A stretch of 64,000 nt of DNA from positions 1 through 64,000 of IMG/VR virus record IMGVR_UViG_3300031539_000004, one strand, 5' to 3'. The notes under the pieces are model-generated. The model saw only the letters and a program-made list of their open reading frames with translations. It was not told the origin of the DNA and ran no database searches. A program made the translations under genes and the position numbers. This stretch comes from a virus. This document shows, one piece after another, positions 1 through 64,000 of this stretch (its first letter is position 1; each line of letters opens with the position of its first letter).

Positions 1-303
1 TCCCACCTCCCCGCAGAAACCGGCTCTGGCGGAACCCCTCGTCCGGCTCCCGTCACCACCGCCCTCGTTGGCAACAACGCGACTCACTCGACTTCGGCCG
101 AGGCCCGCAAGGTCACCATCTACGTTCACAGCCCCGACGGCGGACCTGAGCGCGCCCGGCCCACTCTCGACGGCACCCCGATCCGCGGCGGCTACGGCTC
201 GGGCAAGTACGTCATCGAAGCGCCCGACGGCTGGACCTGTGAGTCCATGACCGTCAAGACGCGTGCAGGCAACAACGATGTTGTGATCGTGGAGGAGTTC
301 TGA
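1..303 (+). CDS. Partial hypothetical virion-region protein (5' truncated)
   Basis: Frame 1 is open from base 1 to TGA at 301-303 (…KYVIEAPDGWTCESMTVKTRAGNNDVVIVEEF*), with a TGATG overlap into the next gene. Confidence 0.6.
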   Translation, partial: SHLPAETGSGGTPRPAPVTTALVGNNATHSTSAEARKVTIYVHSPDGGPERARPTLDGTPIRGGYGSGKYVIEAPDGWTCESMTVKTRAGNNDVVIVEEF

Positions 304-884
304 TGATTGAGGACATCAGCCAGGTTCAGCGTTCGTTCTTCCGCACCGAGGCGCGCGACAACGGCTCGCTCACCCTCACCGCGATCGGCGCGACCATCGA
401 CCACGGCGACTCGAGCGACATCACCGACTTCGTGATCGCCTACCTCGATGACGAGACCGAGGTGAACCCGATCGCCGCTCCTGGCGTGACCATGCAGATG
501 CTGCTCGAGGGCGGCGAGATGGAGTGGACGTCGGAGGGGATCATCACGCTCCTGCTCACCGACGCCGGCGACAACCCGCTGAAGCAGGCGGTCCTCCAGC
601 AGTTCCTGACGCTCTCCATGATCTCGGGCCGGTTCCGGGTGGAGGAAGCGACACAGAAGCACATCTACGCCGATCCCGCGACGGGCGACGCGGCGGCGAA
701 CCCGATGTGTCCGACGCTGTGGTGGGACGCCCTCGACGCTGGCGACCTCGACAACCCGGCCGCTTCGGACTGGAACACCACGTTCGCCCCGGCCGGTGGC
801 GGGGTGTGGGACGCGACCGAGGCGCTGTTCGGCGAGTGGGTCACCCGCTATGCCGGCGGCGAGTTCGTGCCGATGATGACATGA
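303..884 (+). CDS. Hypothetical protein, head/neck region
   Basis: 193-aa ORF coupled to genes on both sides (TGATG and ATGA overlaps); acidic, globular-looking. Confidence 0.7.
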   Translation: MIEDISQVQRSFFRTEARDNGSLTLTAIGATIDHGDSSDITDFVIAYLDDETEVNPIAAPGVTMQMLLEGGEMEWTSEGIITLLLTDAGDNPLKQAVLQQFLTLSMISGRFRVEEATQKHIYADPATGDAAANPMCPTLWWDALDAGDLDNPAASDWNTTFAPAGGGVWDATEALFGEWVTRYAGGEFVPMMT

Positions 885-1207
885 CCTCCGTGACCGAGGA
901 CAAGCCTCGAGGCCGCTGGCCGAAGGTGTGGCTCGTGTGGGGGATCCTCGTCGTCGGTTCGTTCTTCGCGCTCGAGATCCCGGCGCTGGTGAACGACTCG
1001 GGTGGCGACACCCTCACCGAGCAGATCCAGTACGTCGGCGGGACCGGTGGCCCGTGGTGGTTCGTCACGGCGCTCCTGTTGGGCGTATCTTGGCTCCTGC
1101 TCCACTTCGTCGGCCCGGACTCCCGGGTGTGGCTGTGGGCCAAGGAGAAGCGTCAGGGGGCCGCTGAGGCGGTCTCCGAGGACGAGGGGGACGACGCCGA
1201 TGCCTAG
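881..1207 (+). CDS. Small two-TM membrane protein
   Basis: ATGA overlap at 881-884; two hydrophobic segments (VWLVWGILVVGSFFALEI; WWFVTALLLGVSWLLLHF). Confidence 0.7.
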   Translation: MTSVTEDKPRGRWPKVWLVWGILVVGSFFALEIPALVNDSGGDTLTEQIQYVGGTGGPWWFVTALLLGVSWLLLHFVGPDSRVWLWAKEKRQGAAEAVSEDEGDDADA

Positions 1208-1547
1208 CACCATGTTCGCAGCGATGGCCCCCGCCCCGCCTCGTACCCCGGTCCGGTTCATGGCCGACGCCGAGATCATCGCCCACGACGACGGTTCGAT
1301 GATGGCCGCCGTCGAGCTGGCGAACCGGACGGCCCGCCCGGCCCGCATGTGGGTCGGCGGCGAAGCGGTCCTCGAGCCGGTCACCGTCGAGGTGCGAGGC
1401 AACGGCCGAGGCTCGATCGTGGTTCCCGTCCAGCCGGGCACCCTCGAGGTTCACCATGAAGGACCCTCCGGGTCTGCCATCATGGTGGGCGAGGTGCCGA
1501 ACCCCTACAGCGACGAGGGCGCAGGCCCCGAGGAGGACACCCGATGA
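1200..1547 (+). CDS. Hypothetical protein (beta-rich)
   Basis: Overlapping start at 1200 and ATGA overlap with the next gene. Confidence 0.55.
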   Translation: MPSTMFAAMAPAPPRTPVRFMADAEIIAHDDGSMMAAVELANRTARPARMWVGGEAVLEPVTVEVRGNGRGSIVVPVQPGTLEVHHEGPSGSAIMVGEVPNPYSDEGAGPEEDTR

Positions 1548-1864
1548 GTGAGAACTGGATGCCAGGCATGATGGCCACGGGCAACAAGCCCGCCGCCGCG
1601 CCGAAGCCGGCAGCGCCTACCCCGCCCGAGCCGGAGCCGACACCGGCACCCGAGCCGACACCGGAGCCGGCTCCCGAGCCCGCCCCGGTCGAAGAGACCC
1701 CTGAGACCAGCAGCGACGATGACGGGTACCCCGCCGACGGCAACGTCGGAGAGGTGCTCGAGTGGGCCGGCGACAACGCCGACCGACGTGTTTTCGCGCT
1801 GGCCGCCGAGCTCGAGCGAGAGCATCCCCGCAAGGGCGTGACCGGCGAGCTCAGGGGGGATTGA
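1544..1864 (+). CDS. Pro/Glu-rich small virion-associated protein
   Basis: PEPTPAPEP low-complexity linker, then a short C-terminal domain; lies just upstream of the major tail gene. Confidence 0.65.
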   Translation: MSENWMPGMMATGNKPAAAPKPAAPTPPEPEPTPAPEPTPEPAPEPAPVEETPETSSDDDGYPADGNVGEVLEWAGDNADRRVFALAAELEREHPRKGVTGELRGD

Positions 1865-1961
1865 CCCATCAACCCCCCGAGTCGGAATACACTGATCGGC
1901 ACGGGCCAATAACCGACGCAGGCGAAGCCGACTGGCAGTGCTCTTGAAGGAGGGCTGACAA

Positions 1962-2756
1962 ATGGCAGTCTGTTGCCCGCAGTCGATCAAGGGCTGCGCC
2001 ATCCGATTCACCCGCGAGAGTGAGTGCTACATCGCACTCGATCCTCTCACCCCGAACAGCCGGATCCAGATGGCGGCGTTCACGTCGCTGTCGCTTTCGC
2101 CTGACCTCGAGGACGGTTCCGACATCACGGTGACGAACGCCTGTGGCGACGTCTGCATCCGTGACAAGGACTGCGACCGTCTCAAGGGCTTCGACGTGAC
2201 GCTCACCCTCTGCGGTGTGCCTCTGCCGGCGCTCGAGATGTTCCTCAACGCGACGCTGCTCGAGGACCCGACCGTGACCGGCGACTTCCGTGGAGCGGTG
2301 CTCCCCGAGTCGAAGTCCGCTGGTTGCCCGGATCCTCTCTCCGTCGAGGTGTGGTCGCGCAACGCCGACCCGGCCGTCTGCAACCCGGACGGCTCGCAGG
2401 GCGCGGTGTACGTCCAGTGGCTGCTCCCCCGAGTGAGCAACCTGCAGATCTCGGGCGACATCACGTTCGAGAACGAGGCGCTCACCCTCGAGCTGTCGGG
2501 CTACGCGGAGAACAACCCGCAGTGGTTCCCGAGCTTCCCCGACGCGACGTTCCCGAGCTACGACCCGGGTGGCGGCGATCCGACCGGTGTGCCGACCGGC
2601 GCACCGCCTCCGATCCTGCCGGCTGGCGTGACGGCCGATCCGTGGACGCTCGCCGACCAGGCTGCGATCCAGGCGGGCGGCCCGATGGCTTGGGTCTGCG
2701 TGAGCGCACTCCCCGCTCCGATCGACGACTGCGACTACGTCCCGGTCGCTCCCTGA
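1962..2756 (+). CDS. Major tail protein (actinophage type)
   Basis: SD AGGAGG upstream; size and motifs (IRFTR…C, ITVTNACGDVCI, GDITFENEALTLELSG) fit actinophage major tail proteins; followed by a terminator hairpin. Confidence 0.75.
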   Translation: MAVCCPQSIKGCAIRFTRESECYIALDPLTPNSRIQMAAFTSLSLSPDLEDGSDITVTNACGDVCIRDKDCDRLKGFDVTLTLCGVPLPALEMFLNATLLEDPTVTGDFRGAVLPESKSAGCPDPLSVEVWSRNADPAVCNPDGSQGAVYVQWLLPRVSNLQISGDITFENEALTLELSGYAENNPQWFPSFPDATFPSYDPGGGDPTGVPTGAPPPILPAGVTADPWTLADQAAIQAGGPMAWVCVSALPAPIDDCDYVPVAP

Positions 2757-2785
2757 TCCGGTAGGCATCTCCTCGGCCCATAGGG

Positions 2786-2809
2786 ACCCCCTCGCTTCGG
2801 CGGGGGGGT
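2786..2809 (+). terminator. Intrinsic terminator-like hairpin after major tail gene
   Basis: ACCCCCTCGC-TTCG-GCGGGGGGGT: 10-bp stem (one G-U) with a UUCG loop; only a short T run follows. Confidence 0.65.
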
Positions 2810-2868
2810 TCTGCCGTTGGGGGGCCGTGTTGTGGCTGGTCAGCGGGTTCTTTCCCGCACCCCCTCGG

Positions 2869-2902
2869 TGTAGTCGCTTCCGCTACACCGGCATGGTACG
2901 TT
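2869..2902 (+). promoter_or_regulatory. Operator (GTAG-N9-CTAC) overlapping -35, with -10 TACGTT
   Basis: TGTAG tcgcttccg CTACA at 2869-2887; TACGTT at 2897-2902; ATG 6 nt downstream. Confidence 0.75.
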
Positions 2903-2908
2903 GTGGGC

Positions 2909-3145
2909 ATGGAGAACACCCCGAACCCCGAGACCGAGGAGTACCTCTACGAGGTGCTCATCCCCGCCGAGGTGGAACTCAGCGAACGCTTCGCTTGGAA
3001 CCACGAGACCCACGGCTTCGACTGGACCGGCACCGACGCCGAGCGCGCCGAGATGGACCGGCTGCGTGACGAGATCGCACGCCACCCGGTCATCGTCGCC
3101 GAAGACCGGCTGATGATGAGGGCCGAAGCGAGGATGAACCGATGA
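2909..3145 (+). CDS. Hypothetical protein (leaderless)
   Basis: ATG 6 nt after the -10 box, no SD; ATGA overlap with the next ORF. Confidence 0.65.
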   Translation: MENTPNPETEEYLYEVLIPAEVELSERFAWNHETHGFDWTGTDAERAEMDRLRDEIARHPVIVAEDRLMMRAEARMNR

Positions 3146-3339
3146 GCGCCACCAACGCACCCATGTTGATCGCAGACCGTCACGACGGGCGGGCCACCGA
3201 GATGCACTCGATCGGCTCGAAGCCCCTCGGCGCTGGTCGCCGGAAGGCCGCTCAGCAGAAGCGCAAGGGCATCCGCCGAGCGCAGCGCCGCCGTGAAGGT
3301 CAGGCGTGGAAGTCAGCGGACCGCGACGGCGAGCTGTGA
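3142..3339 (+). CDS. Small basic hypothetical protein
   Basis: Coupled start; Arg/Lys-rich. Confidence 0.5.
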   Translation: MSATNAPMLIADRHDGRATEMHSIGSKPLGAGRRKAAQQKRKGIRRAQRRREGQAWKSADRDGEL

Positions 3340-3350
3340 AAGGCCCGGCC

Positions 3351-3575
3351 ATGAGCGATCACCTTTACGCCGCCCGCGAGTACGCGGAGGCCATCGACCA
3401 GCCCGACATGAGCGACGCCGACGCCCTCGCGATGTGGGCAGACAACCTCGTAGACGACCACTGCGACGGCGGCGAGCACATCGATAGCCTCGCCGAGATC
3501 GCCGACGACCTCGAGGCGATGGGCGCAACGGAGGACGCCGCTCGCTTCCGTGAGATCATCCCCACCCTCGGCTGA
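3351..3575 (+). CDS. Small acidic hypothetical protein
   Basis: ATG at 3351 after AAAGG; typical phage codon use. Confidence 0.55.
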   Translation: MSDHLYAAREYAEAIDQPDMSDADALAMWADNLVDDHCDGGEHIDSLAEIADDLEAMGATEDAARFREIIPTLG

Positions 3576-3601
3576 GAAGCCGCCAGCGGGCGAGCCCTCG
3601 G

Positions 3602-3620
3602 TGTAGTGTCCCGAACTACT
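3602..3620. promoter_or_regulatory. Operator copy upstream of VUT cassette
   Basis: TGTAG tgtcccgaa CTACT. Confidence 0.65.
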
Positions 3621-3638
3621 CCACCGAGGGGGGAACCC

Positions 3639-4202
3639 ATGACCAAGAGGACCATCGCCGGGTGGGCAGCCTTCGCTGCTTTCGTCGGTACCGTCTACGC
3701 CGCCAACTGGGCGCTCGAGACCTACGAGATCATCGACCTGCCCCTCACCGGGCTGACCGCCCCGGCCGGTGTCTACTTCGCCGGTCTGGCGTTCGGCCTC
3801 CGCGACGTGGTCCACGAGACCCTTGGCCGGCGGTGGGTCGCCCTCGCGATCATCCTCGGCGCTTCGCTCAGCTACGTCATCTCCGACGGGGCCGAGATAC
3901 CCGGCGGGCACGTCACCATCGCCGTCGCCTCGGGTATCGCCTTCCTCCTAAGCGAGCTCGCCGACCTCGCGGTGTACGACCCGCTGCGCGCTCGGCGATG
4001 GTGGGCGGCCGTGATCGCGTCGAACGCTGTTGGGGCCGTGGTCGACTCGGCGCTGTTCCTGTGGCTGGCCTTCGGGTCGCTCAACTTCATCGAGGGCCAG
4101 ATCGTCGGCAAGATCGCCATGATCCTCCCCGTCCTGCCGCTCGTGTGGCTCGCCCGCCGCTACCTGCTCCCCGGGGATGAACGGCCCGGAGAAGCGCAAT
4201 GA
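3639..4202 (+). CDS. VUT-family (YhhQ-like) queuosine-precursor transporter
   Basis: About 6 TM helices with VUT motifs: AANW, PAGVYFAGLAFGLRDVVHETLG, ASGIAFLLSELADLAVYDPL, SNAVGAVVDSALFLWLAFG. Confidence 0.85.
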   Translation: MTKRTIAGWAAFAAFVGTVYAANWALETYEIIDLPLTGLTAPAGVYFAGLAFGLRDVVHETLGRRWVALAIILGASLSYVISDGAEIPGGHVTIAVASGIAFLLSELADLAVYDPLRARRWWAAVIASNAVGAVVDSALFLWLAFGSLNFIEGQIVGKIAMILPVLPLVWLARRYLLPGDERPGEAQ

Positions 4203-4555
4203 GCGGCCACTCAGCCCACCCTGTCGCCGGGATGGTGGCCTTCCCTCACGACGGGGTCCAGTTCGAAGTGGCGTGCGAGGCCCTCTGCCCCTTCGCCGAC
4301 GAGACCGACCGCCACGCTCTCGTCATCGAGATCGCTGGTGGTTCGGGAACCATCGAGGCCGGGTCTCTGGCCGACTACCTCGCCAGCTACGCCGACACCA
4401 AGATCTCGGCCGAAGATCTGGTCGTCGCCGTCGCGAACGAGATCGCGGCGCAGCTCGAGGAGGATCTCGGTGCGCCCCCCGGGCTGGTCACGGTCACCAC
4501 CACCGTCACGGTCGCGGAAGGGCGGGTGAAGCTCACGGCGGTGTCCTGCCAGTGA
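4199..4555 (+). CDS. QueF-like T-fold protein (7-deazaguanine pathway)
   Basis: CP…D catalytic pair (LCPFADETD), IEAGSLADYLASY resembling QueF VESKSLKLYL, and ISAE resembling the H/S-E motif; context beside VUT. Confidence 0.7.
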   Translation: MSGHSAHPVAGMVAFPHDGVQFEVACEALCPFADETDRHALVIEIAGGSGTIEAGSLADYLASYADTKISAEDLVVAVANEIAAQLEEDLGAPPGLVTVTTTVTVAEGRVKLTAVSCQ

Positions 4556-5190
4556 TCTACCTGACCACCGGGAACACTCAGGCGCTGAAGGCCGGCATCG
4601 AAGCTCACCCCGACCTCCTCGGGCTGCTCGTCACCCCCCGCACCTATCGGCGAGCCGGTCATCCTGTGGATAGGTGGACGTGGGCGGCTGACAACGACTG
4701 CTTCAATGCCGGCGACGAGTTCAACCGCGACGCCTGGCTGAGCTGGCTTGACCGGATGACCCCCGCCGCCCGCGACCGGTGTCTCTTCGCCGTCGCCCCG
4801 GACGTGGTGGGCGACTGGTCGGCGACCCTCGAGCGGTCCCTCCCCGAGCTCGGCGAGGTGCGCTCCCTCGGCTACCGGGCCGCGCTGGTCCTCCAAGACG
4901 GCCTCACCGGCCCCGACGAGGTCCCGTGGTCCGAGGTGGACGCCCTGTTCGTCGGCGGCACCGACGACTTCAAACTGAGCGCCGAGGCGGCCGCTGTGGT
5001 GGCCGTGGGCGCGGCCCGAGGGTTGTGGGTCCACATGGGCCGGGTGAACAGCCGACGCCGAACCTTGGCCGCCGCCCGGATGGGCTGTGTTTCGGTCGAC
5101 GGGACCCACCTCGTATTCGAAGGCCCGAGCGCCGTACCGACCGTTCTCGGGTGGGCGCGCGAGGCGACGAACCAAGGTCGCCTGTTCTGA
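4552..5190 (+). CDS. TGT/DpdA-like deazaguanine DNA transglycosylase
   Basis: GTG start with GTGA overlap; motifs WAADNDCF, APDVVGD, VLQDG, LFVGGT, WVHMGRVN, SVDGT resemble a TGT-like barrel (HxLG and SxDS equivalents); context. Confidence 0.6.
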   Translation: MIYLTTGNTQALKAGIEAHPDLLGLLVTPRTYRRAGHPVDRWTWAADNDCFNAGDEFNRDAWLSWLDRMTPAARDRCLFAVAPDVVGDWSATLERSLPELGEVRSLGYRAALVLQDGLTGPDEVPWSEVDALFVGGTDDFKLSAEAAAVVAVGAARGLWVHMGRVNSRRRTLAAARMGCVSVDGTHLVFEGPSAVPTVLGWAREATNQGRLF

Positions 5191-5217
5191 ACGGCGGGGC
5201 GTCGTAGCATAGGAGCC

Positions 5218-6399
5218 GTGGCTTCCCCAACGACCGGACCCTGCGAGGAGTGGACCACCCCCGACGAGGTGCGCGCCTGCTGCGTCGGCCTCGACCCCGC
5301 CTACGACCTCACGCAGGCGATCCAGTGGGCGACCGTCATCCTGTGGCGCAAGTCAGGCCGCCGGTTCCACGGCCTCTGCAACCGGACCATCTACCCGTGC
5401 ATGGGCGACAACTGCGGGTGCTGCGGAGCCGGGTGGGGCGGCAACACCGCTGGCGACTGGCAGTGGGGCTACGCCGGGTACCCCGGCTTCGGCGGCTGGA
5501 ACGGCGGCTCCGGGTTCTCCGGGGGCGCGTTCCCCTACGCCGGCGGGTTCGTGAACGTCGGGTCCTGCGACCGGACGTGCAAGCTCAACTGCGTCGAGGT
5601 CCCCGCCCCGATCTCGGGCATCAACGAGATCATCATCAACGGCCAGGTGCTCGACCCGGGCCTCTACATGATCACCGGGTTCGACAAGATCTGCCGGGCC
5701 GACGGCGGGTTCTGGCCGTGTAGCAACGACCTCACCTGCCTCCCTCAGCCGTCGATCATCGAGCTGACCGTCGACGCGACCGCCGGCCTCTACGAGATCA
5801 ACGTCACCACCGACGCCGGAACCGAGACGACCGCCGTGTTCGCCACCGACGCCGCGGCCGTGGTCGAAGCGGCGCTCGAGGCGCTCCCCAACGTCGGCGT
5901 CGGGAACGTGGTCGTAGCTGGCGGGCCGGGCGACGCCGGCGGAACCACCCCCTACCTGATCGAGTTCCCCCGCGAGCTCGGGCGCGTCACGATCACCACG
6001 ACCGACGTGACCCTCGCCGGCGGGGCCTCGACCGCCTCGCCCGTCATCCAACAGCTCGGCTGCACGGGTGAAGGCTCCTGGCAGATCGACTACCAGTTCG
6101 GGCGCGACGTACCAGCCGACGCCCGCTTCATGGCATCGATCCTCGCCTGCCAGATCGCGCTCAACCGGTGCGGCGGCGAGGGTTGCATCCTCCCGCAACG
6201 GTTGAAGGAGATCACCCGCCAAGGCGTCGCGATGGCGTTCGCCGACCCGCTCGAGTTCATCGACAAGGGCGAGGTGGGGATCTACGAGATCGACCTGTGG
6301 CTCGCCGACGTGAACCCGGCGAAGCTCCAGCGCCGCGCCCGAGTCCACCGCGCCGACCAGTACCAACGGTCGTCGCCGCCCCGGAACATCACCGGCTGA
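5218..6399 (+). CDS. Head-to-tail adaptor with inserted domain
   Basis: N-terminal ATVILWRKSGRRF and C-terminal LPQRLKEITRQGV…GIYEIDLWLADVNP match actinophage adaptors; position in neck cluster. Confidence 0.7.
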   Translation: MASPTTGPCEEWTTPDEVRACCVGLDPAYDLTQAIQWATVILWRKSGRRFHGLCNRTIYPCMGDNCGCCGAGWGGNTAGDWQWGYAGYPGFGGWNGGSGFSGGAFPYAGGFVNVGSCDRTCKLNCVEVPAPISGINEIIINGQVLDPGLYMITGFDKICRADGGFWPCSNDLTCLPQPSIIELTVDATAGLYEINVTTDAGTETTAVFATDAAAVVEAALEALPNVGVGNVVVAGGPGDAGGTTPYLIEFPRELGRVTITTTDVTLAGGASTASPVIQQLGCTGEGSWQIDYQFGRDVPADARFMASILACQIALNRCGGEGCILPQRLKEITRQGVAMAFADPLEFIDKGEVGIYEIDLWLADVNPAKLQRRARVHRADQYQRSSPPRNITG

Positions 6400-6920
6400 T
6401 GCCGCTCCAGAACCCCGACCGACTGGTCTTCCTCCTCGCCGCGATCCGTGACGGCCTCTGCGCCTGCCTCGAGGCCGAAACCCCCGACGGCCGCCCGCAG
6501 GACTGCTTCATCTCCCACGGCGAACCTGCCGACGACTGCTGCGACTTCCTGGCCGTCTGGCTGCGCCGCATCTACCCGACGACCGACTTCCCGAAGTTCA
6601 CCGAGGGCACCACCCGCTGCGGGTCCACGCACGCCGCGGTCGAGTTCGGGGTCCGGCTCACCCGCCCGTGCTTCCCGACGCTGGTCGACAACGCGTTCAA
6701 CCCGTTCCCCGACGGCGAGGACACGATCGAACCGGCCGCCGAGAACCTGCTGATCGACGCGTGGGTCCTCCAGTGCTGCCTCCTCGAGATCGGCAACAGC
6801 TTCGGGCCCGCCCCGTCGGACTGCCAAGACTTCCGCATGGGCGAGCTCCGCCCGCACGGCCCGAAGGGCGGCTGCGCCGGCTGGACCTTGTGGGGCGTGA
6901 TCGAGGACTTCTGCTGCTGA
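6399..6920 (+). CDS. Tail terminator/neck protein (Cys-rich)
   Basis: TGATG overlap; 13 Cys in 173 aa; synteny between adaptor and gp10-like gene. Confidence 0.6.
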   Translation: MPLQNPDRLVFLLAAIRDGLCACLEAETPDGRPQDCFISHGEPADDCCDFLAVWLRRIYPTTDFPKFTEGTTRCGSTHAAVEFGVRLTRPCFPTLVDNAFNPFPDGEDTIEPAAENLLIDAWVLQCCLLEIGNSFGPAPSDCQDFRMGELRPHGPKGGCAGWTLWGVIEDFCC

Positions 6921-6931
6921 GGCGGTGACCC

Positions 6932-7330
6932 GTGGCGACCTCCGTCGTGTTCACCCCCAACCCCGGGGGCCTCTTCGCGCTCCTGAAGGCCCCGGGCGGC
7001 GATGTAGGAAGGTACATGATCGGCCTCGGCGTCGCGGTCGCTGGCGTCGCTCGAGGGCTCGCTCCCCGAGTGACCGGCAACCTGCAGGGATCGATCGGCT
7101 CGTCGCAATTCATCTCCCCGGGTGGCCCTGGCGCGGAGGTGGTCGCGACGGCGAGCTACGCGATCTTCGTCCACGAAGGCACCGGCCCCCACCCGATCGA
7201 GGGGAACCCGATCCTCCGGTTCCCTTCGAAGGCGGGGGTGATCGTCTACACGCCCCGCGTCGATCACCCCGGAACGACCGGCCAGCCGTTCCTTGTGGAC
7301 GCCGCCAGGCAGGTCATCATGGGCCTCTAG
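6932..7330 (+). CDS. HK97 gp10-like neck/tail-completion protein
   Basis: APRVTGNLQGSI, YAIFVHEGT and HPGTTGQPFL motifs. Confidence 0.7.
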   Translation: MATSVVFTPNPGGLFALLKAPGGDVGRYMIGLGVAVAGVARGLAPRVTGNLQGSIGSSQFISPGGPGAEVVATASYAIFVHEGTGPHPIEGNPILRFPSKAGVIVYTPRVDHPGTTGQPFLVDAARQVIMGL

Positions 7331-7405
7331 GCTGAGGAGCCGTGGCTCCGCGTGCTACAACAGGGGGCACATTCCGAGCAGATCACCCCGAGGAGCAGAC
7401 CACTC

Positions 7406-7795
7406 ATGGCTGACGAAACCACCACCGACGACGCAGCGAAGCCCGAACCGAAGAAGGCGAAGGCGAAGAGTTCGAGCGCCAGCACCGTCAAGGCGATGAA
7501 GGCCGAGGCGACCGGCGACGAGTCCCGATCGGTCGCCCTCCGTGACCAGTCCTTCCGAGTGGTGGACGAGCTGCCCGGCATCACCCTCCTCGACCTCGGC
7601 CTCGCCGCCGACCCCGAGGCGTCCGACTTCGACCGGATCCGAGCCGTTCGACGGGTCCTCGATGACGCCATCGTCCTTGGCGACCGGTCCCGGTTCAAGA
7701 GCCTTCTCCGCAACGCTCAGCCGACGATCGGCATGCAGGAGCTCGACGGCGTGATCTCGCAGTTGATCGAGCTGGTGACCGGCAGCCCTACCTGA
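7406..7795 (+). CDS. Tail assembly chaperone (G)
   Basis: SD AGGAG; first of two ORFs preceding the tape measure gene; ends TGSPT*. Confidence 0.7.
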   Translation: MADETTTDDAAKPEPKKAKAKSSSASTVKAMKAEATGDESRSVALRDQSFRVVDELPGITLLDLGLAADPEASDFDRIRAVRRVLDDAIVLGDRSRFKSLLRNAQPTIGMQELDGVISQLIELVTGSPT

Positions 7796-7821
7796 CGGTC
7801 GTCAACATCGCCGCGTACATC

Positions 7822-8196
7822 GTGGCGACCGCTGCCGAGCTCGACGGCCGGCTGATTCGTGACAGCGGCCGTCGCCTACTGGACCTGTCCGCGGTGGCCC
7901 TTCTTCACTTCGCGTACGCTTGCCTTGTAGAGCACGCAGATGCGGACCAGCGAAAGAAGATCGACGCTGCCCTGACGGGGCGGCTTGGCTCCCGAGGTGG
8001 CATCCTCACCGACGAAGACGACGAGTCGATCCCGGCCCCGCTGCGAGGCAAGGAGGCACCGGAGTGGTGGACAGGCGACCAGGGCGCAATCGAGACGAAG
8101 GATCTCGACTTGGGCACCTCGGGCGGCGTTCGCTCCATGCCCACTCCGGGCGAGGGCGCAGCGACGATTCCGGGGAAGGCCCCTCCTGGCCGCTGA
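7822..8196 (+). CDS. Tail assembly chaperone T segment (probably made by -1 frameshift)
   Basis: In the -1 frame relative to G, open across the G stop, with no SD before 7822. Confidence 0.6.
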   Translation: MATAAELDGRLIRDSGRRLLDLSAVALLHFAYACLVEHADADQRKKIDAALTGRLGSRGGILTDEDDESIPAPLRGKEAPEWWTGDQGAIETKDLDLGTSGGVRSMPTPGEGAATIPGKAPPGR

Positions 8197-8217
8197 CCCT
8201 GCGCGGGGTGATCTGAG

Positions 8218-11200
8218 GTGACCGATGTAGTCGGTACCGCCAGAGTCATCATCGTTCCCGACACGACGGCGTTCGCTGGGACGCTCTCGAGTCAGCTCGC
8301 CGCGTCGACGGCGGCGATGACCGGCGCGGTTGGTGGTCTCAACAGCGGTCTCGCGGCAGCGCAGACGCAGCTCGCCACGTTCGGGACCTCGGCTACCGCC
8401 GCCGGGGCGAAGCTCACGAAGTCGCTGACGCTCCCGATCGTCGCCATCGGCGGGATCGCGCTGAAGGCTGGCGCTGACTTCCAGACCGCCATGCTGCAGG
8501 TGCAGGCCGTCTCGGGCGCGACCGGCGTCGAGTTCGAATCGCTGAACGACCTCGCGAAGGAGCTGGGGCGTACTACGCAGTTCTCGGCCAGTCAGGCCGC
8601 CGACGCGATGGGCTTCCTCGCGATGGCCGGCTTCGAAGCGAACGAGATCCTCGGGGCGCTCCCCGGGACCCTCAACCTCGCCGCCGCCGGGAACCTCGAG
8701 CTCGCCCAAGCCGCGGACATCGTCACCAACATCCTGACCGGTTACGGCAAGGAAGTCGGCGAGCTCGGCGCGGCGAACGACGCGCTCGTCCAGACCTTCA
8801 CCAGTAGCAACACGTCGCTCGCTCAGCTCGGCGAGGCGTTCAAGTTCGTCGCCCCCGTCGCCGCGTCGGCTGGCCTCGACTTCAACGAAGTGACCGCCGC
8901 GCTCGGCCTCCTCGGCAACGCCGGCATCCAAGCGTCGATGGCCGGTACCACCCTCCGCGGTGGCATCGCCAAGCTCGCGAAGCCGACCAACGAGGCGCAG
9001 GGGGCGCTCGAACGGCTCGGGATCCAGGTCAACGACTCCGGCGGCCAGATGCTCCCGCTGGTCGACATCATCCGCCAGTTCGAAGCGGCCGGGCTGTCCA
9101 CCGCCGACGCCATGACCATCTTCGGTCTCCGCGCCGGCCCCGGTTTCGCGGCGCTCGTCTCGCAGGGTGCCGACGCCCTCGGCGACCTCACCACACAGAA
9201 CGCGCTCGCAGGCGAGGAAGCCGAGCTGGCCGCCAAGGCCCTCGGCCTCGAGGGATCGGTCGCTGAAGGGCTCACCGAGGCCTTCCTCGCTTCGCTGCCG
9301 GTGATCCAGCAGTACAACGAGAACACCGATGAGACCACGGCGATCCTCGGGGCGCTCACCGTCGCCGGCCAGGACGCATCCGAGAGCGCCGAATCGCTCG
9401 CCGGGATCGTCACCTCGTTCAACACCGACGCCGGGGCGTTCGCGGAGGCCCTCGGCGGCGCGGCCGACGGGCTCGGGTTCATGGTCGATGAGACCGGCCA
9501 GCTCGTCCAGACCCTCCCCGACGGCACCGTCGAAGTCGTGTCGCTCCTCGAGGCGGTCACCCTGCTCGAGGGGGCCGGGCTCTCCACGCAAGACCTCATG
9601 GCCAAGTTCGGCGACACCGTGGGCGGCGACCTCGCGGCAGCGCTCTCTGTCGGCTCCGAAGAAATGCTCAAGATCTTCGAGGAGACCGGCAAGGCGGGCC
9701 GCGCCGCGGAGATTGCCGAGATCCAGATGTCGGGTGTGCGTGGCTCGATGCTGCGCCTGAAGTCCGCGGCTGAGGGTGTCGCCATCGCTTTCTCCGAGGC
9801 GGGGGTCCTCGACGCGCTCGCGAAGTTCGCCGAGTTCCTGACCAACATCTTCTCGAAGCTCGCGACGGCCAACCCGGCGATCTTCAAGTTCGTCGCTGTC
9901 GTCGGTCTGATCGCCGCGTCGATCGGGCCGGTGCTGCTCATCATCGGGAAGCTGTCCACCGGGCTGGCCGCGCTCTCTGTTCGCCTCACCGCGTTCTCTG
10001 TGGGCGGCGCGATCGGCGGCGCGATCAAGGGCATCAAGGCGCTCGGTCTCGTCCTCGGGAACATCGGCAAGCAGCTCCTCCTCATCGCCTTCAACCCGGT
10101 CACCCTCGCGATCGGGCTGTTCGTCGGGGCGATGGTCCTGGCGTGGAAGAACAGCGAGGCGCTCCGCGAAGCCGTCGGGCGGCTCGCCGACATCCTCGGC
10201 GGGATCTTCGCTGGGACTCTCGGCGCGGTCGGCGACGCGGTGTCGAAGCTCGCGGGTCTGCTCGGCGACAAGCTCGCAGTCGCCGGCGAGTTCTTGGGCG
10301 ACAAGATCGCGGTGCTGGTCGACGCCTTCGCCGACTGGCTCGAGAACGGCCTCGCTGCCGTGTCGTCGTTCATCGAGGGTTCCGTGGTCCCCGCCGTGTC
10401 GAAGCTCGGCGACTTCCTCGGCGAGCTCGCCAGCGCCCTCAGCTCCACCCTCGGCCCGGCCATCGACAAGGTCGTGGAGGTGGTCGAGTTCCTGGCCGAC
10501 GTGTTCAATCAGGCCGCCTTCGGGATGGAGAACGCCGCGTTCTTCGCCGGGGACCTCGAGGCACCGATCGCCATCCTCGGCGAAACGTTCTTCCGGCTCG
10601 GCGTCTTCGTCAGAGACGTGATCGAAATCTTCGAGATCGGCATCGACGTGATCAAGGTGATCGCCGACGAGGGGCTCGCAAACCTGACCTCGGCGGTCGG
10701 GAATGTGATCGACGCCTTCCGGGCGCTCGCCTCGGGCGACTTCGACGGGTTCGTGGACTCGATCCGCATGGCCGGCGACGACGCGCTCGAGGCGGTCGTC
10801 AACTTCGCGATCGAGATCCCGCTTCAGTTCTTCGACACGCTCGCCGTCGGGATGCAGGCCGGCCTCGATCAGCTCGCCAGCATCGACGTCCTCTCCCCGC
10901 TTGTGGCCTCCGTCTCGGCCGGGCTCACCACCGTCGTCAACCTCGTGAGCAACCTCGGCGGCGCGATCGCGGCGGCGCTCCGCGGCGACTTCGACCAGGC
11001 CGGCGAGTTCTTCTCAAGCTTCCTCGACAACCTCGGCACGCTCATCACCACCAACATCCCCGCCGTCCTGTCGGGCCTCAGCGAGCTCATCTCCGGTCCG
11101 GTCTCCGACGCCGTGTCCAACGCGCTCACCGCCGCCGTCGGGGCCGTGAAGGACATCCCGGTGGTCGGCCCGCTCGCCGAAGGCATCCAGCTCATCATCG

Positions 11201-14200
11201 AGAGCGCCATCGATCTGGTCGCCGGCCGGCTCGACTTCTTCTCGAAGATCTTCCAGGGCGACTTCGGTGGGGCGGTCGAGGTGCTCCGCGGCCGGTTCTC
11301 GATCCTCCTCGACCGGGCCGCCACCATCCTGTTCGAGCTCATCCCCGCGGCGCTCGGCGACCTCGGGACCGTGATCGGCGAAACGCTCGTCGTCGCGTTC
11401 GACGGGCTCGCCAACGTGCTCGAGGGAACCCCGCTCGAGGGGATCTTCCGCACCCTGGCCGAGCTCGCCGAACCGCTCGCCGGGTTCCTCGCCGACAACC
11501 TCGTCCCTGCGCTCGCCACGCTCGCCACGATCCTCCTCGGGTTCGCTGGCGCTTCGGTGGTTCCCGGGATCATCGCCGGTATCGCCGGGGCGCTCGCCAC
11601 CGTCGGGGCGGTCATCGCCACCATCCTCAGCCCCATCGGTCTCCTCGTCGCCGGGATCGCCGCCATCGGGTTCGCGTTCTTCAAGCTGCTACAGGACAAC
11701 GAGGGGTTCCGTGAGGGAGTCCTCAACGCCATCAACGCGGTCGTGGAGGGCTTCACGAAGATCCCCGACGTGATCGGGGTGGTGGTCGAGAAGTTCGGCG
11801 CGATCGTGGACGCCATCGTCGGCTTCGAACCGCTCCAACGGGCGATCGAAAACGTCGGCGTCATCATCACCGGCCTCCTGCCGATCCTCGACTCGTTCAT
11901 CGGCGCGATCGTGAACGACATCGTCCCGGCTCTGCAGGAGAACCTGCTGCCGATCATCGAAAACGTGGCGTCCGTGGTCGGCACCGTGCTGCAGGTCGCC
12001 TTCGCCGCCTTGACCATCGCCATCGAAAAGGTCACCGAGGTGATCGCCGCCTTGGTCGACGCCGGTCTCTTCGACGCTGTGGCTGACGCCGTGGGCTTCG
12101 CGGGCGAAGCGTTCGGCTCGGCGATCGAGGCCATCCGCGGCTTCACCGACATCATCGCCGGGATCTTCTCGGGCGACCTCGACCAGATCACCGAAGGCAT
12201 TACGGGGCTGGCTCAGGGCATCCTCGACACGTTCACCTCGGTCCTGGCCGACCTCCCCGGCGCGGCGCTCGACGCGATCCTGTCGGTCAACGACGTGATC
12301 TTCGGGGGCCTCAGCAACATCCCCGTCATCGGCGAGCTGTTCGAAACGATCCAGCAGGTCATCGGCGACGTGGGCATCGCGCTGCAGGGCGTGTTCGACA
12401 TTCTCGGCGGCATCTTCAGCCTTGACGGGAGCCGGATCCTCGACGGGCTGGCTGGCGTCGGCGAGGGGTTCCTCCTCCTGCTCGGCGAGGCGTTCACCAA
12501 CCTCCCCGAACTCCTCGCCGGGATCCTCGGCGACGGGATCCCCATCATCCTCGGGGCCTTCTCGGGCATCGGTGAGTTCATCGCCGACAAGCTCAGCGAG
12601 GTACCGCTCCTCGGCGAGATCTTCGAGACCATCGGCCAGGTCGTCAACGACGTCGCCGACGGCCTCTCGGGCATCTTCGACATCATCGCCGGGATCATCA
12701 CCCTCGATCCGGGCCGCATCGCTGAAGGGCTCGGCGGCCTCGGCGAGTCGCTCCTCGGGATCTTCCGCGAAGCGCTCACGGCCATCCCCGAGATCCTCGT
12801 GGACATCATCTCCGACGCCGTGCCGTTCATCGCCGACGCCCTCGGCGGGATCGGCGACTTCCTGTCGGGCCTCTTTGACGACGTGCCGATCATCGGCGAG
12901 ATCTTCGACACGATCGGCAGCACCATCACCGGGGTCGGCGACGCTCTCGGCGGCATCTTCGACATCATCGCCGGGATCGTGTCGCTCGACTTCGGGCGAG
13001 TCATCGACGGGATCAAGGAACTGGCCGGCGGGATCGGCAACGCCCTCTTCGGGATCCTCGCCAACGTCCCGCAGCTCCTCGCCGACCTCGGGTTCCTGAT
13101 CCTCGACGGCCTCGCCGCAGCGTTCCCCGCCATCGGCACCTTCTTCACCGACACCGTGCTGCCCGCCATCGGCACCGCACTCGCCGCTCTGCCCGGCCTC
13201 ATCGGCTCAGCTCTCAGCGGCGCGGCCGACCTCCTCGGCGCTCTCGCCGGCTGGCTCCTCGGCGTCATCGTGAGCTTCGGAGCGTGGATCTTCTCCGACG
13301 GCATCCCCGCCATCATCGACTTCTTCGTTGGGATCCCCGCAGCGATCGGCGACTTCTTCTCCGGGGGCGGGGCCGACGACGGCGGCGGCGCTGGAGGCGG
13401 CCTCATCGATTGGGCGACGAAGGCCTTCGCTCAGCTCGGCGAGTGGCTCGTCAACGACGGGATCCCCGCCGTGGTCGAGTTCGTCGCCATGCTCCCCGGG
13501 AAGATCGTGGAGGCCCTGGCCGGCGTCGGCTCGTTCATTTGGGACGGGATCGTCGTCGCCTTCAACTTCGTCCGCGACAACATCGGCGAGTGGGTCGGCA
13601 CCATCGCCGAGTTCTTCAACCCCTTCAACGCCGACTCGATTTGGGCGAAGGCCGCCGGGCTACTCCTCGAGGTGGGCAGCTTCCTGTGGGACGCCATCAG
13701 CGGCGTCCTCGGGTTCGTGTTCGACAACTTCGGCGAGTGGGCGGGGACGCTTGCCGAGTTCTTCAACCCGTTCAACGCGGACAGCGTTTGGGCGCGGGCG
13801 GTACTCGCAGCGGCCGAGGTTGGCTCGTTCCTGTGGGACGCACTCAGCGGGCTACTCGGCTTCGTGTTCGACAACTTCGGGACGTGGATCGGTACCCTCG
13901 CCGAGTTCTTCAACCCGACGAACCCCGACGGGCTGGTGCAGCGGGCCATCGGTCTCGCCGCCACGATGGGCGAGACCATCTGGAACGGGATCGTCGGCGG
14001 CTTCAACTTCGTGAAGGACAACATCGGGACGTGGGTCGGCTCGGTGGTCGAGTTCTTCAACCCGCTCAACCCGGAAGGTCTCGTGCAGAAGGCCATCGGG
14101 TTCTTCTCCACCGCCGGCGAAACGATTTGGGGTGGCATCTCGGGGGCCTTCACCTTCATCAAGGACAAGGTCGGCGAAGCCATCACCGGTATCGCCGAGT

Positions 14201-15690
14201 TCTTCAACCCGACCAACCCCGACGGCCTCGTCAGCAAGGTGCTCGCGTTCAAGGACACCATCCTCGAGAAGTTCGGCGAGGTCGGGTCGGCCATCATCGA
14301 CGGCATCGCCCAAGGCATCTCGGGCGCGGCGAACTTCGTCGGCGACTTCGTGTCGAACATCGGCCGAGCCTTCGTCGATTTCATCAACGTGCAGGTGATC
14401 GACCGGATCAACGACGCCATCCCGAACTCGCTCGGGCCGGTCAACATTCCCGACAACCCGATCCCCCACATCAACCTGGCGGAAGGCGGGATCTTCGACC
14501 GGCCCACCGTGGCGCAGATCGGTGAAGCTGGCGCGGAGGTGGTCATCCCGCTGACCAACGTGGAGCGGGCGCTCGCCTTGGCCGAGCAGTCGGGCCTCAC
14601 CGCCCTCATCACTCACCAGCTCACAGGACAGGCTGTGGCGGGCGCTGCGGGCGTGGGAGCCCCTGCGGGGGCTGGCGGCCCCGGAGGGGCTGGCGGGGCA
14701 GGAGCGGGCGCTGTGGGCGCTCCTGGCGGGTCTCTGGAAGCGATCGCCAACACCGCGGGCACCGCCGTCGGTGAGGGATTCACGGCCGGGGTGACCGACG
14801 CCATCATGGCCTCGGGCGCTGCGACCCTCGACCCGGCCGCAACCGATACCGGGATGGCGGCCGGGATGGCGTTCAACGAAGGGATGACCGGCGGCCTCGA
14901 GCAGAGCGCCAGCATGGTCGAGATGGCCTCGGCCGGCGTGGTCGGCGCAGCAGAAGCCGCGGCGATCGCGGCCGCTCAGATCGCGTCGCCGTCGCAGGTG
15001 TTCTTCGACATCGGGATGAGCCTCTCCGAAGGGCTCGCCGCGGGGATGGAAGCCGGGACCGCTGCGGTCGCCGCTGCTGGCGCAGGCGCAGTCGGCGCGG
15101 CCTCTGGCGGGGCTGGCGCGGCCGGGGGTGCCGCGGCGAGCGCGATCGGGAGCTTCGAGCAGGCCGTCTCCGAGCTGAACAGCGTCGGGTACTTCGGCGA
15201 AGGTCTCCAGGGCGGCACCGACAAGACGCGGGCCAACTTCGCCAGCAACTACTTCTCCGACCCGGACCGTGCAGCCGTCCTCGCTGGCACGCCCGCCACC
15301 GTGTTCGAAGATGGATCGATGCGGCTGCTCGCCGACGGGGGCATCATCACCGACCCGACCCGAGCACTGATCGGCGAAGCGGGACCCGAGGTGGTCCTCC
15401 CCCTCACCAACCCGAAGCGGGTCCTCGAGCTCGCCACCGCGTCGGGCCTCTTCGGGGTCCTCGCCGAAGGGCTCTCGTCGGCGGTCCCGTCTGCGGGGCC
15501 GGTCGGTCAGCTCGCTGGCGTCGGAGCGCCGAGCACCCCGACACCGAACGCTGTGACCCCCCGACCCGAACCGGAACAGGTTGTAGGCTCCAGCGGCAGC
15601 ACCTTCAACATCTACGGGGTGTCCGCGGACGACGTGGTCGCCAAGATCGTCGCCCGGGAAGAGACGGCCATGAGAGGGATTCGGCGCTGA
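8218..15690 (+). CDS. Tape measure protein (TP901-like N-terminal domain), 2490 aa
   Basis: Longest ORF; TP901 core (LAKELGRTTQFSASQAADAMGFLAMAG); helical repeats; synteny after chaperones. Confidence 0.95.
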   Translation: MTDVVGTARVIIVPDTTAFAGTLSSQLAASTAAMTGAVGGLNSGLAAAQTQLATFGTSATAAGAKLTKSLTLPIVAIGGIALKAGADFQTAMLQVQAVSGATGVEFESLNDLAKELGRTTQFSASQAADAMGFLAMAGFEANEILGALPGTLNLAAAGNLELAQAADIVTNILTGYGKEVGELGAANDALVQTFTSSNTSLAQLGEAFKFVAPVAASAGLDFNEVTAALGLLGNAGIQASMAGTTLRGGIAKLAKPTNEAQGALERLGIQVNDSGGQMLPLVDIIRQFEAAGLSTADAMTIFGLRAGPGFAALVSQGADALGDLTTQNALAGEEAELAAKALGLEGSVAEGLTEAFLASLPVIQQYNENTDETTAILGALTVAGQDASESAESLAGIVTSFNTDAGAFAEALGGAADGLGFMVDETGQLVQTLPDGTVEVVSLLEAVTLLEGAGLSTQDLMAKFGDTVGGDLAAALSVGSEEMLKIFEETGKAGRAAEIAEIQMSGVRGSMLRLKSAAEGVAIAFSEAGVLDALAKFAEFLTNIFSKLATANPAIFKFVAVVGLIAASIGPVLLIIGKLSTGLAALSVRLTAFSVGGAIGGAIKGIKALGLVLGNIGKQLLLIAFNPVTLAIGLFVGAMVLAWKNSEALREAVGRLADILGGIFAGTLGAVGDAVSKLAGLLGDKLAVAGEFLGDKIAVLVDAFADWLENGLAAVSSFIEGSVVPAVSKLGDFLGELASALSSTLGPAIDKVVEVVEFLADVFNQAAFGMENAAFFAGDLEAPIAILGETFFRLGVFVRDVIEIFEIGIDVIKVIADEGLANLTSAVGNVIDAFRALASGDFDGFVDSIRMAGDDALEAVVNFAIEIPLQFFDTLAVGMQAGLDQLASIDVLSPLVASVSAGLTTVVNLVSNLGGAIAAALRGDFDQAGEFFSSFLDNLGTLITTNIPAVLSGLSELISGPVSDAVSNALTAAVGAVKDIPVVGPLAEGIQLIIESAIDLVAGRLDFFSKIFQGDFGGAVEVLRGRFSILLDRAATILFELIPAALGDLGTVIGETLVVAFDGLANVLEGTPLEGIFRTLAELAEPLAGFLADNLVPALATLATILLGFAGASVVPGIIAGIAGALATVGAVIATILSPIGLLVAGIAAIGFAFFKLLQDNEGFREGVLNAINAVVEGFTKIPDVIGVVVEKFGAIVDAIVGFEPLQRAIENVGVIITGLLPILDSFIGAIVNDIVPALQENLLPIIENVASVVGTVLQVAFAALTIAIEKVTEVIAALVDAGLFDAVADAVGFAGEAFGSAIEAIRGFTDIIAGIFSGDLDQITEGITGLAQGILDTFTSVLADLPGAALDAILSVNDVIFGGLSNIPVIGELFETIQQVIGDVGIALQGVFDILGGIFSLDGSRILDGLAGVGEGFLLLLGEAFTNLPELLAGILGDGIPIILGAFSGIGEFIADKLSEVPLLGEIFETIGQVVNDVADGLSGIFDIIAGIITLDPGRIAEGLGGLGESLLGIFREALTAIPEILVDIISDAVPFIADALGGIGDFLSGLFDDVPIIGEIFDTIGSTITGVGDALGGIFDIIAGIVSLDFGRVIDGIKELAGGIGNALFGILANVPQLLADLGFLILDGLAAAFPAIGTFFTDTVLPAIGTALAALPGLIGSALSGAADLLGALAGWLLGVIVSFGAWIFSDGIPAIIDFFVGIPAAIGDFFSGGGADDGGGAGGGLIDWATKAFAQLGEWLVNDGIPAVVEFVAMLPGKIVEALAGVGSFIWDGIVVAFNFVRDNIGEWVGTIAEFFNPFNADSIWAKAAGLLLEVGSFLWDAISGVLGFVFDNFGEWAGTLAEFFNPFNADSVWARAVLAAAEVGSFLWDALSGLLGFVFDNFGTWIGTLAEFFNPTNPDGLVQRAIGLAATMGETIWNGIVGGFNFVKDNIGTWVGSVVEFFNPLNPEGLVQKAIGFFSTAGETIWGGISGAFTFIKDKVGEAITGIAEFFNPTNPDGLVSKVLAFKDTILEKFGEVGSAIIDGIAQGISGAANFVGDFVSNIGRAFVDFINVQVIDRINDAIPNSLGPVNIPDNPIPHINLAEGGIFDRPTVAQIGEAGAEVVIPLTNVERALALAEQSGLTALITHQLTGQAVAGAAGVGAPAGAGGPGGAGGAGAGAVGAPGGSLEAIANTAGTAVGEGFTAGVTDAIMASGAATLDPAATDTGMAAGMAFNEGMTGGLEQSASMVEMASAGVVGAAEAAAIAAAQIASPSQVFFDIGMSLSEGLAAGMEAGTAAVAAAGAGAVGAASGGAGAAGGAAASAIGSFEQAVSELNSVGYFGEGLQGGTDKTRANFASNYFSDPDRAAVLAGTPATVFEDGSMRLLADGGIITDPTRALIGEAGPEVVLPLTNPKRVLELATASGLFGVLAEGLSSAVPSAGPVGQLAGVGAPSTPTPNAVTPRPEPEQVVGSSGSTFNIYGVSADDVVAKIVAREETAMRGIRR
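12148..13010 (+). repeat. TMP repeat block A (83/94/94-aa spacing)
   Basis: DI(I/L)xGI starts at 12148, 12397, 12679 and 12961. Confidence 0.75.
13609..14220 (+). repeat. TMP repeat block B (five units, exact 147-bp period)
   Basis: GAGTTCTTCAAC (EFFNP) at 13609, 13756, 13903, 14050 and 14197. Confidence 0.9.
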
Positions 15691-17525
15691 TGTGGCATGG
15701 ATACGGCTACCTCACCCGCGGCACCGACCGAGTGGAGATCTGGAACAACGACCGGGTCCTCCACTACCTCCAGGGCGACCCGCTCGGCCTCACCGGCTCA
15801 CCGCCCGTCAACGGGCTGAAGCACAAGACGACCAGGGTCGAGGTCAACTGCGGATGCACCACGCTGCGGCCCCTCTACTGCGAGAAGGGGTCCGGCACCG
15901 ACGGCGCGTACCGGTCGCCCGAGCTGGACGGCGCACCGTGGTACGACCCTGACGTTCCCGAGTCGGCCGAGTTCGCCGGGCTCATCGTGGAGACCATCGA
16001 GGGGTTCGACTCGGTCGTCCGACGCACCGTCACCGACGCCGCGATCCGAGGCGGATCCCTTGGCCCGCAACGCCTCGGGGCGCGGACCCTCACCGTCACC
16101 GGCTGGCTGCGCGCGAAGACGTGCTGCGCCGCGGAGTACGGCCTCCGCTGGCTCGAGGCGGCGCTCACCGGGGGGGCGTGCGACGACTGCGCTCTCGGCG
16201 AGCTGTCGATGTTCCGGTGTTGCCCACCCGATGACGAGGGCGGCTACTTCGAGCAGGTCCCCCCCACCGCTCAGTTCGACCCGCAGACCCCTGGGACGCT
16301 CACCGTCACCGACCTCGGCGGCGGGATCTACGACTTCGTCTACGACGACTTCGATCGCAGCAACGTGGTCTCGTTGCAGGGCGGCGCTGTGAACAACGCT
16401 CTCGGGTTCCTGCCCGTCACCCTCAACGGGGCCGACCCCGAGGGCATGGCCCAAATCAGCATCGGAGCTGACCCCGCCGGCCCCGAGATCAACTTCTCGA
16501 TCTCCTACGGGCTCATCACCGCTCAGGCTGACGTGGCGTCCGGTACTGGCCGGGAGCTGTCGCTCACGATCGACACGAACATCGACCTCGGGCTCCCCGT
16601 CGAGAACCAGACCCGCGACGACCTCGCCGCCGCGCTCGCCGACTGGATCACCCTCTACGGCGACGGCGCGGTCATCGCAGCCAAGCCGTTCTCGAACGGG
16701 CGGGCCTACACCGCGAAGGATGGCCCCGACCCAGCGAACTACGACCGGGAGGTGCTACGCCTCGGGCTGGTCGACGGCCCCACCGTCATCGAACGGAACG
16801 GGACCTGCTGCGACTCGTGCGGATGCACCGACCTCCGGGTCCAGTTCACCCTCGCATCGGAGTCGCCGTTCATCTTCGGGCCGATCGACTGGTGCCTCGA
16901 GGACGCCAGCTTCCTCACCGAACCCGAGAACGAATACTGCCTCAGCCTGTTCTGTGGCGACTGCCCCGAGGCGGCCGACCCGTTCTTCCGGCTCACCTGC
17001 GGTGGCGACACCATCTTCGCCCCGCCCCCGGTGTTCAACCCGATCATCACCTGCTACTGCGACCCGTGGGTCCAGTACCGGATGTGCTGCTCGCTGAGCA
17101 ACGAGGCCGACTGGAACGAAGCGTCGACCGTGATCCGCGTCGAGGCCGGCAACGCGACGTTGCGCCACATGAAGATCCAGGCGTTCATCAACCCGTTCGG
17201 CGATGACCGGCCATGCCCGTGCGATCCCGACGACCTGTTCTGGCTCTGCCGGGACCCGTGCTCGGTCATCGAGATCGCCGAGCTTCCCTCGGGGTCGATC
17301 CTCACCGTCGATTCCCGCTCGAGGATCTCCACGCTCGAGCTGGCCGGCGGCGGTTCGCAGGGCGGCACCCGGTTCATCACCGGGGAGCGGGGCGTCCCGT
17401 TCGAATGGGTCGACCTCGCCGCCTGCTCGACTGTCTGCTTCCTCATCACCGTCGACGCGAACCACTCGAGCCAGACCAAGGTGTCGGTCGGCGTCGCTGA
17501 GAGGTTCCAGGCCAGTGGCGGTTAG
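15690..17525 (+). CDS. Minor tail protein (distal-tail/Dit-like) with inserted domain
   Basis: First gene after TMP; GAPWYDPDVPESAEFAGL and LGARTLTVTGWL…EYGLRWLEAAL actinophage minor-tail motifs. Confidence 0.75.
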   Translation: MWHGYGYLTRGTDRVEIWNNDRVLHYLQGDPLGLTGSPPVNGLKHKTTRVEVNCGCTTLRPLYCEKGSGTDGAYRSPELDGAPWYDPDVPESAEFAGLIVETIEGFDSVVRRTVTDAAIRGGSLGPQRLGARTLTVTGWLRAKTCCAAEYGLRWLEAALTGGACDDCALGELSMFRCCPPDDEGGYFEQVPPTAQFDPQTPGTLTVTDLGGGIYDFVYDDFDRSNVVSLQGGAVNNALGFLPVTLNGADPEGMAQISIGADPAGPEINFSISYGLITAQADVASGTGRELSLTIDTNIDLGLPVENQTRDDLAAALADWITLYGDGAVIAAKPFSNGRAYTAKDGPDPANYDREVLRLGLVDGPTVIERNGTCCDSCGCTDLRVQFTLASESPFIFGPIDWCLEDASFLTEPENEYCLSLFCGDCPEAADPFFRLTCGGDTIFAPPPVFNPIITCYCDPWVQYRMCCSLSNEADWNEASTVIRVEAGNATLRHMKIQAFINPFGDDRPCPCDPDDLFWLCRDPCSVIEIAELPSGSILTVDSRSRISTLELAGGGSQGGTRFITGERGVPFEWVDLAACSTVCFLITVDANHSSQTKVSVGVAERFQASGG

Positions 17526-18636
17526 CGGACAGGCGATCCTCGGCTCGGGCGACGACCTTCGGGTGCTGCTGATGACCCGGGGCGGCGGGCAGGTCATCAC
17601 CGAAATCAACCCCGACTCGGGGAGCTTCAACCGGAAGCTCGACGGGACCACCGCGGCGTCGCTCGTCGCGACCGTCAGCGGCGGCGACCTGCGGTCCTGC
17701 TGCGACGAGTTCGCCGAAGCCTACGCCTGGGCCACAGAGCTGCTCATCACTCGAGACGGCCGCGACCAGTGGGCCGGCCCCATCACGAACCTCGTGTTCG
17801 CGTACGGGTCCGTGAGCGTCGAAGCGTCGGACCTCACCGCGTGGTGGGACCGCCGGGTCCTCCCCGACGAGTGCCACTTCCAGGTGGACCTGGCCGACAT
17901 CTTCCTCGACTACCACGCCGCGGCGATGGCCTCCGACCCGTCACCGAACATCGTGATCTCAGCGACCCGCACCGGGATCCTCGGCGACCGGCAGGTCTTC
18001 GGCGATGACTTCGACTACGCCTCCGACCACATCCATGAGCTCACCCGCACCGGTCTCGACTTCACCGCCTATGGCCGGACCGTCATCGTCGGCGGCGAAG
18101 AGATCCCGACCGACCCGATCGTCACCCTCACCGACGAGGACTGGATCACCCCGCCGACCGTGCAGGAGCGCGGCAACGAGCAGGCGACCGTGGTCGTCGT
18201 CCGTGGGAACAGCGAACAGGTGAAGTTCAGGGCCGAGGCCCGCGACCCCGACTACGTCAACTTCTACGGCGAGATCGTCCGGGTGTTCAACGAGGGCGAG
18301 ATCCGAGACGAACCCAGCCTGCAAGCCGCGGCGCAAACCCGCCTCGATCTGCTCAAGGACCCGCTCTACATCGTCCCCCCGCAGAACGCTGGGCTTCGCT
18401 CCACCGCCCCGATCACGCTCACCGAGCTGGTCCCCGGCGCTCGAGTTCGGGTCGACACTCAGGCGACGTGCCGGAAGATGGTCCGCGACTTCCGGCTCGC
18501 TGAGGTGTCCGTCAACTTCGACGGGACCGTGTCGATCACCCTGCAGCCGATCGGAACCACGCAGTCGGGTGGCCCCGGCTCGGGAGCGCCAGCCGAGCAG
18601 AACGGTTCCAACTGTGCCGCGCTGCCCGTCGCGTAG
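17515..18636 (+). CDS. Minor tail protein (baseplate hub/Tal-like)
   Basis: GTG start overlapping the previous gene; WATELLITRDGRDQWAGPI and LVPGARVRV motifs of siphovirus hub proteins. Confidence 0.7.
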   Translation: MAVSGQAILGSGDDLRVLLMTRGGGQVITEINPDSGSFNRKLDGTTAASLVATVSGGDLRSCCDEFAEAYAWATELLITRDGRDQWAGPITNLVFAYGSVSVEASDLTAWWDRRVLPDECHFQVDLADIFLDYHAAAMASDPSPNIVISATRTGILGDRQVFGDDFDYASDHIHELTRTGLDFTAYGRTVIVGGEEIPTDPIVTLTDEDWITPPTVQERGNEQATVVVVRGNSEQVKFRAEARDPDYVNFYGEIVRVFNEGEIRDEPSLQAAAQTRLDLLKDPLYIVPPQNAGLRSTAPITLTELVPGARVRVDTQATCRKMVRDFRLAEVSVNFDGTVSITLQPIGTTQSGGPGSGAPAEQNGSNCAALPVA

Positions 18637-18647
18637 TATCCGGTGCC

Positions 18648-19112
18648 ATGAGCTTCCGAGTGGAGGGCCAGTCTTTCGCCGAGTGGGTCGAGAAGATGGA
18701 GGGCGACCTCCGGTACCTCTACAAGTGCTGCGAGGGCGGGCTGGGCGGTAGCTGGACCGTCATCGCGTCGAACTCCTCCTACGACTGGTCTGGCGACGGC
18801 TACTCCGAGGTGTGGACGTCCGAGCTCGGGACGGCCCGACTGGTCGAGGTGTTCGCTTCGGGTGTGGCCGGCGCTGGCGGCACGGTATCGGTCACCCACT
18901 CGGGCCTCGGCGTTGTCGCGTCGCTGACCTTGGTGGGGCTGACCGGCGAAGTCGCGCTGAACCCGACGGTGGTCTTCAACCCCGGCGAGCGCCTCCAAGT
19001 GCTCACCCCCTCGGGTGGCGGCGTCAGCGGGCTGACCGTCCAACTGCTCTTCGAAGGCGACGTGCGAGCATCCGGCGGGCTCAACATCTACCGGGGTGAA
19101 GCGCCCGCATGA
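18648..19112 (+). CDS. Minor tail protein, paralog 1 of MSFR…YKCCE triplet
   Basis: N-terminus shared with the next two genes; beta-rich C-domain. Confidence 0.7.
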   Translation: MSFRVEGQSFAEWVEKMEGDLRYLYKCCEGGLGGSWTVIASNSSYDWSGDGYSEVWTSELGTARLVEVFASGVAGAGGTVSVTHSGLGVVASLTLVGLTGEVALNPTVVFNPGERLQVLTPSGGGVSGLTVQLLFEGDVRASGGLNIYRGEAPA

Positions 19113-19588
19113 GTTTCCGGGTGGAGGGGGAGACCCCCGATGAGCAGATCGAGTCGATCGAGGAGGCCCTCCGGTACCTCTACAAGTGCTGCGAGCGATC
19201 GAACGCGAGCGAAGGGTTCGAGCTGCTGGTCGCCGGCCAGGGCCAGATCGACGGCGACGACTCGAGCGAACATTGGTACGTCACCGTCGGCCCGGTCCGA
19301 CTCGAATCGTTCGCTGCGACGTTCGTGGACCCGGTGACCCTTCCCTTCACCGTCGAGCTCGACATCGACGGGACGCCGTCGGGGCACACCATCACCATCC
19401 CGGTCGGGTCTGCCTCCGCGGTGGCGGTCATCAACCCGCCGGTCACCCTCAACCCGGGCCAGTACATCCAGCTCACCGTGACCCTTGGCAGCGAACCCGA
19501 CCCTCGGGTTTCGATCTTCGGAACGTCGGCGGCCTACTGCCCGAGCTTCGGTGGTCAGTTCACCGAGGACCCCGGCGGCCCCGCATGA
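19109..19588 (+). CDS. Minor tail protein, paralog 2
   Basis: MSFRVEGETPDEQIESIEEALRYLYKCCE; ATGA overlap. Confidence 0.7.
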   Translation: MSFRVEGETPDEQIESIEEALRYLYKCCERSNASEGFELLVAGQGQIDGDDSSEHWYVTVGPVRLESFAATFVDPVTLPFTVELDIDGTPSGHTITIPVGSASAVAVINPPVTLNPGQYIQLTVTLGSEPDPRVSIFGTSAAYCPSFGGQFTEDPGGPA

Positions 19589-20061
19589 GCTTCAGGAACC
19601 GGGGCGAGACGCTTGAGGAGGTGATGGCCGGCATCGAACGCGACGTCCGGTACATCTACAAATGCTGCGAGGCTGGCGGCGGCGATGTGTTCTACGAGGT
19701 GGACGTGGCAAGCGGCGACGAGTCGGTCGACTCGTCGGCTCTCACGGGTCGTTGGTATTCCCGGGGCGGCACAGCGTCGGTTCGGGGGCTGCGACTCTCG
19801 AGCGACGAGACCGGGTTCTCTGACCTCGTCGTGGAGGTGCGCGTCACCGGGGTGGTCGTGCAAACGGTGGTCCTCCCCGCGGCGGCGGCCACCGTGGAGG
19901 TGTTGCTCGGCGGTCCGGTGGCGCTCGCCGCGAACGATTACTTGTCGCTCTCCTGCTCATCGGGGGCGCGGTCGTTTGTGAACGCGCAGGTACTGATGGT
20001 CGGCGACTGGTGCGGCTCTGGTGGATTGAACTGGTGGTTCGTCGGCGGCGGCCCCGAGTGA
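19585..20061 (+). CDS. Minor tail protein, paralog 3
   Basis: MSFRNRGETLEEVMAGIERDVRYIYKCCE; ATGA overlap. Confidence 0.7.
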   Translation: MSFRNRGETLEEVMAGIERDVRYIYKCCEAGGGDVFYEVDVASGDESVDSSALTGRWYSRGGTASVRGLRLSSDETGFSDLVVEVRVTGVVVQTVVLPAAAATVEVLLGGPVALAANDYLSLSCSSGARSFVNAQVLMVGDWCGSGGLNWWFVGGGPE

Positions 20062-20636
20062 CGACCTGGGTCGTGTCGGGGATGCCGCGCTCGGGCACGT
20101 CGATGATGATGCGCGCCCTCATCGCAGGCGGCCTCGAGCCGTACTGGAACCCCGACAAGGACGCCGAGCTCGCCAAGATCGCCGCGCCGAGATACCACCC
20201 GAACCCGAACGGCTACTTCGAACCAGGCCAGGCGCGCCACACCCGAGCGTTCCCGCGGCTCATCGACGGGAAGCTCGTGAAGCTCATGGGCGTCGGCCCC
20301 GCCGAACCACGGTTCCGTCAGGCCGCCCCGATCCGGGTCGTGTGGATGCGTCGCCCGCCAGCCGAGATTCGGGCGAGCCACCTCGCGACCTTCGGGCGGT
20401 GCCCGCCGTGGACGGCCGACAACCGGTACCCGACGATCGCCGCCGCGAGGATCGCTCACCAGACCTCGGTCCCGTGGGTCGAAGGGCTCGCCGTGGTCGA
20501 CTACCCCGATGTCACCGACCCCGCTACCCGCCTCGAGCAGTTCGAACGACTCACCGCCGAGGGCTGGCCGATCGACCCCGAGGCCGCCGCGGCGACGATC
20601 GACGGGGCGCTGCATCGCCACCGGGCCGAGGGCTAG
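20058..20636 (+). CDS. Sulfotransferase-family protein 1
   Basis: 5'-PSB loop VSGMPRSGTSMMM, HPNPNGYFE motif and VWMRRPPAEIRAS; GTGA-coupled to the tail gene. Confidence 0.75.
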   Translation: MTTWVVSGMPRSGTSMMMRALIAGGLEPYWNPDKDAELAKIAAPRYHPNPNGYFEPGQARHTRAFPRLIDGKLVKLMGVGPAEPRFRQAAPIRVVWMRRPPAEIRASHLATFGRCPPWTADNRYPTIAAARIAHQTSVPWVEGLAVVDYPDVTDPATRLEQFERLTAEGWPIDPEAAAATIDGALHRHRAEG

Positions 20637-20675
20637 GACTACGCTGACCTCAGCCGCTACCCCCGAGGAGGCACC

Positions 20676-21467
20676 GTGAGCTGCGGGTGCGATGAGGTCT
20701 GCAACTGCGCTGTGGTCGGCGGGAACTGCGTCCAGGTCGTCGGCGACGGCCGGCCCACGTCGCCGTACACGGTCAACGTGGTGGTCTCGGCCGACGCCGA
20801 CAACGCCATCTCCTGCGAACCGAACGGCCTCTTCGGCCAGAACGGCGTCGTCACCGCCGACACCGACTGCATCGACCTGAGCGGCACAGGCAAGATCGGC
20901 GACCCGATCACCGCCGACGTGGTGATCTCACCCGACTCCGGGAACCGCCTCGAGTGCCGGGCGAACGGGCTGTACGCCTACCCGTGCCCCGACATCTACT
21001 GCTGCTGCGACGCCCCGTCGTTGCCGATCAACGCCACGTCCACGACGTTCAATCTCCCCCCCGGCTGCGATCTCGAGATCGCCGACGGCGACTGGCGGGT
21101 CAACATCGAGATCCTCATCGTTCTCGAGTGGGACCCGAACCAGGCTGGGGCGCTCATCGAGCTCGGCGCGTCCTACGACGTCACGGGCCTCTGCACCCTC
21201 CCCGACGTGTTCAACGTCACCTGCGACGCCCCTCAGCTCGTCACTCAGTTCCGAACCGGCGGCCCCGGCTCCGCCGAAATCGAGACCCTGTTCTTGATCA
21301 GCAGCTTCGACGTGACTGGCCCGCTCTCCGTCACCGTGGTCCCACAGATCGTCACCGGGGTTTCTCACGCGGCGATCGTCACCGCCGAGGACTACACGGT
21401 CACCGCCATCGTCGGCCAGGTCCCCGCGGACCAGCCGAACAACCTCTGCACGGTCTGCGCGCCCTGA
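20676..21467 (+). CDS. Cys-rich tail fibre/spike protein 1
   Basis: SD AGGAGG; MSCGCDEVCNC; repeated SxDxxNxxxCxxxGL shaft-like motifs; beta-rich C-domain. Confidence 0.6.
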   Translation: MSCGCDEVCNCAVVGGNCVQVVGDGRPTSPYTVNVVVSADADNAISCEPNGLFGQNGVVTADTDCIDLSGTGKIGDPITADVVISPDSGNRLECRANGLYAYPCPDIYCCCDAPSLPINATSTTFNLPPGCDLEIADGDWRVNIEILIVLEWDPNQAGALIELGASYDVTGLCTLPDVFNVTCDAPQLVTQFRTGGPGSAEIETLFLISSFDVTGPLSVTVVPQIVTGVSHAAIVTAEDYTVTAIVGQVPADQPNNLCTVCAP

Positions 21468-21472
21468 TCGCG

Positions 21473-22087
21473 ATGAAGTACCTCCTCTTCGGCCACCCCC
21501 GGGGCGGCACCTCGACCGCTATGCGTGGCCTCTACTTCGCCGGCATGAACGTGTGGCGCGATGTCCGTCGCGACCAGAAGGCTCATCGCGACGCCGACCG
21601 GGAAGGCTTCACCAAGCACCCGAACCCCTACGGGTTTTGGGAGGTCCCCTACGGCGTCGGCCGCGAGCACGACTGGCCGAACAACCTGCCCGACGGGTGG
21701 GCGGCGAAGGTGTTCGCCCCCACGATCCGCCAGCTCCGCGACCGCGGGACCGGCGAGTGGATGGTCGCCTACCTCACCCGCGACCCCGACGAGATCGCTG
21801 CCAGCTACCGGCGAATGATGGGCCGCCCCACGATGCGTTGGCGCACCGCCGACCAGTACCACGCCCGAGTCGACCAGGACATTGCCCGCCTCGAGGCCAT
21901 CGGTTGCGTCGTGTCGGTCACCCGCCTCGACTACAACGCCATGTGCGCCGACCCGCCTGCCTCCACGATCGCCGAGTACCAACGCCTCGCCGACGCCGGC
22001 TGGCCGCTTGACCCCCGAGCCGTCGCGGAGCTCATCGACCCGGCGTTGCGCCGCAACGTGAGGGAGGCCGACCTTGCCACGGTGTAA
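21473..22087 (+). CDS. Sulfotransferase-family protein 2
   Basis: LFGHPRGGTSTAM, HPNPYGFWE and AYLTRDPDEIAASY; paralog of 20058-20636. Confidence 0.7.
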   Translation: MKYLLFGHPRGGTSTAMRGLYFAGMNVWRDVRRDQKAHRDADREGFTKHPNPYGFWEVPYGVGREHDWPNNLPDGWAAKVFAPTIRQLRDRGTGEWMVAYLTRDPDEIAASYRRMMGRPTMRWRTADQYHARVDQDIARLEAIGCVVSVTRLDYNAMCADPPASTIAEYQRLADAGWPLDPRAVAELIDPALRRNVREADLATV

Positions 22088-23789
22088 GTGCCAAGAGGTG
22101 TGCTTCTGCTCGCTCGAGCTCGACGCCGACGAGACGTGCCTGTCGCTCACGGGTGCGGGTACCGGCGACGATCCGTACACGTTGCTCGGCGTCATCGACC
22201 CCGACGTGGCGAACGAAGTGGAGTGCCGGCCGAACGGGCTGTGGATGGGCCGTGACGACAACGTCGCCGACACCGACTGCATCGACCTCACCACCGTCGA
22301 GCAGCCAGGGATCGCGTCAAAGATCCTGACCGCCGACTTCATCATCTCGCCCGACGCCTGCAACGTCCTCGAGTGCCTCCCCCCGGGCGACGACCCCGAC
22401 ATCGACAGCGCCGGGCTGTGGGCGCGCCCCGGACCGCAGGAATGGTGCTGGTGCCTCACCCCCGCTTCGCCCGATGGGCAGCTCATCGGCCCGGGTGAGG
22501 TGGAGATGCTCGGCCCCGAACCGGACGAAGAGACCGAAGACAACGGGCTGCGGTTCACGATCATCGAACCGGGCTGCTACCGGCTCATCCTCAAGGGCGA
22601 GGTCTATCTGGCATGGACCCCGAACCAGGCTCCCGGCACGGTCGGCGCGTCAGTCCAGGTTGGGATCTCGCCGGTGTCGCCGTTCGACAACTGCCTGTTC
22701 GTGGACCCTGAGTTTGGCGAATACATCTACCAGTACGCCGTCTGCGATCCAGCCGCGTGGCGCACCCTCTACCGGATCGGCGGCGTGCTCGCTCCCGACG
22801 AGACCCAACACATCCCGTTCATGGCGTCGTTCGATTACACGATCACCGATGCGCTCGCCCCGACCGTGATCCAACCGCGCATCGTGGTCGGCAACATCGG
22901 GACCGGTCCCACAGATCTGCGGGTCACGGGCGGCACCGCGAAGGTCATCATGGGCAGCCCGCCGGCGCATCAGCTCGGCGACAACAACTGCTCGAGCTGC
23001 TACGGGTACTCCAAGACCGGGACGTTCTATTCGGTCCCGAACACGACGACCACCGCGTCGACCACCACCACCACGACGGGCGGCGCTGGCCTGTTCCTCA
23101 ACATGGGCGAAGCTGGGATCAACCCGGGGTGGGTCATGCGCTGCGACCCGGGCACCGGGACCGTGATCGTGCCCCGCCGCTACGACTGGGGCACCCAAGC
23201 CTTCAACGGTGAGGCGATGACCTCCGACCCGGTGGCCGGCTTGCTCTACCACATCGGCGGCGGCGGCGGCGGCCCGCTGATGTCGGTCGACCCGAACACC
23301 CTCGCGACCGGCTCGGTGGCGATCGGCCCCCCGACCGGACCGCCGCTGGGGATGGCGTGGGACGGCACCGACGTGTGGCTGTCGGACGCCAACGCCATCC
23401 TCTACTCGATCACGCTCGCCGGGGCCGTCACCACCGTGGGGACGATGGACGAACGGATGCCGGGCATCGAGTGGATCGGCGCGACGTTGTGGGCGGTCAA
23501 CCGTGACTGCTCGCTCCTCTACGAGATCGACTCGAGCGACGGATCGACCCTCGCCACCACGCCGATCACGTTCGTCTCAGGTCCGCAGACCCCCGACTTC
23601 GCTCACGGCCTCGCCTACGACGGGGCCGATCTCTACATCTCGTACGCGCTTCCCGAGACCGGGTTCGGGAACTATCGCCGCCGCCTCGGGGTCATCGACA
23701 CGTCGAACGGTGAGCTCGCCGATGTCGGCCAGTTCACCAACGCCGGCAATCCCGGCGGCTGGCAGGTGTCCGACCTCGCTTTCCTGTGA
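22074..23789 (+). CDS. Cys-rich tail fibre protein 2 with C-terminal beta-propeller-like domain
   Basis: Same N-terminal shaft motifs, a Thr-rich linker, then GMAWDGTDVWL / GIEWIGATLWA / GLAYDGADLYI blade-like repeats. Confidence 0.65.
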   Translation: MPRCKCQEVCFCSLELDADETCLSLTGAGTGDDPYTLLGVIDPDVANEVECRPNGLWMGRDDNVADTDCIDLTTVEQPGIASKILTADFIISPDACNVLECLPPGDDPDIDSAGLWARPGPQEWCWCLTPASPDGQLIGPGEVEMLGPEPDEETEDNGLRFTIIEPGCYRLILKGEVYLAWTPNQAPGTVGASVQVGISPVSPFDNCLFVDPEFGEYIYQYAVCDPAAWRTLYRIGGVLAPDETQHIPFMASFDYTITDALAPTVIQPRIVVGNIGTGPTDLRVTGGTAKVIMGSPPAHQLGDNNCSSCYGYSKTGTFYSVPNTTTTASTTTTTTGGAGLFLNMGEAGINPGWVMRCDPGTGTVIVPRRYDWGTQAFNGEAMTSDPVAGLLYHIGGGGGGPLMSVDPNTLATGSVAIGPPTGPPLGMAWDGTDVWLSDANAILYSITLAGAVTTVGTMDERMPGIEWIGATLWAVNRDCSLLYEIDSSDGSTLATTPITFVSGPQTPDFAHGLAYDGADLYISYALPETGFGNYRRRLGVIDTSNGELADVGQFTNAGNPGGWQVSDLAFL

Positions 23790-23838
23790 CCCATTACCCT
23801 GAGCCTCGAAGCCCTCGAGTAGATAGGTCCAGCAGCCC

Positions 23839-24540
23839 ATGTCGATGAGCGAACCATGCCTAGCGGAAAGCTGCGGGCTGATGTGGAGCGGCGAAGGCAA
23901 CCCCGGCTCGCTTCTCCAGCTCGACATCGATCTCAGCGGCGAACCGAACCAGGCGATCGAGTGCCGGGCGAACGGGCTGTACGGGGAGCGTTGCGAAGTC
24001 TCGGCGGTGGCGTGCAACGGGGTGAAGATCGCCCCACAGGACGGCGGGAACTGGACCCACCAGATCGACGGCCAGGCGTTCGCCAGCACGCAACCCGGCG
24101 GGTTTGCGTTCCTCGACGCAGGCTTCGCGGGAGCCATCTCCGAGGAGCTCTACCAGAGCGCGTCGATCGGGGTGACTCTCGACGGGTGCGTCCCGTCGAT
24201 GGTCTTCTACAAGATCCAGCTCGGGTCGGTTCGGGCTGAGGGGGGCGGGACTACCCGGTGGGAGCTGCAGGACACGGCGTCGATCAACAACGGGCCGTTC
24301 AGCACCATCGGGTTCGCCGTGTGGGACAACAGCCTCACCGGCAGCTTCGGGGACTACGGGTTCTATCCCGACCTCGATGGTTCGACGCTCGGCCTCGCGA
24401 CCGCTTCCGGTAGTAGCTTCAATCTCTCCTTCCGGCGAGAGGTTCTGCTCACCTTGCCCTTCGGCGGTTTCGGATCTGGCAACATCGAGTTCGCGCCGAC
24501 CATCATCGAAATGCGATTCCTAGCGATCTCGGGGACGTGA
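23839..24540 (+). CDS. Tail fibre-family protein 3
   Basis: NQAIECRANGLY and VVACNG-type motifs shared with neighbours. Confidence 0.55.
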   Translation: MSMSEPCLAESCGLMWSGEGNPGSLLQLDIDLSGEPNQAIECRANGLYGERCEVSAVACNGVKIAPQDGGNWTHQIDGQAFASTQPGGFAFLDAGFAGAISEELYQSASIGVTLDGCVPSMVFYKIQLGSVRAEGGGTTRWELQDTASINNGPFSTIGFAVWDNSLTGSFGDYGFYPDLDGSTLGLATASGSSFNLSFRREVLLTLPFGGFGSGNIEFAPTIIEMRFLAISGT

Positions 24541-24550
24541 GGAGAACCAA

Positions 24551-25210
24551 ATGGCGAACCCCTGCATCACCGACACCGACTGCATCGGCCTCAGCCTCGA
24601 TGACGAGGGCAACCTCCGAGCTGACCTGATCATCTCGCCCGACGCCGACAACCAGCTCGTCTGCCTCGATGACGGTCTCTTCGGGAACATCTGTCCGATC
24701 TCAGTCGTGGCGTGCAACGGGCTGCTCAAGCTGCCCGACGGGCTGTGGGCGCACAAGCTGTCCCGCAACATCGCGCAGTCGCAGTTCGGGTCGGTGACCG
24801 TCGGTGTTTCCTCGGGTGGCGGGAACATCACCCTGCAGAGCGGCACCCAATCGATCAAGAACACGGGGTGCGCGCCGGCGCTCATCTACCGCAACATCGC
24901 CTTCGGGACCACCCATGTCACGGCGATGACGGCGGGCGGACGAGTCGAACTCGAGGCGCAGGTGCGGATCGACGGTGGCCCGTGGAACGACTACGGCTTC
25001 GCGGTGCTCCAGAACTTGACCGGCGTGGGCGGCCTCGAGCATGCGTGGTGGCCGGTCCCGGCGATCGACATCGGGTTCGCGACGCTGGCGGCCGGGGCGA
25101 CTCAGTCTGTTGAGTGGCGGCGGCGCGCCGAGGCGACCTCGGGGTCTTGCACGGTGAACTACCAGACGGTGTTCATGTGGACGAACGTCCTTTCGATTTC
25201 GGGGCTCTAG
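24551..25210 (+). CDS. Tail fibre-family protein 4
   Basis: SD AGGAGA; TDTDCIGL, ISPDADNQLVCLDDGLF and VVACNG motifs. Confidence 0.6.
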   Translation: MANPCITDTDCIGLSLDDEGNLRADLIISPDADNQLVCLDDGLFGNICPISVVACNGLLKLPDGLWAHKLSRNIAQSQFGSVTVGVSSGGGNITLQSGTQSIKNTGCAPALIYRNIAFGTTHVTAMTAGGRVELEAQVRIDGGPWNDYGFAVLQNLTGVGGLEHAWWPVPAIDIGFATLAAGATQSVEWRRRAEATSGSCTVNYQTVFMWTNVLSISGL

Positions 25211-25219
25211 GAGGAACCG

Positions 25220-25552
25220 ATGAGCACGACCAGCAGGTACTTCGAAAGCGCCACGGGTGTCGCAGAGGTGACGATCGAGCGTGGCGACGAGATGGTGGCG
25301 ATCGCGAACGGTCACGTCCTGGCCGACGAGGCGAGCCCCGAGGGGTCGCCGCCGGCCGCCGGGTGGACCGAGGTGACGCTCACGCAGCTCCGAGCGAAGA
25401 CGCAGGAGCTGAAGGACGCTGCAGCTCTGGTGAAGGCCGACGCGATCACCGAGCGGGCGCAGGCGATGGAGGACGCGTACACCGATCTCGTGGCCGCCGG
25501 GGTGACGGCCGCGGCCGCTTCGACCCTCACCGGCTACACCCCGCCCGAATGA
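25220..25552 (+). CDS. Hypothetical protein (possible fibre chaperone)
   Basis: SD AGGAGG; follows the fibre genes. Confidence 0.6.
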   Translation: MSTTSRYFESATGVAEVTIERGDEMVAIANGHVLADEASPEGSPPAAGWTEVTLTQLRAKTQELKDAAALVKADAITERAQAMEDAYTDLVAAGVTAAAASTLTGYTPPE

Positions 25553-26094
25553 TTCTCGCCGACCACAACTGGTGGCACGCCTGGGGCGAGCTCACGGTCT
25601 GGTTCGCCGGGTTCGTGACCGCGCTCGGGCTGCTGTCGCGCACCAAGCCGGCCCGCTGGCTGTGGCGTCAGGTCGTGTCGGAGCCGATCACCGAATGGTT
25701 CCGCGAGAACGGCGGCGAGATCATCGAGGAGAAGGTCGGCAAGGAGTTCGCCTCGAACGGTGGAGCGTCGTTGCGGGACGCCATCGACGGCCTCAAGTCG
25801 GGCCAGGACACGCTGACCGAGTGGACGGGGGAAGCCCAATCGGGGCAGCAGAAGCTGGTCGACGGGATCGAAGCGAACCGGGGGGCGATCGTGGAGATGT
25901 CGGCCGGGATCTCGACCACCCTGTCGGACCACGGGGGGCGGATCACCTCCCTCGAGACTCGCCACAGCGACGTGATGGAAGCCATTGAGCGGCTCCACAA
26001 GTGCGTGGAGCGTAGGCTAGGGGGCGACCACGACACGGGTGACCGGCGGCGCGACGAAGACGCCGAGGTGCTCGAGGAGGCTGAGAAGCCATGA
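25549..26094 (+). CDS. Lysis-cassette membrane protein (single TM + coiled coil)
   Basis: ATGA overlap; TM segment WGELTVWFAGFVTALGLL; NGGASLRDAID motif typical of actinophage lysis-region proteins. Confidence 0.6.
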   Translation: MILADHNWWHAWGELTVWFAGFVTALGLLSRTKPARWLWRQVVSEPITEWFRENGGEIIEEKVGKEFASNGGASLRDAIDGLKSGQDTLTEWTGEAQSGQQKLVDGIEANRGAIVEMSAGISTTLSDHGGRITSLETRHSDVMEAIERLHKCVERRLGGDHDTGDRRRDEDAEVLEEAEKP

Positions 26095-26414
26095 CGGAGA
26101 TCACGCTCGACCCCACGGTTGTCGCCCTCGTCGGCGGGGCGCTCGTCCCGGTCCTGACCGGGCTGGTCACCAAGCTCAACTCCTCGACGGGCTGGAAGGC
26201 CGCCGCCGCTCTGGTCCTTTCGGTGCTCGTCGGTGTTGCCACCACGGCGACCGAGGCGGCGAGCTTCACCCCCGAGCAGATCATCGAAGCTGCGGGGATC
26301 GCCTTCGCGGCGAACGTGACGACCTACATCGGGATGTGGAAGCCGATCGGCAAGACCGATCAGGTTCCGCTCCAGAACGTGACCGCCGGGTTCGGTCTCG
26401 GCAAGGCTGCCTGA
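26091..26414 (+). CDS. Holin
   Basis: 107 aa with three hydrophobic segments and the TYIGMWKP motif of actinophage holins. Confidence 0.75.
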   Translation: MTEITLDPTVVALVGGALVPVLTGLVTKLNSSTGWKAAAALVLSVLVGVATTATEAASFTPEQIIEAAGIAFAANVTTYIGMWKPIGKTDQVPLQNVTAGFGLGKAA

Positions 26415-26423
26415 GGAGGCAAC

Positions 26424-26741
26424 ATGGCGAAGTACCGGATTGCGATCGCGACCTCGGCCTACCCGGGTCTGAAGCGCGGCGACATCGTGGACGAGGAGCC
26501 CGGGGCGAAGGCCACGCGGGCCCGAGTCGAGAAAGGCGTTCTCCAGAAGGTCGATGGCTCGGCCGGGGTGACGGCCCCGCCGCCACCGCCAGAGGATCCG
26601 CCGGCCGATCCGCCGGCCGATCCGCCAGCCGATCTGCCCGCGGAGACCGAGGAGGCCCCCAAGGGCCGCAGGTCGTCCAAGAGGGGCGATAGTGGTGCCG
26701 AGGACCCGAGCGGTGACGCCGAGGGCAACAGCGGCCACTGA
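26424..26741 (+). CDS. Hypothetical protein with DPPA repeats
   Basis: SD AGGAGG; Pro-rich tandem GATCCGCCGGCC units. Confidence 0.55.
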   Translation: MAKYRIAIATSAYPGLKRGDIVDEEPGAKATRARVEKGVLQKVDGSAGVTAPPPPPEDPPADPPADPPADLPAETEEAPKGRRSSKRGDSGAEDPSGDAEGNSGH

Positions 26742-26811
26742 GGCCGTCTGACGGTCGCTGGACGTTCACGGTCCCTCGACCCTGGCGACCTGCGGTTGTA
26801 CGCTCCCTCGC

Positions 26812-27012
26812 ATGGCTTGCGGATGTGGCAAAGGTAAGAAGGCGACCACCGCCGAGGAACCCCTGATCTTGGGGGAAGACTTCGGCGAGTCGCGCCAGGT
26901 GCGGGCCACGGTCCACATCCTCGGGATCGCCGCGCAGGAAGTGGCGTGGGTCCGGGGGTCGAAGGTGGACTTCTACATCGAGCACCAGTGGCTCCAAGCC
27001 GTCACCAACTGA
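26812..27012 (+). CDS. MACGCGKG-family small protein 1 (leaderless)
   Basis: TACGCT at 26799-26804, ATG 7 nt later. Confidence 0.6.
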   Translation: MACGCGKGKKATTAEEPLILGEDFGESRQVRATVHILGIAAQEVAWVRGSKVDFYIEHQWLQAVTN

Positions 27013-27023
27013 GGAGAGAGCGA

Positions 27024-27236
27024 ATGCCCGAAGAGGACGAGATCGACATCGCCGCCGCCGCTGACGAAGCAGCGAAGCTCGAGGCCCCGGACCGGGTGCC
27101 CGAGGACGACGACGACGCCCACCCCGAAGACATCCCCGCCGAGCTCATCGAGCTGTCGGTGGCGCTGGACACCGGGGACGCCGAGAGCACCGCGGCCGCC
27201 GCGGCCGAGCTCGCGACGATGGGGGGCCAGGCATGA
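27024..27236 (+). CDS. Acidic peptide coupled to endolysin
   Basis: SD AGGAG; about one-third D/E; ATGA overlap with the endolysin. Confidence 0.55.
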   Translation: MPEEDEIDIAAAADEAAKLEAPDRVPEDDDDAHPEDIPAELIELSVALDTGDAESTAAAAAELATMGGQA

Positions 27237-28282
27237 GTACCCTCACCGACCCGCTGACCGGCGAGAAGTTCTCGTACCTCACCCGCGCCGAGTGGGGCGC
27301 TCGCCCGCCGAAGTACCGCAACGGGCTGGCGTCGACGGCGAACGGTGTGTTCATGCACCACACCGTCACCAGCATCGCGCCGGCCGCTTCGATCTGGCGT
27401 GCCGTCCAGAACTTCCACATGGACACCCGAGGCTGGGCCGACGTGGCCTACTCGTTCGGGATCGATGTGGTGACCGGCCAGATCCTCGAGGGGCGCGGCA
27501 TCGGGATCGCGGGCGGTCACACGGCCGGCTACAACTCCTCGTCCCACGCGATCTGCTGGATTGCGAACACCGACGACGTGAACCCGACCGCGGCAGCGAA
27601 GCGGGCGTGGCTGGCGGTGCTCCACACGATCGAGGCCCGCTACGGCAACGGCCCCGAGCGCGGGCACCGCGACGTGGCGCAGACCGGCTGCCCTGGCGGC
27701 TACGGGTACACCTGGCTCAAGGCCGGGTTCCCGACCTCGGGATCGCCGGGCGAACCGCCGCCGCCGCCGCCTCCTCCGCCGCCTTCGGGTACTCGGGTCC
27801 TCGCCAAGGGCATGGTCGGCGACGACGTGAAGCAGTGGCAGACCCGGCTCGCCGGGCGCGGATACTGGATCGCCGCGGACGGTGCGTTCGGTGATCTCAC
27901 CGAGGGCGTGACGAAGTGGTTCCAGGAGGGCCGCAAGATCGATGTGGACGGCAAGGTCGGTCCGCAGACCCTCGCGTCGATGACCGCAGCGGAGAAGGAG
28001 AACTGGAAGCCGTCGCTCGGCGGCCCGGTCAAGCCGACCCCGCCGGCGACCGCTGGTCCTCCGTGGCCGGGCCGGTACCTGAAGAGGGGGATGTCGGGCA
28101 ACGACGTCCGGGTCTGGCAGGCGCGCATGAAGCAGCGCGGTTGGAACCTCGCCGCGGACGGCCAGTACGGACCCGCGTCGGAATCGGTGTGCCAGAAGTT
28201 CCAGGCCGAGAAGCGTCTCGGGGTCGACGGCATCGTGGGTCCGGCGACGTGGGACGCGACGTTCAACTCGCCGATCACCTGA
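27233..28282 (+). CDS. Endolysin: N-acetylmuramoyl-L-alanine amidase (Amidase_2) + two PG_binding_1 domains
   Basis: TRAEWGARPP, HHT, NFHMDTRGWADVAYSF, GHRD; poly-Pro linker; two G(M)xGxDVxxWQ…ADGxFG domains. Confidence 0.92.
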   Translation: MSTLTDPLTGEKFSYLTRAEWGARPPKYRNGLASTANGVFMHHTVTSIAPAASIWRAVQNFHMDTRGWADVAYSFGIDVVTGQILEGRGIGIAGGHTAGYNSSSHAICWIANTDDVNPTAAAKRAWLAVLHTIEARYGNGPERGHRDVAQTGCPGGYGYTWLKAGFPTSGSPGEPPPPPPPPPPSGTRVLAKGMVGDDVKQWQTRLAGRGYWIAADGAFGDLTEGVTKWFQEGRKIDVDGKVGPQTLASMTAAEKENWKPSLGGPVKPTPPATAGPPWPGRYLKRGMSGNDVRVWQARMKQRGWNLAADGQYGPASESVCQKFQAEKRLGVDGIVGPATWDATFNSPIT

Positions 28283-28301
28283 CCGCAGCGGGGCGGCTGT
28301 A

Positions 28302-28338
28302 GGAAGGAGACCCCGGCCCTCGCGGGTCGGGGTCTTCC
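28302..28338 (+). terminator. Hairpin after endolysin
   Basis: GACCCCGGCCC-TCGC-GGGTCGGGGTC stem, extended by GGAAG/CTTCC. Confidence 0.65.
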
Positions 28339-28365
28339 GCGTAGCAGCAGAGCTACAGTCCGGCG

Positions 28366-28839
28366 ATGGCCGCCCACACCTCTGACGATCCCGAGCTCGA
28401 CGCGTTGCTCGAGGGGGTGATGCCGGGACTCGTGTTCCCGACCGACGGGCTGCCGTTGCCTCCCGAGCCGTCGGCCGGCGACGTCCAGAAGCTGCTCGCC
28501 GCGACGGACTCCGAGCTCGCCGAGACGACCCGCGACTATTACCGGGCGCGCCGAGCGAAGGCGCTGGCGGTGATCCGGTGGAACCAGCACCTCGATCGGA
28601 CGTTGGTGAACCTGGCGAACGCGTCACCCGAGCGGCGAGGCGCGCAGGCGGATCGGGAGGCGTTGGCGCGGCGTACTCGGCTGAACCGCGACAGCGAGGA
28701 GATGGGCGACTCGTTGTGGCGGGCGTCGATCATCCTCGAGGAGCACGTCGAGGCCGTGAAGGAGCACCTCTACTCGGTGCGGGCGCGGTACTCGGGCCTC
28801 CAGTCGCTGCTGCGGTCGGTGGTCGACATCCCGCTTTGA
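28366..28839 (+). CDS. Coiled-coil hypothetical protein (leaderless)
   Basis: TACAGT at 28354-28359, ATG 6 nt later; heptad-like helices. Confidence 0.6.
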   Translation: MAAHTSDDPELDALLEGVMPGLVFPTDGLPLPPEPSAGDVQKLLAATDSELAETTRDYYRARRAKALAVIRWNQHLDRTLVNLANASPERRGAQADREALARRTRLNRDSEEMGDSLWRASIILEEHVEAVKEHLYSVRARYSGLQSLLRSVVDIPL

Positions 28840-28940
28840 GGCCCCGAGGGCGGGGTGAGCGGGGAAGGAATCCGAGGTTTCTTTCCGGCCCCCCCGGAAG
28901 GCCAGTAGTGGCGCGGGTTTCCGAGACCCCCCATCTGGCG

Positions 28941-28975
28941 CTGTAGTTGACTCGACTACAGATGCACGGTATCTT
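28941..28975 (+). promoter_or_regulatory. Operator/promoter
   Basis: CTGTAG ttgactcga CTACAG; -35 TTGACT, 17 bp, -10 TATCTT; ATG 6 nt downstream. Confidence 0.85.
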
Positions 28976-28981
28976 GTGGAC

Positions 28982-29227
28982 ATGGAAACCACCACCACCC
29001 CCACCACCGAAGAGGTCACCGAAGCCCTGCGCTCGGCCCTCATCGACGCCGGCTCCGACGCCCACGGCATCGCCGATCAGCTCGCCGAGGACTTCGGCGT
29101 GAAGGTCACCGGCTGGACGCAGGCCCTGAGCACGACCCTCACGGTCACCCTCCCCGCCGACATCGACGCCGACGAACTCGCCGAGATCGCCGACATCGCC
29201 GACAGCATCGACTTCGGCCCCCGCTGA
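28982..29227 (+). CDS. Hypothetical early protein (leaderless)
   Basis: Starts at the predicted +1; similar in composition to 34439-34714. Confidence 0.65.
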   Translation: METTTTPTTEEVTEALRSALIDAGSDAHGIADQLAEDFGVKVTGWTQALSTTLTVTLPADIDADELAEIADIADSIDFGPR

Positions 29228-29260
29228 AGCGCCCGACCAACTCACCAAGGAGACCCCGAC

Positions 29261-29716
29261 ATGGGAGCATACGACTTCACCACAACCAGCCTCGGCAAGA
29301 CCGCCGAGCAAGCCTTCGACCGGGCGGTCCGCGACGCTCAGTACGAGTACGGCCACGGGGGCTACACCGGCTCCATCGCCGAGAAGCACGACTTCGTACT
29401 GGTCGCCACGCCGAAGGGCACCAGCGCCGAGCGGCTCCTCGCCAAGACCTACGACGCCCACGCGGCGCTCGAGGCCGAGGCTGGCACCGAGTGGGCGCGG
29501 AAGGCCACCGCCAAGGAGCGCAAGGCGCTCGCCTACCTGCGAGAGAAGCTCGGCCACCAAGCCGACCGGTGGATCGAAGCGGCCGAGGGCGACAAGTGGG
29601 GGCCAGCCGCAGCGATCGAGGTGACCGGCAAGCGCGCCGCCGAGATCAAGGCCCGCGCGGGCCGCAAGGGCACCCACGACAAGGTCTTCACCTTCACCGG
29701 CTACGCCTCGAGCTGA
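29261..29716 (+). CDS. Hypothetical early protein
   Basis: SD AAGGAG; GHGGYTGSIAEK and DKWGPA motifs. Confidence 0.7.
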   Translation: MGAYDFTTTSLGKTAEQAFDRAVRDAQYEYGHGGYTGSIAEKHDFVLVATPKGTSAERLLAKTYDAHAALEAEAGTEWARKATAKERKALAYLREKLGHQADRWIEAAEGDKWGPAAAIEVTGKRAAEIKARAGRKGTHDKVFTFTGYASS

Positions 29717-29756
29717 CGCCGAAACCGACCACCACCACCAAACAAGGAGAACCCCA

Positions 29757-30143
29757 ATGGGCTACACAACCACCTTCGAAGGCGAGATCAAGATCGAGCC
29801 TCCGCTCACCGACCGCCAGGCCGAGCGCCTGAACGCCGCCGCCGAGGCGGCGCGCGACGACGGGGTCCAGCCGACCCGGTACGCGACGAACTGCGACTGG
29901 CGGGTCTACGACCACGGCTCGGCGATCCGCTGGGACGAGAGCGAGAAGTTCTACGACGCCGCGGCGTGGATGGTCTGGATGATCAGCCAGCTCCCCGACA
30001 CCCGCACCGCCAACGGGGCGATCGCCGCGGAGGGCGAGGAGCCGGGCGACCAGTGGCGGCTCCGGGTCGTGGACGGGAAGGTCTTCGTGGACGAGGGCAA
30101 GGTCGCCTACGCCGAGTCGGGAACCCCGCTCACGATCGACTGA
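29757..30143 (+). CDS. Hypothetical early protein
   Basis: SD AAGGAG; MGYTTTFEG…WDESEKFYD…GEEPGDQWRL recurrent phage orphan pattern. Confidence 0.7.
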   Translation: MGYTTTFEGEIKIEPPLTDRQAERLNAAAEAARDDGVQPTRYATNCDWRVYDHGSAIRWDESEKFYDAAAWMVWMISQLPDTRTANGAIAAEGEEPGDQWRLRVVDGKVFVDEGKVAYAESGTPLTID

Positions 30144-30161
30144 CCCGATAACCTCGCCCGC

Positions 30162-30443
30162 ATGGCATGTGGATGCGGCAAGGGGAAGGCAGCGGCGAGG
30201 GCGGCGACGCCGAGGGCCGCGCGACGTGGGGCAGGTGAGACGCCCCGAGCGACCCGTGCTGCGTCGCCGAACTCGGTGCCCGCGGGTACCCGCCGAACCG
30301 TGGACTCGGAGAAGTCGAAGCGTCGGGTGCTCTACACGGTCATCCCTCGCAACGGGGCCGAGCAGGTCACGTTCGATCGGCTCGAGGACGCCCGAGCGTT
30401 CGCCCGCGAGAACGTGGGCAGGGTGGAGATCTCTCGGCGATGA
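30162..30443 (+). CDS. MACGCGKG-family small protein 2 (leaderless)
   Basis: TAACCT at 30149-30154, ATG 7 nt later; basic. Confidence 0.6.
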   Translation: MACGCGKGKAAARAATPRAARRGAGETPRATRAASPNSVPAGTRRTVDSEKSKRRVLYTVIPRNGAEQVTFDRLEDARAFARENVGRVEISRR

Positions 30444-30673
30444 GCTGGGGAGCGGGCGGCCGACCCGGTGGCGGGGGGCCAGCGGCGACTCCTCGCAGCT
30501 TCGCCGGGTGGAAGCACCGGTCATCATCCTGCGGCAGCTCGATGGTGGTCCGGCCGCTACACCGAACCGGTTGCCTGGCTGTAGTTCGCAGAGCTACGGT
30601 GGGGGCCGACGCCGAGCTGGCAGGAGTTCCTGTCACACCCCCTGCGTAGGGTGGACGTATTAGGAGGATCCGA

Positions 30674-30913
30674 ATGGACCGCACACCTCGCTTCACCCCC
30701 CGACCATCGCACCGAGCCCTACCGGGCCAGTGCGGGACGATCGCCAAGGCGATCCGCGAAGGTCGGGCCTCCCCCGAGATCGGCCAGTCGACCCATTCGG
30801 GTCGCTGCGTCGATCCCGAGGAGGGGACCATCGACTGCATCTGCGGTCTCGATGAGGGCCACCGGCTCGCCGTCGAGGCCCGCTGCGTGGCCGCCGGCGT
30901 CGACTACCTCTGA
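30674..30913 (+). CDS. Small Cys/His hypothetical protein
   Basis: SD AGGAGG. Confidence 0.5.
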   Translation: MDRTPRFTPRPSHRALPGQCGTIAKAIREGRASPEIGQSTHSGRCVDPEEGTIDCICGLDEGHRLAVEARCVAAGVDYL

Positions 30914-30937
30914 TCCACCAACCCAAGGAGAACCATC

Positions 30938-31207
30938 ATGGCCGCACGGCCGTACCAACTGCATGCCCGCAAGGAGATCGTGACGGTCGAGAACATCGAC
31001 CGGCCCGTCACCTCGTTCTCGACGCTCGAGGCGGCCGAGGAAGAGGCTGCGCTGTGGGCGAAGGCCGGGTTCGCCGTCGAGGTGATCGACACCTCCAAGG
31101 GCGAGACGCCGACGATCGCCACCGAACCTGCTGGCGACGCCGACGACGAGACCGACGGCGACGCTGACCCGCTCGATCCCGACGACCAGCAGGCCGCCGG
31201 GTTCTGA
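30938..31207 (+). CDS. Hypothetical protein
   Basis: SD AAGGAG; TGATG overlap with the Gam-like gene. Confidence 0.6.
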   Translation: MAARPYQLHARKEIVTVENIDRPVTSFSTLEAAEEEAALWAKAGFAVEVIDTSKGETPTIATEPAGDADDETDGDADPLDPDDQQAAGF

Positions 31208-31797
31208 TGGACGACCCCGAAGACCTTCTCGACTGGCCCGAGGACTACGCCGATTGGGGCGAGAACGGTCCACCGGACCAGGACAACGCCGACCGGCTCC
31301 TCCGAGGGCTGCGAGCCGTCACCCGCCGGCGAGACGAGTTCCTCGACGTGGCGAACCGTCGCCGCGCCGAGCTCGACGCCCGGATCGCCGAGGTGGTCGG
31401 CCCGCTTGACCAGCAGGTCGCCGACATCACGTTCCAGCTCGAGCAGTACCACGCCGCGGTGCTCAGCGTCGCGCCGAGCCAGACCACGGTGAAGCTCCCC
31501 CACGGGACGCTGAGGGCGAGGGCTGGCGGCGTGTCGTGGGAGATCGAGGACGAGGAGGCGCTTCGGGCGTGGCTCAAGGAGAACTGGCCGGCGTTGCTTG
31601 AGCCGCAGGAACCTCCGAAGGCGAAGCTCAACCGCAACGAGATGAAGACCGCGCTGAAGGAGGGCGCTGTGGTGGACCGCAAGAAGGGCGGCCAGGTGCC
31701 CCGCGATGAGGAAGGGACGGTGGTCGATCCGAAGACCGGCGAGGTCGTCCCGGGCCTCCGCATCGTGGCGAAGGACACCGGCTTCTTCATCGACTAG
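31207..31797 (+). CDS. gam: Mu Gam-like host-nuclease inhibitor
   Basis: Long N-terminal helix, then TTVKLPHGTLRAR…WEIEDEEALRAWL…KLNRNEMK, the Gam family pattern. Confidence 0.75.
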   Translation: MDDPEDLLDWPEDYADWGENGPPDQDNADRLLRGLRAVTRRRDEFLDVANRRRAELDARIAEVVGPLDQQVADITFQLEQYHAAVLSVAPSQTTVKLPHGTLRARAGGVSWEIEDEEALRAWLKENWPALLEPQEPPKAKLNRNEMKTALKEGAVVDRKKGGQVPRDEEGTVVDPKTGEVVPGLRIVAKDTGFFID

Positions 31798-31895
31798 CCG
31801 TAGCCGATCCGACAACAAGACCGGGTGGATGCCCCGTAGCGTGAGGTGCTACGATCCACCTTCCGACCAAGCAACCTGATGACAAGGAGATGCCC

Positions 31896-32813
31896 ATGCC
31901 TGGCATTGATGAGAACTACGCCTCACCCGGTTTGCGGTGGGGCCTCCTGCTCGAGGATCACCCGGGCGCGACCTACGAGTTCGCGCTGCTCACGGGCGAC
32001 CAGATCCCGAACGGAGGGGTGCCCGCGAGCTACGGCGGCGAGCGCACGTTCTGCGTGGCGACGATCACCTTCCCCGAGGGGTCGACGCTCGCTCCGGTGA
32101 CCGCGTACAAGCCGGTCCCACCCGAGGGCGAGGCCGACGACTGGAACACGCTCTGCACGAAGACGCAGGGCCGGGCGCTCAAGAAGGCCGGGTACCCCGA
32201 CAACCTCAAGGATTTGAAGGCGCTGGTGCTGTGGCGTCAGCGCAACGCCGAGGTCCACGCGATCGGCACCGCGGCGTCCGATGGGCGCGCGACGCTGGCG
32301 ATCGGGTCGGGTGAGGCGGTCACGCAGGCGCTCGAGGCGGCGGGAACTTCGTCGCCGGATGGGCGCTCCGGTGATGACGATGACGGGTCGGGCGACGCCC
32401 CGCATCCCGAGACCGTCGCGCAGATCCGTGAGGCGTTCGGCGAGGTCGACGCCGAGGTGCAGGCGAAGGCGAAGGCGTGGGCCGATGAGGCCGGGTTCGA
32501 TCTGCTCGCCCCGCCGACCGAGGAGACGGCGTCGAAGGTGCTCACGAAGCTGCGGGCGACGCTGGCGAAGAGCGCCGATGATGAGGTGGTCGACGCCGAG
32601 CTGGTCCCCGAGGGGGTCGACCCGGCGACGGGTGAGCTGCTCGAGGGCGACGCTGCGATGGTCGCGGAACTGGTCGCGGGCCTCAACGCCGACGAGATGA
32701 AGCTCTACGAGGGCTACCTCGCGACGATCGGTGCGCCGGCGACGCTCGGCGAGATGACCGAGGAGCACATCGGGCTGGTCATGGAGTGGCTCGAGGCCGG
32801 TGAGAACGTATGA
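31896..32813 (+). CDS. Putative single-strand annealing protein (Rad52/Erf-like)
   Basis: CVATITF…LCTKTQGRALKKAGY resembles the T.AxGRAL SSAP motif; between Gam and SSB. Confidence 0.45.
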   Translation: MPGIDENYASPGLRWGLLLEDHPGATYEFALLTGDQIPNGGVPASYGGERTFCVATITFPEGSTLAPVTAYKPVPPEGEADDWNTLCTKTQGRALKKAGYPDNLKDLKALVLWRQRNAEVHAIGTAASDGRATLAIGSGEAVTQALEAAGTSSPDGRSGDDDDGSGDAPHPETVAQIREAFGEVDAEVQAKAKAWADEAGFDLLAPPTEETASKVLTKLRATLAKSADDEVVDAELVPEGVDPATGELLEGDAAMVAELVAGLNADEMKLYEGYLATIGAPATLGEMTEEHIGLVMEWLEAGENV

Positions 32814-33202
32814 GGACGCTCCAGTTCAAGGTCGTCGGGCTGACGTTCGTTCCGGGCTACCCGGACAACCTGTACCGGTTGCAGGAGGTCGCCGCGGAGC
32901 GTTACCTCACGGGGCCGTCGGCGAGCTTCGGCGATCACGACGCGCCCGAGCCGCTGCCGGTGGTGCTGATCCGCGACCCGGACAACAAGTACGACGCCAA
33001 CGCGATCGAGGTCCACGTTCCGGCGCTCGGCCGGCACGGGATGATCGGCCACGTCCCTGCGAAGGATCCGGCGATCGCGTCGAAGCTCGCGCCGCTCCTC
33101 GACAAGGGCGAGGTGTGGAAGGCGGGGATGACGGCCGTGCTCGTCCACCCCGACAACCCGGACAACCCGGGCATCGAGATCCGCTGCGAGCGGCAGAGCT
33201 GA
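32810..33202 (+). CDS. HIRAN-domain protein
   Basis: FKVVGLTF…LIRDPDNKYDANAIEV…IGHVP canonical HIRAN motif. Confidence 0.85.
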   Translation: MRTLQFKVVGLTFVPGYPDNLYRLQEVAAERYLTGPSASFGDHDAPEPLPVVLIRDPDNKYDANAIEVHVPALGRHGMIGHVPAKDPAIASKLAPLLDKGEVWKAGMTAVLVHPDNPDNPGIEIRCERQS

Positions 33203-33283
33203 CCCAAGGACTGCACCGGTTGAACGAGGCCCTGGCCGGTGGAGGTAGAACACCGGGCCTCACCAATCCAGAAGGAGCCAGCG

Positions 33284-33775
33284 ATGGCAAACGACAACAC
33301 CGTCACGGTGATCGGGAACGCGACTCGTGACCCCGAACTCCGGTTCACCAACAGCGGCCAGGCGGTCGCCAACTTCGGCATCGCCTACAACAAGCGGAAG
33401 AAGAACTCGAGCACCGGCGAGTGGGAGGACCAGGACCCGGCGTTCTTCAACGTGACCGTGTGGGGCCAGATGGCCGAGAACGTCGCCGAGTCGATCTCGA
33501 AGGGGACGCGCTGCGTCGTCTTCGGCCGGCTCGATCAGCGGTCGTGGGAGACCAAGGAGGGCGACAAGCGTTCTCAGGTCGAGATCATCGCCGACGAGGT
33601 GTGCGCTTCGATGCGCTGGGCGACCGTGGACGTGACCCGCAACGAGAAGCGCGACGGCGGCGGCGACGGGAACCGTGGCGGTGGTGGGAACCGTGGCGGC
33701 TCGAGCGGCGGCAACCAGGGCAACCAGGGCGGCGGCAACGGCGGCGGGTTCAACCCCGACGAGGAGCCCTTCTAG
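33284..33775 (+). CDS. ssb: Single-stranded DNA-binding protein
   Basis: NTVTVIGNATRDPELRFT…GRLDQRSWETKEGDKRS; Gly-rich tail ending DEEPF. Confidence 0.97.
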   Translation: MANDNTVTVIGNATRDPELRFTNSGQAVANFGIAYNKRKKNSSTGEWEDQDPAFFNVTVWGQMAENVAESISKGTRCVVFGRLDQRSWETKEGDKRSQVEIIADEVCASMRWATVDVTRNEKRDGGGDGNRGGGGNRGGSSGGNQGNQGGGNGGGFNPDEEPF

Positions 33776-33841
33776 CCGAGCGGGCTGGGGGCCGCCGGCC
33801 AAAGTGTCGGCGCGCCCCTGGGCCTCGGCCTGCTTCGACCG

Positions 33842-34300
33842 ATGACTGATCCCACGACTTCGCGGACGCTCCAGTTCGGGCTGACCTGCCACGCCTGCGG
33901 CGAACCCCTTGTGTTCCTCGGGGCCGGCCACGGGACCGGGGACGGGACGATGAGGCGCGCCCGGGTGTGGTGCGTCGATTGCGACAACGGGTTCGTGCTC
34001 ACCCTCACGATGCGGGCGATGTCGCCGACCGAGCGGGCCGTCCAGAAGGGCGAAGAGGTCCCCGAGCTCGCCCCGAGGTTGCGGCCACACGAGGGCGACG
34101 GCGAGCTGGGGCGCGAGCCGGTGGACCGGACGGGGCCGAGGGCGGGGGCCAGGGCGTTGCGCTCGAGCGCCCCGGTGGACCTTCCCGCCGGGGATCACGG
34201 GACCCGGTACGCGTACGAGCGGCACGGGTGCCGGTGCGACCCTTGCACCGATGAGCAGACGGCGTCGAAGCGCCGCTACCTCGAGCGGAAGTCGGCGTGA
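33842..34300 (+). CDS. Zn-binding hypothetical protein
   Basis: CxxC…CxxC at the N-terminus and HGTRYAYERHGCRCDPC at the C-terminus. Confidence 0.6.
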   Translation: MTDPTTSRTLQFGLTCHACGEPLVFLGAGHGTGDGTMRRARVWCVDCDNGFVLTLTMRAMSPTERAVQKGEEVPELAPRLRPHEGDGELGREPVDRTGPRAGARALRSSAPVDLPAGDHGTRYAYERHGCRCDPCTDEQTASKRRYLERKSA

Positions 34301-34402
34301 TTCGGGGCGGCGACGCCGAAGTTCTTTCCGGGTTTCTCCCGCGACCCCGAGTTTCCCGCGTCACACAGCGGGTTTCTCGGATGCCAGCGAGGCTAGGTTT
34401 CC

Positions 34403-34432
34403 TTGACTCCCTGTAGCCTTATCGGTTACAGT
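34403..34432 (+). promoter_or_regulatory. Sigma-A-type promoter with overlapping operator variant
   Basis: TTGACT-18 bp-TACAGT; CTGTAG ccttatcgg TTACAG; ATG 6 nt downstream. Confidence 0.8.
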
Positions 34433-34438
34433 GATTAC

Positions 34439-34714
34439 ATGAAGAACCACACGAACACCGCAGCCCGCAACGAGATCACCTTCGAAGGTGACACCTACGA
34501 GACGGCAACGCTCGCCACCGAGCTCGCCGCCCTCATCGAGAGCGCCGATCGGGACTACCGAGACCTCGCCGTCGAGCTGGTCGAAGCCCTCGGCGTCACC
34601 GTCGAGACGGCCATCACCGGCCGGAACGTCACCGTCACGCTTGACGCAGACGTGGACGTCGCTGGAGTGATCGACCTGCTCAACGCCGCCGACGTTGACT
34701 ACAGCGACCGCTGA
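34439..34714 (+). CDS. Hypothetical early protein (leaderless)
   Basis: Starts at the predicted +1. Confidence 0.65.
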   Translation: MKNHTNTAARNEITFEGDTYETATLATELAALIESADRDYRDLAVELVEALGVTVETAITGRNVTVTLDADVDVAGVIDLLNAADVDYSDR

Positions 34715-34744
34715 ACCTCACCACCGAGAACTAGGAGCCACACC

Positions 34745-34951
34745 ATGAGCACCGCACCCTTCATCACCCGCAGCCTCGAGGTCGCAGCAGTGGCCGACGA
34801 GGAAATCCTCGCCTTCACCCGGCCCGGCTGGAGCGAGTACGTCGCCCGCTTCGAAGCGGCCAAGCTCGCCGCTCACAAGGGGATTCCGGTGCGGCACCGC
34901 CACAACGGCGAGGACACCCTCGTCTACATCGACCACCTCGAAGAAGGCTGA
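34745..34951 (+). CDS. Small hypothetical protein
   Basis: SD AGGAG. Confidence 0.55.
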   Translation: MSTAPFITRSLEVAAVADEEILAFTRPGWSEYVARFEAAKLAAHKGIPVRHRHNGEDTLVYIDHLEEG

Positions 34952-34982
34952 GGCGTAGCTCCAGCGGCTACGCTCGGGGCCG

Positions 34983-35465
34983 ATGAGCCTCGAACGCAAG
35001 ACCCCGATGCGGCGAGACGGCGAGGGGGCGCGGAAGTTCGCGAACCAACGGTCGTCGCTGAGTAATGGCGGATCGAACCTGAAGCGGACCCGGATGAAGC
35101 CGAGGTCGGCGAAGCGGTCGAAGGTCATGGCCGACGACCGGGTGCCGTACATCCAGTCCTTGATCGAGGCGGGCGTCGGGTGCGAGATCGGCCCGATGCT
35201 CACCGAGGCAGCCTCTCTGTTGGCCGCTGAGGGCATCGAGGTGCGATGCGGGGGCCACATCGAAGGGCTGCATGAACGGCGCAAGCGGAGCGCTGGGGGC
35301 TCGCTGACGGCCCGCGAGAACCTGATCCCGGCGTGCAACTGGTGCAACGGGCTGGTCGAGGACGAACCTCGGGTGGTGCGGGAGCTGTTCGGCGTCGCGC
35401 TGGTCCTTCGACCAGGGGACGCCGACTACGACCGGATGGGCGCTCGGGCCGATCGGGGGCTGTGA
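34983..35465 (+). CDS. HNH-type nuclease (NinG-like basic N-terminus)
   Basis: LERKTPMRR…; HERRKRSAGG…NLIPACNWCNGLVE. Confidence 0.65.
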   Translation: MSLERKTPMRRDGEGARKFANQRSSLSNGGSNLKRTRMKPRSAKRSKVMADDRVPYIQSLIEAGVGCEIGPMLTEAASLLAAEGIEVRCGGHIEGLHERRKRSAGGSLTARENLIPACNWCNGLVEDEPRVVRELFGVALVLRPGDADYDRMGARADRGL

Positions 35466-36010
35466 TGCCGTCCGGCCGGCCGAAGACACCGAAGGCGCTG
35501 GTCGATTCGATCCTCGCTGATCTCGAGGAGCCGATCTCGGCGGCGATCGCTGATCTTCATCCCGATGCCGGCGACCCGGTGGCGCTCGCGAAGACGGTCC
35601 TGGCGACCGAGGTGTTGCAGATGATGGTCTGGCAGGTGGTCGAGGGGGCCAGCTCGGCCGACTGTGGGCAGCGGCTCGCCGACGCGGTGACCGAGCTCGG
35701 GCTGATGGCCGAACGGCTCGAGGCGGCGCAGCGGACGATCCGTCGGGTGGAGAAAGGCCTTCCGGGGAAGAAGGAAGCGGCGGCGGCGATGGAACCGCAA
35801 GCGCAGCTCGAGGCGATCGGCGGGCTGATCGCGGCGAGGGTGCCGCACGAGTTCCGTGGCCGTGAGCATGAGCCGATCGGCGCGGTCGCGCTCGACGTGC
35901 TCGACAAGCGGTTGCCGGGGCGTGACCCTCGGGGGTTGCTCGCTTCGGAGGGGTGGCCTGGCCGGCGCAAGGCAGCGAAGACCGAGTCGATCGAGATGCC
36001 GGGGCGCTGA
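35465..36010 (+). CDS. Hypothetical protein
   Basis: TGATG coupling; helical. Confidence 0.55.
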   Translation: MPSGRPKTPKALVDSILADLEEPISAAIADLHPDAGDPVALAKTVLATEVLQMMVWQVVEGASSADCGQRLADAVTELGLMAERLEAAQRTIRRVEKGLPGKKEAAAAMEPQAQLEAIGGLIAARVPHEFRGREHEPIGAVALDVLDKRLPGRDPRGLLASEGWPGRRKAAKTESIEMPGR

Positions 36011-36011
36011 G

Positions 36012-36560
36012 ATGGCTGGCTGCGCTGTCGAGGGGTGCGTCGGTCGCCACTACGCCAAGGGGTACTGCTCGGCCCACTACCGCCGGCTGAAGCGCCACGG
36101 CGATGTGCTCGCTGGGCGGGCGATCGGGCAACGCAAGACGACCCCGCCGCTCGAGCGGTTCGAGTCGCACATCGACCGGGGCGGCCCTGGCGGGTGTTGG
36201 CTGTGGACCGCGTTCTGCAACGACGACGGGTACGGCAGGTTCTGGCCGAAGCCTCGGTGGATGGTCCCCGCCCACGCCTTCGCCTACGCGGTGTGGCGCG
36301 GCCCGATGCCGGCGGGGACCGAGCTCGACCACACCTGTCGGACCCGCAACTGCGTGAACCCGGACCACCTCGAGGCGGTCACGCACCACGAGAACCTGTT
36401 GCGCTCGCCGAACACCTTGGCGTCGATCAACGCCGCGAAGACCGAGTGCGCTCAGGGCCACCCTTATGACGACGAGAACACGATGCATGCTCACGGTAGG
36501 CGCTACTGCTTGGCGTGCATCGGCGAGAGGAGCAGACGTGGCGAAGCGGTTGACCAATGA
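36012..36560 (+). CDS. HNH homing endonuclease (HNH_3 with Zn fingers)
   Basis: CAVEGC…YCSAHY; CWLW…GYGRF; LDHTCRTRNCVNPDHLEAVT; KTECAQGHPY…YCLAC. Confidence 0.9.
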   Translation: MAGCAVEGCVGRHYAKGYCSAHYRRLKRHGDVLAGRAIGQRKTTPPLERFESHIDRGGPGGCWLWTAFCNDDGYGRFWPKPRWMVPAHAFAYAVWRGPMPAGTELDHTCRTRNCVNPDHLEAVTHHENLLRSPNTLASINAAKTECAQGHPYDDENTMHAHGRRYCLACIGERSRRGEAVDQ

Positions 36561-36951
36561 GGAGCGGCAGCTCCGGTCGATCTCCGAGAAGGCGTTGCAG
36601 AGCTGGATCATCGATCTCGGCAAGATCGGCGGCTGGCGGATCTGTCACTTCCACGACTCGCGCCGGCAGGTCGCGCCCGGCGTGTTCGTCGGCGACAAGG
36701 AGGCGAAGGGGTTCCCTGACACGGTTCTGATCCGGCCGCCCGAGATCATCTTTTGGGAGCTGAAGCGTGAGGGGCCTCCTTCGGCTGCGAAGCCGACGCC
36801 CGAGCAGGAGCGATGGCTGGCCGAGCTCAGCGCGTGTGGTCTCGAGGCGCGGGTGGTGCGACCGTCGGACTTCGAGGGGTACGTCAAGGAGCGGCTCCTT
36901 CGCCCCCGCGAGGGCGGGCTGACCACGGTCCCGAGGGATCCCCCGCTGTAG
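36538..36951 (+). CDS. VRR-NUC (PD-(D/E)xK) nuclease
   Basis: SEKALQ…GFPDTVL…WELKRE…PTPEQERWL…VVRPSD. Confidence 0.85.
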   Translation: MAKRLTNEERQLRSISEKALQSWIIDLGKIGGWRICHFHDSRRQVAPGVFVGDKEAKGFPDTVLIRPPEIIFWELKREGPPSAAKPTPEQERWLAELSACGLEARVVRPSDFEGYVKERLLRPREGGLTTVPRDPPL

Positions 36952-36981
36952 TTGCATCGGCTACACCGGATCGGGTAGGGT
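36946..36981 (+). promoter_or_regulatory. Operator/promoter
   Basis: CTGTAG ttgcatcgg CTACAC; -35 TTGCAT, 18 bp, -10 TAGGGT; ATG 6 nt downstream. Confidence 0.8.
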
Positions 36982-36987
36982 GGTCCC

Positions 36988-37320
36988 ATGATGAACCACA
37001 CGAACCCCGAACCCCCCCGGTGGCGGCCTCGCCTCGGCGGCCTCCCCTGGGCCGGCGAAGTCAGCGACGACCAGCTCGGCGAATGGGGCTGGCCGGTCCT
37101 CAGGACCGAGAAAATGATGGGGACCACGATAACTGTCCGCGAAGGCATGCACCGCCACCTCGCGGTCCATGAAGCGTGGGGCGCTCACCTCCTCAACGTC
37201 GGCGGCACGAACTCAGCGTGGCTCGACTGGCGGGAACAGAACCCGCAGGGGCCTCGGGGCAGCTTCGATCACGAAGTCCACGCGTGGCTCACCCGCCAAC
37301 GGCAACCCGCCGCGGCGTGA
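36988..37320 (+). CDS. Hypothetical protein (leaderless)
   Basis: Starts at the predicted +1. Confidence 0.55.
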   Translation: MMNHTNPEPPRWRPRLGGLPWAGEVSDDQLGEWGWPVLRTEKMMGTTITVREGMHRHLAVHEAWGAHLLNVGGTNSAWLDWREQNPQGPRGSFDHEVHAWLTRQRQPAAA

Positions 37321-37643
37321 AGGCCGACCGTCTCGCCGGACTGCTCGTGAAGCAGCTCGAGGGCGACCGGCCGATCGACGGGCCGACCCGCGCCGCGGTC
37401 CTCGCCGCGGACCGCGGCCGGTGCGTCGCGTGCGGGTCCCGAGCGGACCTGACGATCGACCACATCTGGCCCCGCGCTCGAGGAGGCATCACCACCCGGC
37501 GCAACCTTCTGGCGCTCTGCCGCGCCTGCAACTCGAGCAAGGGGGACCGGTCGCCGTGGGAGTGGCGGGGCCGTCCCGGCGTCGGTCATCGGCGGCTGCG
37601 ACTCGCGGCGAGAAGCATGCTTCGGCTCGCAGGTCTGTTGTAG
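37317..37643 (+). CDS. HNH endonuclease
   Basis: RCVACG…TIDHIWPRARGG…NLLALCRACNSSKG. Confidence 0.85.
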   Translation: MKADRLAGLLVKQLEGDRPIDGPTRAAVLAADRGRCVACGSRADLTIDHIWPRARGGITTRRNLLALCRACNSSKGDRSPWEWRGRPGVGHRRLRLAARSMLRLAGLL

Positions 37644-37803
37644 GGTCGGCGGTCTCGGGTCCGACGCTCATGGGGCCGAGCGAATCTGAAAACGAATGGA
37701 CCCCCGCGATGCGTAGCGGCACCCGGGGGTCGTGAGGAACACCCAACTAGGAGGTGCGCCTGATGGCGAATACTACCGGACCGGATCGCCATGAGGGAAC
37801 CCG

Positions 37804-38694
37804 ATGAGCATCCAAGCGCTCGCTTGGCTCATCGAGGAAGTCCCGAATCTGTACCACGACGATGAGGCGCTGAGCGCGACGCAGCGGCTGGTGCTCCTGA
37901 GCATCGCCAACCACGCCGATCGGTTCGGGGGGAACGCCTGGCCGACGATGAGCACCATCTGCCACGAAGCCGGCGTGTCGAAGCGCCGAGCTCAGGATGC
38001 GATTCGGGCGCTCGAGGAGCGGGGCATCATCTCCCGTGAGGTCAACGAGGGCGGCTCGCGTGACTGCCCGGCGGATCGTCGGCCGAACCGCTACACGATC
38101 CTGCCGCTGGCGCTCGCCGACACGAACGGCGTCGATGAGGACGGGGTGGCCGCAACGATCACCCCGACGAACGGGGTGGACGCTCCGTCACCCCCGCTGA
38201 CGAACGGGGTGGACGTTCCGTCTACCCCGCGGGGTGGACGCTCCGTCACGAACGGGGTGGACGCAGCGTCCACCCAAACCGTCCTTGACCCGTCCAATGG
38301 AACCAAGAGAGACGTCGACTCGCCCGACGGCGAGCCGGGCGCGCCACGAACTCAAGCCGAGCAGGTCGCCGCGATCTTCGAAGCGTGGCGCGAGGCAACG
38401 AACCACCCGAGGGCCGTACTCGCCGGGAAGCGCAAGGCGGTCATCCTCGCCCGGCTCAAGGACGGGTACACCGAGGCCGAGCTGATCGCCGCGGTCCAGG
38501 GCATCGCGCTGAGCGACTTCCACATGGGCCAGAACGACCGGGCGAAGAAGTACGACGACATCACGCTCGCTCTCCGCGACGAGGCCCACGTCGAGGACTT
38601 CGCGAACCTCGCGATCAAGCGGCGCAAGACCGGGGGGAAGAGCTGGATGGACAGATCGACCGGTGAGCGGATGCCTGCGGGGTCGACGCCATGA
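37804..38694 (+). CDS. Replication initiator (HTH_36 N-terminus, lambda-O-like layout)
   Basis: RLVLLSIANHAD…AWPTMSTICHEAGVSKRRAQDAIRALEERGII; internal DNA repeats; upstream of a helicase. Confidence 0.8.
   Translation: MSIQALAWLIEEVPNLYHDDEALSATQRLVLLSIANHADRFGGNAWPTMSTICHEAGVSKRRAQDAIRALEERGIISREVNEGGSRDCPADRRPNRYTILPLALADTNGVDEDGVAATITPTNGVDAPSPPLTNGVDVPSTPRGGRSVTNGVDAASTQTVLDPSNGTKRDVDSPDGEPGAPRTQAEQVAAIFEAWREATNHPRAVLAGKRKAVILARLKDGYTEAELIAAVQGIALSDFHMGQNDRAKKYDDITLALRDEAHVEDFANLAIKRRKTGGKSWMDRSTGERMPAGSTP
38167..38263 (+). repeat. Iteron-like direct repeats (probable origin)
   Basis: ACGAACGGGGTGGACG at 38167, 38200 and 38248; core GGGGTGGACG also at 38231. Confidence 0.75.
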
Positions 38695-39971
38695 GCAACC
38701 CGCGGACACCGCCAGAGAACCTCGTCGCCGAGCGTGCGCTCCTCGGGGCGTTCCTGCTGTCGACCGAGGCGGTCACCGAGGCCCGCAGGGTCGTGATGCC
38801 GGCCGACTTCTACTCGCCGAACCACGGTCAGATCTGCCACCTCGTCTACGAGATGCACGGGCGCGGTGACCCGATCGATCCGCTCACCGTCGCCGACGAG
38901 CTGCTGAAGTGCGAGTGGCTCGACCGCATCGGCGGCCCCGCCGAGCTCGTCACCCTCCTCGCGAACTGCCCGTCGACCAGTGGCGCTCCGAAGTACGCAC
39001 GGATGATCGCCGAGGCGTCGCAGCTCCGGGCGATCATGCATGCCTGCGCCGACGTGATCGAGATGGGCTACGGCAAAGAGAACCCCGGCGACGTGATCGA
39101 CTTCCTGCAGGCCCGCCTGGCCGCCGTCGATCTGTCGCTCGGCGCGGTCCCCGACAAGCTCTACCGGCTGGACGACTTCCTCGAGGCGTTCGATGAAGAG
39201 GGCCGGCCGCCGTGGGTCATCCCCGGGATCATCCGCGCCGGCTGGCGGGTCCTGCTCGTCGCCGCCGAGGGCGTCGGGAAGAGCGTCCTGTTCCGCCAGA
39301 TCGCGATCGCTGCCGCGCAGGGCATCCACCCGCTCACCTTCGACCCGATGCCGGGCGAGCCGCCAGTCACCCTCATCGTGGACCTCGAGAACCCCGAGGA
39401 CGCCATCGTGGACGTCTGCGAACCGATCCGCGACGAAGCGCTCGGCCGGGCACGCGAGAACTACAACCCGGACCGGGCGTGGCTGTGGCATCAGCCGCAG
39501 GGCATCGACCTTCGCTCGAGGGCCGGGAAGTCGAAGCTCGAGGCGGTCATCGCTCACGTCCGACCCGAGGTGGTCTGCCTCGGCCCGCTCTACAAGGCGT
39601 ACCGGACAGCGCCCCACGAGTCCGATGAGCAGGCCGCTGGCGACGTCCAGTCGGTCCTCGATGACCTGCGGATCCGCTACAAGTTCGGGGTGCTCATCGA
39701 GCACCACGCGCCGAAGGGACCGAAGGGGTCGCGCGAGCTCACCCCGTATGGGACGTCGTTGTGGTTGCGCTGGTCCGAGATCGGGATGACGATGACGCCG
39801 GCGGGCGAAGACCCCGAGGACATGACGCTCATGCGGCTCGGCCGGTTCCGTGGCGATCGGGTGGAGCACACTTGGCCGAACCGGATCCTCCGGTCGAAGC
39901 CGTGGCCGTTCGAGGGACAGTGGGACGTGGGCACCACGCAACAGCCGCCCGAAGAGATGGAGCAGTTCTGA
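38691..39971 (+). CDS. Replicative helicase (DnaB N-terminal domain + AAA_25/RecA-like ATPase)
   Basis: PPENLVAERALLGAFLL…DFYSPNH…IDPLTVADEL; Walker A AAEGVGKS; IEHHAPKG; GTSLWLRW. Confidence 0.85.
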   Translation: MSNPRTPPENLVAERALLGAFLLSTEAVTEARRVVMPADFYSPNHGQICHLVYEMHGRGDPIDPLTVADELLKCEWLDRIGGPAELVTLLANCPSTSGAPKYARMIAEASQLRAIMHACADVIEMGYGKENPGDVIDFLQARLAAVDLSLGAVPDKLYRLDDFLEAFDEEGRPPWVIPGIIRAGWRVLLVAAEGVGKSVLFRQIAIAAAQGIHPLTFDPMPGEPPVTLIVDLENPEDAIVDVCEPIRDEALGRARENYNPDRAWLWHQPQGIDLRSRAGKSKLEAVIAHVRPEVVCLGPLYKAYRTAPHESDEQAAGDVQSVLDDLRIRYKFGVLIEHHAPKGPKGSRELTPYGTSLWLRWSEIGMTMTPAGEDPEDMTLMRLGRFRGDRVEHTWPNRILRSKPWPFEGQWDVGTTQQPPEEMEQF

Positions 39972-40682
39972 TGGGATGGGATGACCCCGACGCCGATCCG
40001 ATGGCCGACCTGATGAAGGTCGCGGCGTCGTGGCGTGACCAGTACGAGCATCCGCCGCCGGCCCCGCCGCTGTTCTTGACGGTCGCCGAGTACGAGGCGG
40101 CGCTCGAGCTGGCCCCGCACGGTGACCCGGATGCGATCGAGGCCCAAGCCCGAGCTCTCGGGTTCGGTGGCGTAGAGGTGATGCGAAGTGGACGGTGACC
40201 TTGCAGTCCGGTGGGGCGAGCTCGCCGACCTTGGCGATAGTGAGCTGCGCGCCCGGCTGATCCAGCGGGGCGTCGACATCGATCGTGCGGCCCGTCTCGT
40301 GAACGATCGGGACCGTAGCGCCGATGCCCGCGCCGGGATCGCCGAGGCGCTGTCGTGAGCAATCAGCGGGCAATGCGGCGGAAGCTGGCGGGGGTGTCGG
40401 GCACGTCGGCACGGAAGAAGGACCCGATGAAGAACATGCGGCGCTCGGCCAAGAAGGCGGCGGCGTCGCTCGATGGCGTGGCGGCGACGTTGGCCGAGCG
40501 GTTCGGCCCGAAGACCGACAACGAGGAGGAGGCTCCCGATGACGAAGGACCCGAAGACGGCTGAGGCGTTGCAGGTCGTGGCCCGAGTGACGACGATCGT
40601 GGTGATGGTGCTGATCTGCGCGGTGCTACTCGCCCCGGTGGTTTGGCTGGCCCGCCAGTCGTGGGAGTGGGCGCTCAGCTAA
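39971..40682 (+). CDS. Cluster of four small coupled orphans (39971-40198, 40188-40358, 40355-40564, 40539-40682 TM)
   Basis: Overlapping start/stop codons chain from the helicase stop. Confidence 0.5.
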
Positions 40683-40697
40683 ACCGAGTGGATGCGG

Positions 40698-40718
40698 TGT
40701 AGCTGGTCCGGCTACAGT
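40698..40718 (+). promoter_or_regulatory. Operator/promoter
   Basis: TGTAG ctggtccgg CTACA; -10 TACAGT; ATG 7 nt downstream. Confidence 0.75.
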
Positions 40719-40725
40719 GGTCTCC

Positions 40726-40965
40726 ATGAGCAACCACGACCGACACGACCTGCAGCTCGGGGTACCGGCGTCCTCGCCGATCCGCCTCAGCCGGATCGAC
40801 AACATCGACTCCGACCGGATCGTCCGTCGGCTCGACTGGCTGCTCGACAACCGGGCGCAGCTCGCCTACGACTGCGACAGCCGGAACCAGCTCGGCCACC
40901 TCGCCCGCCAGATCATCGGGCTGCAGCGGGCGCTGCGGGACCGGGGCATCGACCCTCGGGTCTGA
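40726..40965 (+). CDS. Hypothetical protein (leaderless)
   Basis: Starts at the predicted +1. Confidence 0.55.
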   Translation: MSNHDRHDLQLGVPASSPIRLSRIDNIDSDRIVRRLDWLLDNRAQLAYDCDSRNQLGHLARQIIGLQRALRDRGIDPRV

Positions 40966-40966
40966 A

Positions 40967-41443
40967 TCAGACCTCGACCCACGGGGCCGACGCCTTCGCC
41001 AGCGACCAGCGCGGCCCGCGCTTCGCGTCGGGATGCTCGAAGTCCCCGGCCAGGGCGACCAGCTCGAGGCCGTACTTCGACCACCGAGGCCGGCGTCGGC
41101 TGATGGCGAACACCTCCGTGACCGCTCGGGCATCGAGCTCGGCGGTGAGCGCCGGCCAGAAGTTGACCGCCAATCCGCCGCGGTGATCGGGGTCGATGTA
41201 GAACCAGCGGACGTACCAGCCGGGGTGGCTCACCTCGGGCGACGGGTCGGGGAACTCCTCGGCGCGGAGGAACCCGTACAGGGTGCCGGGCTGCCCTTCG
41301 GTGTGGAGACCGAGCCAGATCTGTGCGGGGTCGGCGATGAACCCGGCGATCGTGTCGGCGGTCAGGTTCGGCAGCGCAGCTCCCCGGAGGCGGATGATCT
41401 CGCCGGCGTGGGCGGCCTCGAGCGGGGTCGCGGTGTAGCTCAT
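40967..41443 (-). CDS. GNAT-family acetyltransferase
   Basis: LYGFLRAE…WYVRWFYIDPDHRGG motif A; minus-strand TAGGAT 6 nt before the ATG. Confidence 0.6.
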   Translation of the reverse strand: MSYTATPLEAAHAGEIIRLRGAALPNLTADTIAGFIADPAQIWLGLHTEGQPGTLYGFLRAEEFPDPSPEVSHPGWYVRWFYIDPDHRGGLAVNFWPALTAELDARAVTEVFAISRRRPRWSKYGLELVALAGDFEHPDAKRGPRWSLAKASAPWVEV

Positions 41444-41462
41444 CGGGCCATCCTACGACGCT

Positions 41463-41492
41463 GAAAGGACCGCCCCGAGGAGCGGCCCTTTC
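41463..41492. terminator. Hairpin between GNAT and Rpf-like genes
   Basis: GAAAGG-A-CCGC-loop-GCGG-C-CCTTTC. Confidence 0.45.
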
Positions 41493-41768
41493 GTTGCAGT
41501 CCTGTTACATCGCCGACTACTCTCGGGCTTGGCCCACCTATCACGGTGGGCCGTTCGCATATCCGACCAAGGAGCGAATCCGTGAGTGATGAACCGTCGC
41601 ACCAAGACCGCGGGCGTGAGCGTATCGCGAAGCCAGGGGCCGGTGTAGTTGGCCTTCTCGGCGGCGATCGCAAGCTCCGCGGTCGGCTGACGGCGAGCGG
41701 CTACCGTTGAGGTCAAGCGGCCCACCTTCACGGTGGGTCGTTTGCGTACCCGACCAAGGAGCAATCTG

Positions 41769-42446
41769 ATGACCCCCGACCCTTCCGACAACCCGCGCGC
41801 GGCGTGGCAGAAGATCGCCGCTGGCGTTCTCGCCGTCACCCTGCTCGCCTTCGTTCTCATCCTCACCGCTCGAGCGGCCGGCGAAGACGTGATGACCACA
41901 GCGGCCGCCGAGTCGCCACCCGCCACCCAGGCGGCCACGACAACCACCGAGGCCCCTGCGACGACGACCACGATCGACCAGGCCGTCGTCACCGAGTTCC
42001 TCGACACATGGCAGGACACCGAGAACGCCGCGGCGGCCGAAGCCTTCGCAGCGGAGCAGGCCCGCCTCGAGGCCGAAGCGGCTGAGCAGGCCCGGATCGC
42101 CGAGGAGGCCCGCCAAGCCGAGCAGGCCCGCCAGGCCGCGGCCGCCCAAGCGGCGACCACCACAGCCCCGCCAGCACCACCGCCACCACCCGCGACCAAC
42201 TACGGGTCCGGTGCCTGCGGCGGCGACCTGCCACCGTGCTATGTGATGATGCGCGAGTCCGGCGGGAACATCACCGCTCAGAACCCGGTGTCGACGGCGA
42301 GCGGGAAGTGGCAGTTCCTCGACTCGACGTGGGCCGGCTACGGCGGATACGCCAAGGCCCGCTACGCGCCCGAGTCGGTGCAGGACGACCGGGCACGCCA
42401 GTTGTGGGCCGGCGGCGCGGGCTGCTCGCACTGGTCCGCATGCTGA
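41769..42446 (+). CDS. Membrane-anchored Rpf/SceD-like lytic transglycosylase
   Basis: N-terminal TM, Ala/Glu linker, C-terminal RESGG…NPVSTASGKWQFLDSTW…APESVQD…W. Confidence 0.85.
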   Translation: MTPDPSDNPRAAWQKIAAGVLAVTLLAFVLILTARAAGEDVMTTAAAESPPATQAATTTTEAPATTTTIDQAVVTEFLDTWQDTENAAAAEAFAAEQARLEAEAAEQARIAEEARQAEQARQAAAAQAATTTAPPAPPPPPATNYGSGACGGDLPPCYVMMRESGGNITAQNPVSTASGKWQFLDSTWAGYGGYAKARYAPESVQDDRARQLWAGGAGCSHWSAC

Positions 42447-42601
42447 CCCTCGAGGAGCGCCCGAGCTCGAGCCAAGCGAACCACCGCCCGACCGGTGACC
42501 CATGCCGATGCGGAGCGCCGTGGCGCTCACCGATCCACCTGTGCCTGCTGTGCGGCCAGACCGGTTGCGACCACGAGGAGTACGCCGAGCTCGGCCGTTG
42601 A
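42440..42601 (+). CDS. Small Cys/His peptide
   Basis: Overlapping start; CRC…HLCLLC…CDH. Confidence 0.4.
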   Translation: MLTLEERPSSSQANHRPTGDPCRCGAPWRSPIHLCLLCGQTGCDHEEYAELGR

Positions 42602-42627
42602 CTCACCGCCAGACCGACGGCTACGTT
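42598..42627 (+). promoter_or_regulatory. Promoter upstream of tRNA-like region
   Basis: TTGACT-18 bp-TACGTT. Confidence 0.6.
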
Positions 42628-42734
42628 CCGCACCAGCGGTTCCAACCGTTCATCATCGGGAGCGCCCTCGACCCACCGTCGGGGGCGTTCGCCGTTGGGG
42701 GATCAAATCCCTTCCCTGCTCGAGGGGGCGCTTG

Positions 42735-42803
42735 GCCCTCGCCGACTGGATCGGTCCCGGTTTCCTAAACCTGGGGTTGCAGGTTCGACTCCTGCCGGGG
42801 GCG
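42735..42803 (+). tRNA. tRNA-Arg(CCT), non-canonical D-arm
   Basis: Acceptor GCCCTCG/CGGGGGC; anticodon loop TT-CCT-AA; T-arm GCAGG-TTCGACT-CCTGC; D-stem CCGA/TCGG starts directly after the acceptor; no encoded CCA. Confidence 0.7.
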
Positions 42804-42830
42804 CTTGACACGATCCGTACCCTGCCAAGG

Positions 42831-43688
42831 ATGGCGCTGATCGATGTGTTCCCGGCCCCCGAGTGGGAGATCGTCACCTCGGGCTACGGCTACCGCTGGG
42901 GGCGAATGCACCAAGGGGTCGACTACGGGTCGCCCGACCCTGGCCGGTTGCCGATGCTCCGAGCACCGGTCTTCGCACCGTTCGGCGGCGTGGTCACGAC
43001 CGGTTCTGAGTCGGGTGCCGGCAACTGGTTGTGGGTCGCGTCGGGCGGGAAGCTGTTCAAGTCCTTCCACCTCGACAGTTTCGCGGTGCGGAACGGCCAG
43101 CGGGTAGAAGCCGGCCAGCTCATCGCCTACTCCGACAACACCGGAGCGTCGACCGGCTCGCACAACCATTGGGAGCTGTGGATCGACGGTCAGCCGATCG
43201 ACCCGCAACCCGCGATCGAGGCGGCCCGCGGTAACGTGCCACCGCCGCCAGAACCACCGGAGGATGAACCCATGAGTGCTCAAGACGTCGCCGAGCTCAC
43301 GGCCCTGATCAACGCCAACGACGCGAGGCTCCGCAACGACCTCGGCGTGTGGGAGCACGACACCCGGACCGTGGTGATCAACGGCGTCGAGCACAAGCTG
43401 AACGCGCCGATCGCCGCGGCCGGCTGGGCGTCGCGCCCGTACCTCGTCGGCATCGAGGGCGAGCCGGCCGTCTACGACCTGCGGCGCGTCGAGGACGACC
43501 CGTACTGGCAGCTCGTCCACATCTCCGCTCCGGGCACCGACGGCTCCGACACCGACGCGAATCAGGCGTGGCTGGGCGTGGTGATCCAGACCTCCGCGAA
43601 CCCGGACGTCCAGTGGTACAACCCTGAGCGCCAGGCCGATGCGGTGGCGTCGCTGCGTTCGCTGCCGGGGTACGTCGCCTCGAGCTGA
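42831..43688 (+). CDS. M23-family peptidoglycan endopeptidase
   Basis: SGYGYRWGRMHQGVD (HxxxD); FHL; GQRVEAGQLIAYSDNTGASTGSHNHWE (HxH). Confidence 0.9.
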   Translation: MALIDVFPAPEWEIVTSGYGYRWGRMHQGVDYGSPDPGRLPMLRAPVFAPFGGVVTTGSESGAGNWLWVASGGKLFKSFHLDSFAVRNGQRVEAGQLIAYSDNTGASTGSHNHWELWIDGQPIDPQPAIEAARGNVPPPPEPPEDEPMSAQDVAELTALINANDARLRNDLGVWEHDTRTVVINGVEHKLNAPIAAAGWASRPYLVGIEGEPAVYDLRRVEDDPYWQLVHISAPGTDGSDTDANQAWLGVVIQTSANPDVQWYNPERQADAVASLRSLPGYVASS

Positions 43689-43739
43689 GGGGGCGGCCTG
43701 CAAAGCCGTACATCGCGGGTTCGAGTCCCGCCTGGCGCT
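43628..43739 (+). tRNA. tRNA-Cys(GCA)-like element; 3' two-thirds canonical, 5' part displaced
   Basis: Anticodon arm GCGGC-CTGCAAA-GCCGT (43693-43709); T-arm GCGGG-TTCGAGT-CCCGC; 3' acceptor CTGGCGC, whose complement GCGCCAG is at 43628. Confidence 0.55.
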
Positions 43740-43740
43740 C

Positions 43741-45045
43741 TCAGAAGTCGGTGTCGATCGCCGACGGGAACAGCTCGCCGGTCTCGGCGTTCACTACCTC
43801 GAGGCCCGAGTGGTCGATGTATCGCTGGCACATCATGTCGACCCACTTCGGTTCCAGCTCCATGAGCGCGGCCCGCCGGCCCGTCTTGTGCGCGGCGATG
43901 AGCAGCGACCCGGACCCGCCGAACGGGTCGTAGGCGAGCTCGCCCGAGTGGAGGTGGTTCTCGAGCGGTTGGACGTAGATGGAGACCGGCTTCTGCGTCG
44001 GGTGGGCGGTCTTGTCGTCGGTCTTCGATGACATGATGTGCTTCGGCGAGGGGGCCTCCCACACCGTCGACCGGTTGCGATCGACGTGGAACGGGACGGT
44101 GCGGCCCTTCTTGCGGGCGAACCAGGCGGGCTCGTGCTGCCAGTGGTAGTAGCTGCGGCCGAGCGAGAACCGTTGCTTGACCCACACGATCTGCTGGAGG
44201 ATCTCGTACCCGGCGTCCTCGAGGCCTTCCCACACGACGTGCGCGTGGCTGGCGGCGTGCCAGACGAGGGCGATGGTGGCGTCGCTGAGCCGGTACGCCT
44301 CACGCCAGTCGTCCTCGTCGTCGTTCGCGACGTGATCGGTGGACCCGGGGGCGAGCTGGGGGAGCGCGGCGTCGCGCCAGGTGTGGTCCAGTTCGATGCC
44401 GTAAGGCGGGTCGGTGAGCATGGCGACCGGGCGCTCGCCGTCGAGGAGGCGGGCCACGTCGGCGGCGTCGGTGCTCGAGCCGCAGAGGAGCCGGTGTTCA
44501 CCGCCGAGGATCCACAGGTCGCCGAGCTTGGTCGTCGGGATGGTGGGCGCGGCGGGGACCGCGTCCTCGTCGCCCTGGCCGGCCCGGAACCCGTTCACCT
44601 TGTAGAGCAGGTCGGCGAGGTCTTCGTCGGCGAACCCGGTGCCGATGAGCGAGTCGGCGTCGGCGATGTCTTTCAGGATGCGGGCGAGGACCGGGTCGTC
44701 GTAGGTCGCGAGGTCGGAGGTCCGGTTGTCGGCGACGAGGATCTTGGCGGCTCGCACGTCGTCTACGTCGAGCCAGATGACCGGGACCTCCTTGAGGCCG
44801 ACCCGGCGGGCGGCGAGGTACCGGTGGTTCCCGGCGAGGATGCGGCCCTTGGCGCGGTCGCCTCGGGGCGTCTGGCAGACGAGCGGGGCGGTGAACCCGT
44901 TCTCGCGGATCGACTCGGCGATGACTTCGACGTTCCCTTCGCGCGGGTTGTCGGGGTGCTGCTCGAGGGCGTCGAGGTTCACGAAGGCCAGCTCGTACCC
45001 TTCGGCCAGGGAGTCGGCGAGCTCGGTGGGGATCGTGTCGGTCAT
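43741..45045 (-). CDS. ParB-like nuclease domain + N4C/N6A DNA methyltransferase fusion
   Basis: LEQHPDNPR…SIRENGF…ILAGNHR…ADNRTS (ParBc); TDPPYG; HPTQKP; YDPFGGSGS. Confidence 0.92.
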   Translation of the reverse strand: MTDTIPTELADSLAEGYELAFVNLDALEQHPDNPREGNVEVIAESIRENGFTAPLVCQTPRGDRAKGRILAGNHRYLAARRVGLKEVPVIWLDVDDVRAAKILVADNRTSDLATYDDPVLARILKDIADADSLIGTGFADEDLADLLYKVNGFRAGQGDEDAVPAAPTIPTTKLGDLWILGGEHRLLCGSSTDAADVARLLDGERPVAMLTDPPYGIELDHTWRDAALPQLAPGSTDHVANDDEDDWREAYRLSDATIALVWHAASHAHVVWEGLEDAGYEILQQIVWVKQRFSLGRSYYHWQHEPAWFARKKGRTVPFHVDRNRSTVWEAPSPKHIMSSKTDDKTAHPTQKPVSIYVQPLENHLHSGELAYDPFGGSGSLLIAAHKTGRRAALMELEPKWVDMMCQRYIDHSGLEVVNAETGELFPSAIDTDF

Positions 45046-45131
45046 GGCCGTCGAGGGTACACGGGGCGGTTGGTTGCGTAGCCGATCGGGTGACGGTACG
45101 GTCCGACGGCGGCGCGACAGGAGGAGACCGA

Positions 45132-45380
45132 ATGGCTCGAAGTGAAGCGGCACCGAGGCCCGACCCGCCGGCCCAAGAGGTCGGCTTGTATCGGGCGTTC
45201 GATCGCTGGGGGAACGTGATATGGGAGTGCCCGGGGTTCGTGGCGGGGCGGTCGAAGGTCCCGGCGGGGTTCAGCGTGGTGATGGCGGCGATGACGATCA
45301 CCGGTCCCCGAGGGAAGGTGCTCCGCAAGTGGGACCCGTGGGGGGCGCTCGAGCTGGCCCGCAAGCTGGCCGCCGAGTAG
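45132..45380 (+). CDS. Hypothetical protein
   Basis: SD AGGAG; divergent promoter TTGCGT-17-TACGGT at 45074-45102. Confidence 0.55.
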   Translation: MARSEAAPRPDPPAQEVGLYRAFDRWGNVIWECPGFVAGRSKVPAGFSVVMAAMTITGPRGKVLRKWDPWGALELARKLAAE

Positions 45381-45446
45381 GGGTTCTTCGGGGCGGTTCT
45401 GGAAGAAGGCGCTGACCAGCGTCTTCGCGCGGCTCGCCGCCCCGGT

Positions 45447-45480
45447 TGTAGTTGATCCGGCTACACCGGTCGGGTACGGT
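45447..45480 (+). promoter_or_regulatory. Operator/promoter
   Basis: TGTAG ttgatccgg CTACA; -35 TTGATC, 17 bp, -10 TACGGT; ATG 6 nt downstream. Confidence 0.85.
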
Positions 45481-45486
45481 GTGTCC

Positions 45487-46476
45487 ATGACGAACACCGC
45501 AACCACGACCTACTGGCTGGTCTGGAGCACCGCCACCGAGGGGGAGCAGAGCATCGGCTTCCGCAACCCCGAGGCCCGGCAGCGCTTCATCGACGCCAGC
45601 ACCAACAGCCCCCACCCGGTACGAGGCTTCCGGGTGATCGCCCAAGGAGAGACCACACGATGACCGAGATGATCGCACTCCCGACCGGCGAGCGCATGCG
45701 CCCGACCGAGGCGCTCGACGCCACCTACATGAGCGACGACCTGACGCTCCACATCCTCGACATGGGCGACGGCAAGCTCCGGGCCTTCACGACTTGGGGA
45801 TCGCTCATGGCGGTCGGCGACTCGGCCTACTTCACGCACGACCAGACGCGCCGAGACCTCGGCCACGGCACCTGCGTGACGACCCGCCACCCCGGCGGGG
45901 CCACCGAGGGCGAGCCGCTGCCCGCCAAGAAGATCCCGCATTGGGTGGCGAAGTGATGATGATCCTCGCCGAGTACGCCACCCCGCACTTCACCTTCCGC
46001 ACCGTGAACCGGATCGCCGGGGACGCGGTGGTCACCATCGAGCGGGCGTGGGCCAAGCACGCCGCCGAGACCGGAGCGGACCCCGACTACTTCGACGCCG
46101 ACGACGTGACGATCCACAACCTCGAGGAGGGGGTCGTCGCCCGCGATGGCGTCGGCCAAGACCCGGGCTTTTACGTCGACCCCGACTTCGCCCGATGACC
46201 ACCACCACCACCACACAAGGAGACGCCGACATGGCGAATGCAACCCTGACAGGACCGAAGGCCGACGAGGCCACCTACCACCGCGAGCGGATGGCCCGAC
46301 TGGTCGGCGCGACGATCACCGTCGCTGACGTGGCGCTGGACGACAGCGACCCGAGCTGGCCCGAGCTGTGGCCGATCCTCAAGGTCACGCTGACCGACGG
46401 CACCGAGGTGCAGCTCGAGATCAGCCGCGACCCCGAGGGCAACGGCCCCGGCCACATCTTCATCGGGGGGGAGTGA
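45487..46476 (+). CDS. Early operon of four orphans (45487-45663, 45660-45956, 45956-46198, 46231-46476)
   Basis: Leaderless first gene, coupled overlaps, SD AAGGAG; last gene has the SRDPEGNGPG motif. Confidence 0.6.
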
Positions 46477-46491
46477 CCTGACCCGACACGG

Positions 46492-46520
46492 TTGCAAGGC
46501 GTAGCCGATGCGGCTACGGT
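46492..46520 (+). promoter_or_regulatory. Promoter with the perfect palindromic operator
   Basis: TTGCAA-17-TACGGT; CGTAGCCG-ATG-CGGCTACG at 46500-46518. Confidence 0.85.
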
Positions 46521-46564
46521 CCCTGCTTCCTGTACCATTCCTGCGACACAAGGAGAGCTACACC

Positions 46565-46879
46565 ATGACACCCACAGCCACCGACACCGACGAGATCGTC
46601 GTCGGCGACGTGCTCGGGCTGGTGGAGATCGCCGCACTCCTCGAGGTCCAGAAGCGCACGCCACGCATGTGGCAATTCCGCGGGCTGCTCCCGGCCGCCG
46701 ACTTCGAGTCGGTGAACCATCAGCCCGCATGGAAGCGCCGCACCGTCCTGAAGTGGGCGGCGACGACCGACCGGCTCCCCGAGTCGGGCGCACTGGACGC
46801 CGAGGCGAAGCGGTATCTCCCGAAGCCGAAGAAGGCCAAGGCCCCCGCCAAGAAGGCAGCGGCCAAGGACAAGAAGTGA
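46565..46879 (+). CDS. Small HTH DNA-binding protein (AlpA/excisionase-like), candidate repressor
   Basis: VLGLVEIAALLEVQKRTPRMWQFRGLLP…PAWKRRTVLKWA; Lys-rich tail; SD AAGGAG. Confidence 0.75.
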   Translation: MTPTATDTDEIVVGDVLGLVEIAALLEVQKRTPRMWQFRGLLPAADFESVNHQPAWKRRTVLKWAATTDRLPESGALDAEAKRYLPKPKKAKAPAKKAAAKDKK

Positions 46880-47091
46880 GCGGCCCGATCGTCGGGCTGA
46901 GCGCCGAACGAACCGACGAGGTACTCGCGGAGGCCCGCGCCGCTGTTGCGGAAGGGGCGTCCACGATCGCCGAGGTGACCGCCGCGCTCGGCCAGGATGA
47001 GGGCGTCGTCACCGCCGCGCTGCTCCGGTTGCGCGACGCCGGCGACGTCGTTCTCGATCGACAGACCCGCACGTTCCGAGTGGAGGACTGA
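46876..47091 (+). CDS. Small winged-helix-like protein
   Basis: TIAEVTAALG…VTAALLRLRDAGDV pattern; GTGA overlap. Confidence 0.5.
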   Translation: MSGPIVGLSAERTDEVLAEARAAVAEGASTIAEVTAALGQDEGVVTAALLRLRDAGDVVLDRQTRTFRVED

Positions 47092-47093
47092 CC

Positions 47094-47474
47094 ATGACCA
47101 TGCCGATCGACTGGCTCGAGTTCGTTGTGCTGGCGCTCGCCGCCTACCGCATCACCCGGTTCCTGCTCTTCGACTCGCTCCTCGGGATGGGGCTGGTCGG
47201 CAAGGAGTTCGCCTCACCGCTCGCCGCGAAGGTTGACCGGTTCGGCTACGACGAGGAGGGCAACGACCGGTCGTGGATCCGCGGCAAGCTCTCTGACCTG
47301 CTCACCTGCCCGTGGTGCCTCGGGTTCTGGATCTCGGCCGCGGCGTACTTCTCGTGGCTCGGCGCGACCGAGGGGTGGGACTTCATTGTCGACACCCCGC
47401 TGCCCGTTCACGGGCTGGTCGTCTTCGCGATCGCCGCGGTCCAGGGGTACCTGAACAGCAGGCCGGGCGCGTGA
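47094..47474 (+). CDS. DUF1360-like membrane protein
   Basis: LALAAYRITRFLLFD…LLTCPWCLGFWIS. Confidence 0.75.
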   Translation: MTMPIDWLEFVVLALAAYRITRFLLFDSLLGMGLVGKEFASPLAAKVDRFGYDEEGNDRSWIRGKLSDLLTCPWCLGFWISAAAYFSWLGATEGWDFIVDTPLPVHGLVVFAIAAVQGYLNSRPGA

Positions 47475-47779
47475 CGGCCGCGCTTCGCTGCGACGGCCCG
47501 GACTGCCCGGAGCTGGTGGTCGACCCCGAGCGGGCGGTCCGCTGGTGGCGACTCGAGCGGAACGGCGCGAACATCGATGTGCCCGAAATCCCCGGCGAGA
47601 TCCCGCAGATGCGGCTGATGACCGGCGGTCTCGAGGTTCATCTGCACGGCGACGAGGACGAGGAGGTGGCCGCCCCCGAGCTCGGCGAGGAAGATCTCGA
47701 CCCGGCGGTGCTCCACTTCCACGCGGCCCGATGCCTCGCGGGGTGGGCCGACATGGCCGCGGCGCTCGGCGAGGAGTGA
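47471..47779 (+). CDS. Hypothetical protein
   Basis: CDGPDC…HFHAARC; GTGA overlap. Confidence 0.5.
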   Translation: MTAALRCDGPDCPELVVDPERAVRWWRLERNGANIDVPEIPGEIPQMRLMTGGLEVHLHGDEDEEVAAPELGEEDLDPAVLHFHAARCLAGWADMAAALGEE

Positions 47780-47783
47780 CCCG

Positions 47784-48167
47784 GTGCCCGATTGGGAGGA
47801 CTGCGTCGCCGCCGTCGCCTTCGTTTCGGGGTTCGGCCAGGCCGAGCTGACCGGCACCGCTGGCCCGCAGAAGCGGCCGCTGACGCAGTGGCGTGGCGTG
47901 ATGGCGTACATCGCCGTCGATGAGGCGGGCGTCGGGCTGGCCGAGCTCGCCGCCCGATGTGGCCGCTCGAGGTCGTGGGCGACGCAGACCGTTCACCGGA
48001 TCGAACGCCAGCTCGATCGAACGTCGGCCCACTACGACCCGGGTCTGGTCGTCGCGATCGGTCGGGCACGCCAAGCGATCGGTCTCGGTGTGCAGGCGAA
48101 GATGGGCGACCAGCTACCCGAGAACGTGGTGAGCTTGGCGGCGCACCGCCGAGCGAGGAGCGCCTGA
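47784..48167 (+). CDS. HTH protein (DnaA C-terminal/TrpR-like)
   Basis: MAYIAVDEAGVGLAELAARCGRSRSWATQTVHRIE. Confidence 0.5.
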   Translation: MPDWEDCVAAVAFVSGFGQAELTGTAGPQKRPLTQWRGVMAYIAVDEAGVGLAELAARCGRSRSWATQTVHRIERQLDRTSAHYDPGLVVAIGRARQAIGLGVQAKMGDQLPENVVSLAAHRRARSA

Positions 48168-48866
48168 TGGGCGACGTGACCCCCCACCGCGACCCGCGGA
48201 CCCCGCAGGAGATCTACGACCGGACCGCGGCGGCCGACGTGTTCCCCCGCGACCCCCGCCGGCGAGGCGAGGTCACCGTCACGCTCGACGCCGGGAACAT
48301 GGCGGTCATCATGGAAGCCTTGGCCCACTACCACGACAACGGCCCGAGGCAGCGTTCGTGCCGGGAGACGCAGCTCGCCATGCTCCGGTTCGAGATCGGC
48401 CGTGAGGGGGCCGCTGAGGGCGTCTCAGGGGAACGTGGTCTGCCCGCCGCCTCCGACATTGAGGACCAGCTACCGGTGAGGAGAACCGAATGAGCGACAG
48501 CCCGAGGTGCGTCCCGACCCCCCGACCTTCCGACCCGGTCCCCTGGCCGGCGCTCGCCCTGTTCCTGACCGCTTGCGTGGTGGTCGGCGCGGCCGTCGGG
48601 TGGACGATCGCCGGGCGGATCGCTGACCGGCTGGGGGCATGATGAACCGGTACCGGATCGTCTACCGGCAGGCGTGGCGCACCGACAACGGCCAGGAGAT
48701 CACCCCCGACCCGACCATCCTCCACGCCGACGGGTTCGAAGAGGGGCCATACGGGGTGAGCTTCTACCGCAACAACCCCGACCGGCGACCCGACGAACCG
48801 GACCGGGTCTACTGGATCCCGCTTGACGTGATCCGCCTCGTCAAGCTGGAGCCCGACGATGAGTGA
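48167..48866 (+). CDS. Three small orphans (48167-48493, 48490-48642 TM, 48639-48866)
   Basis: Chained TGATG/ATGA overlaps. Confidence 0.5.
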
Positions 48867-49389
48867 GCTGGTCGACGCCGCGTACCTGCTCATCGCCGAC
48901 GCTCGGGCGATGATGGCCCACTTCGCCACCGAGGACCCCGAGCGGGTCCTGCGCCCCGGGTGGCAGCGGATGGGCGAGCACGCCGACGCCCTCGAGGCCG
49001 CCCTCGACGCCAGCGACCTGCCGCTCACCGACCCGGGAGCCAACACGCCGGGACCGGTGCGAGGTGGAGCGCTCGCCACCGAACGGGCCGCGGCCCTGGC
49101 CGTGATGCCGAACACCGGCACCGTGCGCCTTGAGGTGCTCGAACGGATCGCCGCCGCCGGCGATGACGGCAGAACCCACCCCGAGCTCGAGGAGGTTCTG
49201 AAGGGCCGCGCCGCGCCGAGCTCGGTGCGGACCCGCTGCTCCGAGCTGGTGACCGGCGGCTGGGTTCGGGAGACCGCCGAGACCAGGCCGACCGCGGCGG
49301 GGCTGGACGCTACGGTCTGGAAGCTCACCGAGAAGGGCCGCGCCGAGCTTGGGCTGGAACCCTCGCCGCCGGCTTCGTTGTTCAACTGA
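48859..49389 (+). CDS. Winged-helix DNA-binding protein
   Basis: THPELEEVL…SSVRTRCSELVTGGWVRE…RPT…VWKLTEKG. Confidence 0.65.
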   Translation: MSELVDAAYLLIADARAMMAHFATEDPERVLRPGWQRMGEHADALEAALDASDLPLTDPGANTPGPVRGGALATERAAALAVMPNTGTVRLEVLERIAAAGDDGRTHPELEEVLKGRAAPSSVRTRCSELVTGGWVRETAETRPTAAGLDATVWKLTEKGRAELGLEPSPPASLFN

Positions 49390-49401
49390 GGAGGAATCCG
49401 A

Positions 49402-51009
49402 ATGGATCAGCACGAATCAGACCGGGCCGCGACCTTCAGGGTCTTGGGCGAGATCGCCGGCGAGCGGGACCGCCAGATCGATCGGCATGGCCACAACCCT
49501 GACAAGGACGACCGGCAGCCGATGTCATGGTGGGGCTGGCTTCTGGCGCGGCGGGCGACGGATCTGTCGTGCCCGGTGACCGCGGTGGTCGCCGATGACC
49601 CGCGCCGGCAGCTCCTCGAGATCGCCTCTATCGCCGTCGCCGCGCTCGAGTCGCTCGATCGTCGGGTCGCGAAGGTCGATCCGCTGGGGGCGACGTTGCT
49701 CGGCTGCTCTTGCGGGTTCCCGGCTCAGCTCCCCGACGATCACCGGGCCGGGTGCATCTACTCGGGCTACCCGCCCGAGGTCGAGGTCAACGGCCACACC
49801 TACCTGAACCCGCACTACTTGACCGTGACCGAGGACTCCGAGCTGGTGGTCGATGATCTCGCCGAGGGGATGCCTCCGGTGATCGTCGCGTCGTACACGC
49901 CGGCCGACGAGGTGGACCGCGGCGAGGATCAGCCTCCGAGCCTCTTCGAAGCTCACCACTACCGGACCCACGACCGGCCGTGGCCTCCGTACCCGCACAA
50001 CGATCCCGACGCCGGGAAGGAGCCGGGCGACCCGCCGCGGAAGACCTTGCCTGAGATGGGGGGACCGAAGACGTGACCGCACCGATGGATGACCCGGGCC
50101 TCCTCACCGAAGCCGAGCACAAGCTGATGGACCTGCTCGGCGAGGTCGCCGACCGGTTCCGCATGGCGATCCTCGACTCGTCCACCGAGGACGGGAACGC
50201 CCGAGATCACCGCCCGGAGATCGCTGACTTCGATTGGAACGAGGTCGCCGCGATCATCCACCAACTGCAGGCGAAGGTGATGAGCCAGGCCGCGGCGCGC
50301 ACCTACCCTGACCGGTACCGGCGACTCGGCGGCCCACCCCCGAGGATCGCCGAGCACCACTACCGCCCGACCAAGGAGACCGCCGATGGCTGACACCTCC
50401 CGCTACTCGCGACCAGGAGCCGACGACGTTCCCGAGGTGACCGTGATCCCCGGCCCGAGCTCGGCGAGCTGCGCGTGCGGCCACCACCTGAATCAGCACA
50501 ACGGGATGACCACTCACCCCGACGACGGCGGCGTGATCGCCAGCGGCTACTGCGTCGCCTGCGACTGCAGCGACTTCGACGCGACCCGCCGAGGCGAGCT
50601 GATCACCCCGAGCTACACCGAGGGCGAATGGGTCGACGTGTTCGAACGGTTCCTCGCCGACCGCCACTGCATCCTCTACGGCCAAGCGCGCCCGTGCTCC
50701 TCCGACGCCGAGCGCCGAGCCGTCGCCGAATGGTTCGCCGCCGAGGTCATCGCCGCCGCCGGCGAGGTCATCGAGGGCTGATCCGTGACCGGGACGCTGA
50801 TCGAGGATGATGAACCCGAGCGACCCGAGGGGCTGCTCGAGGTGGGCCTCTGGTGCAACGTCTGCCTGCTCCCGTCGGCCGCGGTCGCCCCGGTGACGCT
50901 CACCGCTGGTCCTGGCGGCCGGGTGATCGGCCAGATGGTCGTGACGATCTGCCTCGATTGCGGGGCCGTTCTGGACGGCGACGGCAACCCGAAACCAGCG
51001 ACGATCTGA
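49402..51009 (+). CDS. Four orphans (49402-50076, 50073-50393, 50386-50781, 50785-51009)
   Basis: SD sites and overlapping starts/stops; several CxC/CxxC motifs. Confidence 0.55.
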
Positions 51010-51057
51010 ACAACCCCGTGACCAGCGTCTTTGCACCCCCGATCCGGCCCGCAAGAC

Positions 51058-51086
51058 TGGACGGGTGTAGTCGGACCCGCTACAGT
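51058..51086 (+). promoter_or_regulatory. Operator/promoter
   Basis: TGGACG-17-TACAGT; TGTAG tcggacccg CTACA; ATG 7 nt downstream. Confidence 0.8.
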
Positions 51087-51093
51087 GGTCCAC

Positions 51094-52476
51094 ATGATGA
51101 ACCACGCAAACACCGGCCAGGACCACTGCGAAAGCTGCGGCACCACCGAGGCCGAGGACATCGCCAACCTCAGCGACACCGAGGGCTACACCCGCTGCTG
51201 CAACGAGCTGGTCTGCACCGGTCACGGCCTCAGCACCTTCGGCACCGACGAGGTGAACGCCCGGGCATGCTGCTGGGCCAAGGCCGAAGAGCAGGGCATC
51301 ACCGAGGGCTGGCGGCACTGAGCAGCCGGACCCACCGACCACCGACCGACCCACCACCAAGAGGAGCCGACATGGCCCGCAACCTGAGAGTGCCAACCAA
51401 CCCCCGCCGAGAGCTGGACCGAGCACGCGCCAACCGCGACGCGCTCACCGCAGTCTTCGAAAAGATCGAGGACGCCCTCGAGCGCTTCGAACTGGTCGGC
51501 GACGCCGACGCCTCACCCGCCGAGCGGATCGCCGCCGACGTGGCCCGCGGCATCGTGGACGACGTCGCGACCCGGCTGGTCGAAGCGGAGACCGACGTGG
51601 CGCACGCCGAGCAGGCGATGGTCGGCAACGGCATGGCGGTCCCGGCAGCATGAGCGCCACCCGCTACCGCGCCACCATCGAGTTCACGGCGGGCGACGAG
51701 GCCACCTACGACCAGCTCATCGAGCTGCTCGCGCAGGCCGAGGTCCAGATCGCCGAGCCGTTCATCCCCGGCGATGACGGCAACGACACCTGCGAGTTCG
51801 ACACGACGGTCATCGAGACCACCCTCACGGAGGTCTGACCGATGGGACTCCGCTACCCGCCCGCGCCGCCGGTCACCGACAAGCCCGGCGACTACGACCC
51901 GACGACGCCCGACTCGCCGTCGATGAGGCACCTCCGTTCGCATGGCGGGTTCCTCACGATGGCGTCGTGCCCGTACTGCGCCGAGGTGGCCGCCGATGCC
52001 GAGCTTCGATGAGCACGACCCGGTCGAGATCGTGACCGAGGTCCGCTTCGCTGACGGTCGCCGGGTTCGGGTGACGATGACGCGCCCCGAGCGGGAGCGT
52101 CGCTTCGGCGACCCGCGGCTCACGTTCGCCATCGAGGCGGTCAACGAGGACCGCACCGACTTCGTGGGCGGTCACCCGCTCACCACGAACGACTTCGAAG
52201 GGATCCGCATGAACGCTTCGACCACGGGCGAGGCCACGATCGAGAGGCTGGGCGACGATGGCTGACTGGCCGACGTTCCAAGAGGCTGCCGAGGCCGAAC
52301 GCCAGCGCCACCAAGCAGCGCAGCGAATGGCTCACGCCGCCTACGTCGGGCTGCGCCAGGTCCGGCCGGCGCTCGAGGCGTTCGCCGACGCGGTGAAGGG
52401 TGTTGGCGTTGCGTTCGCCGAGTTCGCCGAGAAGATGAAGGCGGTCAGCGACGCTGGTGACGAGGCCCCCGAATGA
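51094..52476 (+). CDS. Early operon of six orphans (51094-51321, 51372-51653, 51650-51838, 51842-52012, 51996-52265, 52258-52476)
   Basis: Leaderless first gene, coupled downstream ORFs. Confidence 0.55.
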
Positions 52477-52477
52477 G

Positions 52478-52507
52478 TTGCATGCCTGTAGCGGGATCGG
52501 CTACGGT
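52478..52507 (+). promoter_or_regulatory. Operator/promoter
   Basis: TTGCAT-18-TACGGT; TGTAG cgggatcgg CTACG; ATG 7 nt downstream. Confidence 0.8.
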
Positions 52508-52514
52508 TCAGTCC

Positions 52515-53639
52515 ATGATGAACACCGAGAACCCAACGATCACAACCCACCTCCAGCTTCGCCTCACGGTCTCCGACGGGCGCACCGCCTACCGGCCGGT
52601 CCGTAAGGGCGGCGAGGCCGAGGCCATCGCCAGCGCCCGCGAGGCGGTCGGCACGACCACGACGGTCGATGACGGCAGCTCCTCGCAGGCCATCGCTCGC
52701 AACCCGGTCACCGTCACGGCGGTCACCGTCGAGCGGGTCGAGTGGACGTGGGCCGAGGTTGACGGCCAGCGCACCTGCACCGACGAGCGGACCGTCACGG
52801 TCGCAGAGGTTGCGTGATGAGCGCCACCGAACAGCCCCTCGCCATCGAGGTCACGGACCTCGAGCTGATCGAATGGGGCCTCGGCTCCTGCCTCAGCGCA
52901 GCCGACCGTGGGATGGAGTGGCTGCGGCCGCTCCTGAGCTGCGGCCACTACGGCGCTCCGGTCTTCGACGGGTCGAGCCAGTGGGACTTCCCCGACGACG
53001 AGCACGCCTGCCCGACCTGCGGCGAGACCCGCCAGTGGCACCTCCGGGTGCAGGCTGCGCTCGCCAACGCCTAACCCGACCACCAACCAAGGAGAAGCCG
53101 ACATGGCCTACAACGAACTGATCCGAGGACTCGAGCTGGAGCCTGGCCTCACGGTCAACGCCTACGACGAGACCCGGTACGCCCGAGACGAGGGCTGGCG
53201 GGAGCGCACCAAGAAGTCCCGGCTGTACGTCGGGGTGCGTGGCGAATCGCTCGCCGCCAACTTCGTCAACCGTCACCACCGCCCCAACATCGAGTGGGCG
53301 AAGATGGTCCGGGCGCGGGTCCTCCCGGTGCTCGGGCTGCCCGCAAAGGGGATGCGCTGGAACGTCCACGCCGGTTGCGGGTCGTGCCCATGCTCGCCCG
53401 GGTTCATCCTCCCCGGCTGGTTCGCTCCGGTCGATCGTGACGACCTGAGCAAGGGGTTCGCCGACTCGGGGTACGCCACCGACCGGGCCGCGCACTTCCA
53501 TGTGGACGCCGACTTCGACATCCTCGAGGAGCCGTTCGTGAAGCTCGGGGCGTTGGACGCACGGTGGCGTGCCGAGAAGGTCGCCGAGCTGCTTGGCGAG
53601 TGCCGGGTGATCCCCGCTGAGCTAGTGGTCGCGGGTTGA
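52515..53639 (+). CDS. Early operon of three orphans (52515-52817, 52814-53074, 53103-53639)
   Basis: Leaderless first gene; SD AAGGAG before 53103; HAGCGSCPCSPGF motif in the third. Confidence 0.6.
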
Positions 53640-53667
53640 GCTACAGGTCGGCGGCTACCGTCGCGGC

Positions 53668-53925
53668 GTGTCTTACTACAGTCGGGGGCAGCCGGTTCGG
53701 GCTACACCGCTCGTGCCGGTGTCCTCGTCGGCCCCGAAGCGGGCCAGCGGGCGACGCGATTGTGCGACCGAGGAGTGCGGCACCGTGCTGAGCCGATACA
53801 ACCCGGGCGAGATGTGCGCCGGTTGCGAGAGCGAGGCGAAGCGGCGTCCGCTCGGTTCTGAGGCTGAGCAACGCAGGGCCAGGGGCGACGAGCGAGTGAA
53901 GGGTACGGTCTCCGATGATGATTGA
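53668..53925 (+). CDS. Small Zn-finger-like protein
   Basis: RDCATEECGTVLSRYNPGEMCAGCE. Confidence 0.5.
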   Translation: MSYYSRGQPVRATPLVPVSSSAPKRASGRRDCATEECGTVLSRYNPGEMCAGCESEAKRRPLGSEAEQRRARGDERVKGTVSDDD

Positions 53926-54751
53926 CGCTGCGGATCTTCTGATCGCTGGGGCTGGGGCTGCCTCCACCGTCGGCGCGTACTGGTGGGGCCGAGCTCGGGG
54001 GAGGGCGCTCGAGCGGGGCGTCAAGGAGTCGAGCGGGCATCACCCGACGCACGGCGCTGAGGTGGGCGAGGAGGTCGCTGACGGCGACGAGGTGGAGCTG
54101 GAGCCGCTCACCGAGGACGAGGCCGCTGAGGCCCGCCAGGCGATCGCTGACGGCGAGGTGGGCCTGACTCTGGACGACGTGGCCGAGCAGGTCGACGCGT
54201 CGGAGGCGAGGCCGGCCGAGGAGGCGAGGCCCGACGCGGAGCTCCCCCCGATCGGCGCGGCGTCGCCCGCGGCGGAGGTGGTCACCGAGTCGTTGGGTGA
54301 GGTGGTCGCAGAGGCCGAGCGCGACGAGGTGGCCGACGAACCCGAGATGGAGGACGTGACGCCGATCGTGGTCACCGGGCCGCTCGAGCTGCTCGAGGCC
54401 GTCGAGGTGGTCGAGTTACCCGACGAACCCGAGGTGACGACCGAGGAGGTCGTGGTCGAGGTCGATGCGGCCGAGACGGTCGCCGAGCTGACCAGGGCTG
54501 CCCGGCTCGCCGCGGCGTTGGGCGCGGACGTGATGCTCCCCGCCGAGGAGGTCGAGGTCACGCCGACCGGGACCCCGAAGCGGATCCTGCCGGTGAAGCG
54601 GGCGACCAAGCCCGAGGCCGAGGCCGTGGTCGAGGCGATACCGGACCCGGAACCCGAGGCCCCGCCCGCGCCCCGTGAGGCCCCGCATGTCGAGGTCGGA
54701 TCGCTCGACCCTTCGACTGCACCGCCGTTCAAGAAGTGGAACAAACCGTAG
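53915..54751 (+). CDS. Membrane-anchored acidic low-complexity protein
   Basis: N-terminal TM followed by about 240 aa rich in E/A/V/P. Confidence 0.6.
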   Translation: MMIDAADLLIAGAGAASTVGAYWWGRARGRALERGVKESSGHHPTHGAEVGEEVADGDEVELEPLTEDEAAEARQAIADGEVGLTLDDVAEQVDASEARPAEEARPDAELPPIGAASPAAEVVTESLGEVVAEAERDEVADEPEMEDVTPIVVTGPLELLEAVEVVELPDEPEVTTEEVVVEVDAAETVAELTRAARLAAALGADVMLPAEEVEVTPTGTPKRILPVKRATKPEAEAVVEAIPDPEPEAPPAPREAPHVEVGSLDPSTAPPFKKWNKP

Positions 54752-54780
54752 CGTCGTCGGATCGGCTACAGTCCCCGGCG

Positions 54781-56358
54781 ATGCATTGGGAACTGCTCCA
54801 CGGCGACTGCCTCGCCGAGATGGCGAAGCTCAAGGACGGGTCCGTCGACGCGGTGGTCACCGACCCGCCGTATGGGCTGAGCTCGCCCCCTGACATCGCT
54901 GAGGTGCTGCGGCACTGGCTGGCCGGCGAGACCTACGAGCATCGCGGGAAGGGGTTCATGGGCCGCGAGTGGGACTCGTTCGTGCCGGGGCCGGCGGTGT
55001 GGGCCGAGGCGATGAGGGTCCTGAAGCCGGGCGGTCACGCCGTCGTGTTCGCGGGGACCCGGACGATGGACCTGATGTCGATGGCGCTCCGACTCGCCGG
55101 CTTCGAGATCCGTGACACCCTCATGTGGCTGTACGGGCAGGGGTTCCCGAAGTCCCACAACGTCGGCAAGGCGGTCGACAAGATCCTCGGGGCCGAGCGC
55201 GACGAGGAGCTGGTCCCGACGAGGGCCGGGAACGCTGAGCGGCGAGGCGAGGGCGACCAGGGCGCGACGTATGGCGATTCGCACGGCGGGTTCACGTCGA
55301 TCTCCGAGCCGGTCACCGAGGAGGCCGCGGCGTGGGAGGGGTGGGGCACCGCGCTGAAGCCGGCGTGGGAGCCGATCATCCTGTGCCGGAAGCCGATGGG
55401 GCAGACGACCGCGGCGTCCGTGCTCGAGCATGGGACGGGGGCGATCAACATCGACGGCTGCCGGTTGGGCGGTGAGGTCCCGCAGGTGACGCAGGGCAAG
55501 GGCGCGCTCTTCGACGGGTTGAAGGAGACGGCGTCGACCGCGCCGCAGCAGTCGCACCCGCATGACGCCGGCCGGTGGCCGACGAACGGTGCGCTGTCGC
55601 ACTCCGAGGGCTGCGAGCTGGTCGGCACGAAGGAGGTCGAAGGAGCGCCGGGTACTCGGTGTTCGTTCTGGCCCGACGAGTGCGAGGGCCACGGGCACGA
55701 GCGGGCGCAGTCGGGCGTGACGAAGCACGGGTCGCCGCCGCCGGGATGGGTGCCGCCGGGGATGAAGAAGGTCTCGACGGGCACGCACTACCCGGCCACG
55801 CGCGGCGAGGGCGGGATCGGCAACCCCGGCCATGCCGGCCAAGAGGGCCTCGAGGATCAGCAGCCGAAGACGGAGATCGTGGAGGACTGGTCGTGCGTCG
55901 AGGGTTGCCCGATCGCGATGCTCGACGCGCAGACCGGTGTCTCGGGGCCCGGCTACTTCCCTCCGGTGCGCCAGGCCGGCACCAAGAATGTGTACGGGAC
56001 GTGGGCGTCGGTCGACGCACCCGAGAACGAGCGGTTCACGACGCCGGGTGGCGGGTCGAGGTTCTTCTACTGCGGGAAGGCGTCCCGAGTGGACCGCGAC
56101 TACGGGCTGCCGGCCGGCGAGGAGAACAAGCACCCGACGGTGAAGCCTCTCGATCTGATGAGGTGGCTCGTCCGGTTGGTCACCCCGCCCGAGGGGACGG
56201 TCCTCGATCCGTTCACCGGCTCGGGGTCGACGGGCGCGGCGTCGCTGCTCGAGGGGTTCGACTTCGTTGGCTGCGAGCAGGACCCCGAGTTCGCCGAGCT
56301 CGCCCGCCAGCGGATCGGCAAGGCCGCCGAGTCTGGACATCAGGCCAGCCTGTTCTGA
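54781..56358 (+). CDS. N4C/N6A DNA methyltransferase (beta-class layout) with large internal insert
   Basis: GDCLAEM…VTDPPYGL; WLYGQGFPKSHN; GTALKPAWEPI; HPTVKPLDLMRWLVRL; LDPFTGSGST. Confidence 0.93.
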   Translation: MHWELLHGDCLAEMAKLKDGSVDAVVTDPPYGLSSPPDIAEVLRHWLAGETYEHRGKGFMGREWDSFVPGPAVWAEAMRVLKPGGHAVVFAGTRTMDLMSMALRLAGFEIRDTLMWLYGQGFPKSHNVGKAVDKILGAERDEELVPTRAGNAERRGEGDQGATYGDSHGGFTSISEPVTEEAAAWEGWGTALKPAWEPIILCRKPMGQTTAASVLEHGTGAINIDGCRLGGEVPQVTQGKGALFDGLKETASTAPQQSHPHDAGRWPTNGALSHSEGCELVGTKEVEGAPGTRCSFWPDECEGHGHERAQSGVTKHGSPPPGWVPPGMKKVSTGTHYPATRGEGGIGNPGHAGQEGLEDQQPKTEIVEDWSCVEGCPIAMLDAQTGVSGPGYFPPVRQAGTKNVYGTWASVDAPENERFTTPGGGSRFFYCGKASRVDRDYGLPAGEENKHPTVKPLDLMRWLVRLVTPPEGTVLDPFTGSGSTGAASLLEGFDFVGCEQDPEFAELARQRIGKAAESGHQASLF

Positions 56359-56371
56359 CAGACTGGTCGCC

Positions 56372-56686
56372 ATGACGTTCGAGGAGTGGCTGACGACCGG
56401 GATCGCCGAGGGCTGGTGCAGCGAACCGGGGTGCGCCGCGCATGACGGGCCGCCGCTCACCGAGGCCGAGGCCGAGCTGTACAACGCTCACCCCGACGAC
56501 TGGCCCGGCGGGTTCGATCCGTTGGACCGGTGCCTGCCGGTGGTGCGGCTGTTCGGGCCGGATGGTCCCGAGGCGGTCCCGTCGATGGTTCCCGAGGGGA
56601 TGGTCGGGGTTCCGGTGGCGGCGAGGCCCGAGGGCGCGGGGGCTGGTTCCCCGTCGCTGGGGCTGGTTCCCGAGGCCGAGGGCTGA
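56372..56686 (+). CDS. Hypothetical protein
   Basis: WCSEPGCAAHDG…DRC motif. Confidence 0.5.
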   Translation: MTFEEWLTTGIAEGWCSEPGCAAHDGPPLTEAEAELYNAHPDDWPGGFDPLDRCLPVVRLFGPDGPEAVPSMVPEGMVGVPVAARPEGAGAGSPSLGLVPEAEG

Positions 56687-56705
56687 CCCCGAAAGAATCT
56701 TCCCG

Positions 56706-56740
56706 CTGTAGTTGATCTGACTACACCGGCATGGTACGTT
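56706..56740 (+). promoter_or_regulatory. Operator/promoter
   Basis: CTGTAG ttgatctga CTACAC; -35 TTGATC, 17 bp, -10 TACGTT; the segment CTACACCGGCATGGTACGTTGTG is identical to 2883-2905. Confidence 0.85.
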
Positions 56741-56746
56741 GTGTAC

Positions 56747-57968
56747 ATGAAGAACACCGAAGCCCCCACCACCCGCAAGGCCCAAGACGTCACCGAAGGC
56801 GACGCCCTCGCTAACGGCGGCACGGTCACCCGGAACTACCGCCGCTGCGGCCGGCAGGTCATCAGCTACACCGACCGCAACGGCAACCACGCCTCGATGG
56901 TGAAGGCCCCCGCCGCCCCGGTCGCCCTCGCCCGCTGAATCGCCCACCAACCCACCACCAAGGAGAAGCCGACATGGCCCCCAAGACCCCCCGACTCGTA
57001 GAGGTCGACCCGCCGCCCCGCGGCTCGTCGCTGCCCACCGGTCACGACCACCCGAACCTCGAGGCCGCGGTCGCTCGGTCCCGCAAGCGGACCAAGATGG
57101 CCGACCTCGGCGAGCACCCCCTCGCCGTCGACTTCGACTACCACGGCCACACCGAGGCCGAGCTGCGGATGGCCTTCGCGGCGGTGGTCAGCGATGAGAA
57201 CTGGAAGCTCGGCGTGAACGCCTGCTTCCCGGCGCTCAACTCCGACGAGCGGAAGCTGGTCGGCGACGCCCTCATCTTTTACTGCGGCAGCCCGGCCGAG
57301 GTGTACGACGTGGACGGCATGGTCTTCGTGGTCGCCGCCGGGTACTACGCCTGCATCGGGTCATGACGATGACCCGGCCGATCGTGACCAAGGCCCCGTG
57401 CGCGAAGTGCCCCTTCCGCAAGGACGTGCCGATCTACCTCCGGGCTGGTGCCCGCGAGGAGATCGCCCGGGCGTTGGCCGACGGCCGCGGGTTCCCGTGC
57501 CACGCCACGGTCAACTACGACACCGACGAGGAGGACGAGGAGGGCGCGACCATCCCCGACCAGTCGGCCGCTTCGGAGTGCGCTGGCGCGGTCGCCGCCC
57601 TCGAGCTGTCGGGCGGCTCGTCGCAGCTTGCCCGCATCGCTGAACGGCTCGGCGACCTCGACCCCGACCGGCCCGGCCACCACGACGACGTCTGGCCGCT
57701 CCATGAGTGGCCGCTGCTCGCCGCGGGCGCGACCGGCGACAACCCCGAAGAGGAGGAGTACGAGGGCGACACCTGCTCGGTCGTGAACGCTGGCTGCGAG
57801 GCCCCCGCCGGGTACCTCGGGACGGGTGGCGCGGTGGTCCACGGCGTCGAGCACACCGACAACTACTGCCCCGGGTGTGGCGACCCGGTCTGCGAGACCT
57901 GCATGGCCGATGAGGAGCTGTGCCCGACCTGCCTCGAGTACGAGGCCGACATGGAGGAGGTGAGCTGA
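56747..57968 (+). CDS. Early operon of three orphans (56747-56938, 56974-57366, 57363-57968 Cys-rich)
   Basis: Leaderless first gene; PCAKCPFRKD…FPCH…ECAG motif in the third. Confidence 0.6.
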
Positions 57969-60879
57969 TGCCACGCCTACACAACACGCTGGTCGTGATC
58001 GCGGCGTTCGTGACGCTGGTCGCCGCGGGGGCCCCGTCCCTGCCCGGCTGGTCGAAATGGATGTGCGGCGTAGTCCTAGCGGCTACGGTGCTCCGAGCCG
58101 CGAACGTTGAGCACGACGTCAATGAAGGAGGCCCCGAGTGGGGAACTGGATGACCGTGATGATCGAGGGCGAGATCCCCGCCGATGAGGTGGCTCCGCTC
58201 ACCGCTTGGCTCCAGGGGCCGCGGTTCGATGGCGGGTCGATGGACGACCCCGAGTGGGCGCGGCTTGGCCCGCTCACGATCTCGGGTGGTCTGGCCGGTC
58301 TCGGTTCATGGCCGGCCGAGACGGTGATGAGGATCGGGAACTGCTACGAGCGTGACTACACGCCCGAGTCGGTCGCCGATCATCTCGGGCGTGCGCTCGA
58401 GGCCGCGCCCGGCATGGACCTGAAGGTTCACTGCGGCGGCGACTACGAGTCGCTCGAGGTGGTCGCTTCGGTGCTGGCGCGGGGCGGGACCGTCGGTGTC
58501 GGCGAGGCGGTGCGGACGGTGATCCCGCCGATCCCGTCGGAGCAGGTCGAAGCGAACCTGATGAGGGCGCTGACTCAGGGGGTCGACCGGTGAAGCGGTG
58601 CCTGCAGTGGTTCGGGTACGGGTGGGCGATGCCTCCCGGCTGGCGTCACCGTGCCAAGCGTCGCGAGGAGGCCCGCCGTGCCGCGTCCCGATGACCGGCA
58701 TCTGATCTCGGTGAACCGGACCCGCGAGGGTCTGTTCTCCGCTGCTTGCACCTGCGGGTGGGAGGCCGGCCCCGCGGTCGCGGTTCATCCCGAGCTCGCC
58801 GACGCGGTGAATCTGCACGGGTCGGCGAACCCGAGGGAGGCTCCGACGCTCTCCGATTGCGGCGACTGCGGCGTCGAGGCCGGTGAGCCGCACCTCGAGG
58901 GCTGCGACGTGGCCCGGTGCTTGGTGACTGGTCGCCAGCAGTTGTCGTGCGGCGGTTTCGATCATCCCGGCCAGAGCTGCGGGGTGGACGTCTGGACCGG
59001 CCAGTGGCCCGGCGAGGCTGAGGCGGTCCGGTACGGGCTGTGGCGTGATGATCTGGTGGGCTTCGAAGGGGCGCAGGTGCCGGATGTGAGTCGGCTGATG
59101 TCGGTCGGCCGGTGGGACCAGGACCGCGCTGAGTGGGTCATCGACGGCGAGGAGTCGGGCTGATGGGTTGGTGGGCGCACTTGGCCGATGACCGAGGCAA
59201 CGACGAGGGGTCGTGGAACTTCACGCACAACACGAACGGGATGATCGCCGAGGCGCTGCAGGCGGCGACGGGCGAGACGGTCGAGGAGTGCGGTGGCCCG
59301 CTCGGGCCGGTGATCGGGCCGGCGTGGTGGGAACGGCTCAACGGGATGACCGGCCCCGAGGGCGGCGAGTTCCTCGACACGATCGTGAAGGCGCTGATGG
59401 CCGACCCGGTCCGGTTCGAAGCGATGAACCCGGAGAACGGGTGGGGGTCCTACGAGTCGCTGTTGAAGGTGCTGGCCGACATGCGGGACTCGGTGCCCGA
59501 GTGGCCGTGCGTCTGGCAGGCGAGCGGATGAGCGCGCCGACCCCGGAGGTGGTGTCGGTCCCGGCGGTGAGGCTCGCCGACGGTTCGATCCATGTGGGGC
59601 TGCCCGAGAACCTGACCCGCGACCACGGTGGCGGGGTGTGGCTGCTGGACGAGGGCGGCGTCGGCTACTACGGGTCGACCAACGCTGTGCGGGTGATGGC
59701 CGCCGAGCTGGTCGAGGACGCTCAGGGTGAACGGGACCGGGCGGGCGAGTCGATGCAGACCGAGGCGGCCGTGGACTGGCTCGAGGAGGCGACCGAGCAG
59801 GCGGCGGGGCTGCGGCTCCTGGCCGACGAGATCGATCAATGGGAGCGCGACCGTGTTCGGCCGGCCGGGTTGTGCGGGTGTCCGCTGTGCCCGGATTCGT
59901 CTCACGGCGGCGAGCTCGGGGAGGTGGAGTGATGGGGCGAGCTGAGCGACGGAACCAGGCGAGGCGGCATCGGCCCCCGAGGCGGGTGCAACGCGACCGG
60001 GCGCTGCGGCGACGGATGACCGAGGCCGAGCTGGTCTCGGTGTTCCCGGCCGGCGCTCACAACAACAGGCGCGACATTGAGCGGGCGATGCAGGCGTCCC
60101 ACGACGCGCTGATCGCCGAGCTCGGGGCGCGGCGGCGCTCGGGGGTGACGTGGATGGTCTACGAGCGGGCGCAGTGGGCCGCGCCGATGCGTGACCTGTT
60201 CGCCGACCCCGACTTCGATGGGCTGCGGACGTTCCTCGAGGGTGACGACGTGGTGCTGGTGGTCGCGTTCGCCGAGGCCGACCCCGAAGCCGATGACCAC
60301 CAACCCAAGGAGCAGACCGATGAGTGAGACCGCAGCGCAGATCAACGACCAGATGGACGAGCACGGCATCGAGTGGGGCGTCCGCTACCGCGACCCCGCA
60401 TCCGGGTTCGAAGGCGAGCCGACGGGCCTCTACTTCTTCAAGCACGGCTGCCTGCGGGTGGCGTTGCGAGGGGTGAACCGGACGACCGGGGAGCCGGCCG
60501 AGTTCACGTTCGACGCGCCCGAGCTGGTCGCGGTGGAGACGGCTGAGCCGGTGCCGGCTGGCTCGAGGAACGGCGGCCCGCACGATCTGGCTCCGGTCGG
60601 TCGGCCATCGATGCCGCGGCTGGCTGGCCCGCAGCGCGGCTGATGGCGGTCGCCCCGGCGTTCTTCGAAGCTGAACGTAAGGCGCTCGGCCTCGAGCGGT
60701 GGCCCGACGCCGGGGAGCGGATCACGTTCCTACGGCGTCGGAGCACCGAGTGGGAGACCGGCGAGGTGGTGCGGGTGTGGGTCGGCATCGAGGTGATGAT
60801 CGATCTGGCCGAGGGCGCTGCGTTGTGCCCGGCGCTCGGCGACGAGTTCGTGGCCCGACCTTCGACGCGCATCGAGTGA
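57968..60879 (+). CDS. Run of small orphans (57968-58153, 58150-58593, 58590-58694, 58678-59163, 59163-59531, 59528-59932, 59932-60327, 60320-60643, 60643-60879)
   Basis: Continuous chain of overlapping start/stop codons. Confidence 0.5.
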
Positions 60880-60900
60880 GGTGCGCTGTGCTCGCCGGTA

Positions 60901-60933
60901 GTAGTTGCTTCGGCTACAGACGGCGGGTAGGGT
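60901..60933 (+). promoter_or_regulatory. Operator/promoter upstream of helicase
   Basis: GTAG ttgcttcgg CTAC; -35 TTGCTT, 17 bp, -10 TAGGGT. Confidence 0.8.
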
Positions 60934-60968
60934 CCGCGAACCGACCGATGGAGTGAAGGAGGAGCCGA

Positions 60969-63101
60969 ATGGCGCAGGACTTTGTGCGAGTGAGCAAGGG
61001 CCAGATCCGCCAGTACGCGTGCCCCGAGTGCGGTGCGAGGCCCGGCGGCTACTGCGAGGGCCGCGAGGAGACCGGCACGAACCATCGGGAGCGGATGATC
61101 GTCGCGCAGAACGCCGAGTACGAGCGGGTCAACGGTCACCCGTTCGAACGGCCCGAGGAGCCGACGCCGGCCGCCGAGCCGCATCCTTTCGAGATGCCGG
61201 GGCGCGAGTTCACCGACGCCGAGATGCCGGCGATGGCCCCGGAGGTGCGCCCGGCCCCGAGCTCGGCCCCGAGTCGGGCGATCACCGGGGGGTTCGCTCC
61301 GACCGACGAGCAGCTCGAGGCGGTGGACCTGGCGGTGACCGGCGACAACCTCGCCGTCGAGGCGCTGGCGGGGACGGGCAAGACGACCACGTTGAACCTG
61401 ATCGCCGAGGCGAAGCCCGAGGACGGGATCTACGTCGCGTTCAACAAGGCGATCGTGACCGAGGCGAAGCAGAAGTTCCCGAGCCGGGTGACGTGCGCGA
61501 CCTCGCACTCCCTGGCGTTCCGGGCGGTCGGCCACCGGTACAAGCACCGGTTGAACGGGCCGCGGATGAAGTCGTGGCAGATCGCGAAGCGGCTCGGGAT
61601 CGGTTCGCAGCCGGTCGAGACTTCGTTGGGACGCCAGATGTTCCCGGCCGACAAGATCGCCGGGATGGTGATGAAGGGCGTCCGGGTGTTCTGCCAGTCA
61701 GCGGACCGTGAGATCGGGACCCGCCACATCCCGCTGCCGACGACGATGCGCGACGACCCGGAGATGACGATTGCGTTCGGGATGATCCGCGACAGCCTCG
61801 GCGATGAGATCCGGGCGGCGTGGGCCGACGTGCGGAAGGTCGACGGGCAGCTCCCGTTCGATCACAACGCCTACCTGAAGCTGTGGTACCTCGAGGACCC
61901 GTTCATCGCGACGGACTACATCCTGTTCGATGAGGCGCAGGACGCGAACGGGGTGACGCTCGCGATCGTGGAGGCGCAGAACGATCACGCTCAGCTCGTC
62001 TTCGTCGGCGACCGCCATCAGGCGATCTACGGGTGGAACGGCGCGGTGAACGCGATGGAGCGGGTCGAGGTGGCGCATCGGGCGTGGCTGACGACGTCCT
62101 TCCGGTTCGGCCCCGAGATCGCTGAGGCGGCGAACGAGGTGCTCGACCTCCTCGGAGCGGAGCACCATGTGATCGGCGCGGGCCGGCCAGGGACCCGAGG
62201 CGAGTGCGACGACCCGTCGATCCTGTTGTCGAGGACGAACGCTGGCGCGGTGATGGGCGCGCTCGAGGAGATCGAGAATGGCGGCCGGCCGCATGTGATC
62301 GGCGGCGCGGACGACGTGGTCGGCTTCGCTCGGGCGGCGTCGAAGCTGCAGCGGGGCGAGATGGTCTCCCATCCCGACCTGATCTGCTTCACGTCATGGG
62401 GCGAGGTGAGGGCCTACGTCAAGAACGACGAGCTGGGATCGGACCTCGCTCTGCTGGTCGGCATCATCGACCAGTTCGGCGCGGACGAGATCGTGGACCT
62501 CCTTGAGCACCAGCCGCGCGAGCGGGACGCCACGCTGATCCTGTCGACGGCTCACAAGGCGAAGGGCCGGGAGTGGGAGTCGGTGAGGCTCACCCCGGAT
62601 CTGGCGAAGTCGGGGACCGAGGAGCAGCGGTTGCGCTATGTGGCGACGACTCGGGCGAAGGCTCACCTCGATGACGCGAAGCTGCTGGCGAAGCTGGCCG
62701 AGGATGATGAGCTCGCCGATGAGCTGAACCTCGATGAGCAGATGGTGATGGCGTCGCTCGACCAGGCCGCTGCCGATGAGGCGGCCGCTGAGGGGCCTGT
62801 CGTGGCCGCCGAGGCACCGGAGGCCCCACCGGCCCCCGCCGTTGTGGATGAGGCGGTGAGGGCCTACGAGCGTGCGTTCGGGCGGGAGGCGCTCGAGCGG
62901 CAGGAGGTGGCGGCCAGAGCCGCGGGTCGGCTTCTGGCGGCGGCGGGCGAGGTGGTGAAGCACCAGACGGCGATGATGGGCTGGCCGAGGGATCCGAACA
63001 GCCCGATGTACGAGCTGGCCGAGGCTGGCCGCGAGGCCGACCTGGCGATGTGTGCGGCCGGCTGGATCGAACCCGACGACGAAGAAGTGGAGCTCTTCTG
63101 A
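60969..63101 (+). CDS. UvrD/Rep-like SF1 helicase with N-terminal Zn finger
   Basis: CPECGARPGGYC; ALAGTGKTT; FDEAQD; VGDRHQAIYGW; TTSFRFG; STAHKAKGREW; YVATTRAK. Confidence 0.92.
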   Translation: MAQDFVRVSKGQIRQYACPECGARPGGYCEGREETGTNHRERMIVAQNAEYERVNGHPFERPEEPTPAAEPHPFEMPGREFTDAEMPAMAPEVRPAPSSAPSRAITGGFAPTDEQLEAVDLAVTGDNLAVEALAGTGKTTTLNLIAEAKPEDGIYVAFNKAIVTEAKQKFPSRVTCATSHSLAFRAVGHRYKHRLNGPRMKSWQIAKRLGIGSQPVETSLGRQMFPADKIAGMVMKGVRVFCQSADREIGTRHIPLPTTMRDDPEMTIAFGMIRDSLGDEIRAAWADVRKVDGQLPFDHNAYLKLWYLEDPFIATDYILFDEAQDANGVTLAIVEAQNDHAQLVFVGDRHQAIYGWNGAVNAMERVEVAHRAWLTTSFRFGPEIAEAANEVLDLLGAEHHVIGAGRPGTRGECDDPSILLSRTNAGAVMGALEEIENGGRPHVIGGADDVVGFARAASKLQRGEMVSHPDLICFTSWGEVRAYVKNDELGSDLALLVGIIDQFGADEIVDLLEHQPRERDATLILSTAHKAKGREWESVRLTPDLAKSGTEEQRLRYVATTRAKAHLDDAKLLAKLAEDDELADELNLDEQMVMASLDQAAADEAAAEGPVVAAEAPEAPPAPAVVDEAVRAYERAFGREALERQEVAARAAGRLLAAAGEVVKHQTAMMGWPRDPNSPMYELAEAGREADLAMCAAGWIEPDDEEVELF

Positions 63102-63238
63102 TGAACGTGACAGTGACGACGTGGACCTGCGATCGGTGCGGCGCGACGGTCGAGACCGACCAGGGCGAGCAGCCGAAGGACTGGTCGGCGGTGAAGTTGA
63201 CGGGTCATCGTTCGGCGTCGTTGTGGGGGAGGCCGTGA
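63101..63238 (+). CDS. Small Zn-ribbon peptide
   Basis: WTCDRCG; TGATG coupling on both sides. Confidence 0.4.
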   Translation: MNVTVTTWTCDRCGATVETDQGEQPKDWSAVKLTGHRSASLWGRP

Positions 63239-63642
63239 TGCTCACGTCGGTCGTGTGTGAGGAGATCATCGCCGAGGCTCGGGACCGGCTGAGGCCGACG
63301 ACGACCACGGCCACGTCCTGCCACGCGCTGAAGGTGCGGCGCGGCACGATCGCCGCGAGGGCGCTCGCCGAGCTCGGCTGGCCGTTCCTCGACGCGCAGG
63401 TCGTCCGGTACGGGCCGGGCGGCGGGTACGACTGGCACGTCGATGGGCCAGGGCGGGCGACGACGCTGCTCGTGCAGCTCTCCGAGCCGGGCGACTACGA
63501 GGGCGGGCTGGTCGAGGTGCGAGGCTGGCCCGAGGCCCCGACCGGGCGGGGGTCGGCTGCGGAGTGGCCGGCGCAGTTCCCGCACAGGACGACCGAGGTG
63601 ACCGCAGGCGAGCGGTGGGCGCTCGTCTCCTGGCGGCCATGA
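63238..63642 (+). CDS. 2OG-Fe(II) oxygenase (prolyl-hydroxylase-like)
   Basis: QVVRYGPGGGYDWHVD (HxD), LVQLSEPGDYEGG, distal H (FPHR) and 2OG-binding R (GERWALVSW). Confidence 0.85.
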   Translation: MLTSVVCEEIIAEARDRLRPTTTTATSCHALKVRRGTIAARALAELGWPFLDAQVVRYGPGGGYDWHVDGPGRATTLLVQLSEPGDYEGGLVEVRGWPEAPTGRGSAAEWPAQFPHRTTEVTAGERWALVSWRP

Positions 63643-64000
63643 CCGGCCCGTTCCGGGTGGTCGACGGGGTGGGCCACGTCGGCGACCGGGCGTTCCCGGT
63701 GTGGGAGGTGGACGACCGGACCTCGCAGCCGTGGTCGCCGACGCTCGGGTTCTGGATCCGGTGGGTCAACGGGTGGGCGGCGCTCGTCCGGTGGCCGACC
63801 GTCCCGACGGGCGACGACCGGTTGGATCCGCCCGGTGAGCGGTGCGTCCTCGAGCGGGGCGCGGTCGGTCTGGTGAAGCAACGACGATCCGTCTACGACG
63901 GCGAAGGCCCCGACGCTGCTCGGGTGTTCACGGAGCGGTGGTCGCGGCCCCCCGAGATCGGGCTGACCGCCGTCGAGGCGCTGGCGGTCCTCGCCGAGAC
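63639..64000 (+). CDS. Partial hypothetical protein (3' truncated)
   Basis: ATGA overlap; frame open to the window end. Confidence 0.5.
   Translation, partial: MTGPFRVVDGVGHVGDRAFPVWEVDDRTSQPWSPTLGFWIRWVNGWAALVRWPTVPTGDDRLDPPGERCVLERGAVGLVKQRRSVYDGEGPDAARVFTERWSRPPEIGLTAVEALAVLAE

Follow-up and report, generated by a model that had tools for sequence, protein, structure and literature searches.

Many-copy dyad repeats in actinophage genomes are not without precedent, and comparable ones are already described in phiC31 and in the Cluster O phages. The conserved inverted repeats of phiC31 are operators of the c repressor, which also regulates its own gene. By our count, that genome has about 15 copies of one palindrome, its halves CCTACTCAC and GTGAGTAGG joined without a spacer; phiC31 is temperate and has an integrase as well as a large repressor. 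Another arrangement is seen at classical MerR-type promoters, where a dyad operator lies within a spacer of 19–20 nt. The Cluster A stoperators (L5 gp71) are likewise many copies of one repressor site and serve in global silencing, being asymmetric 13-mers that are oriented with transcription and lie inside transcribed regions (PMC4351075). Work with Cluster O (Corndog and its relatives) revealed a 17-bp unit with a 7-3-7 structure, TGTTCGG-N3-CCGAACA, that is found over 30 times in each genome and for which the authors predict a dimeric DNA-binding protein; about a third of these copies are coding and most are off promoters, on which ground control of initiation was excluded (PMC4351075).

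In the uncultured 129-kb phage considered here, whose host is a high-GC bacterium, a palindrome that resembles each of these systems in part occurs about 38 times. As in Cluster O, there are more than 30 dyads of 17 bp genome-wide, and no integrase was found in either (PMC4351075). The sequence is a different one, a 19-bp palindrome YGTAGY-N7-RCTACR that did not turn up in the literature searched, and its exact copies are all intergenic and nearly all on promoters. It shares with the phiC31 repeat the character of a many-copy intergenic inverted repeat, but has an N7 centre, and the setting of a temperate phage with integrase and immunity repressor was not found: a six-frame search of the genome gave no match to Phage_integrase or Resolvase. 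Unlike stoperators, the sites have a symmetric information profile and lie upstream of the predicted transcription starts.

In the 64-kb window (the whole stretch of DNA that was analysed), exact GTAG-N9-CTAC occurs 15 times, at every position where an earlier note had found it by eye, against 0.12 expected (100 dinucleotide shuffles, largest count 1). The whole genome (128.7 kb) holds 35 exact copies, where second-order Markov simulations predict 0.3 and a reversed-pattern control gives 3, and TGTAG-N9-CTACA / GTAG-N9-CTAC ranks first in an unbiased count of all palindromes in it. The enrichment between genes on which the earlier note had staked its operator proposal is complete, with 35 of 35 exact sites intergenic (P about 4e-32; the intergenic share of the genome is 12.7% by the gene calls made in this analysis). 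Sites are absent from 5.2–28.2 kb of the window, the core tail genes, as had been noticed before. The centre of the unit is degenerate: the proposed convergence of spacers on GTAGCCG-NNN-CGGCTAC is true in a weak sense, with positions 5–7 carrying 0.35–0.96 bits. Five near copies had been suggested, of which those at 34413, 31800 and 54753 outscore the weakest exact site, while those at 45078 and 53628 are weak; one-mismatch matches as a whole are at chance level (14 vs 19 expected).

Table 1. Palindrome sites and candidate binder genes, in window coordinates.
Feature	Position	Strand	Associated elements
Site, class A	2870..2886	+	-35 TCGCTT 2874-2879, -10 TACGTT 2897-2902, leaderless ATG 2909
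Site without convincing promoter	3603..3619	+	20 nt ahead of RBS-led gene at 3639
Site, class A	28943..28959	+	-35 TTGACT 28947-28952, -10 TATCTT 28970-28975, leaderless ATG 28982
Site, class B	30581..30597	+	-35 TTGCCT, -10 TACGGT 30595-30600; downstream gene uncertain
Near copy, one mismatch	31800..31816	+	36 bp upstream of site 31836; tandem pair
Site, class B	31836..31852	+	-35 TGGATG, -10 TACGAT 31850-31855, RBS-led gene at 31896
Near copy (TTAC for CTAC), class B	34413..34429	+	-35 TTGACT 34403-34408, -10 TACAGT 34427-34432, leaderless ATG 34439
Site, class B-like	34955..34971	+	weak -35, -10 TACGCT 34969-34974, ATG 34983 (HNH-like protein)
Site, class A	36948..36964	+	-35 TTGCAT 36952-36957, -10 TAGGGT 36976-36981, leaderless ATG 36988
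Site, class B	40699..40715	+	-35 TGGATG, -10 TACAGT 40713-40718, leaderless ATG 40726
Site, class A	45448..45464	+	-35 TTGATC 45452-45457, -10 TACGGT 45475-45480, leaderless ATG 45487
Site, class B	46501..46517	+	-35 TTGCAA 46492-46497, -10 TACGGT 46515-46520; heads candidate-regulator operon
g72, 104 aa, MerR-type winged-helix protein with Lys/Ala-rich tail	46565..46879	+	lead candidate palindrome binder
g73, 71 aa, weak winged-helix match (PaaX-like)	46876..47091	+	translationally coupled to g72; second candidate
Site, class B	51067..51083	+	-35 TGGACG, -10 TACAGT 51081-51086, leaderless ATG 51094
Site, class B	52488..52504	+	-35 TTGCAT, -10 TACGGT 52502-52507, leaderless ATG 52515
Near copy (GTCG for GTAG), class B-like	54753..54769	+	-10 TACAGT 54767-54772, DNA methyltransferase ATG 54781
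Site, class A	56708..56724	+	-35 TTGATC 56712-56717, -10 TACGTT 56735-56740, leaderless ATG 56747
Site, class B	58070..58086	+	TGGATG upstream, -10 TACGGT 58084-58089, RBS-led gene at 58138
Site, class A	60901..60917	+	-35 TTGCTT 60905-60910, -10 TAGGGT 60928-60933, RBS-led UvrD-type helicase gene 60969

The palindrome overlaps σ70-type promoters in three registers (Table 1 lists the window's sites). Two of them are the geometries of the earlier note, namely class A, with the -35 within the palindrome centre and the dyad centre at about -31, and class B, in which the TAC of the -10 comes from the right half-site and the dyad centre is at about -18. To these must be added class C, with the -10 within the palindrome centre and the dyad centre at about -9. 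The registers are 12–13 and about 10 bp apart, and the geometry is fixed with respect to the -35, the -10 and the start codon; such fixed geometry in three registers speaks for a module that is separate from what RNA polymerase recognises. A stringent σ70 search of 28–48 kb gave only two matches, and both fall on sites (28943 and 34413). Class B recalls classical MerR promoters in having a dyad between or over the -35 and -10 and, in g72, a candidate binder with a MerR-type DNA-binding fold, but its -35/-10 spacers are 17–18 nt long, the dyad overlaps the -10 or -35, and two further registers are used.

Leaderless units of Actinobacteria begin their transcripts with the start codon itself, at its A or G, 6–7 nt past the -10. 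At least 18 site-bearing promoters here appear to start leaderless mRNAs at an ATG in this manner, with ATG offsets of 39/40 (class A) or 26/27 (class B) and without an RBS. Gene duplication does not account for the repeats, since the genes downstream of the sites are not related among themselves. Sites also head the portal region (genome 107281), two giant non-coding RNAs and the major-capsid operon, where the site at genome 121892 precedes a small gene and then a phrog_777 major head protein. With sites at the head of capsid and portal operons, the earlier suggestion that one regulator shuts off all early and accessory cassettes is too narrow, a restriction to such cassettes is not supported, and a simple early-gene shut-off fits poorly.

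The earlier note had also proposed to look for the motif in related phage contigs, and there it was indeed found, together with its architecture, at orthologous promoters of several independent metagenomic contigs whose proteins are 33–79% identical to those of this phage. In these relatives the half-sites are kept and the centres vary. Megablast of 12 kb against cultured phages gave no match, tblastn with the head-tail adaptor protein gave distant matches only, and no close relatives were found in IMG/VR using the capsid protein, g72 or the XRE-family protein discussed below. DNA-pattern scans of IMG/VR and metagenome contigs returned chance matches, tRNA T-arms among them, in contigs of low GC, and the DNA contigs of four runs yielded only identical fragments and noise.

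The most symmetric site of all (46501, GTAGCCG-ATG-CGGCTAC), which is conserved in relatives, heads the operon of g72 and g73. The g72 product, which the earlier note had singled out as a helix-turn-helix protein, is indeed a predicted DNA-binding winged helix, with the helix-turn-helix and beta wing of the MerR / HTH_17 fold in both family profiles and predicted structure. It matches phrog_597 ("DNA binding protein"). On its own it falls below the Pfam threshold, finds no match in a PDB sequence search and has no relative that was found in bacterial genomes, and a six-frame Pfam search of the phage genome found neither WhiB nor HTH_17 nor an ECF-type sigma region 4; among 81 aligned members of its family, HTH_17 is found in 27 and two MerR families in 18–21. 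The g72 model (pLDDT 84) matches the BldC, RacA, gpNu1 and MerR DNA-binding domains, with Foldseek probabilities of 0.97–1.0 and E-values of only 0.03–0.1 against BldC, RacA, gpNu1 and HiNmlR. The model shows no long dimerisation helix, and no coiled-coil or sensor domain was found.

The gene is also tied to the motif across lineages. In six of eight lineages, an exact site overlaps the start of the g72 homologue or lies at most 65 nt from it, and in two contigs, L171 (12.6 kb) and L170, the only exact site is the one at the g72 homologue. This association partly reflects the inheritance of one orthologous promoter. Covariation of g72 recognition-helix residue 35 with the operator was considered and dropped, as L170 has Ala there and yet an exact site.

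The best reading of these observations is a dyad-symmetric protein-binding site placed on promoters in more than one register. We give an even chance to the proposal that the palindrome is the operator of one phage-encoded regulator, most likely g72, that binds with two-fold symmetry and represses about 38 promoters. Only the outer six bp of each half would be specified, leaving a permissive 7-bp centre with room for the -35 hexamer in class A and for the -10 hexamer in class C. Whatever the register, a bound regulator would mask one of the core elements of a σ70 promoter of host type, and RNA polymerase would thereby be kept off. Because the most symmetric site heads the regulator's own operon, the protein would accumulate after infection and then damp all of these promoters together, as negative feedback. 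A reading as lysogenic repressor lacks integrase support.

Certain features count against g72 as the binder. The half-site centres are 13 bp apart, where helix-turn-helix dimers usually have theirs at 10–11 bp. D29 Gp36 (PMC12266134) is a precedent in favour of g72, being a small MerR-like protein that represses genes in a lytic actinophage, and Streptomyces BldC (PMC5859096) belongs to the best structural matches that g72 has. Both are likewise small MerR-type winged helices without an effector domain or a coiled coil; both, however, bind direct repeats, as head-to-tail multimers, rather than palindromes. Here, by contrast, there are about 38 copies of an inverted repeat, and the conserved sites adjoining the g72 gene are inverted repeats as well.

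It is conceivable, though unlikely, that the operator is bound by another phage protein, be it g73, the 79-aa XRE-family protein at genome 104561-104800 or an undetected small ribbon-helix-helix protein; g76 is a further candidate. XRE dimers typically bind palindromes. Of all proteins in the genome, this one alone gives a clear Pfam HTH_3 match, and a site stands at the head of its operon (genome 104189). It is accompanied by a methyltransferase, however, and may be a local controller, and among 5.8 billion proteins it has no homologue but itself while the motif is conserved across lineages, an absence that weighs little because assemblies are fragmentary. As for g73, its coupling to g72 is accompanied by conservation in several relatives, but L166 and L170 lack it and nonetheless have a site ahead of the g72 homologue; g76 is missing from L144. 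Binding by a host transcription factor, which would couple all phage promoters to a host signal, would suit this phage, which seems to be lytic and for which an immunity repressor would be superfluous. We know of no actinobacterial factor with this palindrome, and the conserved link to the g72 cassette, including contigs whose sole site is at the g72 homologue, points to a phage protein. This explanation is very unlikely.

Occupancy of the motif could also activate, if a phage factor recruited or re-aimed host RNA polymerase much as T4 MotA does at middle promoters. The motif is on almost every recognisable promoter, those of structural operons included, and class A sites lie where a MotA box or class II activator would sit. 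The three registers, though, would have the protein bind on faces that differ and cover the -10 or the start region, which fits a steric block and not a common activating contact; class B spacers are 17–18 nt rather than the 19–20 nt of MerR-type activation, and good -35 and -10 hexamers are present in the promoters as it is. Activation has, in our judgement, a slim chance. It is hardly probable that the sites are copy-and-paste promoter cassettes spread by recombination, like T4-type promoter stem-loops, with the dyad as a passenger or a DNA or RNA hairpin. Some promoter subfamilies are nearly identical (those at 28943 and genome 75150 share about 45 bp), and a second repeat accompanies class A promoters; as a terminator this repeat was rejected, with its stem of 5–7 bp and fixed loop. 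Yet the dyad is kept across three promoter contexts and diverged relatives while centre and flanks change. Inner positions on the sense strand are almost always pairable if G-U is allowed, a bias that stems from the -35 TTG and the G before the -10. No T-run follows the palindrome, and since the dyad is upstream of each predicted start it would be absent from its own transcript; an RNA hairpin was accordingly rejected.

A broader version of the preferred reading, repression by g72, is offered tentatively and is rather doubtful as a whole. In it, a BldC/Xis-like MerR-type winged-helix protein without a coiled coil would be the master regulator of an integrase-free phage, gating nearly every promoter of the 129-kb genome, those of the structural operons and of the two giant non-coding RNAs among them, through a 19-bp operator whose free centre hosts the -35 or -10. 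It might act as a global timing brake or sustain an integrase-free dormant state. The ancestral unit would be the gene together with its own site, retained in a wide family of uncultured high-GC phages, and the operator would then have spread over the genome in this lineage.

To our knowledge, next to nothing has been learned about how large uncultured actinophages regulate their genes, and we know of no function assigned to the Cluster O repeats since 2015. The 104-aa protein and the 19-bp site make a directly testable pair, accessible with synthetic DNA alone. If confirmed, they would show that a single operator with a permissive centre can merge with either promoter hexamer, would provide a compact set of repressor, operator and leaderless promoter for high-GC hosts, and would be a lead for the Cluster O puzzle. 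Were the reading true, one small phage regulator could switch nearly all transcription units at once.

The exact palindrome GTAG-N9-CTAC (each site is named here by its first base) occurs 15 times in the window, the number given in the earlier note, where 0.12 copies would be expected. The genome as a whole, meaning the full record, carries 35 exact sites; the reversed pattern gives 3, and Markov simulations give 0.3. As the note anticipated, the sites are concentrated between genes: intergenic DNA makes up only 12.7% of the genome, yet it holds every copy (P about 4e-32), and of the 60 intergenic gaps that reach at least 50 bp, 28 contain a site. When every palindrome with 4- or 5-mer arms and a spacer of 0–12 was counted without bias, TGTAG-N9-CTACA and GTAG-N9-CTAC ranked first in the genome. 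A symmetrised weight matrix extends the full unit to 19 bp, YGTAGY-N7-RCTACR, with little information in its seven central positions. One-mismatch matches occur overall at chance level; three of them (34413, 31800 and 54753), all intergenic, outscore the weakest exact site. The pattern also fits tRNA T-arms (GTAGGTTCGAGTCCTAC), as seen in two unrelated low-GC contigs (L151 and L152), so pattern scans of other genomes will catch tRNA genes.

The virus record (128,695 bp, 69% G+C), whose first 64 kb make up the window, is rated complete by CheckV, and our own codon-usage gene caller finds about 204 genes in it, at 87% coding. At least five DNA methyltransferases are encoded, and two of these carry a fused ParB N-terminal domain. 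A six-frame search of the genome found no tyrosine or serine integrase, and neither megablast of 12 kb nor tblastn of the head-tail adaptor protein found a close cultured phage.

Site orientation follows the local gene strand, and nearly all sites lie on predicted σ70-type promoters. Both of the promoter geometries proposed earlier are present; that there are only two is not the case, as a third register also occurs. In class A (n = 17), site positions 5–10 form the −35 hexamer (TTGACT, TTGCTT, TTGATC or TTGCAT, with TCGCTT in two), the −10 (TANNNT or CATNCT) follows 16–18 nt after it, and the dyad is centred near −31. In class B (14 exact sites, plus the near copy 34413 and probably 54753), the −35 (TTGCAA, TTGCAT, TGGATG and similar) precedes the site by 3–5 nt, the CTAC half provides the TAC of the −10 (TACAGT, TACGGT or TACGAT), and the centre falls near −18. 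Class C (n = 2, genome 104189 and 121892) uses site positions 5–10 as the −10 (TAGGGT, TATACT), preceded at 17 nt by TGGATC or TTCAAC; its dyad is centred near −9. Only sites 3603 and 93289 lack a convincing promoter. A strict E. coli-type promoter scan of 28–48 kb returned just two promoters, both on sites.

In many of these promoters a start codon follows closely. Counted from the site's first G, the ATG of a real ORF lies at 39–40 nt in 14 class A promoters and at 26–27 nt in at least four of class B, placing it 6–7 nt after the predicted −10 with no ribosome-binding site. Such spacing is that of leaderless mRNAs in actinobacteria, and these ATGs are predicted leaderless starts. The ORFs open with ATG-(A/G)NG-AAC, and the bases that come next are rich in A and C and poor in G (Met-Met/Thr/Lys-Asn-Thr...), even though their proteins are mutually unrelated. 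Relatives share this opening, which may act as a leaderless-translation signal or may belong to the region transcribed first. Promoters at window 28940–28984 and genome 75125–75169 (minus strand) are identical over about 45 bp with unrelated genes behind them, and near-identical class A subfamilies occur (2870/56708/107281 and 116849/119039), a pattern that points to promoters having been copied or to gene conversion among them.

A second repeat, about 26 bp long and likewise spread over the genome, reads AACAACnCCG-TGACCAG-CGTCTTTGC. It occurs in either orientation and has a CGCTG-NN-CAGCG core flanked by an A-run and, on the opposite side, a T-run. The distance from the core to the site downstream of it is 34–35 nt for class A sites (26 nt in two cases) and 48 nt for class B site 51067, which puts the core at about −74 from the predicted start in most of these promoters. 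In the relative L135, too, a class A site has the repeat upstream of it. The appearance of the repeat does not suggest a terminator.

Features of the phage genome, with window (w) or genome (g) coordinates where specified
Feature	Coordinates	Strand	Remark
Tape measure protein and tail genes	5–28 kb
Replication initiator, DnaB-type helicase, endolysin	37–44 kb
Large terminase	66.6 kb
Portal	109 kb
Major head protein	122.4 kb		phrog_777
DNA methyltransferase	w 43741–45045	−
DNA methyltransferase	w 54781–56358
DNA methyltransferase	g 64779–66101
DNA methyltransferase	g 87736–89382	−
DNA methyltransferase	g 106421–107248
Long stretch without ORF of phage-like codon usage	g 68475–72052
Same	g 91292–93329		class A site at head
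Same	g 98318–100057		class A site at head
Predicted leaderless ATGs	w 2909, 28982, 36988, 40726, 45487, 51094, 52515, 56747
Second repeat	w 2826–2852, 45403–45430, 51009–51036
Second repeat	g 64058, 75185, 80475, 85112, 93275, 98546, 107246, 116885
Second repeat, eight more copies	69297–71990		3.5-kb non-coding region beside terminase gene
Site (near copy)	54753		precedes methyltransferase gene
Site	60901		precedes UvrD-type helicase gene
Sites	93230, 98581		precede two long non-coding regions
Site	107281		precedes operon running into portal
Site	117669		precedes deoxynucleotide kinase-like gene; also serves divergent leaderless gene
Site	121892		precedes small gene directly before major head protein
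Genes whose orthologues keep the site (examples)	80057–80407, 96139–96423
Probable small terminase subunit	66266–66346		coordinates are those of the helix-turn-helix matches
g72	46565–46879		MerR-type winged helix
g73	46876–47091		weak PaaX-like winged helix
g76	47784–48167		weak HTH_23
XRE protein	g 104561–104800

The motif recurs in related phage contigs, where the earlier note had suggested looking for it. Terminase relatives at 76–93% identity lie on short metagenomic contigs: L135 (12 kb, Logan run SRR22808005) has four sites, and the near-identical L136 and L137 (JGI 3300037339 sample; run SRR12667318) have two. The class A/B layout and leaderless ATGA-N-GAAC starts are repeated in these contigs, and orthologues at 33–76% protein identity keep the site in the same place. 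The motif is absent from the more distant L138 (terminase 59%, 62% G+C). That contig does hold two copies of TGTA(G/A)TTGTC-GTGGTACA (16003–16021 and 18882–18900), a TGTA-N11-TACA dyad around a TTGTC −35-like core, which by its sequence may represent the same system in a diverged form.

That the dyad varies in position relative to the hexamers argues against GTAG/CTAC being read by RNA polymerase itself. Dyad symmetry, fixed 9-bp spacing, specified outer halves and a free centre are, at the level of sequence, the signature of a two-fold protein-binding site, and it is the free centre that leaves room for a built-in hexamer. The 13 bp between half-site centres counts as a difficulty for this reading. 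Repeats of the same general kind are known. phiC31 has, by our own count, about 15 copies of another palindrome, which serves as the operator of its repressor. Cluster O mycobacteriophages have a 7-3-7 dyad of different sequence in 34 copies, mostly off promoters (PMC4351075). The stoperators of Cluster A are asymmetric, whereas the present site is symmetric. Unlike all three, it combines its own sequence and strict promoter integration in three registers with predicted leaderless starts and a specific candidate binder.

Candidate binders were sought among 143 small proteins by two pooled Pfam searches and six-frame family searches. Setting aside the probable small terminase subunit, four detectable DNA-binding candidates emerged: g72, its translationally coupled neighbour g73, g76 and an XRE protein. 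The protein at 46565, g72, which the earlier note had called HTH, is indeed a predicted DNA-binding winged helix by family and fold matches. It matches phrog_597 ‘DNA binding protein’; its profile search reached 546 clusters, and within the aligned family HTH_17 was found in 27 of 81 members and two MerR families in 18–21 of 81. A model from the 81-member alignment (pLDDT 84, core over 94) matches the MerR-type winged helices of BldC, RacA, the lambda gpNu1 DNA-binding domain and HiNmlR. Site 46501, the most symmetric in the genome, stands before its gene. Two close homologues, which derive from the samples that also yielded the terminase relatives, are each preceded by the same class B promoter, with half-sites and −10 kept and a different centre. 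At 45–52% identity, homologues form a cassette of g72, optional g73 and a DUF1360 membrane-type protein (window 46565–47474; loci L144, L146, L166 and L168–L171) that spans distant high-GC phage contigs, one of 251 kb. In six of eight lineages the homologue's start has an exact site no more than 65 nt away, or overlapping it where the start was probably mis-called; L171 (12.6 kb) and L170 carry no other exact site. In the remaining two lineages, the site at this position has one or two mismatches. Part of this association is simple inheritance of one promoter. The other candidates show gaps: g76 is absent from one motif-bearing relative, g73 is absent from two lineages keeping the site, and the XRE protein, whose gene sits beside a methyltransferase, has no detectable homologue among 5.8 billion proteins. 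Family and fold, linkage to the site and these gaps together rank g72 first. Against it, BldC and D29 Gp36, small MerR-like proteins without the coiled coil, bind direct repeats rather than a palindrome (PMC5859096, PMC12266134), and the g72 model has no long dimerisation helix.

All three registers overlap the RNA polymerase footprint, so that steric repression by a bound protein would be the simplest common outcome. The earlier note had one dimeric regulator shutting off the early and accessory cassettes. Many ORFan genes are preceded by sites. So are the portal and major-head operons, so that the restriction to early and accessory cassettes is not borne out and a plain early-to-late switch is unlikely. 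A global brake, or silencing in an integrase-free dormant state, fits better.

Follow-up and report, generated by a model that had tools for sequence, protein, structure and literature searches.

In eukaryotes, sulfation creates protein-protein and protein-glycan contacts of high specificity, and the negative charge that it confers is strong and permanent. Amongst the actinophages, mycobacteriophage virions are reportedly O-glycosylated by glycosyltransferases that the phages themselves encode (Freeman et al. 2023). In the RaxST-RaxX system of Xanthomonas, a soluble, bacterial-type sulfotransferase is encoded by a gene that adjoins the gene of its protein substrate (PMC6637879). Residues that are essential in sulfotransferases include a basic residue of the 5'-PSB, a serine of the 3'-PB, and a glutamate between them (PMC6637879; PMC9372746).

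The locus described here lies in a 64,000-nucleotide window (positions 1 to 64,000) of IMG/VR record IMGVR_UViG_3300031539_000004, the complete genome (128,695 bp, ~128.7 kb) of an uncultured actinobacterial phage of probably lytic lifestyle. At the distal end of the tail operon, directly ahead of the lysis genes, two putative sulfotransferase (ST) genes, ST1 and ST2, alternate with two paralogous fibre-like genes. The best reading of this arrangement, advanced tentatively and with a putative acceptor, is that ST1 and ST2 use host PAPS to sulfate the phage's own fibre or distal tail proteins. Amongst the papers searched, none dealt with phage virion sulfation, in agreement with the initial annotation, which knew of no described system of this kind.

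Organization of the distal tail module

ST1 and ST2 are real paralogous genes, and the order tail-ST-fibre-ST-fibre given in the initial annotation is correct in all coordinates and junctions (Table 1). The GTG start of ST1 (20058) and the stop codon of the third small tail paralog (TGA, 20059-20061) overlap as GTGA, while ST2 starts (ATG, 21473) 5 nt past fibre 1 and overlaps the TTG start of fibre 2 (22074) by 14 nt. Neither ST gene has a Shine-Dalgarno sequence of its own, and ST1 is translationally coupled. Fibre 1 is preceded by a strong Shine-Dalgarno sequence, GAGGAGG, and the TTG of fibre 2 follows AGGGAGG and begins an N-terminus, MPRCKCQE, that is kept in orthologs. Promoter and terminator predictions between 15 and 28.9 kb yielded none above background, and no integrase was found in the phage genome. 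A lysogenic-conversion moron was considered and rejected, given the lack of an integrase and of Shine-Dalgarno, promoter, or terminator signals belonging to the ST genes.

Table 1. Coordinates of genes in the distal tail module and of the adjoining endolysin gene
Feature	Coordinates	Strand	Basis or remark
Minor tail protein (Dit-like)	15690..17525	+	phrog_838, E 1.9e-53; opens distal tail module
Minor tail protein	17203..18636	+	phrog_837 'minor tail protein', E 7e-39, residues 105-452
Small tail paralog 1, 154 aa	18648..19112	+	83% identical ortholog in L062
Small tail paralog 2, 159 aa	19109..19588	+	85% identical ortholog in L062; dN/dS 0.19
Small tail paralog 3, 158 aa	19585..20061	+	stop overlaps ST1 start (GTGA)
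ST1, predicted 192-aa compact PAPS-type sulfotransferase	20058..20636	+	motifs, model, profile
Fibre 1 (putative), 263 aa	20676..21467	+	paralog of fibre 2 N-terminal domain
ST2, predicted 204-aa compact PAPS-type sulfotransferase	21473..22087	+	ST1 paralog with every invariant family residue
Fibre 2 (putative), 571 aa	22074..23789	+	fibre 1-like N-terminal domain, linker, propeller-like C-terminal domain
Fibre-like paralog g233	23839..24540	+	blastp to fibre 1 orthologs, alignment with g219; one fibre N-terminal repeat
Fibre-like paralog g219	24551..25210	+	blastp, alignment with g233
Endolysin	27233..28282	+	peptidoglycan hydrolase and PG-binding matches; closes tail module

The product of the gene that opens the module matches, by tblastn, the 'minor tail protein' of Streptomyces, Mycobacterium, and Microbacterium phages, and the real start of the minor tail gene that follows it is probably near 17.5 kb. 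The three small tail paralogs have in common the pattern MSFRVEG...R[YF][LI]Y[KR]CCE. Comparison with a related phage fragment gave dN/dS values of 0.16 for ST2, ~0.45-0.49 for ST1, 0.40 for fibre 1, and 0.32 for fibre 2. Because the two ST genes are paralogous, as are the two fibre genes, and dN/dS is below 1 in all four, the interleaved pattern is beyond chance. The constraint on ST1 is relaxed, an observation that counts against self-sulfation. Descent of ST1 and ST2 as sister genes from a recent cassette duplication was considered and set aside, as the tree gave no resolution; an ancient duplication or separate acquisition is possible.

Identity of the enzymes

ST1 and ST2 are 30% identical (E 2e-20) and contain the motifs attributed to them in the initial annotation, GMPRSGTS and NPNGYFE in ST1, and GHPRGGTS and NPYGFWE in ST2. 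The 5'-PSB loop (PRSGTS in ST1, PRGGTS in ST2) includes R11, T14, and S15, all invariant in a 60-sequence family alignment, and a profile search aligns the ST1 stretch to GVPRSGTT of TPST1. The 3'-PB is represented by R99 and S107, which are eight residues apart and invariant across the 60 sequences; this region comprises strand 92-98 and helix 101-112 of the ST1 model and aligns to the R...S region of SULT4A1, SULT1A, and TPST1. K75 is also invariant in the 60 sequences, and E55, the candidate base, is present in at least 90% of them, within an NPxG[YF][FW]E motif located between both PAPS motifs. The histidine found at the SULT position (K75+2) is absent. ST2 keeps all invariant residues of the family.

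Direct matches to domain and family collections are sparse. The initial annotation had called both proteins Sulfotransfer_3-type enzymes, of which the PAPS-type fold and residues stand, whereas direct Pfam evidence is sub-threshold or absent: Sulfotransfer_3 (PF13469) matches only the PSB loop of ST1, with 15.9 bits (E 0.016) against a gathering threshold of 27, and ST2 has no Pfam match. About one-third of the metagenomic members of the family have precomputed matches to PF13469 and/or PF00685, and the relationship of ST1 and ST2 to Pfam is therefore transitive. The two STs, the two fibres, and the third small paralog had no assignment in PHROGs and, the ST1 match apart, none in Pfam; an NCBIfam scan (ST1, ST2, four homologs, paralog 1, g233, and g219) returned no sulfotransferase family, and single-sequence searches of the PDB returned nothing. 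GenBank phages matched neither the DNA of the region nor the protein sequences of ST1 and fibre 2. The family profile matched PDB sulfotransferases, namely SULT4A1 (E 1e-5) and TPST1 (E 5e-4). Since the direct Pfam evidence is sub-threshold, the enzyme call rests on the family profile and structure, and not on the motifs alone.

An AF2 model of ST1 has a pLDDT of 94.2. In an exhaustive structural search with this model, TPST1, TPST2, and tick TPST were at the top (Z 12.1, 11.9, and 11.6; 163 residues aligned), other sulfotransferases reached Z 10.6, and kinases 9.4; the six best natural proteins were all sulfotransferases (Z 9.6-12.1). The lead of the TPSTs over other sulfotransferase folds is small, ~1.5 Z, so that, as modelled, the closest structural class of ST1 is the protein-tyrosine sulfotransferases by a small margin. 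Foldseek ranked shikimate kinase first (E 3.6e-4), an ambiguity that was settled in favor of sulfotransferase by the motifs together with the exhaustive and profile searches. The initial annotation had itself named P-loop kinases as an identity that would undo its proposal. That identity was rejected, because in the ST sequence G8-xxxx-G13-T14-S15 an invariant threonine (60 sequences) occupies the position where the Walker-A lysine belongs, and because kinases score at most Z 9.4 versus 12.1. A BFVD match to ST1 is a phage 'sulfotransferase family protein' (TM 0.78-0.81). No signal peptide or membrane segment was found in ST1 or ST2. Judged by alignment and model, the prediction that both proteins have a PAPS-type sulfotransferase fold with intact cofactor-binding and candidate catalytic residues is solid.

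Conservation and gene neighborhood

Linkage of ST and fibre genes recurs in other genomes (L061, L070, and L016). L061 retains the order ST1, fibre 1, ST2, fibre 2, with a 90% identical ST2 ortholog (dN/dS 0.16) and a 76% identical fibre 1 ortholog. The 14-nt overlap between ST and fibre 2 is retained in both L061 and L070, and in the latter the C-terminus of the ST overlaps a fibre 2 ortholog that is only 35% identical. In L062 and L063, paralog 3 overlaps an ST1-like gene by 4 nt, as here, and the ST closes the operon with no fibre after it. What is conserved next to ST1 is the trio of small paralogs that precedes it, not fibre 1. The earlier proposal that each enzyme serves its neighboring fibre thus agrees with linkage for ST2 and fibre 2 only (L061, L070), and disagrees for ST1, which is linked to the trio in L062 and L063. 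No ST lies near the genes of proteins that have only the fibre N-terminal repeat (L071-L073).

The compact family of ~190-aa STs is common in uncultured phages, nearly always within head or tail operons, and the ST abuts a same-strand neighbor in 25 of 29 loci. Neighbors within two positions at 33 viral loci matched 19 PHROG families at E<=1e-26; as raw counts, uncorrected for gene position, 13 belong to the head, tail, connector, or terminase classes, 5 to the unknown class, and 1 to sugar metabolism. In L066, the ST lies between portal and capsid-region genes, and the L016 phage contig has the order tail fibre, ST, 480-aa protein, APS kinase. At some phage loci the ST is paired with sugar-nucleotide, methyltransferase, radical SAM, or FGE-sulfatase-like genes, one related locus has heptose-activation genes, and a cellular homolog in a non-phage context overlaps a CysZ/EI24-like gene. 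The APS kinase of L016 and the CysZ/EI24-like overlap connect the family with PAPS. For the family encoded directly after the ST at six viral loci, PHROGs and Pfam gave only a weak CBM96 match.

The fibre-like proteins

Fibre 1 is 31% identical to the first 310 aa of fibre 2 (E 6e-25). It is Cys-rich and very acidic, with two N-terminal beta-hairpin repeats and a C-terminal part that has no assignment, and its AF2 model is poor (pLDDT 50.6). Long proteins in phage tail and lysis contexts contain as many as 18 copies of the N-terminal repeat. Neither fibre has a PHROG, Pfam, or GenBank phage match, and a pattern search of viral, genome, and metagenome contig collections found no fibre relatives. 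The designation fibre is putative, and is supported by the position between minor tail and lysis genes, by the repeat, and by the propeller-like C-terminus of fibre 2, whose residues 337-571 have DUF4394, DUF6923, and Vgb-like propellers as structural neighbors in the Atlas.

The poly-Thr linker that the initial annotation described in fibre 2 is present at residues ~308-336 (nt ~22995-23081), together with a CxxC and a cluster of tyrosines. Both the Tyr cluster and the poly-Thr linker are kept in three fibre 2 orthologs, including those of L061 and the 35% identical L070. Unlike the usual sites of animal TPSTs, the candidate tyrosines of fibre 2 have no acidic neighbors. A linker is absent from fibre 1, and neither fibre 1 nor the small paralogs has a Ser/Thr tract.

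Proposed function and competing explanations

Sulfation by the phage of its own fibres is the likeliest explanation, held tentatively, since distant relatives retain the pairing of enzyme and fibre. ST1 and ST2 would be active, soluble, cytoplasmic PAPS-dependent sulfotransferases of a compact ~190-aa clade borne mainly by phages, transcribed late with the tail operon and translated at low level through coupling to the adjoining structural genes. With PAPS supplied by the host, they would O-sulfate hydroxyls on distal tail proteins of the phage before or during assembly. ST2 may target fibre 2, preferably at the linker with the Tyr cluster and poly-Thr that joins the N-terminal domain to the putative receptor-binding propeller, and ST1 may target the small paralog trio and/or fibre 1. 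The sulfate, as a fixed negative charge, could tune adsorption or shield the fibre. Besides the relaxed constraint on ST1, points against this proposal are the small lead of the TPSTs in the structural search, the non-acidic surroundings of the candidate tyrosines, the missing linker in fibre 1, the putative status of the fibre designation, and the absence of an ST near proteins that have only the N-terminal repeat. A more specific version, in which these TPST-like mini-sulfotransferases directly O-sulfate Tyr and/or Thr of the phage's tail fibres in the bacterial cytoplasm, is possible, if doubtful.

The initial annotation saw no glycosyltransferase or PAPS-synthesis gene in the window, and this extends to the whole 128,695-bp record: APS kinase and PAPS reductase were not found, and the two glycosyltransferase families searched, GT2 (PF00535) and GT1 (PF00534), are absent from the complete genome, with positive controls. 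This absence of GT1 and GT2 favors direct protein sulfation over glycan sulfation. It had also been suggested that a 2OG-Fe(II) oxygenase at 63238 might make acceptor hydroxyls. The enzyme is real (PF13640, E 7e-10), but nothing ties it to ST1 or ST2, because it lies 40 kb away in another module, behind a UvrD-like helicase.

The computed evidence fits protein, glycan, and lipid acceptors alike. Active sulfotransferases could instead act late in infection on a host molecule, be it a cell-envelope glycolipid, a precursor of polysaccharides, or a small metabolite, masking receptors so that progeny escape debris or altering the envelope before lysis. Characterised bacterial members of the fold mostly modify glycolipids, glycopeptides, and polyketides, and the Stf0, StaL, Teg12, and CurM/OLS sulfotransferases are amongst the structural matches of ST1; the cellular homolog outside a phage context, and the sugar-nucleotide, methyltransferase, radical SAM, and FGE-sulfatase-like genes beside some phage STs, point the same way. 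Nevertheless, a host acceptor is unlikely: ST1 and ST2 have no signal peptide or membrane segment, their genes are coupled to structural genes without regulatory signals of their own, lysogenic conversion is improbable for want of an integrase, and irrelevance of the fibre is hard to reconcile with an ST-fibre 2 overlap that outlasts divergence of the fibre to 35% identity.

The acceptor could also be a sugar, if host enzymes or an unrecognised phage glycosyltransferase O-glycosylated the poly-Thr linker and the STs then sulfated the glycan, in a sulfated version of actinophage virion glycosylation. Conservation of the linker in fibre 2 orthologs, the precedent of mycobacteriophages, and the heptose-activation genes at one related locus are in keeping with this idea. 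It is nonetheless improbable, given the lack of GT1 and GT2 in 128.7 kb and of a Ser/Thr tract in fibre 1 and the small paralogs; moreover, the substrates of host protein O-mannosylation are exported, whereas virion assembly is cytoplasmic. Finally, ST1 and ST2 might no longer sulfate anything; they would then be chaperones for fibre assembly, minor structural components with an ST or P-loop scaffold, or nucleotide kinases. Assembly chaperones are often encoded beside fibre genes, and the Foldseek ranking, the sub-threshold Pfam matches, and the fast evolution of ST1 could all be read in this way. Loss of activity is very improbable, however, when GxxxxGTS has its invariant threonine in place of the Walker-A lysine, cofactor-binding and candidate catalytic residues are invariant in 60 diverse sequences including ST2, ST2 is constrained (dN/dS 0.16), sulfotransferases rank above kinases in the exhaustive search, and one phage has an APS kinase gene two positions after its ST gene.

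If the direct O-sulfation of fibre Tyr and/or Thr is correct, virions would have a post-translational modification of a new kind. It would be only the second protein-sulfation system of the bacterial world after RaxST-RaxX, and a common one, since many uncultured phages have the family in their head and tail operons. Sulfation of fibres or capsids would add an unrecognised layer of control over host range, adsorption, and shielding from immunity or defence, one invisible to sequence-based predictions of receptor binding, and would offer biotechnology very small, soluble protein sulfotransferases. The locus is a clean test case, with two enzyme-fibre pairs, linkage that is conserved in divergent relatives, a complete genome without confounding GT1 or GT2, and a short, conserved Tyr/Thr linker usable as a candidate peptide substrate.

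Comparison with known systems

A named relative is A0A6J7WIG0, a 183-aa 'Sulfotransferase family protein' (UniProt/BFVD) of an uncultured Caudovirales phage that belongs to the same compact family (29% identity). Databases therefore contain phage-borne members already, by a name that is an automatic one with no analysis of function, acceptor, or genomic context attached. Stf0, StaL, Teg12/14, and the CurM and OLS sulfotransferase domains share the fold and PAPS motifs (Z 8.4-10.6). Unlike these small-molecule and glycolipid enzymes of the Sulfotransfer_3 and Sulfotransfer_1 type, the phage STs are much shorter and are found in virion operons rather than biosynthetic clusters.

Mycobacteriophage glycosylation offers a parallel in which an actinophage transferase acts on the phage's own structural proteins, with hydroxyl-rich tracts as likely acceptors, which is here a proposal. 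The group transferred is a sugar in that case and would be sulfate from PAPS in this phage, whose genome has no GT1 or GT2. Furthermore, the mycobacteriophage glycosyltransferase genes are located elsewhere in the genome, whereas the ST genes are interleaved with fibre genes in a system predicted from sequence.

With respect to protein sulfation, the phage STs (~190 aa) are shorter than TPST and RaxST (~270-380 aa), by ~100 residues in the case of the TPST catalytic domains, and lack extra substrate-cleft and dimer elements as well as a Golgi membrane anchor. Identity to TPST and RaxST is only 14-15%, the candidate tyrosines in the phage are not in acidic surroundings, and tyrosine specificity is putative. 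The STs are encoded in a phage tail operon rather than a secreted-peptide locus such as that of RaxST-RaxX. With RaxST they share the position of the gene, next to that of a presumed protein substrate, and a predicted soluble, bacterial-type enzyme. The best structural matches of ST1 are nevertheless human TPST1 and TPST2 (PDB 5WRI, 3AP3) and tick TPST (8W5Z), at Z 11.6-12.1, and the phage enzymes share with the TPSTs a PRSGT-type 5'-PSB loop with Arg rather than Lys, a 3'-PB Arg and Ser eight residues apart, and Glu, not His, as the candidate base.

The tail-to-lysis region

According to CheckV, the 128,695-bp IMG/VR virus record is a complete genome, of which the window forms the first 64 kb, with a GC content of about 69%. 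The length of the predicted tape measure protein implies a very long tail, and the phrog_838 minor tail protein is akin to those of phages of Streptomyces, Mycobacterium and Microbacterium. ST1 and ST2, the two compact putative sulfotransferases, are interleaved with the two genes tentatively called fibre 1 and fibre 2, an observation that is real; the 233- and 219-aa fibre-like paralogs separate fibre 2 from the lysis genes. The three small paralogs upstream of ST1 belong to no Pfam or PHROG family and share an invariant N-terminal motif, MSFR..G..E....R[YF][LI]Y[KR]CCE. In a consensus scan of 15-28.9 kb no promoter was found and terminators did not rise above background; the tail-to-lysis stretch looks like a single late operon.

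Features of the tail-to-lysis region and the 2OG-Fe(II) oxygenase gene
Feature	Position	Strand	Details
Tape measure protein	8218-15690	+	2,490 aa
Two minor tail proteins	after tape measure	+	phrog_838 and phrog_837
Three tandem ~155-aa paralogs	18648-20061	+	upstream of ST1
ST1, fibre 1, ST2, fibre 2, in that order	after paralog trio	+	
Fibre repeat	20676-20990 and 22074-22400; also proteins P0105-P0252		consensus ..D.DCI.L.G.G..DP..A..ISPD..N.L.C...GL
Two small fibre-like paralogs (233 and 219 aa)	23839-25210	+	one fibre repeat apiece
Holin-like gene, then endolysin	endolysin 27233-28282	+	
2OG-Fe(II) oxygenase	63052-63642		PF13640, E 7e-10

The gene junctions claimed in the initial annotation are all exact when checked in the sequence: the ST1 start lies within a GTGA overlap, that of ST2 comes 5 nt past the fibre 1 stop, and ST2 shares 14 nt with fibre 2. 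Shine-Dalgarno sequences are strong in both fibre genes and absent from both ST genes, so the latter would have to be translated by coupling, an arrangement that fits a scarce enzyme next to an abundant structural protein. The two STs are paralogous to each other (30% identity, E 2e-20), and so is fibre 1 to residues 1-310 of fibre 2 (31%, E 6e-25), which makes the arrangement look like a duplicated two-gene cassette; ST1 and ST2 were not resolved as sisters in a tree.

ST1 and ST2 as probable sulfotransferases

Direct searches say little about these enzymes: Pfam Sulfotransfer_3 matches ST1 only (E 0.016, 15.9 bits against a cut-off of 27), and neither protein has a match in PHROGs, NCBIfam or single-sequence searches of the PDB. 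A large protein database, however, holds 98 relatives of ~190 aa, one third of which carry precomputed PF13469/PF00685 matches. Six residues do not vary in an alignment of 60 sequences (R11, T14, S15, K75, R99, S107), E55 hardly does, and ST2 retains the equivalent of every one of them. They include the 3'-PB Arg/Ser pair that the initial annotation had singled out for checking, R99 and S107, spaced eight residues apart. The minimal signature published for the superfamily comprises a basic 5'-PSB loop residue, a 3'-PB Ser, and a His/Glu base between them (PMC6637879; PMC9372746). By alignment the family matches it, with E55 as the candidate base. Searched against the PDB, the alignment profile gave significant matches exclusively to sulfotransferases (SULT4A1 1e-5, SULT1A 1e-4, Stf1 1.6e-4, TPST1 5e-4).

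That ST1 and ST2 are kinases or non-catalytic proteins, the outcome that the initial annotation had named as fatal to its proposal, is very improbable. Foldseek searches with the AlphaFold model of ST1 (pLDDT 94.2, pTM 0.91) did return shikimate kinases intermixed with sulfotransferases, but an invariant Thr occupies the position of the Walker-A lysine, and in an exhaustive structural alignment sulfotransferases outrank kinases: TPST1 (Z 12.1), TPST2 (11.9) and tick TPST (11.6) head the matches over 163 residues, followed by the OLS sulfotransferase (10.6) and StaL (9.8), with natural kinases at 9.4 or below. A viral structure library offers as its best match an uncultured Caudovirales phage protein of 183 aa, named 'sulfotransferase family protein' (TM ~0.8), so the compact family already has a name in databases. 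The earlier sulfotransferase call is sound on the family alignment, the profile and the ST1 model, though not on the direct Pfam match, and ST1 and ST2 are very probably functional PAPS-type enzymes.

The putative fibre proteins

No PHROG, Pfam or GenBank phage entry matches fibre 1 or fibre 2, which are labelled fibres because of their position between minor tail proteins and lysis genes, their strongly acidic, Cys-rich makeup (an invariant N-terminal CxCxxxCxC, and a CxxC closing the shared domain), a ~47-residue beta-hairpin repeat, and the beta-propeller-like C-terminal domain of fibre 2. For fibre 1, the AlphaFold model can be trusted only at residues ~20-100. The repeat has no Pfam model, occurs in 550 cluster representatives at E<=1e-3, several of which are set among phage tail or lysis genes, and reaches 18 copies, in proteins no longer than 1,861 aa. 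One repeat-carrying protein, P0118 (543 aa, four repeats), has a weak 2OG-FeII_Oxy match (E 7.5e-5).

Each of the three fibre 2 orthologs has three or four clustered Tyr directly after the CxxC, and then a stretch of about ten Thr. Eukaryotic sulfotyrosines are typically clustered by two or three in flexible segments (PMC9372746), usually with acidic neighbours, which the fibre 2 cluster lacks.

Linkage in related loci

The related metagenomic fragment L061 has the same gene order (identities of 68.5% for ST1, 76% for fibre 1, 90% for ST2 and 79% for fibre 2), and in this comparison all four genes are under purifying selection, strongest for ST2 (dN/dS 0.16). In the more distant L070, the 836-aa fibre 2 ortholog is only 35% identical, yet it is preceded, again with a 14-nt overlap, by the C-terminal 32 residues of an ST-family gene (ST profile E 1e-7; consensus WPIDxxxAAxxxDPxLYR). 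Retention of this junction despite such divergence argues for a functional tie. The proposal that each ST pairs with its fibre is thus borne out for ST2 and fibre 2 and not for ST1, whose conserved partner is the upstream paralog trio, since contigs L062 and L063 keep the three small paralogs (76-85% identity), a 4-nt overlap and an ST1-like gene (48% identity), behind which stand a GTAG-N9-CTAC operator and then, in place of a fibre, an unrelated gene. The L062 palindrome, GTAGTACGGTTATCTAC, lies directly 3' of the ST1-like gene (L062:1856-1988). Proteins with only the fibre N-terminal repeat have no ST nearby, so the link is to the fibre 1/fibre 2 subfamily and not to the repeat itself.

Relatives are encoded in 58 IMG/VR loci, and in 25 of the best 29 loci in which ORF calling recovered the ST gene a neighbour on the same strand adjoins it. 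In 33 such loci the genes up to two places from the ST match 19 PHROG families at E<=1e-26 (13 head, tail, connector or terminase, five unknown and one heptose activation); enrichment in structural modules is a qualitative reading of these counts alone. A tail-fibre gene immediately precedes the ST in L016 and stands two genes before it in L010, central tail fibre J is upstream in L014, and a major head protein is two genes upstream in L023 and L025; L066 reads portal-229-94-ST-193-375. Linkage of ST and fibre genes is seen in other genomes too.

Phage contig L016 (1762-10459; low GC, 37%) encodes, in this order, a 1,408-aa tail fibre, ST, a 480-aa protein with a weak CBM96 match, APS kinase, a 172-aa protein and a P22-type stabilisation protein. 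Its gene content ties the compact family to PAPS within a tail module, and this phage is predicted to make part of its own sulfate-donor pathway there. In six viral loci (L004, L011, L012, L013, L016 and L017) a common unannotated family, with a conserved motif like LRFQ..IP.GATI.SATL...GDDVDNA, lies immediately 3' of the ST, overlapping or abutting it, and could be another recurrent acceptor or partner. A non-phage context is found in a Desulfatiferula olefinivorans assembly (L068:5318-6651), where a cellular ST homolog comes after a DUF3592 gene and has a 4-nt overlap with an EI24/CysZ-like membrane protein gene.

Possible sulfate acceptors

ST1 and ST2 have no signal peptide or membrane segment and are therefore presumably cytoplasmic; they would act late in infection, in the compartment in which virion proteins build up. 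The complete genome encodes no APS kinase or PAPS reductase, so PAPS would be host-derived, and no GT2 or GT1 glycosyltransferases, which extends to the whole genome, for GT1, GT2 and APS kinase, what had been reported for the window. Direct O-sulfation of the neighbouring tail proteins, favoured because of the cytoplasmic location and the lack of GT1, GT2 and an integrase, is a real possibility, if short of an even chance. Sulfation of a host envelope component or small molecule is rather unlikely, and the absence of an integrase argues against a role in lysogenic conversion. Still less probable, in a genome without GT1 or GT2, is that the STs sulfate a glycan which the host has attached to the poly-Thr linker of fibre 2. 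A small share of the probability is assigned to no reading. Hydroxyls made by the 2OG-Fe(II) oxygenase had been suggested as another acceptor; the enzyme is real, but lies 40 kb off in another module. Its gene directly follows that of a UvrD-like helicase (60969-63101) whose N-terminus carries a phage zinc finger, and nothing links the oxygenase to the STs.

Comparison with known systems

A search of one literature collection found no paper on phage-particle sulfation or actinophage sulfotransferases, and phage sulfotransferase genes receive passing mentions only. The locus is notable for its lack of GT1 and GT2, its doubled enzyme-fibre arrangement and its conserved linkage, and virion sulfation is a plausible reading of its gene content. 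In fold and motifs ST1 and ST2 resemble TPST/RaxST-type sulfotransferases, but they are ~100 residues shorter than any characterised enzyme and fall below the curated Pfam threshold; they are best regarded as probable new members of the superfamily, not filed as TPSTs. At the level of the system, the closest analogues are RaxST-RaxX, in which the enzyme gene lies beside the gene of its protein substrate, and mycobacteriophage virion glycosylation, in which a phage transferase modifies the phage's own structural proteins.
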